A DNA stretch of 34,360 bases from Candidatus Nealsonbacteria bacterium (GTDB taxonomy: Bacteria; Patescibacteriota; Minisyncoccia; Minisyncoccales; GWA2-46-15): the NCBI GenBank assembly GCA_016207115.1, contig JACQQI010000024.1, forward strand, positions 1-34,360, in the 5' to 3' direction. Below are positions 1 to 34,360 of this stretch, in pieces. Positions within the stretch are counted from its first letter, which is position 1, and every line of letters begins with the position of its first letter. A model generated the notes under the pieces. That model made no database searches and was not told the DNA's origin. It saw nothing but the letters and a program-made list of their open reading frames with translations. The translations under genes were made by a program, and so were the position numbers.

Positions 1-21
1 AATTAGTAGTAACTTTTTCAT
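1..21 (-). CDS. 5' end of a probable exported protein (MKKLLLI...), runs off the window
   Basis: ATG at 21-19, 16 nt after the csoR stop, reads MKKLLLI like a signal peptide start; only 7 codons are visible. Confidence 0.35.
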
Positions 22-37
22 TTTATCGTTTAGATTC

Positions 38-313
38 TTAGATTTTATTCAACAACCGGGTAATCCGGAGGATTTCCTGCACCATTTCTTGCTTCTTCTT
101 TTCATTCCTGGCCGCGATCGCGCTTTTAAAACAGGTGTTCAGGTGCCCTTCCATCAATTGCTGATGAGCCGATTTCAAAAGGCCGAGAACGGCCAAGTTT
201 TGCTGCATGACATCAATGCAATATTTGCCCTCTTCGGTCATTCTGATGATTTTACCCAGAAGAGATTGGGCCTTTTTGAAATTAATTAGAACGGCTTTCT
301 TTGATTTTTGCAT
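38..313 (-). CDS. csoR: CsoR/RcnR family metal-sensing transcriptional repressor
   Basis: YCIDVMQQ...HLNTC motif (Cys...His-x3-Cys). Start moved from 406 to ATG 313 because a promoter and operator occupy 324-376. Confidence 0.88.
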   Translation of the reverse strand: MQKSKKAVLINFKKAQSLLGKIIRMTEEGKYCIDVMQQNLAVLGLLKSAHQQLMEGHLNTCFKSAIAARNEKKKQEMVQEILRITRLLNKI

Positions 314-323
314 ATATTTGCCC

Positions 324-342
324 GTACCCAGGGTATGGGTAT
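324..342. promoter_or_regulatory. CsoR-type operator
   Basis: GTACCCAGGGTATGGGTAT = TACCC-N7-GGGTA inverted repeat with G/C tracts, between the -10 box and the csoR ATG. Confidence 0.7.
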
Positions 343-348
343 TCATTA

Positions 349-376
349 AATATACCCGATGGAAAAACTTTGTCAA
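349..376 (-). promoter_or_regulatory. sigma70 promoter of csoR
   Basis: TTGACA (376-371)-N16-TATATT (354-349). Confidence 0.6.
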
Positions 377-386
377 ACCGCCCGAT

Positions 387-566
387 TTAATGGCAACAAC
401 CGCCACTCGAATGATCTGGCTGTTCTTTAACCATTTTTTTTCGGTACTCTTCCCGGCAATCTTCCGAACAAAACTTTTTACCTCCGGCCACTGGATAATC
501 TTTTCCCTTTTCTAATTCCATTTTACAAACTGGACACTTTTCTTTGGAAGCGAAAAATTGAAACAT
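387..566 (-). CDS. Small YHS/TRASH-type metal-binding protein, 59 aa (not in ORF track)
   Basis: Manual translation MFQFFASKEKCPVCKMELEKGKDYPVAGGKKFCSEDCREEYRKKMVKEQPDHSSGGCCH; CPVCxM and FCSxxC motifs plus C-terminal GGCCH; fills the gap between ccdA and csoR. Confidence 0.85.
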   Translation of the reverse strand: MFQFFASKEKCPVCKMELEKGKDYPVAGGKKFCSEDCREEYRKKMVKEQPDHSSGGCCH

Positions 567-576
567 GATTGTTAAT

Positions 577-1476
577 TTACTTAATTTTCTCTACGACCTT
601 TGAATCCGGCTTCCGGCGGCGGGCGACGCCGACGAACAGGAGAAGAAAAACGAAAGCTACGGTGATCCAAATTACGGCCGGCATCTGAATTAAATATTGA
701 TTAACGAGGTTAATAAATTGAGCCGAGTAAACGTTCACCTTCATCTGATATGATGAGTGAACGGCCAGCTGGCCGGTCGAAGCCAGGTAGAGTATGAGAG
801 TTCCCATTGACAAAAAAGTCATCCCCGACATCAAATCGGCTACGGTAAGATTTATCGCTCTCCCCAAAAACGAGTAGGAAACCGGTTTCCTGAAAATGGC
901 GAATTTTTTGGTGAAGTCAACCCGATCGAGAAGGTAGGCAAGAAAAAAGAGGGGCGAAACCATGCCCAGGGCATAAGTCAGGGCATAGAGGCCTCCCCAG
1001 AGAAGAGAGCCCGGCAAAACAGAAAGAGCCAAAACGCCAGCGAGAACCGGAGCACAACAAAGAGTGGCAAAACCGGAAAAAACTCCCAGACTGAAGACTG
1101 AGCCGGGGCTATTGATCTTCGAAGCCGCCGCCGGGCGACTCGTTTTCATCGAAGGAACAGAGAAGGGCAAAGAAAAATGTTGGCCGAGTAAAATCAGAGC
1201 GGACAAAAATAGAAGAAGCAACCCGCCGAGAATAAATAAGGGGTCGTGGTATCGGCTGAAGAATCCTCCCAGGGCCGCCACGCCTAAACCCAAAGGCAGG
1301 AAAACCGTCAGCAGCCCGAGAAAAAAAACAAAGGTCATCAGAAAAACCGTCCGTTTTTGGGCAAAGACGGAACCGAGGTAGGCGGGCAATAGAACAGTGA
1401 TGCAGCAGGGGGCAAAAAGAGCGGCGACGCCGGCGACAAAGGCGGCGATGAGAGACGCTCCAACGAGTATTTCCAT
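577..1476 (-). CDS. CcdA/DsbD-type transmembrane thiol-disulfide transporter
   Basis: Multi-TM protein with FAPCC...LP and LCCAPVLAGVL motifs; next to a thioredoxin-fold gene. Confidence 0.8.
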   Translation of the reverse strand: MEILVGASLIAAFVAGVAALFAPCCITVLLPAYLGSVFAQKRTVFLMTFVFFLGLLTVFLPLGLGVAALGGFFSRYHDPLFILGGLLLLFLSALILLGQHFSLPFSVPSMKTSRPAAASKINSPGSVFSLGVFSGFATLCCAPVLAGVLALSVLPGSLLWGGLYALTYALGMVSPLFFLAYLLDRVDFTKKFAIFRKPVSYSFLGRAINLTVADLMSGMTFLSMGTLILYLASTGQLAVHSSYQMKVNVYSAQFINLVNQYLIQMPAVIWITVAFVFLLLFVGVARRRKPDSKVVEKIK

Positions 1477-1477
1477 G

Positions 1478-1550
1478 TTACCTTTTTGCGGAGCAAAAAA
1501 GCTAAGCTTTGTTTACCTTTTCGCGAAGCGAAAAGGCTAAGCTTTGCTTA
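1478..1550 (-). repeat. Repeat family A, two tandem 38-nt copies (1513-1550 and 1478-1515) sharing a TAA
   Basis: Minus strand TAAGCAAAGCTTAGCCTTTTCGCTTCGCGAAAAGG-TAA-ACAAAGCTTAGCTTTTTTGCTCCGCAAAAAGGTAA. Confidence 0.85.
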
Positions 1551-1554
1551 TTTT

Positions 1555-2157
1555 TTACAGCTTTGAGATTTCGGAAAGAAGGACATCGTTTCTCAGGCCC
1601 ATTTTAGGGTCATCGAGAGTGTAACGGATAATGCCGTTTTTATCGACGATGAAATAAGTATGTCCGGGGTAGCCACCGGGGTGCATCGGGGAGGGCGGGT
1701 GCATAGATGAAGACAGGGCCAAAATGTCGTAAGCCGTGGAAACTTTTCGATCAGAATCAAAAAGAATCTCGGCTTTTGAAAATTCTGGTAATTGGCTGAC
1801 GATCTTATCCCATTCGCTTTTTTGATCGATGACAATGGAAAACGCCCTTACCTTATCGGCGTTGAATCTTTCGTCGCCGGCAAGAGACTTGATCTGGTCC
1901 CAGCAGGCCGGGTAACACATTGCTCCTTCATTAAAAAAGAGGATGACCGTTTTCCCTCGATAATCGCTGAGCCGAACGGTTTTATTATTGATGTCTTGAA
2001 GAACAAAATCTGGAGCCTGTTTTCCGACGGCTTGGCTAAAGTTCAACTTCTCGTTCTCTGTCTTTGTCTCTGACAATCTCTGGGGTTGATTGAAATAAAT
2101 AAATAATGAGCCGACCACCAACAATAAAGAAAAAAGGGCGAGAATCTTAACAAACAT
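1555..2157 (-). CDS. Membrane-anchored thioredoxin-fold (AhpC/TSA/redoxin, Sco-like CxxxC) protein
   Basis: N-terminal TM; VGKQAPDFVLQD...LSDYRGKTVILFF; CYPAC motif; PGHTYFIVDKNGIIR. Confidence 0.8.
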   Translation of the reverse strand: MFVKILALFSLLLVVGSLFIYFNQPQRLSETKTENEKLNFSQAVGKQAPDFVLQDINNKTVRLSDYRGKTVILFFNEGAMCYPACWDQIKSLAGDERFNADKVRAFSIVIDQKSEWDKIVSQLPEFSKAEILFDSDRKVSTAYDILALSSSMHPPSPMHPGGYPGHTYFIVDKNGIIRYTLDDPKMGLRNDVLLSEISKL

Positions 2158-2200
2158 GTTGTTTTAACGATTAACGGCGTGGTTGATTATTTCGACTCTT

Positions 2201-2224
2201 TACCCAGACCTGGGGTGGGGGTAC
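2201..2224. promoter_or_regulatory. Second CsoR-type operator, upstream of the redoxin-ccdA-YHS operon
   Basis: TACCCAGACCTGGGGTGGGGGTAC aligns with the 324-342 site and lies just downstream of the -10 box. Confidence 0.6.
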
Positions 2225-2231
2225 TGATGTC

Positions 2232-2259
2232 ACCATAGCAGATGAGGAGTTTCTGTCAA
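2232..2259 (-). promoter_or_regulatory. sigma70 promoter of the redoxin operon
   Basis: TTGACA (2259-2254)-N16-extended -10 TGcTATGGT. Confidence 0.65.
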
Positions 2260-2307
2260 CTCGTGTTGGCGATGGGGTCAATCTGTGGTAGATTAAAGGA
2301 GAAATCG

Positions 2308-2379
2308 GCGGGTGTAGCACAACGGTCAGTGCGCTTGTTTTCCAAACAAGATAAGAGGGTTCGACTCCCTTCACCCGCT
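2308..2379 (+). tRNA. tRNA-Gly (TCC)
   Basis: Acceptor GCGGGTG/CACCCGC, anticodon arm CTTGT-TTTCCAA-ACAAG, GGTTCGACTCC T-arm; CCA not encoded. Confidence 0.95.
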
Positions 2380-2380
2380 C

Positions 2381-2408
2381 AAACAAAAGACAGCCCCAAA
2401 GGGCTGCC
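2381..2408 (-). terminator. Rho-independent terminator for minus-strand transcripts
   Basis: GGCAGCCC-TTTG-GGGCTGTC followed by TTTTGTTT. Confidence 0.7.
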
Positions 2409-2433
2409 CGTGGCATTTCATGAGAAGAGGGTC

Positions 2434-2538
2434 CTAACGGCCAAACAGATACCAAAGTAAAACGACGACGAGGACGGCGCAAGTCAGACCGGCGCCGTAG
2501 ACCAGTTTTTTATTGGCTAAAAAGTCTTGCGGTAGCAT
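2434..2538 (-). CDS. Putative 34-aa single-pass membrane protein (not in ORF track)
   Basis: MLPQDFLANKKLVYGAGLTCAVLVVVLLWYLFGR; basic residues then a hydrophobic helix; between rny and a terminator. Confidence 0.5.
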   Translation of the reverse strand: MLPQDFLANKKLVYGAGLTCAVLVVVLLWYLFGR

Positions 2539-2555
2539 AGTCACAAAAAGTTGTT

Positions 2556-2605
2556 TAAGAACCTCTCTGCGCGAGAACCTTGATTCTCGCCGAGGCTCGA
2601 ATTAA
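2556..2605 (+). repeat. Repeat family C, intergenic copy
   Basis: TAAGAACCTCTCTGCGCGAGAACCTTGATTCTCGCCGAGGCTCGAATTAA; hairpin GCGAGAA/TTCTCGC; homologous to 6918-6969. Confidence 0.75.
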
Positions 2606-2618
2606 GAAAAACGACCTT

Positions 2619-4151
2619 TTACCGAGCGTGCTCGGTGATCCTCAATTCGCGGATCAGATTGACCTTGATTTCGCCCGGATAGCGCAGCTCTTCCTGGATT
2701 TTGGCGGCAATCTCCTTGGCCATCTTTTTGGCGCCAAAGTCATCGATTTCGTCGGGGCGAACAAAAATCCGGATCTCTCTCCCGGCCTGCAAAGCCCAGG
2801 CTTTTTCGACTCCCGGAAAATTTAAAGCGATCGTTTCCAAGTCTCCCAGTCGTTTGAGATAATTCTCCACGGTGTCTTTCCGAGCGCCCGGCCGAGCTCC
2901 AGAAATCTGATCGGCTGTCTGAACCAAAACCGCCTCCAGGCTTTCGTAGGGATATTCTTCATGATGAGACTTCATGGCTGCGATCACGGCTTTTTCCACG
3001 CCGAACTTTTCTAAGATCTTAATGCCGATCTCGACGTGAGAGCCTTCGATTTGCTGGTCAACTGCTTTACCGACGTCGTGCAGAAGACCGGCTTTCTTCG
3101 CCACCTGAACGTTGCCGCCGATCTCGGCGGCCAGGCCGGCCGAAAGGTGAGCCACCTCGATCGAGTGCAAAAGAACATTCTGACCGTAGCTCGTCCGGAA
3201 CTTTAAGCGCCCCAGAAGCTGAACCAACTTCGGATCAAACCCGATGATGCCGGTCTCATAGATGGCCGTGTCGCCGGCTTCCCGGATTTGCTTGGCGATT
3301 TCCGATTCGGCTTTGGCCACTTCGTCTTCAATCCGCGCCGGTTGAATCCGGCCGTCTTGGATCAGTTTTTCCAAAGCCACTTTGGCGATCTGTCGTCGGA
3401 TCGGGTCAAAACCCGAAATGACGAGGGCTTGAGGCGTTTCGTCGATGATGACCTCCACGCCGGTTAATTTTTCCAGGGTCCGGATATTCCGGCCCTCCTT
3501 GCCGATGATGCGTCCCTTAATTTCGTCGTTGGGCAAAGCGATGGTGGTCGTGGTAATCTCTTGAGCCTGGGACAGGGCCTGTTTTTGGATGACCAAAGAC
3601 AATATCTCTTTGGCCTTTTTATCGAACTGTTCTCGACCATTCTCTTCCAGCTTTCTCATTCTTTCCATGATCTCCAACTGAGAACTATTTTCGACCTTGG
3701 CCAGCAACTCCTCTTTGGCCTCTCTCGCCGTCAGTCCCGAGACTCTTTCGAGCTCGGCGCGGGTCTTGAGATTGAGCTCTTCGATATTCTTTTTTACTTC
3801 TTTGAGTTTCTCCACCTTCTCGGAGAAATCCTGTTCGCGCCCTTCGAATTGGTCGATTCGTTGTTCTAACAAGCTTTCTCTTTTCAAAAGCAAACCCTCC
3901 GCGCGAAAGATTTCCTGGCGGCGATCCTCGGTTTCTTTTTGAGCGGTTTCGAGGAATTTTTGCGCCTTGGTCTTGGCCTCAGAGAGAATGGCCTCAGCCT
4001 CCACTCTGGCCTGAGAAGCCATCTTCTGCAGCCTGGCTTCAATACTGCCGAGAGTCCTCTTGGCAATTGATTGGCGCGTCAGATAGCCCAAGACGGATCC
4101 GACGGCCAAAGATAAAAACGCTAAGATAACAAGAAAGAGTGGTTGTTCCAT
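2619..4151 (-). CDS. rny: Ribonuclease Y
   Basis: N-terminal TM, coiled coil, KH motif KGRIIGKEGRNIR, HD domain (LLHDVGKA), AGREIR. Confidence 0.97.
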   Translation of the reverse strand: MEQPLFLVILAFLSLAVGSVLGYLTRQSIAKRTLGSIEARLQKMASQARVEAEAILSEAKTKAQKFLETAQKETEDRRQEIFRAEGLLLKRESLLEQRIDQFEGREQDFSEKVEKLKEVKKNIEELNLKTRAELERVSGLTAREAKEELLAKVENSSQLEIMERMRKLEENGREQFDKKAKEILSLVIQKQALSQAQEITTTTIALPNDEIKGRIIGKEGRNIRTLEKLTGVEVIIDETPQALVISGFDPIRRQIAKVALEKLIQDGRIQPARIEDEVAKAESEIAKQIREAGDTAIYETGIIGFDPKLVQLLGRLKFRTSYGQNVLLHSIEVAHLSAGLAAEIGGNVQVAKKAGLLHDVGKAVDQQIEGSHVEIGIKILEKFGVEKAVIAAMKSHHEEYPYESLEAVLVQTADQISGARPGARKDTVENYLKRLGDLETIALNFPGVEKAWALQAGREIRIFVRPDEIDDFGAKKMAKEIAAKIQEELRYPGEIKVNLIRELRITEHAR

Positions 4152-4195
4152 ATTGGATAAAACCTTGAGTCGGCTGCATCAAACTCTAGTTTAAG

Positions 4196-4780
4196 TTAAT
4201 TTTTAGTCTTGATGACCGCATCGATCAATCCGTAAGCCTTGGCCTCATCGGCCCCGAGGTAAAAATCACGATCGGTATCTTTTTCGATCTTTGCCAAAGA
4301 CTGGCCCGTGTGCTTGGCCAGAATCTGGTTCAGTTTTTCCCTGATTTTCAGAATCTGTTTGGCCGTAATCTCAATCTCCACGGCTTCGCCCGTTACCCCG
4401 CCAGCGACCTGATGCAGCAGGATTTCTGAATTGGGTAGGGCAAATCTTTTGCTTTTTTGACCCGCACACAGCAAAACCGCTCCCATGGAGGCGGCTAAGC
4501 CCACGCAAACCGTGGAAATGTCCGGTTTGACGTGTTGCATCGTATCATAGATGGCCAAGCCGGCCGTGACCGAACCGCCGGGAGTATTAATGTAGAGCTG
4601 GATGTCCTTGGCCGGGTCTTTCGAGGCCAAAAACAAAAGCTGGGCAATGATAGAATTGGCCACCTGGTCCGTGATCGGCCCGGCGAGAAAAACGATCCTC
4701 TCCTTGAGGAGACGGGAATAGATATCGTAAGCTCTCTCGCCAAACTGGGATTTTTCAATTACGGTTGGGATCAGATTCAT
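4196..4780 (-). CDS. clpP: ATP-dependent Clp protease proteolytic subunit
   Basis: [38 protein letters not shown]. Confidence 0.98.
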
Positions 4781-4805
4781 GTAAGTAATCTTACGTAAAT
4801 CATCT

Positions 4806-4840
4806 TAACAAAAATCTCCCCGTCCGTAAAGGACGGGGAG
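4806..4840 (-). terminator. Terminator downstream of hppA
   Basis: Hairpin CTCCCCGTCC-N5-GGACGGGGAG followed by ATTTTTGTT on the minus strand. Confidence 0.75.
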
Positions 4841-4860
4841 CGGGCCTTTTCGAATCAAAA

Positions 4861-6843
4861 TTAAACCAGAAAAGCCACGATCAGAAGGGCGACGATGTTG
4901 ATAACCTTGATCATGGGATTTATGGCGGGCCCAGCCGTGTCTTTGTAGGGGTCGCCGACCGTGTCGCCGGTCACGGCCGCCTGATGGGCAAAAGAACCCT
5001 TGCCGCCGTAGTTGCCTTCTTCGATGTACTTTTTGGCGTTATCCCAGGCCGCTCCCCCGGAAGTCATGGAAATGGCCAGAAAGAGGCCGGTCAGAATGCT
5101 GCCCATCAAGACTCCGGCCAGGGCCAGCGGCCCCAGAAGAAAACCAATCAGGATCGGCGCCAAGACCGGCAAGAGAGTTGGGACGACCATTTCTTTCAGC
5201 GCGGCCTTGGTCACGATATCAACACACTTTCCGTACTCCGGCTTTTGCGTTCCCTCCATCAAGCCCGGAATTTCTTTGAATTGCCGACGAACTTCGTTAA
5301 CGACCTGACCCGCGGCCTTGCCCACGGCGAGCATGGCCAGAGAAGCAAAAAAGTAGGGGATGAGGCCGCCCAGGAAAAGCCCGACGATTACTTTCGGGTC
5401 GTCCAAAGAAAACTGGAAACGGCCGCCGGCCGCCAGCAGTTCCTGGGTGAAGCTGGCAAAAAGCACCAGGGCCGCCAATCCCGCCGAGGCAATGGCGTAG
5501 CCCTTGGTGACGGCTTTGGTCGTATTGCCCACCGCGTCTAAGGCATCGGTAACTTTCCGGACGTCTTCACCGGCACCCGACATCTCGGCCAAGCCGCCGG
5601 CATTGTCCACAATCGGCCCGAAAGCGTCAATGGCGATGATTAGACCCGTCAAAGAAAGCATGGCGACCGTGGCCAGGGCCACGCCGAAAATCCCGGCCAG
5701 CCAGAAACTGACCAGGATGCCCGAGGAAATTAAAATGGTCGGCAGGACGGTCGACTGCATGCCCACGGCTAAGCCGATGATGACGTTCGTCCCGTGACCG
5801 GTTTGAGACGAGGCGGCGATAGACCTAACCGGCGAGTGTTTTTTGGAAGTGAAGTACTCGGTGATGGCAAAGATTCCCGCGGTCACGACCAGGCCTACCA
5901 AAGAAGCCAAATAGAGCTTATTCGCCGAAAAGGGACTCAGCCGGCTGAACTTTTGGATAATCGGATAGAAGCCCAGGGCAGCGACTAAAGCGGAAACGAT
6001 CAGTCCTTGATAGAGAGCGGGCATGATTTCTTGGTTTCGACCCAGACGGACGAAAAAACTGCCGACGATCGAGGCGAGGATAGCTACCATCCCGAGGAAA
6101 AGAGGTAAAAGTACCAGGGGCGAGTCGGCCGAGACCAAGAGAGATCCGAGAATCATTGTCGAGATCAGAGCGATGACATAGGTTTCAAAAAGATCGGCGG
6201 CCATGCCGGCGCAATCACCCACGTTGTCGCCGACCTGATCGGCGATCACGGCCGGATTCCGAGGATCGTCTTCGGGAATGCCTTTTTCTACTTTACCGAC
6301 GATGTCGGCGCCGACGTCCGCGGCCTTGGTATAGATGCCGCCGCCCAGTCGGGCAAAAACAGAAATCAAGGAGCTGCCCAAGCCCAAGGCCACCAAGGCC
6401 TTCAAATCATTGGTCAAAAGATAGAACCCGGAAACGACCAGCAAGCCCAGCCCGACCACCAGAAAGCCGGTCACTGATCCGCCCTTGAAAGCCAGATCGA
6501 GAGCCGAGCTCAATCCTTTTTGAGCCGCCGCGGTTACCTTGTGATTGGCCTGAGTCGAAACGATCATACCCAAAAACCCGCAGAGGCCAGAGACAAAAGC
6601 CCCGAGCAGAAAAGCGAGTCCGGCCCGGAAACCCAAGACCAGAGACAAAAGAATGAAAAGAAAAGCGGCCACGGCCGCGATGGTTTTGCCCTGCCTCTGG
6701 AGATAGGAAAGAGCGCCCTGACGGATTCCAAGACTGATCTCGAGAGCCCGAGGCGAACCAGCGGGGGCCTCTCCGATCTTTTTGACCAAGAAGAAGACAA
6801 AGAGCAGGGCTAAAAGAGAAACGAGAATGGGAAAAAACAACAT
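4861..6843 (-). CDS. hppA: Membrane-bound ion-translocating pyrophosphatase, K+-independent signature
   Basis: [52 protein letters not shown]. Confidence 0.96.
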
Positions 6844-6858
6844 ATCGCTTCGCGTTAT
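6843..6858 (-). repeat. Fragment of repeat family B abutting the hppA start codon
   Basis: ATAACGCGAAGCGAT(ATG) resembles ATAACGCAAAGAGATATATCG at 33419. Confidence 0.35.
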
Positions 6859-6860
6859 TA

Positions 6861-8204
6861 TTAAGCTTCTTTTTTGTCTTTTTTGACTTTGGGCTGGCTT
6901 TTTTTGGGTGTCGCCTTTTGATTTCGAGCAGGGTGAGAAACAAGGTTCTCACCAAGAGCGAGGTTCTTAGTTTTTTTCTCGGCCGGCTGACCTGAACCCT
7001 CTTTGATCTCTGCCGGCGGCTCGACCGGCGTCTCCTCTGGCGTTGATTCCTCTGCGGATTTCGAAGAAGATTCTGCCTCGCTCCGCACGTCAATTTTCCA
7101 GCCCGTGAGTTTGGCCGCCAATCTCACGTTCTGGCCGTCTTTGCCGATGGCTAGAGATAGCTGGTCTTCTGGAACAATGGCGAGGGCCAGGTTCTTCTCT
7201 TCGGTTTTGACCTCGAGTACCTTGGCTGGACTCAGGGCATTGGCAATCAAGTCGGCGGGATCGTCAGACCAATTGATGATGTCTATCTTCTCGCCGCCCA
7301 GTTCGTTGATGACGGTCATGACCCGAGTGCCCCTCTGGCCCACGGCGGCGCCGATCGGATCGATTCTCTCGTCATTGGAGAAAACGGCGACTTTGGATCG
7401 AGAACCCGCTTCTCGGGCGATCGATTTTATCTGGACTTGGCCCGAAGCAATTTCCGGCACTTCCAGCTCGAAAAGCCGAGAAATCAATTTCGGATGCGAT
7501 CGGGAAAGGAAGATGACCGGTCCCCGGGGTGTGTTCTCGGTTTTCAAGAGATAGACTTTTAGGCGCTGACCGGGGCGGTAAAACTCTCCCGGGACCTGTT
7601 CCTCTCGCGTCAGGATGCCGAGAGTCTTGCCAATGTTGAGGAAAACGTTGCGCCCTTCGATCCGCTGGACAGTTCCCGAGACCGCTTCTCCCTCTTTGGC
7701 CTGAAATTCGGAAAAAACGGTTTCCTTCTCGATCTCTTTGATCTTTTGTAAAACCACCTGCTTGGCGGTCTGGGCGGCGATGCGACCGAAAGAAGAAGCC
7801 GATTGAGACTCGAGGGGGAACTCCAATTCTTCCCCGGCCTTGACTCCTTTTTTAACTTTCTTGGCCTCCGCCAGTACCAAATGCCTTTCGGGATTAAAGC
7901 GGATCTTTTTTTCTTGTCCCTCTCCGGCCATCTCCGGAGTTTCCGGCCGGCCGGTTGTTTTCAGCTCTTCCAGCTCTGCCTCGGAGTAGATCATCTTGTC
8001 GTCCACTATCAGCTTCACCTGCCAAAACTCAACTTCGCCGGTGTCCAAATCCAGCTTGGCTTTGATCAACTGGCCCTTTTTGCCGTAATCTTTTTTATAG
8101 GCCGAGGACAAAGCCTGTTCGATCGTCTCGATGACTTTTTCCTTGGGGATGCCGCGCTCTTCAGAAATCTGATTGATGGCGGCAGCGAATGATTTTAAAT
8201 CCAT
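6861..8204 (-). CDS. nusA: Transcription termination/antitermination factor NusA
   Basis: [13 protein letters not shown]1 domain, [33 protein letters not shown]; ATG 8204 preferred to TTG 8222; low-complexity C-terminal tail. Confidence 0.97.
6918..6969 (-). repeat. Repeat family C, copy inside the nusA coding tail
   Basis: TAAGAACCTCGCTCTTGGTGAGAACCTTGTTTCTCACCCTGCTCGAAATCAA, translated as [17 protein letters not shown]. Confidence 0.75.
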
Positions 8205-8261
8205 ATTTAGATTTAACCTCAAAAACGAAGAAACGTCAATTTTAGAAAGATGGGACGAACC

Positions 8262-8582
8262 TTATCCGCGCGATGACAATAATAGGATGATCGTCACCGC
8301 GACAACGAAAAAAATGAGCCAAGCTAGAGTGGCGAAGAGCAGGCCAAAGGCTTCTTTTTTGAGGCCGCTCAAATAGAGGTGGATGGGTTGGCCCAAGACC
8401 AACAGGCTCGTTACGGACGCCGATATAATAAACAGAAGTAATAAGAAAAGCGGCACAAGGAAACTGGGCGCCTGACCAAAAATAACTTGTCCGTTAAAAA
8501 GCAGCCACGCGACGGCAGACGTATATAAAAAGACGCCGAGCGCATTTAATAAACTTTTCCAAAAGTATTCCAGTTTTTTCAT
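8262..8582 (-). CDS. Hypothetical 3-TM membrane protein
   Basis: Three hydrophobic segments; ATG at 8582 preferred. Confidence 0.75.
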   Translation of the reverse strand: MKKLEYFWKSLLNALGVFLYTSAVAWLLFNGQVIFGQAPSFLVPLFLLLLFIISASVTSLLVLGQPIHLYLSGLKKEAFGLLFATLAWLIFFVVAVTIILLLSSRG

Positions 8583-8619
8583 TGATTTACGGAAAGCCGG
8601 TACGAGCAATTTAGGACAG

Positions 8620-8690
8620 TGGACCTGGCGAGAATCGAACTCGCGCCTCTACAATGCGAATGTAGCGTAATGCCACTTTACTACAGGCCC
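8620..8690 (-). tRNA. tRNA-Ala (CGC)
   Basis: GGGCCTG/CAGGTCC acceptor with G3:U70; anticodon arm CTACA-TTCGCAT-TGTAG. Confidence 0.94.
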
Positions 8691-9136
8691 GTTTTACTTT
8701 TCCAAACAGTCTCCAGTAGTTTTAAGAAACGAGTAAAAAGAAAAATCCCTAAGATCTCGACGGTGAGCACGGAAATATCTCTCAATGTTCCGATGGGATA
8801 GCCTTCTCGAGAGTAGCTGAAATAATCTCGGCTCCAGAAATTGACAACATACAGGGCCGTCGTCAGGAGCACCCAGGCGTAGACAAAGAACTCACCGTTC
8901 CTCTTGTTCTTTTTCTCGCCCAGCCAGCGCACCAGTTCTTTGTGTAAAGAATAGATTAACAAGACGGATAGGTAGAATAGATTCATTCTGGCCGGGAGAA
9001 AACTACCCCGGCTGAAAAAATCAGCGGTCATCATCCCCATCGTCGCCAGGGTGACAATGGCACAGATGAAAAAAAGGTTTTGACTGATGCCAGACTCGAT
9101 TTTCTTCAAATCGTCCGGCCGCTCATTGTTTTGCAT
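8681..9136 (-). CDS. Hypothetical 4-TM membrane protein
   Basis: 151-aa ORF filling the space between two tRNAs; its stop codon lies within tRNA-Ala. Confidence 0.75.
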   Translation of the reverse strand: MQNNERPDDLKKIESGISQNLFFICAIVTLATMGMMTADFFSRGSFLPARMNLFYLSVLLIYSLHKELVRWLGEKKNKRNGEFFVYAWVLLTTALYVVNFWSRDYFSYSREGYPIGTLRDISVLTVEILGIFLFTRFLKLLETVWKSKTGL

Positions 9137-9141
9137 ATCTT

Positions 9142-9212
9142 TCGGGGCGTCCAGATTTGAACTGGAACAGCTGACTCCCGAAGCCAGTATACTACCATTA
9201 TATTACGCCCCG
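9142..9212 (-). tRNA. tRNA-Pro (CGG)
   Basis: CGGGGCG/CGCCCCG acceptor; anticodon arm CTGGC-TTCGGGA-GTCAG; TTCAAAT T-loop. Confidence 0.95.
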
Positions 9213-9220
9213 TAACTAAT

Positions 9221-10690
9221 CTACGTGACCCAGTATTTTTCTTTGGTCATCTCGTCTCTCTTCTGCTCGATTTGTTCTTTGCCCTTCTCGGCTTCCCGGG
9301 CCAGAGCGTCCAACTCTTTATCGGAAAGGCGGCCGAGCCGGACGACTTCTTTCCGCAAGGCCTCTTTTTTGTTCTTCTTTGGATCCTCCAGAATCTGTCC
9401 TAAAAGAATGTCGAGGATCTGTCCCACCTTCGGGCTCGGTGAGATTTTCAGGATTTCCATAACGTCGTGGCCGTTGACTTTGAGCATTTTGGCAGAAATG
9501 GGATCGGTTGAAACTCTCGCCATCAGATAGCGCAGATGGCGCAACTTATAGGGCTCGGCTTTGGGCACGCCCGATCCGATCCGGTCGGCATAACGCACCT
9601 GCAAAAGTTCCTCGATGTTTTCCGGACCGGCGTTGCGCAAAAGCCTTCGGACCGAACTCTCGCCAACTTCGCCGACATTATAATAGAAAAGGTGGTAGCG
9701 GACAAGCCGGACGACTTTGACGCTCAGGTCGCGCGGCAGCCGCAAACGTTCCAAAATCTTGGCCGTCAGGCGGGCGCCGACGATTTCGTGCCCGTAGAAA
9801 GTCGCTTCGGGTCCCTCGCCCTTTTTGACTCGGGGCTTGGCGATGTCGTGAAAAAGCGCGGCCAGCCTCACGGCTAAGTTAAAATTCTTGGTGGCGGCGT
9901 ATTTTAGAGAGAAAAGATTGTGTTCGTAACAGTCATAGATGTGGTGTTTGTTTTGGCCGCAACCAACGCCCTCTTCGAGTTCGGGCACCACATATTTCAA
10001 AAGTCCCAGGCGGCGCAAAAGTTCGACGCCGTCGGCCGCTTTTTCTGATTCGATGATTTTGACAAACTCGTCGCGGATTCGCTCGATAGAGATCAACTTG
10101 AGAAGGGGGGCGTTTCGGACGATCGCCGCGCGGGTTTTTTCTTCCAGGCTGAATTTCAGAACCGTGGCCAATCTCACTGCCCGCATCAATCGCAAGGCGT
10201 CTTCAGAAAATCGGTCGTTCGGATTGCCCGCCGCCCGAACGATCTTCTTCTTCAAGTCCGCCTGACCAGAGAAAGGATCAATGATTTCCGGGCTCTTGGC
10301 GCCCACCCCTTTTCTCAGTTTTAGGGCGATGGCATTAATGGTAAAGTCTCTCCGGGCCAGATCCTCCTCCAGCGTTTGGGCAAAGTTGATTTCGTCGGGA
10401 TGTCTTTTGTCGCTGTACTTGGCCTCCGAGCGAAAAGTGGTGATTTCAATCTCTTTGAGCTTGGGGTCTTTGCTCTGGGTTTGAACCGTCACCGTCAAAA
10501 ACCGATTTTCGTAAAAGTTGTCGGGAAAAATCTTTTGGATCTGCTCTGGGACCGCCGAGGTGGTCACGTCCCAGTCATTGGGTTCCCGGTCCTGCAGAAA
10601 ATCACGGGCGCAACCACCGACGACATAGGCCTCAAAACCCGCTTTCTCCAGCTTATTGATGATTGATTTGACCTCTTTGGGGATTAACAT
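9221..10690 (-). CDS. cca: CCA tRNA nucleotidyltransferase with HD domain
   Basis: YVVGGCARD, DWDVTT, DLARRDFTINA, EDALRLMRA, LFHDIAKP. Confidence 0.92.
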   Translation of the reverse strand: MLIPKEVKSIINKLEKAGFEAYVVGGCARDFLQDREPNDWDVTTSAVPEQIQKIFPDNFYENRFLTVTVQTQSKDPKLKEIEITTFRSEAKYSDKRHPDEINFAQTLEEDLARRDFTINAIALKLRKGVGAKSPEIIDPFSGQADLKKKIVRAAGNPNDRFSEDALRLMRAVRLATVLKFSLEEKTRAAIVRNAPLLKLISIERIRDEFVKIIESEKAADGVELLRRLGLLKYVVPELEEGVGCGQNKHHIYDCYEHNLFSLKYAATKNFNLAVRLAALFHDIAKPRVKKGEGPEATFYGHEIVGARLTAKILERLRLPRDLSVKVVRLVRYHLFYYNVGEVGESSVRRLLRNAGPENIEELLQVRYADRIGSGVPKAEPYKLRHLRYLMARVSTDPISAKMLKVNGHDVMEILKISPSPKVGQILDILLGQILEDPKKNKKEALRKEVVRLGRLSDKELDALAREAEKGKEQIEQKRDEMTKEKYWVT

Positions 10691-10697
10691 CGGTTTA

Positions 10698-10726
10698 ATC
10701 TTAGCTTAAAACCCGGTTAACTTCAA
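10698..10726 (-). promoter_or_regulatory. sigma70 promoter of cca, probably giving a leaderless mRNA
   Basis: TTGAAG-N17-TAAGAT-N7-ATG. Confidence 0.55.
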
Positions 10727-10749
10727 TTGATAAAATGACCGATTTGTTT

Positions 10750-10786
10750 TATAACGAATACGATATATCGAGCTATCGCCCGCTAT
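10750..10786 (+). repeat. Repeat family B copy
   Basis: TATAACGAATACGATATATCGAGCTATCGCCCGCTAT. Confidence 0.8.
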
Positions 10787-10800
10787 GGTTAAGGCAGTTC

Positions 10801-10872
10801 GCCCCCGTGGTGAAATGGATATCACGCGACGCTTCGGACGTCGAAGTCCGGGTTCGAGTCCTGGCGGGGGCA
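10801..10872 (+). tRNA. tRNA-Arg (TCG)
   Basis: GCCCCCG/CGGGGGC acceptor; anticodon arm CGACG-CTTCGGA-CGTCG. Confidence 0.95.
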
Positions 10873-10938
10873 CAATTAAGTTTCAGATAAAAACTGCTAT
10901 ACTTAAGATAGGGTGATAAAATTTTAACGTCTTAGCCC

Positions 10939-11364
10939 ATGAAGAAAATATTAATCCTCGCTTCCCTGGCCCTCGTCATCGCCCCGCCGGTGCTGGCGGC
11001 TGGCCTAGTACCTTGCGGCTACGATATAGACGGCAATGGTATCTATGACCCAATTAATGAAAGTTGCAAGCTCTGTCATTTCTTCGTCATGGTCGACGGA
11101 ATCATTGATTTCGTTCTCTTTACCCTCGTGCCGCCCTTGGCGGTCTTGATGTTCGTCGTTGGCGGCGGCATGTTCATTCTAGGATCTGGCTATGACCCCA
11201 GTTTGATCACTAAGGGTAAATCGGTCATGGTTTCAACCGCCATTGGTCTCCTGATCACTTACGGTTCCTGGGTTTTCGTCAACACTTTTTTTGTCTTGAT
11301 CGGTTTAGCCAACACCAACCTCGGCGCCAGAATCAGTCAATGGTTTGTCTTTCCTTGTCCCTAA
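10939..11364 (+). CDS. T4SS pilin-like (TrbC/VirB2-type) membrane protein
   Basis: Signal peptide, GLVPCG...CKLC, two TM helices joined by a G..F..S.....KGK loop, G.....SW..VN. Confidence 0.7.
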   Translation: MKKILILASLALVIAPPVLAAGLVPCGYDIDGNGIYDPINESCKLCHFFVMVDGIIDFVLFTLVPPLAVLMFVVGGGMFILGSGYDPSLITKGKSVMVSTAIGLLITYGSWVFVNTFFVLIGLANTNLGARISQWFVFPCP

Positions 11365-11369
11365 ACGGA

Positions 11370-11876
11370 ATGAAAATAGCGATTGTTTCTGATAGTCACG
11401 ACAACTGGACCACAACAGAAAAGGCTTTGCGATGGCTCAAGAAAAAAAGGGTCGGCTCCCTGATCCATTGCGGCGACGTCTGTTCTCCCTCGATGCTCAA
11501 AGAGATGAGCCGCCTTTTCCGAGGCGAAATTCATTTGGTTTTCGGCAATGTTGACGGCGACCCGTATTCAATGCTTAAAGCTAAGGAGAAGGGAGAGCTG
11601 CCGAATGTTGTTTTTCACGGCGATGCCGGAGAACTGAACGCCGGAGGTAAAAAAATGGCCTTCTGTCACAAGCCCCTGCCGGCTCAAGGGCTTTCGCTTT
11701 CGGGAAAGTATGACTTGGTTTTTTACGGCCATACCCACCAACCCTGGGAAGAAAAAGTGGGGAACTGCCGGGTGGTGAACCCGGGGACTCTCGCCGGCCT
11801 GTTTAGTAAAGCCACTTTTGCCGTCTACGACACCAAAACTGATAAGTTAGAGTTGAAGCTCGTCGAAAAACTGTAA
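11370..11876 (+). CDS. YfcE/MJ0936-family metallophosphoesterase
   Basis: SDSHDN, HCGD, GNVD, GHTH, VNPG motifs. Confidence 0.9.
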   Translation: MKIAIVSDSHDNWTTTEKALRWLKKKRVGSLIHCGDVCSPSMLKEMSRLFRGEIHLVFGNVDGDPYSMLKAKEKGELPNVVFHGDAGELNAGGKKMAFCHKPLPAQGLSLSGKYDLVFYGHTHQPWEEKVGNCRVVNPGTLAGLFSKATFAVYDTKTDKLELKLVEKL

Positions 11877-11877
11877 C

Positions 11878-11953
11878 GCCCCCATAGCTTAATTGGCAAA
11901 GCAACTTCCTCTTAAGAAGATGAGTCCTGGTTCGAGTCCAGGTGGGGGCACCA
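11878..11953 (+). tRNA. tRNA-Lys (CTT)
   Basis: GCCCCCA/TGGGGGC acceptor; loop CTCTTAA; CCA encoded. Confidence 0.93.
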
Positions 11954-11956
11954 AAA

Positions 11957-13252
11957 CTAAACTAATTTCCCCTCGAGTTCGAATTCTCGGGCTTTGAGGA
12001 TTTTTACGTTGACGAACCCACCGACAAGGCTTTTTTGAGATCTGAACCGGACGGTCTTATAGTTTCGGGTTTTGCCCAAACACTCTTTCTTTCTCGCTGA
12101 CCAGGCATCGACCAAAACTTCCAGGGTCCGGCCAACTTCTTTGAGTAAATTCTCTCTGGCTGTTTTTCTTAGAAGTCGAGTGAGTTTTTCGAATCGGGCT
12201 TTTTTGACTTTGGCCGGCACGTCATCCTTCATCAGTTTTTGGGCCAGCGTCCCGGGCCGGGGCGAATACTGAGCGATAAAAGCCATGGTGGGTCTTATCC
12301 GGGCAAAAATCCGATAAGTGTTCTGGAATTGTTTTTCCGTTTCACCGCAGAAGCCGATGATAATGTCGGTGGAAAAGCTGAAGTCGGGGATCTCTTTTTC
12401 GGCTCGATTCAGGACCGCGAGGTATTCGGTTACCGAATAGCGACGGTTCATCCGTTTCAAAATGGCGTCGTCGCCGGACTGCAGCGGTAAGTTGAGGTAG
12501 CGACTGACTTTTCGGGCGCGGGCCAAAAAAATGATTAGCTTTTCGTCGAAGTCTAAAACGTAAGGCGAGGCAAACCTCAGCCAGAATTGGCCGGGCATCT
12601 TTTCTATCTCTCGCAAGAGATTCAAGAATCGATAGCTTGGTTTTTGGGGATCTCGCCAGCTGGAAACGGTCTGGCCCAAAAGGGTGATCTCTCGATAGCC
12701 TCGCTCGACCAGTTTTTTGACCTCTTTTAAGATGTCTTTGGCTGCCCGATCGATTTCCAGGCCGCGAGTATAAGGAACGGCGCAGTAGGTGCAAAAGCGA
12801 TCGCAGCCGAAAGAAATCGGCACCAGGGCAGAAAATTTACTTTGCGGCCGAGGTTCGATTTTAAAATAATCGATGCCTTCCTGACGCGGAACGGAAACCT
12901 TACTCCTCTCTAAGTTCTGTAAGCGCCGGGGCAAACCACGCAAGTCGCGGATATCCAAAAGTAAATCAAAAATGGCGGCAAATCCCCGGCGATCTTTCGG
13001 CAAAACGCAGCCGGTGACGACAACTTTTAGTTTAGGGTTTTTATTTTTTAGTTCTCTGATATTTCCCGCCTGGCCATAGATTCGATCGATGGCTGACTGC
13101 CGAACCGAACAGGCGTTGAAAACCAAGAGGTCGGGGACTTGGTTTTTTACCGCCGGTCGAAAATTCAGATTTTCCAAGGTCGCCGCCAGCCTTTCCGAAT
13201 CGGAACGGTTCATGGCGCAGCCATAAGTGACGATCTTGTAGTATTTTTTCAC
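11957..13252 (-). CDS. miaB: Radical-SAM tRNA methylthiotransferase MiaB
   Basis: TYGCAMNRSDSE, NACSVR, GCDRFCTYCAVPYTRG, C-terminal TRAM domain; GTG start. Confidence 0.88.
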   Translation of the reverse strand: MKKYYKIVTYGCAMNRSDSERLAATLENLNFRPAVKNQVPDLLVFNACSVRQSAIDRIYGQAGNIRELKNKNPKLKVVVTGCVLPKDRRGFAAIFDLLLDIRDLRGLPRRLQNLERSKVSVPRQEGIDYFKIEPRPQSKFSALVPISFGCDRFCTYCAVPYTRGLEIDRAAKDILKEVKKLVERGYREITLLGQTVSSWRDPQKPSYRFLNLLREIEKMPGQFWLRFASPYVLDFDEKLIIFLARARKVSRYLNLPLQSGDDAILKRMNRRYSVTEYLAVLNRAEKEIPDFSFSTDIIIGFCGETEKQFQNTYRIFARIRPTMAFIAQYSPRPGTLAQKLMKDDVPAKVKKARFEKLTRLLRKTARENLLKEVGRTLEVLVDAWSARKKECLGKTRNYKTVRFRSQKSLVGGFVNVKILKAREFELEGKLV

Positions 13253-13331
13253 GCTCTTTCAAAAAAAGTCTATTAATGCTAAGATAAATGATACCCGAAT
13301 TTAGATAAAATGTAACGTCGCCATTTAACCC

Positions 13332-13598
13332 ATGTTAACCCCCGAAGAAAAACAGAAGGTTATCGCCAAAGCCAAGCTTCACGACAAAGACACGGGCTCG
13401 CCCGAGGCTCAGATTGCCCTTTTATCGGAAGAAATCGACCGGCTGACTCTTCATCTCAAAAAACACCCGAAAGATTTTGCCTCGAAAAGAGGGCTTTTGA
13501 AAATGGTCTCGAAAAGAAAAAGCCTCCTGGCTTATCTCAAAAACGAAGATGAAAAAAGATATAATGAAACCGTCAAGAGAATCGGGCTGGGAGACTAA
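13332..13598 (+). CDS. rpsO: 30S ribosomal protein S15
   Basis: DTGSPEAQIALL, HLKKHPKD, RGLLKMV. Confidence 0.98.
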   Translation: MLTPEEKQKVIAKAKLHDKDTGSPEAQIALLSEEIDRLTLHLKKHPKDFASKRGLLKMVSKRKSLLAYLKNEDEKRYNETVKRIGLGD

Positions 13599-14109
13599 AA
13601 CCCCCAGCGCGATTAAACATGCCGAACAACGGATTTTGGTTTTATTTGACGTCCAAAATCTCTACCATTCGGCCAAAAATCTCTACGGCGCCCGCGTCAA
13701 TTTCGCCAGCATCTTAAAAACGGCGGTGGCCCAAAGGAGATTGATTCGTGCCTTCGGCTATGTGGTTCGGACAAAAACGGGCGAAGAAAAGCCCTTTTTC
13801 GAAGCTCTGACCAAGCTGGGCATTGAGACCCGGGTCCGGGATTTACAAGAATTCTACGGCGGACTCAAAAAAGCGGATTGGGACGTGGGCATCGTCATTG
13901 ATGCCATCCGCAGCGTTCATAACTACGACGTCATTTGTCTTTGCTCCGGCGACGGCGACTTCATCCCTTTGCTCGAATATCTGGAGAACCAGGGTAAAAG
14001 GACTGAAGTCATTGCCTTCGGCCGCTCGGCTTCGGCCAAATTGAAAGAAATTGCCGATGAGTTTATCGACCTGGGCACTTCTCCAGAAACCTACTTGTTA
14101 AGAAAATAA
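13564..14109 (+). CDS. NYN domain (LabA/DUF88, PIN-like) protein
   Basis: FDVQNLY, KADWDVGIVID, SGDGDF, ADEFID; start uncertain because both ATGs overlap rpsO. Confidence 0.88.
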   Translation: MKPSRESGWETKTPSAIKHAEQRILVLFDVQNLYHSAKNLYGARVNFASILKTAVAQRRLIRAFGYVVRTKTGEEKPFFEALTKLGIETRVRDLQEFYGGLKKADWDVGIVIDAIRSVHNYDVICLCSGDGDFIPLLEYLENQGKRTEVIAFGRSASAKLKEIADEFIDLGTSPETYLLRK

Positions 14110-14144
14110 GCAGGGCTTAGCTTTCTCGCTTCGCTCGAAAGTAA
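14107..14144 (+). repeat. Repeat family A copy; its first TAA is the NYN stop codon
   Basis: TAAGCAGGGCTTAGCTTTCTCGCTTCGCTCGAAAGTAA. Confidence 0.7.
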
Positions 14145-14173
14145 ATTTAACAATTAAGTTGATTAATTAGGCT

Positions 14174-16330
14174 ATGAATTCAGAGAAATTCACATTAGAA
14201 CTGGGGGGTCGAGAGCTGAGTCTGGAAATTAAGGATCTCGCCGAGCAGGCTTCGGGCAGCATTTTTGTCCGCTACGGCGATACGGTGGTTCTGGCCACGG
14301 CCTGCCTGTCGCCTAATTCGTCCTCGTCTCAGGGGTTTTTCCCTTTAACCGTCGATTACGAAGAGAGGTATTATGCGGCGGGCAAAATCAAAGGACCCCG
14401 CTATATCAAGAGAGAAGGTCGGCCTTCAGACAAGGCCATTTTAAATGCCAGATTGATCGATCGGACCATTCGGCCGCGCTTTCCGAAAAATCTTTTTCGT
14501 GAAGTCCAGGTCGTGAACACGGTCCTTTCTTGGGACGGACAGAACGACCCCGATACCATCGGCATCATCGCCGCCTCGACGGCTCTTTGTCTTTCCAATA
14601 TCCCCTGGCAAGGACCTCTGGCCGCCGTTAAGGTTGGCCGAACTGGTGGCGAATTCGTTCTCAATCCCACGGCCGAACTGGAAGAGAAAAGCGAATTTCA
14701 GCTGATCATTGCCGGTGACTTTGACGATAACGACCAGTTGATCGTCAACATGTTGGAAGGCGAAGCTTCCGAGGTTAGCGAAGATCATATCGTCGGCGCC
14801 GTCGAATTCGCTCGGCCCTATCTAAAAAAGATTGTGGACTTCCAAAAAGACGTTATCCGAAGCCACGGCCGGCCCAAAACCGAGCTCAAAGAAAGCCAGG
14901 TCGATCTCGAATTGGCCGGGAAAGTCAGAGAGTTTCTCAAGGATAAGATCGAAATCATCCTTTTCCAACCCGACAAAGCTCAGCGCCAGGAACAGGAAGC
15001 GATTCTCAAGCAAGAGTTAAACGAGTTTATCAAAGAAAAGTACCCGGGCCAGGAAAACAGTCGCCATCTTCCTCTTCTCTTTGACGAAGAGGTTGACCGG
15101 GTCATGACGGAAAATATCCTGAAAAACGGGAAAAGGCCGGACGGCCGGAAACCCGATGAGTTGAGGTCGATCTCCGGCGAGGTCGGCGTCTTGCCTCGAA
15201 CGCACGGCACCGGACTCTTTCGCCGCGGCCAAACCAAGGCTCTTTCCATCTTGACTCTGGGCGCTCCCGGGGACCAGCAAATCCTGGAGGGCATGGAGAT
15301 CACCGGCAAAAAACATTTCATGCTCCACTACAATTTTCCGCCCTATTCGGTGGGAGAGATAAAACCCATGAGGGGACCGGGCCGCCGGGAAATCGGTCAC
15401 GGCATGCTGGGCGAAAGAGCTCTTTTGCCCGTGGTGCCGACGACGGACAAATTTCCCTACACGATCCGAGTGGTTTCGGAGATTCTTTCTTCCAACGGCT
15501 CGACTTCGATGGCCTCAATTTCCGGCGCCTCCCTGGCTCTGATGGACGCGGGAGTGCCCATCAAGGCTCAGGTGGCTGGCATCTCTGTCGGCCTCGCCCT
15601 GGACGAAAAAACCGGGGAGTATGTTCTCCTGACCGACATCCAGGGGCCCGAGGATCATCACGGCGACATGGACTTCAAGGCCGCCGGAACGAGACAGGGC
15701 CTCACCGCCCTGCAAATGGACGTTAAGGTCGGGGGCATCACTCAAGAAATTCTCGCCCGGGCTTTGGTTCAAGCCAAAAAGGCCCGTTTCGAAATCTTGG
15801 ACGTCACCGAGAAAGTCATCTCCGAACCCCGAAAAGAACTTTCTCCCTACGCGCCGCGCATCCTCACTCTGCAAATCAATCCCGAGAAGATTCGGGAAGT
15901 GGTTGGACCGGGCGGCAAGGTCATCAACGAAATCGTCGCCCAGACCGGAGCGGTCATCGACATCGAACAAAGCGGCCTGATTTTCATTACTTCTGAAAAC
16001 GAAGCTTCGGCTCAAAAAGCCCTGGAATGGATTAAAAATATCACCCACGAGGTGAGCGTCGGGGAAACCTTTAAAGGCAAGGTCTCTCGGATCTTTAATT
16101 TTGGCGCCATGGTCGAATTTCTGCCCGGCCAAGAAGGCTTGGTCCACATTTCTGAACTAGCCAATTACCGCGTGAATAAGGTTGAGGACATCGTAAAAAT
16201 CGGCGACGTCATTCCGGTTAAAGTCATCTCGATCGACCAACAGGGGAGAATCAACCTTTCTCTAAAGCAGATGTTAAGTAAAAACGACAATGGAGGAGAA
16301 ACTCGCTTTCCTAAAACGGGCCGAGATTAG
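14174..16330 (+). CDS. pnp: Polyribonucleotide nucleotidyltransferase
   Basis: FFPLTVDYEE, RREIGHG, SNGSTSMAS, DHHGDMDFK, KH and S1 domains. Confidence 0.98.
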   Translation: MNSEKFTLELGGRELSLEIKDLAEQASGSIFVRYGDTVVLATACLSPNSSSSQGFFPLTVDYEERYYAAGKIKGPRYIKREGRPSDKAILNARLIDRTIRPRFPKNLFREVQVVNTVLSWDGQNDPDTIGIIAASTALCLSNIPWQGPLAAVKVGRTGGEFVLNPTAELEEKSEFQLIIAGDFDDNDQLIVNMLEGEASEVSEDHIVGAVEFARPYLKKIVDFQKDVIRSHGRPKTELKESQVDLELAGKVREFLKDKIEIILFQPDKAQRQEQEAILKQELNEFIKEKYPGQENSRHLPLLFDEEVDRVMTENILKNGKRPDGRKPDELRSISGEVGVLPRTHGTGLFRRGQTKALSILTLGAPGDQQILEGMEITGKKHFMLHYNFPPYSVGEIKPMRGPGRREIGHGMLGERALLPVVPTTDKFPYTIRVVSEILSSNGSTSMASISGASLALMDAGVPIKAQVAGISVGLALDEKTGEYVLLTDIQGPEDHHGDMDFKAAGTRQGLTALQMDVKVGGITQEILARALVQAKKARFEILDVTEKVISEPRKELSPYAPRILTLQINPEKIREVVGPGGKVINEIVAQTGAVIDIEQSGLIFITSENEASAQKALEWIKNITHEVSVGETFKGKVSRIFNFGAMVEFLPGQEGLVHISELANYRVNKVEDIVKIGDVIPVKVISIDQQGRINLSLKQMLSKNDNGGETRFPKTGRD

Positions 16331-17327
16331 GACGATGGCCAAAGACCTGGCCCGCCTACAAGAAACGCAGGCTTTGCAAGAGAAAGAAAGGATCAGTCAG
16401 CTGCGAATTGACGAAAGACTCAAAAAAGAAGCGACGGCCAGGGAAAAAATCGCCAGCACCATGATTCCCAAGGCGCCGGCGACCGAGGAGATAATTCCAC
16501 GACCGCCGTCGCCAAAAAGAGAGCCGGGGGAATCGTTGTTGCCGCAGGCCCGGAAACCATCGGCCCTGGAAAAAGTCCTCGTCCGCCTCCTTCTCGTCCT
16601 TCTCTCTCTCGGCTTTTTTCTTGTCGCCACTTTCGGCTATTGGTTTTTCTTTATCAAGAAGAAAGGCGTCCAACCCTCCGTCTCGCCCAGCCCATCTTCT
16701 TCGCCCGTGGCGTCGGTGACGCCTCCTTCGGAACCTCCTCCAATAGAAAATGGCGTTCCGCCCACGCCCATTTTAGAGGTCAAAGAGATAAAAATCCTGC
16801 GGCTGACTCCCGAAAAGAGCCTGAAGCTTCTCCTGTCCGAGTCGTTGATCAATGTTTTGCCTTCGGGCGCTAATCCAGAATTCTTCGAGCTCGCTCCCCT
16901 AAAAGACGGGCATTTTCTTAATTTCTCCGAGACCCTGGCCGAGCTCGACGTCAAGGTGCCGGTTGGTTTTTCGGAGATGGTTTCCGAAAAAGACGCGGAC
17001 TTTGATCTTTTTCTCTACGCCAAAGGAGCCGGCGAGCAGAGACTGGGCTTCGTCGTCAAATCAAAGGACCCGAGCGGAGCGGCCGCAATGCTCCGGGGTT
17101 GGGAAAAAACCATGGAAGGTGACTGGGCCGAACCCCTGAGGATCGTCGGCAAAGAAAAAGAGTCGCTGACCACGGCTTTCAGGCAGTCCAATTATGGCGG
17201 CATCTTCTTCCGTTATCTCTCTTCCCAGGAAAAGAATCTCGGCATCTCCTGGTCGATCCTCGGAGATAATCTCATCATTACCTTCTCAGGAGAAAGCATT
17301 ATGAAAACCATCGATCTTTTACGTTAA
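16290..17327 (+). CDS. Hypothetical single-TM protein with Pro/Ser linker and external domain
   Basis: 345-aa ORF; IRTMAKDL N-terminus, TM around aa 97-122; overlaps pnp by 41 nt. Confidence 0.75.
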   Translation: MEEKLAFLKRAEIRTMAKDLARLQETQALQEKERISQLRIDERLKKEATAREKIASTMIPKAPATEEIIPRPPSPKREPGESLLPQARKPSALEKVLVRLLLVLLSLGFFLVATFGYWFFFIKKKGVQPSVSPSPSSSPVASVTPPSEPPPIENGVPPTPILEVKEIKILRLTPEKSLKLLLSESLINVLPSGANPEFFELAPLKDGHFLNFSETLAELDVKVPVGFSEMVSEKDADFDLFLYAKGAGEQRLGFVVKSKDPSGAAAMLRGWEKTMEGDWAEPLRIVGKEKESLTTAFRQSNYGGIFFRYLSSQEKNLGISWSILGDNLIITFSGESIMKTIDLLR

Positions 17328-17344
17328 AAAATAAATCGTATCGT

Positions 17345-17701
17345 ATGGAGAAAAATTTTGTCGAAAAAATGAAGGAGCAGCTGGAAAAAGAAAAGAAGGT
17401 TTTAGAAAAGGAGTTGCAGGGTTTTGCCGAAAAGAACAAACAAGCTAAGAGTGATTGGGATACTCATTTCCCCAACTTTCACGGCAGCAGCCTCGAGGAA
17501 GAAGCCGATGAGGTAGAAGAATACGTCAACCTACTACCGGTGGAAAGGGCGCTGGAAGCCCGATTGAGCGAAATTAATCTGGCTCTCGAAAGAGTCCAAC
17601 AGGGGAAATATGGTCTTTGCGAAAAATGCGGTCAGGCGATTGCCGCGCCCAGACTCGAAACCATACCCGAGGCCCGGACTTGCGACAAGTGTCCGAATTA
17701 A
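17345..17701 (+). CDS. TraR/DksA C4-type zinc-finger protein
   Basis: Coiled coil followed by YGLCEKCG...RLETIPEARTCDKC. Confidence 0.9.
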   Translation: MEKNFVEKMKEQLEKEKKVLEKELQGFAEKNKQAKSDWDTHFPNFHGSSLEEEADEVEEYVNLLPVERALEARLSEINLALERVQQGKYGLCEKCGQAIAAPRLETIPEARTCDKCPN

Positions 17702-17724
17702 AAAACGGCGCTCGGCGGCACCGT
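17699..17724 (-). terminator. Probable terminator of the LysM-M23 gene
   Basis: ACGGTGC-N6-GCGCCGT followed by TTTTT on the minus strand. Confidence 0.5.
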
Positions 17725-17762
17725 ATAGCGGGCGGAACGCCCGATATATCGTACTCGCTATA
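17725..17762 (-). repeat. Repeat family B copy between convergent genes
   Basis: TATAGCGAGTACGATATATCGGGCGTTCCGCCCGCTAT. Confidence 0.85.
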
Positions 17763-17781
17763 AATTCTGGATCGGAGTCTT

Positions 17782-18858
17782 TTAGCGGGTAAAAGGATTC
17801 TTGGCGCCCACGACCTGGAAGTGAACATGGCAACCCGTCGACAAACCGGCGCCAGCCATACCCCTCCCGCCGCCCATGTAAGCGATGATTTGTCCTTGAG
17901 AAACCTCGTCGCCCGGATCGACAATCGCGCTCAAAAGATGACCGTAGAAAGTCACCACGCCGTTGGGGTGCAGAATGGTGATGTGGTTGCCGGCGCCGCC
18001 AAAAGCCCAGCGAGACGTGGAGGTCGTCAGTTTCACTTTTTGAACCCGGCCCGCGGCCGCCGCATAGATAGGCTCGCCGCACTGACCGCGACTAAAATCA
18101 ATGGCGTTGTACCAGTGCAAGCCTTGGGTGACCCGGCAAGGGGCGCCGATGGGACAAATGAAATAGCCGGCGGTCAAGGGTGCCCAGGTTGAGGTCGGTT
18201 TCTTGATGGCTGGAGATGGCAGAAGGCCATGCGGAACGATGACGATGTCGCCGGCAAAAACCTCATTCTCGTTGGTCAGTTCGTTAAAAGCGATGGTTTC
18301 GTTAAGATTCCCCTTGTATTTTTTGACGATGTCGCTCAGGGTGTCGCCCGGGCCAACGACGTACATGACACCCGAAACGGGCAGGATGACCAGTTTTTTA
18401 CCCGCCGAAATTACCGAGTTCTTGTTTAAGTTATTGGCCCAGAGAACCGTTTCTAGAGAAATATTGAACTGTTGGGCAATAGATGAAAGAGTGTCGTTTT
18501 CGGCCACCGTATATTCGATCACGCCACCTCTGCGGCCCTCTAGCTCTTCTTCGGTGCCCGAAAGAGTGGCCAAAACCTGAGGCTTGACGATGCCCGTCGG
18601 CAAAACGGCCTTTAAGCTGTTTTTCTGAATCAGGTAGAAATCCGGCAGCTGGAGAATGCCGGCGGAAGGACCCAGAGCTAAGTAATGGCTGGAATTGTTT
18701 TGAGAAGAAGGTTGGGTCAGGCCGGCCGAAAAGACCGCTTGGCCTACCGGTTCGGGTAAAAACAGTGTTAAAACGAGCAAAAACGCGGCCAGACCCCCTA
18801 AATAAAGCAAGGGGTCCTGACCGGATCCCTGAAATCGATGGATCATTTTTTTCCCCAA
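17782..18858 (-). CDS. LysM x2 + M23 metallopeptidase
   Basis: YTVAENDTLSSIAQQF and YVVGPGDTLSDI LysM repeats; H...D, YGHL, TGCHVHF; alternative start ATG 18846. Confidence 0.92.
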   Translation of the reverse strand: MGKKMIHRFQGSGQDPLLYLGGLAAFLLVLTLFLPEPVGQAVFSAGLTQPSSQNNSSHYLALGPSAGILQLPDFYLIQKNSLKAVLPTGIVKPQVLATLSGTEEELEGRRGGVIEYTVAENDTLSSIAQQFNISLETVLWANNLNKNSVISAGKKLVILPVSGVMYVVGPGDTLSDIVKKYKGNLNETIAFNELTNENEVFAGDIVIVPHGLLPSPAIKKPTSTWAPLTAGYFICPIGAPCRVTQGLHWYNAIDFSRGQCGEPIYAAAAGRVQKVKLTTSTSRWAFGGAGNHITILHPNGVVTFYGHLLSAIVDPGDEVSQGQIIAYMGGGRGMAGAGLSTGCHVHFQVVGAKNPFTR

Positions 18859-18930
18859 TCTTCTAAAATTAGGGATTTTACGGAAAAAAGAAGGGATAAT
18901 ACCGTCTCCTTTACGTAACTAAAGGATACC

Positions 18931-19755
18931 ATGAGAAAATCACCCGGTCAAGGGCAGTCGAGCTTCAGGCCCCAGAAAGGGCTGGGACAGAACTTTCTTC
19001 GGCAGAAAGGCGTTTTAAACCAGATGGTGGTGGTGGCGGAGATCAATAGCCAGGATCTGGTTTTAGAAATCGGGCCAGGCCTGGGCAGCCTGACCCAGGC
19101 GCTGGCCCAAAAGGCGAGGCGGGTGGTCGCCATAGAAAAGGATGGGCGACTCATCCCAATCCTTTCGGAGACCCTGCAAGGTCTGGGCAACGTCGAGATT
19201 ATTCTCGGCGATGCCCTCAAGCTAAACTGGTCGCCTTCAATGTCTAGGGGTCAAAGATACAAGCTCGTCGCCAACCTGCCCTATTATATTACTCAACCAA
19301 TCATCCGGCGGTTCCTCGAAGCCGAAAATCCGCCCGAACTGATGGTCTTGCTGCTGCAGAAGGAGGTGGCTCAGAGAATCTGCGCCCGACCCGGGGAAAT
19401 GAGTCTTCTGGCGGCCTCGGTCCAGTTTTATGCCGAGGCCAAAATCGTCGACTACGTTTCCAAGCGGGTTTTCTGGCCTAAACCAAAAGTTGACGGCGCC
19501 ATCATCAAAATTATAGCCCGCTGCCCCAAGCCGAAAGCCGACGGGGAAATCTTTTTTAAAATCGTTCGGGCCGGCTTCTCCCAACCGCGGAAGCAATTAT
19601 TGAGCAATCTGAGCCGAAAACTCGATCTGCCCCGCGGGACGGTCGAGGCCTGGCTAGCCGAGAATCGGATCTCGGCCCGACAGAGGCCGGCGGACCTCTC
19701 TCTTTCCGATTGGCTGGCCCTGGCCAAGACCTTACCCCAGCCTTTGTTTTCTTGA
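18931..19755 (+). CDS. rsmA: 16S rRNA m6,2A dimethyltransferase
   Basis: LGQNFL, LEIGPGLG, VANLPYYIT, QKEVAQR, FWPKPKVD. Confidence 0.97.
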   Translation: MRKSPGQGQSSFRPQKGLGQNFLRQKGVLNQMVVVAEINSQDLVLEIGPGLGSLTQALAQKARRVVAIEKDGRLIPILSETLQGLGNVEIILGDALKLNWSPSMSRGQRYKLVANLPYYITQPIIRRFLEAENPPELMVLLLQKEVAQRICARPGEMSLLAASVQFYAEAKIVDYVSKRVFWPKPKVDGAIIKIIARCPKPKADGEIFFKIVRAGFSQPRKQLLSNLSRKLDLPRGTVEAWLAENRISARQRPADLSLSDWLALAKTLPQPLFS

Positions 19756-19774
19756 CTCAAGACTTGTGGTAGAA

Positions 19775-19812
19775 TAAGCGAAGCTTAGCCTTTTTACTTT
19801 GTAAAAAGGTAA
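19775..19812 (+). repeat. Repeat family A copy
   Basis: TAAGCGAAGCTTAGCCTTTTTACTTTGTAAAAAGGTAA. Confidence 0.85.
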
Positions 19813-19824
19813 AATAACAAAAAT

Positions 19825-22086
19825 ATGGTTGGAGCTAATCTCAAAAACTTCCCTCGGTGGGTCAAAATTTCTCTGCTCGTTTTGGTTTTCGTCGGCCTGA
19901 GCCTGCCCCTCTATCAGGCCCGGGCTTTCTTGGGTCCGCTGGCCGGATTGATCGCCGCCAACATTTTCGCCTTTGCCCTTCAACTCGTCGTCATCATCAC
20001 CTGGCTGATTTTGCTCGTCTGCTACGCCATTCTCATCTGGGTTTTGAGTCCGGCTTTCATCACTCTGCCCTACACTTCGGGCGGCATCGTCGACATTGGC
20101 TGGCCGATCACCCGCGACCTGGCCAACATGGGTTTTGTCTTCGCCCTCTTGGTCATCGGCGTGGCCACGGCTCTGCGCTATCCGCGGGACGAAGGCTACA
20201 AAGTGAAAAAGGCTCTGCCGAGCCTGATCGGCATCATCCTCCTGGTCAATTTTACCCCGGTCATCACCGGCGTCATCATGGACGCGGCCAACATCGTCAT
20301 GGTCTTTTTCATCCAGGAGGTTTCTGGCTTCCAGTCTTTGATCACCATTCTGGGAAATCAATTCAGCGCCGTGGTTTCTTCTTTCACCAACCTTCAAGGA
20401 ATTCTCACCGGCCAGATCGCCCTGATTGCCCGCAGCCTGGTCCTGATTGGCTTCAATCTGATGACGGCTATGTTCTTACTGCTTTTCGCCGTCATTTTCA
20501 TCATGCGCTACGTGGCCATTTGGATGCTCGTCATCCTCTCGCCCCTGGCCTTCTTTGCCTACGTTCTGCCCGGGACGAGGAAATATTTTACGGCTTGGTG
20601 GAGTCAGTTTCTCCAGTGGGCTTTTGTCGGCGTCACGGCCGCCTTTTTCTTGTACTTGGCCGAGCAGTTGCTCGTGACCATGTCGACGACACCCTTCATC
20701 GCCGCTCCCACCCCGCCGATCGGCATTCTCCAGCCATTGACCGACATTTTTAATACCGTCATGGTCTACGCCGTCATCGAAGCTTTCCTCGCCTTTGGTT
20801 TTTTTGCTTCCTTGTCGAGCGGAGCCGTGGGCGCCGGCGCCGTCATTTCCACGGGCAAGCAATGGTCCACGGCCGCGGCCAAATCTGTGGGCAGCTGGGC
20901 CGGTAAGACCGGTAAGGGCTATGCCCGCAAGGCGCTGGAAGAAAGCGGCATCGCCAAAGGCGCCATGGACATTGCTCAAAGGATGGCGACCATGAAAACG
21001 CCGGGCACGGGCGTGCCGGGCGTCAAGGGCACCTTGCAGCGAGCGGCCGGCGGCGTTTTCGCCGAAGGCATCCGCGTGGTTGGCCGGGGCGGAATGACCT
21101 TCCTCGAATCGGGGCGCAAAGAGGTTGGCGAGGCCGAAGGCGAAGTCGAAAAGGCTTCGGTGGACATGGTCATTTCTAAATTCAGATCGGCCGCCGAATG
21201 GTCAAAGAAAGTCGGTTATCTCAATCGCTTGATCAAAAAGGGAGACCTGGGCGACGCCCTGAAGAAGGGCCTGACCGAAGGGGAGATTAATCAGGCCTTG
21301 GTCCACGCTCAGCGATATGACTCTCACCAGGAGATTCTCAACGCCATGCCTCATCTGCCCGAAGCTCAACAGATTATTAGAAGAGACGCGGCCGTACCTC
21401 GCGTCGCGGCGGCGGCCGCGGCTCTGGCTATTTCTCCTTCGGCCGTCACTCCCGCCCAAATGGCCGCCGTCACTCCCGCCCAAATAGCGGCCGTAACTCC
21501 GGTCCAGGCGGCAACGGCGAGAAGGTCTCTCACCACAACTCAAATTGGAGGAGTTACTCCGGCTCAACTGGGTGACGCTTATAGAGATAATGTTTTCAGA
21601 AAAATGAAGCCGGAGCGAGCCGGCCAGGTCAGTTCTAATATTTTTACTGATCCGATGCTTTCCGAAGCGGCGATCCGCGGGTGGGACGGAAGACACGTTG
21701 GGAAATTTGTCGAAACACAGGGACAAGCAGCCATGCAATCAATTGAAGATACAATTGACAGATTAACTCCGCCGACACCGGTGAATGTCGGACACGTAAG
21801 GGCGGCGGCGGCGGCGTTAGCAACTGGAGCAAGAACCCCGATTGAAATTGTCGCAGTAACGCCAGCAGACATCAGTAAAATAACGCCAGATCAAATCACA
21901 GCCATGATCCCTTCTTTAACCCCCGCTCAAATAGCGGCTGTAAACCTAAATCAGGTGGCAGCCTTAACTCCCGATCAATTATCAAGATCCATAGACAGAA
22001 AATTGTGGTTAGAAACCAACAATCCGCGATTGCGACAATATCTTCAGTCTTCAGTCGCAAGAACCCTAGGATTTACTACCGTCTAA
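19825..22086 (+). CDS. VirB6/TrbL-like polytopic membrane protein with long repetitive C-terminus
   Basis: GWPITRDLAN, LLVNF, RYVAIWMLVILSPLAF...LP...W; Gly/Ala-rich linker; lies upstream of PrgI and VirB4. Confidence 0.72.
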   Translation: MVGANLKNFPRWVKISLLVLVFVGLSLPLYQARAFLGPLAGLIAANIFAFALQLVVIITWLILLVCYAILIWVLSPAFITLPYTSGGIVDIGWPITRDLANMGFVFALLVIGVATALRYPRDEGYKVKKALPSLIGIILLVNFTPVITGVIMDAANIVMVFFIQEVSGFQSLITILGNQFSAVVSSFTNLQGILTGQIALIARSLVLIGFNLMTAMFLLLFAVIFIMRYVAIWMLVILSPLAFFAYVLPGTRKYFTAWWSQFLQWAFVGVTAAFFLYLAEQLLVTMSTTPFIAAPTPPIGILQPLTDIFNTVMVYAVIEAFLAFGFFASLSSGAVGAGAVISTGKQWSTAAAKSVGSWAGKTGKGYARKALEESGIAKGAMDIAQRMATMKTPGTGVPGVKGTLQRAAGGVFAEGIRVVGRGGMTFLESGRKEVGEAEGEVEKASVDMVISKFRSAAEWSKKVGYLNRLIKKGDLGDALKKGLTEGEINQALVHAQRYDSHQEILNAMPHLPEAQQIIRRDAAVPRVAAAAAALAISPSAVTPAQMAAVTPAQIAAVTPVQAATARRSLTTTQIGGVTPAQLGDAYRDNVFRKMKPERAGQVSSNIFTDPMLSEAAIRGWDGRHVGKFVETQGQAAMQSIEDTIDRLTPPTPVNVGHVRAAAAALATGARTPIEIVAVTPADISKITPDQITAMIPSLTPAQIAAVNLNQVAALTPDQLSRSIDRKLWLETNNPRLRQYLQSSVARTLGFTTV
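21441..21512 (+). repeat. 3 x 24-bp in-frame tandem repeat (AVTPAQxA)
   Basis: GGCCGTCACTCCCGCCCAAATGGC / CGCCGTCACTCCCGCCCAAATAGC / GGCCGTAACTCCGGTCCAGGCGGC. Confidence 0.8.
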
Positions 22087-22124
22087 AAGATTTTTCCTCC
22101 TTAGTTTCTAATTTATCTTTTGTG

Positions 22125-22160
22125 CAAAAACCGGCTGGGCTTCCAGTCGGTTTTTGGTTT
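22125..22160. terminator. Bidirectional terminator
   Basis: CAAAAACCGGCTGG-GCTT-CCAGTCGGTTTTTG between convergent genes. Confidence 0.8.
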
Positions 22161-22193
22161 GGTTCAATGGCGACGGTAGTCGCGCCAAGCACA

Positions 22194-22442
22194 TCAACGC
22201 TTAGGCCGATAGTCGTTGAGGTTGACGAGATCACTGACGCGCGCTTCCTCGAGAAGCCACTCTAGTGCTGCACTAGCGGCCACTAGCGTCGGGTATTCGC
22301 CTAGTATGACCCAGTCCGTGGCTGTTATCTGAGCGGTGATACCGCAGCGACCACCAGGCTCATTAACTTCGAACGTCTGGATCGTCAGAGCGCTTCCGAG
22401 ATTGAGGAGAACGCCTCGCTGTGTGCGGACAAACGTAGTCAT
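22194..22442 (-). CDS. Hypothetical small protein
   Basis: Strong SD AAAGGAGG 8 nt before ATG 22442; directly follows the SPFH gene. Confidence 0.7.
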   Translation of the reverse strand: MTTFVRTQRGVLLNLGSALTIQTFEVNEPGGRCGITAQITATDWVILGEYPTLVAASAALEWLLEEARVSDLVNLNDYRPKR

Positions 22443-22457
22443 GGTCATTCCTCCTTT

Positions 22458-23315
22458 CTACGGGGTGGTTTTTCCGCCCGGGCTGATGCCCAAGAGGCCC
22501 AGAGCCGAAATGAACTGGTCAAACCCAGTAGCGCCGTAGACGAGGCGCTTGGACTCGACCGCCTGGAGGAACTTCCAGAGATCCACCGCCAGATTCTTGG
22601 CCTCATCTGGCGTGTACTGGCCAGTCGCTTCCAGTTGTTTTCTCAGCTCATCCACCGTGCCGAAAATGGTAATCGCGCGCTTGGCCGCATCGATCACCGC
22701 GGCATCCTTGGCTTTCTGGGCTTGCAGGGGCAGTTGACGCGCCGCGATGACGTCGGGCGGCAGGTCAACGTCTTCGAGGGGAGCGCGTTTCAGCTCCAAG
22801 CCCTTTTCGGCGAGGAGCGCCACGAGGTCAGCGAGGGCCTGCGGCGAAATCTGGACGGGGAGCTGGGTCAGGAGATCTCCGCGCATCGCCAGGGCCTGGT
22901 CGATTGTCTTGCCATGGAACAAGGGACGGAGAGCGTTTTCGATCATGCTCTCGGCCCACGGCTCCAGATTGGCAACCGTGTAGACCGATCGCCAGACGTC
23001 GGCAGGATTGTCTCTGACGACAATATAAGCTGTCGCCTCGACACTCGAGGTGCCATCTTGAAAATCAATCTTTTCTCCCTTGAAGAGGGGGAGAGATCGT
23101 TCCAGGATCGACACCTTCTTGCCATCGCTGACTCTTTCCAGCCAGTGCAAGACGAACGTCGGCCCTGGTCCCCGGACGCCGACATAGCGACCCAGGCGCT
23201 CGACCACCCAGCGCTCCTGTTGGGGGATCTGCTGGAAGCTATTCCAGAGGTACCAAAGCCCGAAGATGAAAAGCCCGACCGCTACCACCAAGACGAACAG
23301 TAAAGCTGCGAACAT
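22458..23315 (-). CDS. SPFH/band-7 (stomatin/prohibitin-like) membrane protein
   Basis: N-terminal TM, ERWVVERLGRY..VRGPG, DVDLPPDV; SD AAGGAGG. Confidence 0.85.
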   Translation of the reverse strand: MFAALLFVLVVAVGLFIFGLWYLWNSFQQIPQQERWVVERLGRYVGVRGPGPTFVLHWLERVSDGKKVSILERSLPLFKGEKIDFQDGTSSVEATAYIVVRDNPADVWRSVYTVANLEPWAESMIENALRPLFHGKTIDQALAMRGDLLTQLPVQISPQALADLVALLAEKGLELKRAPLEDVDLPPDVIAARQLPLQAQKAKDAAVIDAAKRAITIFGTVDELRKQLEATGQYTPDEAKNLAVDLWKFLQAVESKRLVYGATGFDQFISALGLLGISPGGKTTP

Positions 23316-23390
23316 GTGTGCCTCCTTATCCTTATTGAGTTGACAAGTTGCTTGATTCCGATTGAAGAGAACGCCTCCTCATTGTCCCAA

Positions 23391-23419
23391 ATAATAACAG
23401 GTTTTCTCGTATTTGTCAA
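23391..23419 (-). promoter_or_regulatory. sigma70 promoter of the SPFH cassette
   Basis: TTGACA-N17-TATTAT with an extended TG. Confidence 0.7.
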
Positions 23420-23429
23420 GATCAATGTT

Positions 23430-23459
23430 TTGGCTTGTGATTGAGTTTCGTGATATAAT
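23430..23459 (+). promoter_or_regulatory. sigma70 promoter of the PrgI-VirB4 operon
   Basis: TTGGCT-N18, extended -10 TGaTATAAT. Confidence 0.65.
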
Positions 23460-23490
23460 TAACGAAGTTAACTACTCCAACAACAAAACC

Positions 23491-23937
23491 ATGGCTGACT
23501 ATACCAAAGAGCAATTGTGGAAACTATACGAAAAACTGCCTTCCGATCTGAAGGAAGCGATTTTCTCCGCCGACAACGCCGATCATATCGCGGACATCTG
23601 CCGCCGCAACTCTTTGCCGACAGAATTGAACTCATCCCTGGCTAAAATTGCCGGCGATGTCCTGATGGGTCTTTTGCTGCCGGGAGATTTCCAAGGGACA
23701 ATCGAGAAAGAATTAAAGTTAGAAAAATCCCTGGCCAAGAAAGTCGGCCAAGAAGTCAACCGTCTGATCTTTTTCCCGGTCAAAGACAGTCTGAATCTGC
23801 TCAACAAGATTGAGGCTGGAGCAGAAGAAACGACGACAACCAAGGCGGCTCCGGCGAGGGCAGTAGAAGAGCCGGTGCCCGCGCCCAAAAAAGAAAGAAT
23901 ATCAAAAGCCGATACCTATCGCGAACCAATTGAATAA
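23491..23937 (+). CDS. Hypothetical helical protein
   Basis: ATG 23491 lies downstream of the promoter; LYEKLPSDLKEAIFS...DTYREPIE. Confidence 0.75.
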   Translation: MADYTKEQLWKLYEKLPSDLKEAIFSADNADHIADICRRNSLPTELNSSLAKIAGDVLMGLLLPGDFQGTIEKELKLEKSLAKKVGQEVNRLIFFPVKDSLNLLNKIEAGAEETTTTKAAPARAVEEPVPAPKKERISKADTYREPIE

Positions 23938-23943
23938 AGCTTT

Positions 23944-24372
23944 ATGCGTTTTCAGGTGCCCCAATTCATCGAAAGAGAGACGCGGGTGGCCGGCCCGATC
24001 ACCTTCCGGCAGTTTATCATGCTGGGGATAATGGGCGCCCTGATCGTCCTGCTCTATTTCGCCCTGGTCAAAATCAGTTTCATGGCCTTTATCTTTGTCA
24101 GTACTATCATTTTTGTCGCCACTTTTGCTCTGGCCTTTCTCCGAGTCGGAGGCCGACCGCTGCCCACCGTTCTGGGTAACTTTGTCGGGTTCTTCGTCTC
24201 GCCCAAGGTCTATCTTTGGAAAAAGAAGGAGCTTTCCCCCCGGATCATCTGGAAGAAGGTTGAAGAAAGCGGCCCGGGTCCGGTCCGGCCCAAACAGATC
24301 GTGCCGGAGCTAAAAATGATGGAGAAAAGTCATTTGAGACAGATGTCCACTAACATCGAGACGAAGAGGTAA
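23944..24372 (+). CDS. PrgI-family (VirB3-like) membrane protein
   Basis: FQVPQFIE.E..VAGPITFRQF, two TM, GRP. Confidence 0.85.
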   Translation: MRFQVPQFIERETRVAGPITFRQFIMLGIMGALIVLLYFALVKISFMAFIFVSTIIFVATFALAFLRVGGRPLPTVLGNFVGFFVSPKVYLWKKKELSPRIIWKKVEESGPGPVRPKQIVPELKMMEKSHLRQMSTNIETKR

Positions 24373-24373
24373 T

Positions 24374-25021
24374 ATGCCCAAATCTTCGGCACAAGATTTT
24401 CTCGAGATCGAACAGATCCGTGAGGGGATGATCGTTTTGAAAAGCAAGGGATTGAGAGGCATCATGATGACCTCTTCTTTGAATTTCGCCTTGAAATCAG
24501 AGGAGGAGCAGCAGGCCATCATCTATCAGTTTCAGAGTTTTTTGAATTCTCTGGATTTTTCGATTCAGATCATCGTTCAGTCAAGAAAATTAAACATCAC
24601 CAGCTATCTAGAGAAAATTGAGCAACTGGAGAACGCTCAGACCGTTGAGCTGCTCAAGATGCAAACGGCCAGCTATCACGACTTCATCAAAACCCTGATC
24701 GAGGGCGGCACGATCATGACCAAAACTTTCTTCATCGTCGTACCCTATACCATTCTGGAATCCGAGGGAGCCATGGGATCGGAAAGCGTTCTCAAAATGC
24801 CCAAGATTCCCAATCTGACCGAAGAGCAATTCCAGCGCTGTAAGTCTCAGCTCTGGCAGAGGATGGAATTCCTGGCCCTGGGCTTAAAAAGAATGGGGTT
24901 GCAGGCGATGCCCCTTTCCACCCCGGAATTGATTGAATTCTTTTGGGCCCTGCATCATCCCAAGGAGGCCGAAATCGGTTACTATCCCGAGATTCCGCCC
25001 GAGTTAACCCAAGACCGCTAG
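24374..25021 (+). CDS. VirB4/TraC N-terminal-like T4SS accessory protein
   Basis: NFALKSEEEQ...FLNSLDFSIQI; lies between PrgI and the VirB4 ATPase with 1-nt gaps. Confidence 0.7.
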   Translation: MPKSSAQDFLEIEQIREGMIVLKSKGLRGIMMTSSLNFALKSEEEQQAIIYQFQSFLNSLDFSIQIIVQSRKLNITSYLEKIEQLENAQTVELLKMQTASYHDFIKTLIEGGTIMTKTFFIVVPYTILESEGAMGSESVLKMPKIPNLTEEQFQRCKSQLWQRMEFLALGLKRMGLQAMPLSTPELIEFFWALHHPKEAEIGYYPEIPPELTQDR

Positions 25022-25022
25022 A

Positions 25023-26813
25023 ATGAAAATCCCATTTTTCGGAAAAAGAGAGAGAGAACTGCCGGAAAAAATCTTTGAGGCCGAAACTCTCGACGTCCGA
25101 GATTTTATCGCTCCTTCGTCGATTGAGATCCAGCAGAACTTTTTGAAGGTCGGGGAGAAGCTGGCCAAGTCGTTTTTCGTTTTTTCCTACCCCCGCTATC
25201 TGATGACCGGCTGGTTCTCGCCGGTCATCAATCTGGAAACGCCGATGGACATTTCCTTCTTCATCCACCCGATCGACACCGGCCTGATCTTGAAACAGTT
25301 GAGAAAGCGGGTGACCGAGATCCAGGCAGAATTGATGGAACGCGAAGAAAAAGGTTTGATTAGAGATCCGGTTCTGGAAACCGGCTTCCGCGACTTAGAA
25401 TCCCTCCGCGACGGGTTGCAAACCGCCCAGGAAAAGATCTTTCGCTTTGGACTCTACATCACCATCTACGCCGACTCGGACAAGCAACTGAGAGACACGG
25501 AACTGACTCTCCGCTCCATCATGGAAGGGCGGCTGATCTACGTCAAACCCGCCTTTTTCCAGCAAAAACAGGGCTTCGTTTCTTCTTCTCCCTACGGCCT
25601 GGACCTGATCGAGGTGCACACGCCGATGAACACCAGCCCCTTGTCGAGTGTTTTCCCTTTCATCTCCTTTGATCTGAGTTCCAACGAGGGCGTGCTCTAC
25701 GGCATCAACCGGCACAATAATTCTTTAATTCTCTTCGACCGATTCTCTCTGGAAAATGCCAATCTCTTGGTCTTCGCCAAATCCGGCGCCGGTAAATCGT
25801 ATTTCTGCAAACTGGAAATCTTGCGCTCTCTCATGGCCGGAGTCGACGTCATCGTCATCGATCCGGAAAATGAATACAAGTTCCTGGCCGATTCGGTCGG
25901 CGGATCATTCTTCAACATCTCTCTCGGATCAGAAAACCACATCAATCCTTTTGAGCTGCCTCTGCCTCGGGAAGACGAAAAGCCCGAAGACGTCCTGAGG
26001 TCCAATGTCATCAACTTGGTGGGCCTACTCAGAATCATGCTCGGCGGGCTGACGCCGGAAGAAGACGCCATCATGGATCGCGCCCTGACCGAGACCTACG
26101 CCGCCAAAGACATTCGGCCGCAAACCGATCCGGAGAAATGGCTGGGGAACATCCCCCTGATGTCTGACTTGGAAGAGATTCTACAGACCATGGAAGGAGC
26201 CGATTCCTTGGTCCGCCGCTTACGCAAATTCACCCAAGGTACCTTCGCCAATTTCTTCAACCAACCCAGCAATATTTCTCTGGACAAAAACATGGTCGTT
26301 TTCGGCATCCGGGACATGGAAGACGAGCTGCGACCTATGGCCATGTACGTTGTTATGAGATACATCTGGAATAAAATTCGGTCCGAGCTCAAAAAGAGAA
26401 TGCTCTTGGTGGACGAAGCCTGGTGGATGATGCAGTCCAGCGACGGCGCCTCCTTTCTTTTCGGCGTGGCTAAAAGAGCCCGAAAATACTGGCTGGGCGT
26501 CACGACCATCACCCAAGACGTCGGCGACTTCCTGAAATCAGATTATGGCCTGCCCATCGTCGCCAACTCTTCCCTGCAGCTTTTGCTCAAACAGAGTCCG
26601 GCCGTGCTCGATCAAATCAAGAAGACTTTCAATCTGACCGAGGAAGAAAAAATGCTGTTGCTCGAGGCGGGGATCGGCGAAGGCGTTTTTATCGCCGGCC
26701 AAAAACACGTGGCCATCCGCGTCGTCGCTTCCTACGCCGAAGACCAGATCATCACCACCTCTCCCGAAGAGGTTCTCAAAATTAAAAAAGCGCGCCAGGA
26801 GGCCGCTGAGTAA
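25023..26813 (+). CDS. VirB4-like T4SS ATPase
   Basis: Walker A AKSGAGKS, IDPENEY, Walker B LLVDEAW, RARKY, ITQDV. Confidence 0.92.
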   Translation: MKIPFFGKRERELPEKIFEAETLDVRDFIAPSSIEIQQNFLKVGEKLAKSFFVFSYPRYLMTGWFSPVINLETPMDISFFIHPIDTGLILKQLRKRVTEIQAELMEREEKGLIRDPVLETGFRDLESLRDGLQTAQEKIFRFGLYITIYADSDKQLRDTELTLRSIMEGRLIYVKPAFFQQKQGFVSSSPYGLDLIEVHTPMNTSPLSSVFPFISFDLSSNEGVLYGINRHNNSLILFDRFSLENANLLVFAKSGAGKSYFCKLEILRSLMAGVDVIVIDPENEYKFLADSVGGSFFNISLGSENHINPFELPLPREDEKPEDVLRSNVINLVGLLRIMLGGLTPEEDAIMDRALTETYAAKDIRPQTDPEKWLGNIPLMSDLEEILQTMEGADSLVRRLRKFTQGTFANFFNQPSNISLDKNMVVFGIRDMEDELRPMAMYVVMRYIWNKIRSELKKRMLLVDEAWWMMQSSDGASFLFGVAKRARKYWLGVTTITQDVGDFLKSDYGLPIVANSSLQLLLKQSPAVLDQIKKTFNLTEEEKMLLLEAGIGEGVFIAGQKHVAIRVVASYAEDQIITTSPEEVLKIKKARQEAAE

Positions 26814-26814
26814 T

Positions 26815-27357
26815 ATGCCCGAAGAGCTTGTACCGCAAACAGAAATTGAAGAAGCCGAGGCCGCCGAAGCTGTTTCGGAAACGATCGAGACCTCCGGCGA
26901 GGAGGAAATCAGCGTTGTTGGCGGCGGCCTGTTTAATCTCCTCACTCCGGAGGGCGTAATCATGATGCCGATCGCGATGATTCTCGACTTGGTCGGGATC
27001 ATTTTGATTTTCTTTGCCCTCGACGATTTCGGGATAACCGACATCATCGGCACAATCATCATCGGCGGCTGGCTCTTTTTCCGATCGGGCACGGTGCCGT
27101 CGCTGCCCGAAAGAGCCAAGCAGGAAACGGGTAAAGCCGAAGCCAAAGTTGGTTCGGCCATCTCCACGGCAGAAAAGGCGGCTGGGGGAACCGCAGAAAA
27201 GGCGGCCGAAAAAACAGTTCAGAAAGCGGGCACCCAGGCCGTCAAATCCGGCCGCTGGCTGAAGCCCCTTCTTTGCGGCCTCGGCGAATGGATTCCTTAC
27301 CTCGGCGTCATACCTTTCTGGACCTATCTCGTCTATTCCACACTGACCAGTTCGTAA
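26815..27357 (+). CDS. Hypothetical membrane protein in the T4SS-like operon
   Basis: Acidic N-terminus, TM pair, Ala/Lys-rich linker, EWIPYLGVIPFWT end. Confidence 0.75.
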   Translation: MPEELVPQTEIEEAEAAEAVSETIETSGEEEISVVGGGLFNLLTPEGVIMMPIAMILDLVGIILIFFALDDFGITDIIGTIIIGGWLFFRSGTVPSLPERAKQETGKAEAKVGSAISTAEKAAGGTAEKAAEKTVQKAGTQAVKSGRWLKPLLCGLGEWIPYLGVIPFWTYLVYSTLTSS

Positions 27358-27364
27358 ACAAGTT

Positions 27365-28981
27365 ATGCACAAAGGCTTGGGTAAGAAAGTTTCAATCGTT
27401 CTCTTTGTCTTGTTGCTTTTGGGAATAGCCCAGGCGGTTTTAGCTATCGAAATCAGCTACCCCCAGATTCCCGGCGTGGAAGCGCCGCAGGATTTCTTAC
27501 CCAAGATTCAATCCGGCCAATATCCGGGCGAACAGGCTCTGCCGCTTTTCGTTAAATACCTCTACGCCCTCGGGCTGGTCGCCAGCACCGTGCTGACCGT
27601 CATCTCTCTCATCTACGGCGGCGTCCTCTACATTCTCTCCGGCTCAAATCCCGGGAAAATGATCGGCGCCAAAGATCAGATCACGACGGCTTTCTTAGGA
27701 CTGGGACTGCTCCTCCTGTCTTACCTCTTCTTGAATATTCTCAATCCCGACTTATTGGTAATGAAGCTGCCGTCGGTCAGTCGGCCCGTTTTTTCGCCGC
27801 CTCCCGATACCCCGCCGCCCGGAGAGGCCGTCTTGGTTTTCTGGGAATTGCCCCTGGGGACGATCTTCAACGACATTTCTAATATTTTCCCTCAGGTCAA
27901 ACCAGCCAGCCAGGACGTCAAAGACAAAGCGGACATCGCCAAACAAGCGTCTCAAGAGTTGGTCGATCTGCTCAACTCCTGTCAATGCCAAAACCTTTCC
28001 CCTCAGTGTTCGAGTCTGACCTGCTCGGCGCTCGCCTGTCTCGGCACGAGAAATAATCTCTGTCCGAACTTGAGCGTAATCGAAGCCAAAAAACAGGACC
28101 TGATGAATAAATTGGGAATTCTTAAAGTTTCCAGGAAAAACTTGGCCATCATCAAATTCAACCTGCAAAAAGAAACGAGCCGTCTCCAGGTGGCCGAGAC
28201 CCTGATGAAAAGCTGCACCTACGTGCCAATTGATTTAAATACGATGCTCGGCCTCAAACAAACGAGCCGGGTCGAAATCAAAAAGCCCTGGTCGGAAACC
28301 GACGCCAAAAACAATCCTTTGTCTTTCTATTGTCAAATGGATGAAGCGTTCGTGACGCAAACGATCTTTGATTGGCGGGAGATGATCGCCCAGCTGGAAT
28401 CGATACTGAACACCGATCCTGACGACATTCCTTTACCGCCGCCTTCTCCCGGCCCGCTGCCCACCGGTACGCCCGGACCCGGTCCGTCGCCGGTTCCCGG
28501 CTTCTCTTTTAACCTGCCTCTGTCCTGGACCTGCCTCACTGATATTTGCAATGTGCGGCGGAGCGTCTATTACTGTCACGAGGGATTAGATTTGTATGCC
28601 GCCGAAAATTCGCCCATCTATGCCGTGGCCGACGGAGAGATAGCGGGCTCGGGCGACTTCACCGCCGACTGTCCGCCCGGAGGCGCTTACGGTCGATGGG
28701 TCGCCGTTAAGCACCAAGTCGGCACTCAGGAAATGACCAGTTTCTATGGTCACCTAAATTCGGTGCTGGTGACTTCCGGCCGCGTCGCTCAGGGCCAAAT
28801 CATCGCCTACAGTGGCAACACCGGTAGTAGCACCGGGCCGCATCTGCATTTCAGCCTGACCGTTAATTTCGCCCCGGGTTGTTTGAATCGAGGTACTCCC
28901 TTAGATCCGCAAAAATGGCTACCGGCCATCGGTTGGTGTTCCGGCTTCAGCGGCACGCCCGATTGTTCTATTTGTCAGTAA
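27365..28981 (+). CDS. Pilin-like module + Cys-rich helical domain + M23 peptidase fusion
   Basis: Signal peptide, two-TM pilin (AKDQI...SYLFLNILNPDL), Pro linker, HEGLD, YGHL, TGPHLHF. Confidence 0.85.
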   Translation: MHKGLGKKVSIVLFVLLLLGIAQAVLAIEISYPQIPGVEAPQDFLPKIQSGQYPGEQALPLFVKYLYALGLVASTVLTVISLIYGGVLYILSGSNPGKMIGAKDQITTAFLGLGLLLLSYLFLNILNPDLLVMKLPSVSRPVFSPPPDTPPPGEAVLVFWELPLGTIFNDISNIFPQVKPASQDVKDKADIAKQASQELVDLLNSCQCQNLSPQCSSLTCSALACLGTRNNLCPNLSVIEAKKQDLMNKLGILKVSRKNLAIIKFNLQKETSRLQVAETLMKSCTYVPIDLNTMLGLKQTSRVEIKKPWSETDAKNNPLSFYCQMDEAFVTQTIFDWREMIAQLESILNTDPDDIPLPPPSPGPLPTGTPGPGPSPVPGFSFNLPLSWTCLTDICNVRRSVYYCHEGLDLYAAENSPIYAVADGEIAGSGDFTADCPPGGAYGRWVAVKHQVGTQEMTSFYGHLNSVLVTSGRVAQGQIIAYSGNTGSSTGPHLHFSLTVNFAPGCLNRGTPLDPQKWLPAIGWCSGFSGTPDCSICQ

Positions 28982-29015
28982 GCGAAGCTTAGCCTTTTCG
29001 TAAACGAAAAGGTAA
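28979..29015 (+). repeat. Repeat family A copy; its first TAA is the upstream stop codon
   Basis: TAAGCGAAGCTTAGCCTTTTCGTAAACGAAAAGGTAA. Confidence 0.85.
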
Positions 29016-29019
29016 AAAC

Positions 29020-30243
29020 ATGAGTACAAGAATATTATTCATTTCTCTCCTCTCTCTTGCCCTGATCGCCATCTCGGGTAGCGTGGCCTTGGCTCAGCAG
29101 AGTCCGGGTGAAAACATCACCTGCCCCCTAGACAAGGAGGTGCCCGTCGGCCAAATCATCAACCAATTGGAATACACCAACGATCAGATATTGAGACAAT
29201 TACAGAGTATCGACGACGCGGCCGTTCGCATTTTGCAAAACGGGAAAAGCTTGACCGAGTTGACCGCCGGCTGTCAAACAAGCAATTGCAATTCTGACTG
29301 CCGATCAGAAGACGTCCCAACTCCCTGCAACGGCACCCCGAGCACCAGCTGTACGCCCGGGTACACCTGCACCTACCAGAGCACGGTCCCGGGCAGCTCC
29401 GCCCCCAATACTAGCTGTACAACCTTGCCGACCACCGGATCTATGACCATCAATCCCTCGGGTTATTACGGTCTTTTTGGCTGGCGCGAAAATAGCGGCT
29501 ACCCTTGTAATCCTTACGACTGTCCCGATTCGAGCTTTAATCCCAACGCTTACTATTGCACGACCGGCGACAATTGTGTCTATCAGAATTACACCCACAC
29601 CGGTCAAGAGATTATCAGCGGAGGCTATTCTCGTCAGAGCTGTGTCAATCTGCCCAATAATTTGAGTATTAATGCGAGCTCGACCTATGCCATCTATCAA
29701 TGGTCCGGCGTCCACGGCGCCGGCTGGTGCAACGTTCTCTGGCCAACTACCACTTGCTACGATACTTGCTATAATGAAGGCGGCTGTAGCGTGGATTGGA
29801 CCTGTACTACTCAGGTCTGCCGACAAGACGCCTGTTCGGGCCAGGCCTGCAATTTCACCGAGATCAGCGCCAAGATGAATACCATTTCCCAATCGACCCA
29901 GACGATCAGGGATTCGAACCAAGCGATCATCGATATTTTCGACAAGAAGGTAGCCGAGTTGCCACTCCTGGGCAATATCTGCCAGATTCCCGGAATCGGA
30001 GTCGTCTGCGACTTCTGTGACATCTTTAGTCTGATCTTTACCGGCTGCAAAACAGAGATTGAAACCATCCTCTCTCTGCTCCAAAAGAGCCTGACCAACG
30101 TCAAAGACTGTTGGAATGACCCGGCCGATTACGAAAAGATCATTTCGGGAGAAAAATCAGGCAAATTCTTGATGAGTTGCGAAGAGCTGAGGCCGGGCGT
30201 CTTAAAAGAATGCTATCCCAATAATTTCTTTTGTTGTAAGTAA
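29020..30243 (+). CDS. Secreted Cys-rich protein
   Basis: Signal peptide (VALA), many Cys, helical heptad segments flanking a Thr/Cys/Tyr-rich insert. Confidence 0.8.
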   Translation: MSTRILFISLLSLALIAISGSVALAQQSPGENITCPLDKEVPVGQIINQLEYTNDQILRQLQSIDDAAVRILQNGKSLTELTAGCQTSNCNSDCRSEDVPTPCNGTPSTSCTPGYTCTYQSTVPGSSAPNTSCTTLPTTGSMTINPSGYYGLFGWRENSGYPCNPYDCPDSSFNPNAYYCTTGDNCVYQNYTHTGQEIISGGYSRQSCVNLPNNLSINASSTYAIYQWSGVHGAGWCNVLWPTTTCYDTCYNEGGCSVDWTCTTQVCRQDACSGQACNFTEISAKMNTISQSTQTIRDSNQAIIDIFDKKVAELPLLGNICQIPGIGVVCDFCDIFSLIFTGCKTEIETILSLLQKSLTNVKDCWNDPADYEKIISGEKSGKFLMSCEELRPGVLKECYPNNFFCCK

Positions 30244-30268
30244 CCTTTTTCACCCCGTAAAAAGGTAA
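30241..30268 (+). repeat. Truncated repeat family A copy (hairpin half only)
   Basis: TAACCTTTTTCACCCCGTAAAAAGGTAA. Confidence 0.6.
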
Positions 30269-30272
30269 TTCC

Positions 30273-31583
30273 ATGCTCAAAAAGAATAAACGAGTTTGTT
30301 TCCAGAAAAATAAACTACTACTCTTCTTCCTTTTGACTGGGACTCTCCTGGCCAGTTTCGTGCTGGCCCAGAAACCGCTGGAGATAACCTATCCCACAAT
30401 CCCCTTGGCCGACACGCCTTCGACAATCAAGACCTCTCTGCCGGCTTACCTCAAATACGTTTTCAACTTTTCCTTGATCGCGGCTGGCATCCTCATCTTC
30501 TTGGCTCTACTCCGGGCGGGATTCAGCCGGCTGACCTCGGTGGCTAATCCCGAAGGCTTAAAGGATAGCAACGACCAATTGATCTCGGCGGTCATCGGCA
30601 CCGTCCTGCTTCTTTCTTCTTATATCATTCTCAATACCCTCAATCCGACGCTGACGGTTCTTAAAATGCCCGGTGCTCGGATCGCTAAAGAGATTCACGT
30701 CTGGAGCAATCCGGGCCGGAGCGGGAACGACATGGGACTCAAGGTGAGCAATCCCGATCTGCCCTCGACCCTCGGATCGAGCGGAGTCCAATATCTGGAG
30801 TTCGTCTCGACTAATGCGGATGAGGTTGACGTCAGCGCCTATCCCGACGTTAACTACGGGGGCACGCCGACGAAGGTGACTACGCCGGGCAACGTCGCCC
30901 TCGCTAGATCTATTTCTCTGGCCTGGAAAATTCCCGGAGTCTATCTCCATTCCGGTACCAGTCTCGGGGGCGAACCAAGGCTCTATCTCTTCAGCCAGGC
31001 CGCCGTGGCCGATTTCAACGACCGAGCTCAGTCGATCCGCCTACTCAATCAGGGCAGCAACCAGTTTGCGGCCGTCCTACACAAAGACCAAAACTTCCAG
31101 GGCGAGTGCGCCGTCGTCTTCAATGATCAGAATAGCCTGAATAATGAGGACGCGACGGGCGGGGGAGTCGTCGGCAATAATCAAACTTCTTCGGTGACCA
31201 TCTTCAAGCCCGACCTCGGACGCCCGGCTTCGGGCAGCGAAGGCGTCACTCTTTTCGGCAAAGATTCCTCGCGGAACAAAGTTGGCGTACGGGCTACCAA
31301 TAATAAAATCACCAGCTTCCCGGTCATGGGAGTCGAAAACGATTCGGTCGATGAAGTCCAAATTCTCGGCAACTATATCGCCGTTCTTTTTGAAAACAAC
31401 AACTTCCGCGGCAAGTGCGCCGTTTTCACCAAGAGCGACGACAATCTGTCTGACGACCCGATCGGCAAATGCCAGGGTTCTCCCTACGGCAACTGTTTCT
31501 GTATCCCCGTCATCAATTGGTGCGTCCCTTGCGAGGGCCCCTGCACCTCTTCTTTCATGGTTTTCCCGATCAAGCCGTTCTAG
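30273..31583 (+). CDS. Pilin-like module + beta/gamma-crystallin-like repeats fusion
   Basis: Pilin SYIILNTLNP; Greek-key motifs AYPDVNYGG, NDRAQSIR, LHKDQNFQGEC, LFENNNFRGKC. Confidence 0.78.
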   Translation: MLKKNKRVCFQKNKLLLFFLLTGTLLASFVLAQKPLEITYPTIPLADTPSTIKTSLPAYLKYVFNFSLIAAGILIFLALLRAGFSRLTSVANPEGLKDSNDQLISAVIGTVLLLSSYIILNTLNPTLTVLKMPGARIAKEIHVWSNPGRSGNDMGLKVSNPDLPSTLGSSGVQYLEFVSTNADEVDVSAYPDVNYGGTPTKVTTPGNVALARSISLAWKIPGVYLHSGTSLGGEPRLYLFSQAAVADFNDRAQSIRLLNQGSNQFAAVLHKDQNFQGECAVVFNDQNSLNNEDATGGGVVGNNQTSSVTIFKPDLGRPASGSEGVTLFGKDSSRNKVGVRATNNKITSFPVMGVENDSVDEVQILGNYIAVLFENNNFRGKCAVFTKSDDNLSDDPIGKCQGSPYGNCFCIPVINWCVPCEGPCTSSFMVFPIKPF

Positions 31584-32047
31584 CCGAGCGGCTTGGGCTT
31601 GATGACCACTCTTCTCTCGGCGCCCTCACCCCGGCTTTCCGTGACCACGTCGGATCGGTCCACCAGGGTCAGGTGGACGATCCGCCTCTCTTGGGCGGAC
31701 ATCGGTGAAAGTTCTTTTTCTATCCTCAGAAGCGAAACTTCGTTGGCCGTCGTGTGAGCTAGCTCTTCGAGGTAGATGTTCTTCTTTCTCTTGTAGCCGT
31801 TGACGTCGAGATCTAAAAAGAACGGCTCAACAATTTTGCGTCGCAAAATCAGGCGAAGGAGGTATTGGATTTCCGTCAAGGTTTGACCTTGTTCCCCAAT
31901 CAACAATTGGGGTATTTCTGTCTCTAAATCAATCTTGAAAGTTTCTCCTTCGAGATCGCTCTCTTTAATTTCGACCTCGAGGGTTGCTTTCTGGAAAAAC
32001 TCCTGGACGGTATTTTTAATTGTGTCTTGTTGTTCTCGGGAAAGCAT
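31580..32047 (-). CDS. jag: Jag/KhpB-like KH + R3H RNA-binding protein (short form)
   Basis: LLIGEQGQTL, LDVNGYK, PMSAQERRIVH, ESRGEGAERRVVI; downstream of yidC. Confidence 0.9.
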   Translation of the reverse strand: MLSREQQDTIKNTVQEFFQKATLEVEIKESDLEGETFKIDLETEIPQLLIGEQGQTLTEIQYLLRLILRRKIVEPFFLDLDVNGYKRKKNIYLEELAHTTANEVSLLRIEKELSPMSAQERRIVHLTLVDRSDVVTESRGEGAERRVVIKPKPLG

Positions 32048-32087
32048 TTTATCTCGGGTTAGACTAAGAAGTGGTGTTTAGTAAATT

Positions 32088-32828
32088 TTATTTACTGCTG
32101 GGTTCGACTAGAGGATATCTCTTGTTCAAAAAATACTGCTGACCAGCGGTCAAAAAAGAAGTGGCCAACCAATAGAGGCCTAGGGCCGAGGGCAGCTTGA
32201 GGAGAATGAAAACGGTCAGGAAGGGCAAAAAAAATATCATCTGCTTTTGGATCATCTTGTTTATCTGGTAGCGCGGATCATCCTTGTCTGTCTGGCCCGG
32301 ATTGAGCGGCGTAACCAGAGACTGCGCCAACTGACCTAGTCCAGCGAGGATCGCCAACCAGAGATTGGGCTGAGAAAGATCGACCAATCCCAGAAACTGA
32401 GGGCTGATTACTTCTGGCCGAACGATAAAACTATAGAGATGATTCTGCTGACCCCAGAGACCGCTCAAAAAAAGCTGGTACAGCGCGATCAGGATGGGGA
32501 ATTGGATCAACAGAGGAACAAAACTACTCCAGGGATTAACTTTTTCTTTCTTAAAGATCTCCGACATGACTCGAGCCTGCTCGGCCGGGCGATCTTTGTA
32601 TTGCTTTTGAGCTTCCTTGAGCTGGGGTTGGATCCGAGCCATGGCCTGCTGCAGCTTAAAAGCCCTGACATTTAAGGGCAGGGTCGAGAGCTTGATGATG
32701 AACGTCAGGGCAATGACAGCCAGGCCCAGGTCGTGTCCGGGCAGAAGGTTATAAATGAGAACCAGGGCGTTGAAGAGTGGCTGGTAAAGAAAAATCTGGA
32801 AGAATTCGCCGATAAAACTGAGGTTCAT
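32088..32828 (-). CDS. yidC: Membrane protein insertase YidC/Oxa1
   Basis: IQPQLKE, PLLIQFPILIALY, LPSALGLYW. Confidence 0.95.
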   Translation of the reverse strand: MNLSFIGEFFQIFLYQPLFNALVLIYNLLPGHDLGLAVIALTFIIKLSTLPLNVRAFKLQQAMARIQPQLKEAQKQYKDRPAEQARVMSEIFKKEKVNPWSSFVPLLIQFPILIALYQLFLSGLWGQQNHLYSFIVRPEVISPQFLGLVDLSQPNLWLAILAGLGQLAQSLVTPLNPGQTDKDDPRYQINKMIQKQMIFFLPFLTVFILLKLPSALGLYWLATSFLTAGQQYFLNKRYPLVEPSSK

Positions 32829-32837
32829 CTGAATAAT

Positions 32838-33218
32838 CTATTTTTTAATAGCGGGCAAACAGCCCGATATATCGTTGGGCGTTATCAAATCGGCTTTTTT
32901 TAAGAAGAAAAGGATCATTTCGGCCGCCTCTCTCAGATCCTTTTTCTCCAGGTCTTTCCGAGCCGACAGGACCAGATCCCAACCGGGCTTGACGAGAAAC
33001 AGATTCGACCTCATCGCCTCTCTGAGTTTTCTTTTTATTCGATTGCGTTGACTGGCCCGGTTAAATGTTTTCTTGCTAGCCAGAAAGCCGAAACGACTGA
33101 AAGAATGATCATTGCCGACAAACTTTATGGAGAGAAACTGATTATTTTGACTTCGGCCATTTTTCAAGACGTGCGCGAAGTCGCGTTTTTGTCTTAAGCG
33201 ATGACGACTCGGCAGCAT
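32838..33218 (-). CDS. rnpA: Ribonuclease P protein component
   Basis: RL...DF, RFGFLASKK, RNRIKRKLRE; position between rpmH and yidC. Confidence 0.95.
   Translation of the reverse strand: MLPSRHRLRQKRDFAHVLKNGRSQNNQFLSIKFVGNDHSFSRFGFLASKKTFNRASQRNRIKRKLREAMRSNLFLVKPGWDLVLSARKDLEKKDLREAAEMILFFLKKADLITPNDISGCLPAIKK
32848..32885 (-). repeat. Repeat family B copy inside the rnpA 3' coding end
   Basis: ATAACGCCCAACGATATATCGGGCTGTTTGCCCGCTAT, translated as ITPNDISGCLPA. Confidence 0.85.
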
Positions 33219-33238
33219 GGCCTTTAAATCTCGTAAGA

Positions 33239-33373
33239 TTAGACCGTTAATCTTTTCCTTTCCTTTCGCCGCCGACGAGCGATGACTCTTCGACCGACCG
33301 AAGTCCGGCTTCTCTTTAGAAAACCGTGTACCCTACTTCTCTTCCTTTTTTTGGGTTGATAGGTAATAGACAT
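33239..33373 (-). CDS. rpmH: 50S ribosomal protein L34 (not in ORF track)
   Basis: [44 protein letters not shown]. Confidence 0.97.
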
Positions 33374-33398
33374 ATCAATTAAATTAGATTCATCAAAT

Positions 33399-33427
33399 AG
33401 TCTAGCAAATTCTTATCGATAACGCAA
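33399..33427 (-). promoter_or_regulatory. rpmH promoter; its -35 lies inside a family B repeat
   Basis: TTGCGT-N17-TAGACT with an extended TG. Confidence 0.6.
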
Positions 33428-33455
33428 AGAGATATATCGTGCTCTTCGTGACATA
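33419..33455 (-). repeat. Repeat family B copy (short-hairpin variant)
   Basis: TATGTCACGAAGAGCACGATATATCTCTTTGCGTTAT. Confidence 0.7.
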
Positions 33456-33632
33456 AAGAGGCGCATCGAATCTCGTCCTTTGCAATAATTACTGCGCCTC
33501 GCCCCAACAAGATTAAAAATTGCTATTATTTCGGATCAGTTTTTCTGTTAATTTGACCTCGGCGCCATTGTCAACGATTATTCCACTCTTTGTCCACAAC
33601 TTGTTAAGACGGGGGGTGGGTTTGATCTCTTT
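33456..33632. other. Candidate oriC or DnaA-regulated region
   Basis: rpmH-dnaA intergenic position; one near-consensus DnaA box TTGTCCACA (33590-33598); AT-rich stretch around 33481-33555. Confidence 0.4.
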
Positions 33633-33661
33633 TTGCCCTTTCTCGAGCCGAAAGATATAAT
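33633..33661 (+). promoter_or_regulatory. dnaA promoter
   Basis: TTGCCC-N17-TATAAT. Confidence 0.7.
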
Positions 33662-33732
33662 AACGAGCAGGAGCTCGATATATCGGGCAATCTTGCCCGC
33701 TATGACGAATACGATATATCGCTTTGCGCTAT
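33660..33732 (+). repeat. Repeat family B, two tandem copies sharing a TAT, in the dnaA leader
   Basis: ATAACGAGCAGGAGCTCGATATATCGGGCAATCTTGCCCGC-TAT-GACGAATACGATATATCGCTTTGCGCTAT. Confidence 0.85.
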
Positions 33733-33753
33733 AAATAATCTCGCGTCTTCTCG

Positions 33754-34360
33754 GTGACAAACGAAGAACTCTGGCAAACCGTCCTGGCTCAAGTCCAACT
33801 GGTCATTTCCCCAGCGAATTTTGCTACTTGGTTCAGGCAAACGGCCATCATTTCGCACAAAGACGGTGAAATTATCGTTTCCGTTCCTAATTCTTTCTCT
33901 CGGGAATGGCTCAAGAACAAATATCATAAACTAATCACTAAAATCATCAGCGAACAAGAAAGTGGCGTTAAAGAGATTAAATACGCCATTGGTTCGGGAA
34001 TCCATCCTGCCCCAGAGAAAAAAGTGGCTCCGGCGACGTCAACGGGAGAGCAAATGGACTTTCAAGAGCTTAAAATTGATAGAGAAACCAGCCTGAATCC
34101 GCGCTACCTCTTCGATAATTTCATCGTCGGCTCTTTTAACGAGTTGGCTCATGCGGCTGCGACCGCCGTCGCCAAAACGCCGGGCGAAGTCTATAATCCC
34201 TTGTTCATCTACGGCGGGGTAGGACTGGGGAAAACTCATCTCCTGCAGGCGGTGGGAAACGAGGTGACCAAAAACTTTGGCAAGAAAAGCATCAAGTACC
34301 TGCCCGCCGAAAGGTTCGTTTCTGAAATCGTTGGCGCCATCCGAAACCATCAGATTGAAT
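33754..34360 (+). CDS. dnaA: Chromosomal replication initiator DnaA (5' part, runs off the window; not in ORF track)
   Basis: GTG start, MTNEELWQTVL...FATWF...LNPRYLFDNFIVGSFN...YNPLFIYGGVGLGKTHL. Confidence 0.97.
   Translation, partial: MTNEELWQTVLAQVQLVISPANFATWFRQTAIISHKDGEIIVSVPNSFSREWLKNKYHKLITKIISEQESGVKEIKYAIGSGIHPAPEKKVAPATSTGEQMDFQELKIDRETSLNPRYLFDNFIVGSFNELAHAAATAVAKTPGEVYNPLFIYGGVGLGKTHLLQAVGNEVTKNFGKKSIKYLPAERFVSEIVGAIRNHQIE

Follow-up and report, generated by a model that had tools for sequence, protein, structure and literature searches.

Along the window (the whole stretch of 34,360 nucleotides that was analysed), from the spacer between an AhpC-like and a DsbD-like gene to the region upstream of dnaA, lie 15 units of three hairpin repeat families, A, B and C, with 25-50 bases per hairpin repeat (Table 1). 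Family A is represented by five copies and one short form, family B by five copies and two partial ones, and family C by two copies. The first-pass annotation had claimed these three families, all of which were found at or near the positions it gave; its total of 15 units also stands, but its split into 13 full copies and two fragments becomes 12 full copies and three short or partial ones. A search for the family A motif TAARCNNRGCTTAGC rendered five matches in the window, at 1501-1515 and 1536-1550 on the minus strand and at 14107, 19775 and 28979 on the plus strand, and a search for the family B motif CGATATATCG also rendered five, versus none for either motif in 100 shuffles; no family C unit is expected from shuffles. 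As had been claimed, each tandem pair has exactly one trinucleotide at its junction, TTA (TAA on the minus strand) at 1513-1515 for family A and TAT at 33701-33703 for family B.

Table 1. Units of hairpin repeat families A, B and C in the window. G000 is the 476-kb assembly that contains the window; G002, G003, G004 and G007 are related genomes.
Feature	Coordinates	Strand	Context
Family A copy 1	1481..1515	-	TAAACAAAGCTTAGC + hairpin ...AAAAAGG; 3' flanking TAA at 1478-1480, then C, then ATG of DsbD-like gene
Family A copy 2	1516..1550	-	In tandem with copy 1; starts 4 nt past AhpC-like stop codon
Family C copy 1	2556..2603	+	TAAGAACC...GCGAGAACCTTGATTCTCGC...GCTCGAAT; absent from orthologous G002 spacer
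Family B half unit	6842..6858	.	ATATCG-CTTCG-CGTTAT; whole 17-nt gap from nusA stop to H+-PPase start, overlapping AT of that ATG
Family C copy 2	6921..6969	-	Within lysine-rich C-terminal tail of nusA ORF; read through
Family B copy	10751..10786	.	Spacer between CCA-adding enzyme gene and tRNA-Arg; not in G002 or G007
Family A copy	14107..14141	+	Own TAA is stop of NYN-domain gene; resident TAA at 14142-14144; site empty in G002 (stop TAG), G007, G003 and G004
Family B copy	17725..17761	.	Between convergent dksA-like and LysM/M23 genes; not in five congeners
Family A copy	19775..19809	+	Spacer between ksgA and ALTTAQ-repeat gene; TAA next at 19810-19812; directly follows TGTGGTAGAAT, promoter-like -10
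Family A copy	28979..29012	+	Own TAA is stop of M23 peptidase gene; resident TAA at 29013-29015; clean empty site in G002, CAGTAAAAACATG
Short family A form	30241..30265	+	TAA + hairpin 2 only; TAA next at 30266-30268; on stop codon of 407-aa gene; G002 empty, stop TGA
Family B copy	32848..32885	.	In 3' tail of rnpA ORF, which reads through; nothing at this junction in G007, different hairpin in G002
Degenerate family B copy	33419..33447	.	rnpA-dnaA spacer
Family B copy	33660..33703	.	Upstream of dnaA; first of tandem pair, AT overlap at 33702-33703
Family B copy	33702..33732	.	Second of tandem pair; left arm mutated to ATGACG; end merges into TATAAAT upstream of dnaA

Family A units are 29-36 nt long and read TAAGC-nnn-GCTTA followed by a variable CCT...AGG hairpin, and 19 of the 27 copies found genome-wide are predicted to fold into two adjacent hairpins (mean z of -2.26 versus dinucleotide shuffles). 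Family B units, of 31-44 nt, consist of two inverted hairpin arms, ATAGCG-x-CGATAT/ATATCG-y-CGCTAT, which overlap by AT without any spacer and whose ends ATAGCG and CGCTAT are perfectly complementary. They are predicted to form one or two hairpins (mean z of -1.21 versus dinucleotide shuffles), the fold being usually that of one arm and not one long hairpin. The sequence of the stems varies between copies with complementarity kept, and the z-scores bear out the hairpins that had been claimed for both families.

The G000 assembly carries 27 copies of A, 52 full copies of B and about four of C, as well as 59 GATATATC centres versus about 6.7 expected by base composition. Among 41 related genomes, the A pattern was found in three and the B pattern in nine, seven of which belong to one genus; outside this genus, in 32 other genera of the order, two genomes rendered 1-4 B-pattern matches and the others none. 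Both families are absent from most genomes of the genus as well, and G000 has the highest number of copies of each. In essence, A and B are restricted to a single genus. An Rfam covariance-model scan gave no match to A, B or C, with only five tRNAs reaching the gathering score and two sub-threshold hits on tRNA genes as the sole additions at E <= 0.05, so that the three families correspond to no known Rfam family, in agreement with their not having been recognised at first.

In a comparison with G007, a congener of about 75% DNA identity to G000, 43 of the 86 A and B sites of G000 and 22 of the 41 sites of G007 could be placed in the other genome. A same-family element, as detected by short motif matches, was present at the orthologous place at none of these 65 mapped sites, and two cross-family flags corresponded to different positions within one spacer. 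Orthologous empty sites, which the first-pass annotation had proposed to look for, were found, with clean filled/empty boundaries at at least 15 sites. For family A these include 28979, 14107 and 30241 in the window, C12:6054, C24:5741 and C11:10984 elsewhere in G000, and C25:27029 and C21:4216 in G007; for family B, the seven clean pairs all read X-AT-[AGCG..CGCT]-AT-Y when filled and X-AT-Y when empty. Copies also stack in tandem, nest (A in the centre of B) and occasionally lie within reading frames. The empty sites, together with the lack of any mapped site common to the congener, uphold the earlier view of very small, non-autonomous and recently mobile units, and it is very likely that A, B and C are recently mobile DNA insertions and not fixed signals.

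Directly 3' of the family A element comes a T, which most often belongs to a resident stop codon. The 5' TAA is part of the element, while the 3' triplet is the resident stop, be it TAA, TAG or TGA; because the element inserts its own TAA right before that stop, the upstream protein is unchanged. In G000 the TAA of 13 of the 27 copies serves as the stop of an open frame 60 codons long or longer, stop codons making up 7.6% of the available TAA sites (binomial P = 2e-8). In G007 the association is weaker, a long frame being closed by 4 of 20 copies. These counts of stop adjacency, like those of ATG adjacency given below, are approximate, since gene starts come from our own simple gene caller. 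Co-orientation with both flanking genes was observed for 18 of the 27 copies in G000, and six are antisense to both neighbours. Five of the 47 copies in G000 and G007 are nested in the centre of B at the same point, GATATA^TC, and none of the five, which read GATATA[A]TC, shows a 3-nt repeat. At C24:5741 the filled and the empty genome alike have TAG as the stop, and the flanks of the element are TAA...TAG.

Family B is located at the dinucleotide AT, which is found on both sides of the element; insertion at a start codon rebuilds the ATG. Its apparent TAT...TAT boundary consists of the 2-nt AT on each side plus the palindromic end of the element itself (7 of 7 clean sites). Fifteen of the 52 copies lie directly next to an ATG with an open frame of 60 or more codons behind it, and two lie inside called genes; the N-termini of the genes flanked by B in G000 are putatively glmS-, mnmA- and greA-like. 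The flanking AT could as well be a 2-bp target duplication or the crossover dinucleotide of a recombinase. The units had been described as hairpins bounded by a 3-nt direct repeat, which does not hold at C24:5741, in the five nested A copies or for the AT flanks of B. No true duplication of the target underlies the 3-nt direct repeat, since in A it is formed by the element's own TAA and the resident stop, B sits at AT, and the nested A copies lack it. SD-like motifs were found upstream of 73 of 431 starts versus 77 of 440 inside genes (17% in both), and G000 shows no Shine-Dalgarno signal that insertion before an ATG could displace.

Taken together, A, B and C are probably three families of miniature non-autonomous hairpin-forming insertion elements, REP/MITE-like in kind, that multiplied independently in individual species of one Candidatus Wildermuthbacteria-like genus. 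The units would move as single-stranded hairpins, with an enzyme supplied in trans doing the cutting and pasting, and copies would survive mostly at gene boundaries, since with 86% of the genome coding no other place would be harmless.

Our best guess for the mover, a tentative one, is a HUH Y1 (RAYT/IS200-like) transposase. PF01797, the RAYT-like Y1 family, occurs in 7 of 8 genomes of the genus and is the only transposase-type family present in all three other repeat-rich genomes, G002, G003 and G007. Its best NCBIfam match is the REP-associated tyrosine transposase family, with 28.6 and 59.7 bits against the RAYT model, under the curated cut-off of 80. In G000, an 87%-complete assembly, searches for Y1, TnpB, DDE_Tnp_1, DDE_3, rve, IS110 and resolvase detected none, PF01797 rendering 0 candidates and tblastn for a Y1 gene or remnant a best E of 1.1. 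It had been proposed to check whether copies flank a gene such as RAYT or IS200/IS605; the Y1 genes inspected, four in G007 and one in G002, are flanked by different hairpins of their own (TTGTGCT...AGCACAA and GTAAAGTATC...GATACTTTAC) and not by A, B or C. Neither does the number of Y1 genes track that of repeats, G005 having seven Y1 matches, no A-pattern match and two B-pattern matches. The DDE_Tnp_1, DDE_3, rve and IS110 families are missing from G000 and G007, and their occurrence in G002 and G003 is patchy, with one DDE_3 gene in the former and DDE_Tnp_1, rve and IS110 genes in the latter.

These last genes, together with the terminal inverted repeats AGCG...CGCT of B, the AT on both sides of it at all seven clean sites and the TAA...TAA flanks of most A copies, are what would be expected if the units were classical MITEs that a DDE transposase, either IS630/Tc1-like or IS5/Harbinger-like, moves by cut and paste, with the AT of B and the TAA of A and C as true duplications. 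We consider this unlikely, since A lacks terminal inverted repeats, neither C24:5741, where the empty site is TAG, nor any of the five nested copies fits a 3-nt duplication, a TA duplication fails for B because its empty sites hold AT and no TA, and no DDE family is common to the repeat-rich genomes, with none in G000 or G007. MITEs are generally under 200 bp, with TIRs and duplications (excerpts of PMC3184786), and units of 25-44 nt are far smaller than usual for them. It could also be the case, though this is doubtful, that the units are mobile but are kept for a function at the RNA level, A as an intercistronic cassette (a stop codon, two hairpins and an AGG just before the next start) that would stabilise or couple operon mRNAs, and B as a self-closing hairpin before starts. 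The 18 sense copies of A between co-directional genes, in 6 of which a called start lies at most 6 nt from the 3' AGG, the 13 of 27 that begin on a stop codon, the co-varying stems and the complementary ends by which B could loop out would all fit such a role. However, the same junctions work in congeners without the element, six A copies are antisense to both neighbours, the genome makes no use of SD signals that the AGG could serve, and copies are also found in tRNA spacers, in the origin region and inside ORFs.

That the elements are instead regulatory motifs fixed in place and passed on vertically, be they promoters, terminators or operator sites, is most improbable: they are mostly intergenic, and some B ends do run into TATAAT-like boxes, such as CGCTATAAAT upstream of dnaA and the case at C25:16698, but this reading is contradicted by the census of orthologous sites between the two congeners, by the absence of the families from most of the genus and nearly all of the 32 other genera, by the nested and tandem copies, and by the lack of a T-run after the hairpins of sense-oriented A. 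Intrinsic (Rho-independent) terminators in particular were rejected, as the hairpins of sense A are followed by TAA and A-rich sequence and B has no T-run. Within the preferred reading, that of mobile hairpin elements multiplied within one genus, there is some possibility that they represent a class of micro-insertion elements, 25-45 nt long, that has not been described before. Several unrelated hairpin families in one genome would then insert by a common chemistry, with a junction at T or AT and no real duplication; A would be a self-contained stop-codon cassette, and the mover would be either a highly divergent RAYT-like Y1 acting on non-cognate hairpins or an activity so far not known as that of a transposase. 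If so, the A cassette could enter any operon junction with both proteins unaltered, and these elements would be the main mobile DNA of otherwise IS-poor CPR genomes.

CPR/Patescibacteria genomes are regarded as streamlined, with mobile DNA scarce in them. About 90 copies of four tiny hairpin families nevertheless account for roughly 5% of the non-coding DNA in this 0.48-Mb genome, and within the one genus the families turn over completely from one species to another; their exact placement on stop and start codons shows how selfish DNA can persist in a genome that is so densely coding. Annotation is affected as well, since the repeats supply stop codons, start codons and C-terminal tails, and Logan contigs of the organism begin and end in hairpin repeats, which explains why public assemblies break where they do. 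If an enzyme could be linked with the elements, this would be an inserter of single-strand DNA that is both compact and highly selective for its site. A literature search, with most papers of subscription journals outside its scope, rendered no description of such elements in Patescibacteria.

The mycobacterial MIRUs are, like the repeats described here, sense-oriented repeats of operon spacers that overlap the flanking stop and start codons, but they are 46-101-bp tandem minisatellites without the two-hairpin design, and we know of no description of their precise single-copy insertion at a stop codon. The IS200/IS605-derived PATEs are ends-only elements moved by single-strand 'peel and paste', which require a different subterminal hairpin at each end, left and right, and on the 5' side a target of 4-5 nt. 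Our families would share with them the dependence on hairpins, the strand specificity, the lack of target duplication (nested A) and the insertion beside a short fixed target; in contrast, the only constant flank of A is the T on its 3' side, and TnpA and TnpB were not found here, Y1 being present only in congeners.

The REP, BIME and REPIN sequences of Enterobacteria and Pseudomonas are moved by RAYT (HUH Y1) transposases (excerpts of PMC3337134), and REPs, which range from 21 to 65 bp, are about 35 bp long (excerpts of PMC3184786). A and B resemble them in size class, as imperfect palindromes that are mostly intergenic and present in tens of copies, in a variable part that differs in every copy with the hairpin always kept, in the tandem mosaics and in the occurrence of RAYT-like Y1 genes in the genus. 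As a doublet of two inverted hairpin units B further recalls a REPIN, but REPINs are about 89 bp long with a spacer, whereas the arms of B overlap by 2 nt; neither A nor C is a doublet, and A has a strong orientation and brings a stop codon with it. A cognate RAYT should have REPs of its own on its flanks, while here Y1 is flanked by a fourth hairpin family and no Y1 gene was found in G000. According to preprint abstracts, REPIN populations persist in a lineage for millions of years by vertical inheritance, whereas here no insertion site is common to the congeners. Rickettsia palindromic elements, of 105-146 bp, are fused in frame to genes (excerpts of PMC3184786), as are the second C copy (nusA tail) and the third B copy (rnpA tail), both read through as protein, although most copies here lie exactly at gene boundaries and not inside genes. 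Finally, IS1397 and IS621 insert specifically into REP sequences (excerpts of PMC3184786), and the five insertions of A at one point of the B centre likewise make a repeat family the preferred target of another mobile element, with the difference that the invader is a 30-nt hairpin repeat and not an IS with a transposase gene.

Three families of hairpin mini-repeats (A, B and C) are confirmed in the window, as the first-pass annotation had described them. The family A pattern TAARCNNRGCTTAGC and the family B centre CGATATATCG occur five times each, neither being matched in any of 100 shuffles, and family C occurs twice; a short form of A and two incomplete B copies raise the total to 15 units, the number originally counted, and both tandem junctions are also as described. 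A match to an existing Rfam family, which would have spoken against new elements, was not found for A, B or C in two Rfam searches. In the whole genome (G000), 52 full B units, 27 A units and about four C units were found, the most frequent 11-mers belong to B, with 38 copies at most, and to A, with 14, and GATATATC centres number 59 against about 6.7 expected.

Family A is composed of a 5-bp hairpin with a triloop (TAAGC-nnn-GCTTA), a GC, and a second hairpin in which the opening CCT and the closing AGG are invariant and the inner stem and loop vary between copies, the stem variants being paired (CCTTTTCG/CGAAAAGG, CCTCGC/GCGAGG, CCTTC/GAAGG). This two-hairpin fold was obtained exactly in 19 of the 27 A copies of G000 (mean z -2.26). 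Family B has the layout ATAGCG-x-CGATATATCG-y-CGCTAT, that is, two inverted hairpin arms that share an AT overlap; a single mismatch is conserved in each arm, the two terminal hexamers are fully complementary, x and y vary in sequence with self-complementarity kept, and tandem units overlap again at AT, giving CGCTATAGCG. Family C, of about 48 nt, consists of TAAGAACC, a GAGAACCTTGnTTCTC hairpin and GCTCGAA.

Synteny with congeners is good, the DNA identity of G000 to two of them, G002 and G007, being about 75%, and the empty orthologous sites that it had been suggested to look for were found, among them those of 28979, 14107 and 30241 (see table).

Sites in the window compared with the orthologous sites of congeners (element in brackets)
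Family	Window position	Sequence in G000	Orthologous site
A	28979	CAG[TAAGC...AAAAGG]TAAAAACATG	G002 CAGTAAAAACATG, clean boundary
A	14107	AGAAAA[TAAGC...GAAAG]TAAATTTAAC	G002 AGAAAATAGATTTAAC, clean boundary; G007, G003 and G004 likewise empty
A, short form	30241		Empty in G002, where the stop is TGA
B	10751		Orthologous spacer without element
B	17725		Orthologous spacer without element
C	2556		Orthologous spacer without element
C, copy 2	6921-6969		No counterpart in G002 or G004; alignment there poor
B	rnpA/yidC junction		Other hairpin in G002, empty in G007

All A and B sites were then mapped by their flanks between G000 and nearly all of G007 (531 kb), 43 of the 86 sites of G000 and 22 of the 41 of G007 being mappable, so that about half did not map. 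At none of these 65 sites was an element of the same family found at the orthologous place, as judged by a short motif match; copies at identical positions, the observation that would have pointed to fixed motifs, were not seen between these two genomes. The only two flags in this census were cross-family matches within one spacer, and they correspond to separate insertion points, since a conserved promoter-like sequence lies between the elements. These results, together with the clean empty sites, bear out the earlier proposal that the units are mobile and non-autonomous.

Some stop codons serve repeatedly as landing sites. The NYN/PNPase junction, at which G000 carries the A copy of 14107, has an opposite-strand C-like element in G001 (locus L007). 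Another gene junction holds different repeat families in different species, with a C-like fragment in G000 (contig C27, ~1973-2014) and an A in G007, and further junctions with differing repeats are found in G002 (locus L003), after rnpA and at rnpA/yidC.

A survey for the A and B patterns in 41 related genomes (33 genera of one order) found A only in G000, G002 and G007. Half-matches to the B pattern numbered 93 in G000, 35 in G007, 32 in G002 and 29 in G003, with 2-5 matches in G001, G004 and G005 and, beyond the genus, one in G029 and four in G033. Reversed versions of the patterns, used as controls, had no match. Family C is more frequent in G002 than in G000. Viral carriers of A and B were considered and discarded, the exact 20-nt B arm having no match in viral_contigs and the A core pattern a single one, apparently due to chance, in which hairpin 2 is missing. 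Positions 1-20000 of the window were compared with Logan contigs from a single study, which comprised four groundwater DNA runs, no RNA run being among those listed. The A copy of 14107 and the B copy of 17725 are present in bridging contigs, and among 15 of the 44 contig joints none coincides with an element. Their use as a test of population polymorphism was dropped, because they are contigs, possibly from the source sample, and so uninformative on activity. At window position 14114, A replaces G in the loop of A hairpin 1 in contigs of three runs, giving AGA, the commonest loop, instead of the AGG of the window.

The first-pass annotation had described the units as bounded by a 3-nt direct repeat; a 3-nt target duplication did not hold up. 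The A element [TAAGC...AGG] is immediately followed by a T on its 3' side, and at position 5741 of contig C24 a TAG follows the insertion point in both filled and empty genomes, which indicates that the TAA is brought by the element itself; at position 6054 of contig C12 the empty site is likewise TAG. Moreover, five A copies with differing loops (two in G000 and three in G007) are nested in different B copies at one and the same point of the B centre, GATATA^TC, and none of the five has a 3-nt repeat. For family B, all seven clean pairs read X-AT-[AGCG...CGCT]-AT-Y when filled and X-AT-Y when empty, and a TA duplication of the Tc1/IS630 type is ruled out by several empty sites without TA. The 3-nt direct repeat is therefore best described as the element's own end followed by a look-alike target, with no duplication demonstrated, although a duplication of one nucleotide (T) for A or of two (AT) for B is conceivable. 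In G007 (contig C3, ~7930-8050), three additional 16-nt pieces in tandem, TATTAAGCTCTGCTTA, come after an A copy that lies within B; they represent a partial duplication, confined to this locus, of the end of A.

In G000, the TAA of 13 of the 27 A copies ends an open frame of 60 codons or more, as compared to 7.6% of TAA sites outside coding sequence being stop codons (P = 2e-8); 18 A copies run in the same direction as both neighbours, 6 are antisense to the two of them and 3 are mixed. The association with stop codons is weaker in G007, where a long frame ends at 4 of the 20 A copies and many copies form tandem arrays or lie within B. Among the 52 B copies of G000, 15 adjoin the ATG of an open frame of 60 codons or more, 15 have a stop codon at a distance of up to 15 nt and 2 are inside called genes; in G007, 2 of 17 adjoin the ATG of such a frame. 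C copy 2 and B copy 3 are read through in the tails of nusA and rnpA, respectively. A role of B as a promoter of leaderless mRNAs was discarded, the spacing from the TATAT centre to the ATG ranging from 13 to ~24 nt. Genes of G000 were called with a simple caller of our own (440 genes, 86% of the genome covered). Shine-Dalgarno-like motifs are not enriched upstream of starts (73/431, against 77/440 within genes, 17% each), which would explain why insertion immediately before an ATG is tolerated. Stop codon usage is TAA 217, TGA 119 and TAG 90.

The assembly to which the window belongs, as contig C17, has 476 kb in 27 contigs and is 87% complete; the gene content of the window is bacterial (RNase Y, NusA, PNPase, RnpA, YidC, DnaA); by PNPase comparison, the nearest named relatives are records of Candidatus Wildermuthbacteria and other Parcubacteria/Patescibacteria, with amino-acid identities of at most 83-84%. 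A co-directional cluster at 23413-31583, with PrgI-like, VirB4/TraG-like ATPase and M23 peptidase genes and several unknown proteins, resembles a type IV secretion or conjugation-like module, and its gene junctions hold two A copies. The rnpA-dnaA spacer (33375-33701) exceeds those of G002 and G007 by ~250-300 nt, and the additional DNA comprises a degenerate B copy together with TTGTCCACAAC, a stretch with a putative resemblance to a DnaA box.

With regard to the mobilising enzyme, neither the HUH Y1 transposase domain nor TnpB, DDE_Tnp_1, DDE_3, rve, IS110 or resolvase domains were detectable in the 87%-complete assembly of G000, and, Y1 apart, none of these is common to the repeat-rich genomes. 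The genes that lie between B copies in G000 all look like housekeeping genes. Tyrosine recombinases amount to one Xer-like gene per genome, the sole one in G000 (contig C3, 10573-12372, minus strand) having its domain split into profile positions 2-135 and 135-170, ~1.2 kb apart within one 747-aa open frame; it may hold an intein. Y1 is the only shared candidate. Y1_Tnp is found in 7 of the 8 genomes of the genus, in genes of ~240 aa, and the G007 translations contain a histidine-hydrophobic-histidine stretch, NHFHLL, interpreted here as the HUH motif; of the NCBIfam families, they match the REP-associated tyrosine transposase family best, with scores under its cut-off. The suggested check whether copies flank an IS200/IS605 or RAYT gene was negative for the Y1 genes inspected: each of these is bracketed by inverted hairpins of its own, which differ from A, B and C, and Y1 does not track repeat copy number. 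These hairpins form a fourth family, D (TTGTGCT...AGCACAA), on contigs C19 and C21 of G007, and a different pair in G002; three D copies without a Y1 gene are found in G000 (contig C4, 717-745, 1285-1312 and 1938-1965). The D hairpins and their Y1 genes look like a REPtron-like system in CPR bacteria. In G002, the Y1 gene (contig C17, 34704-35417) contains a copy of its flanking hairpin within its own coding sequence. A hairpin 1 (TAAGCnnnGCTTAGC) and one variant of a Y1-flanking hairpin (GTGCTAAGC-GAG-GCTTAGCAC) have 12 bases in common, a similarity seen in that one variant, and a derivation of the former from the latter is a lead only.

The elements are similar to REPs and REPINs in size, palindromy, doublet form and variable but paired stems (PMC3337134, PMC3184786). 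The nesting of A in B resembles the insertion of IS1397 and IS621 into REPs (PMC3184786), and the in-frame copies of B and C behave like RPEs. In the literature searched, no account of elements of this kind in Patescibacteria was found. The units described here differ from the known elements in that no cognate transposase was found and in their very small size; furthermore, family A carries its own stop codon with a precise junction, and the insertion sites turn over completely between species.
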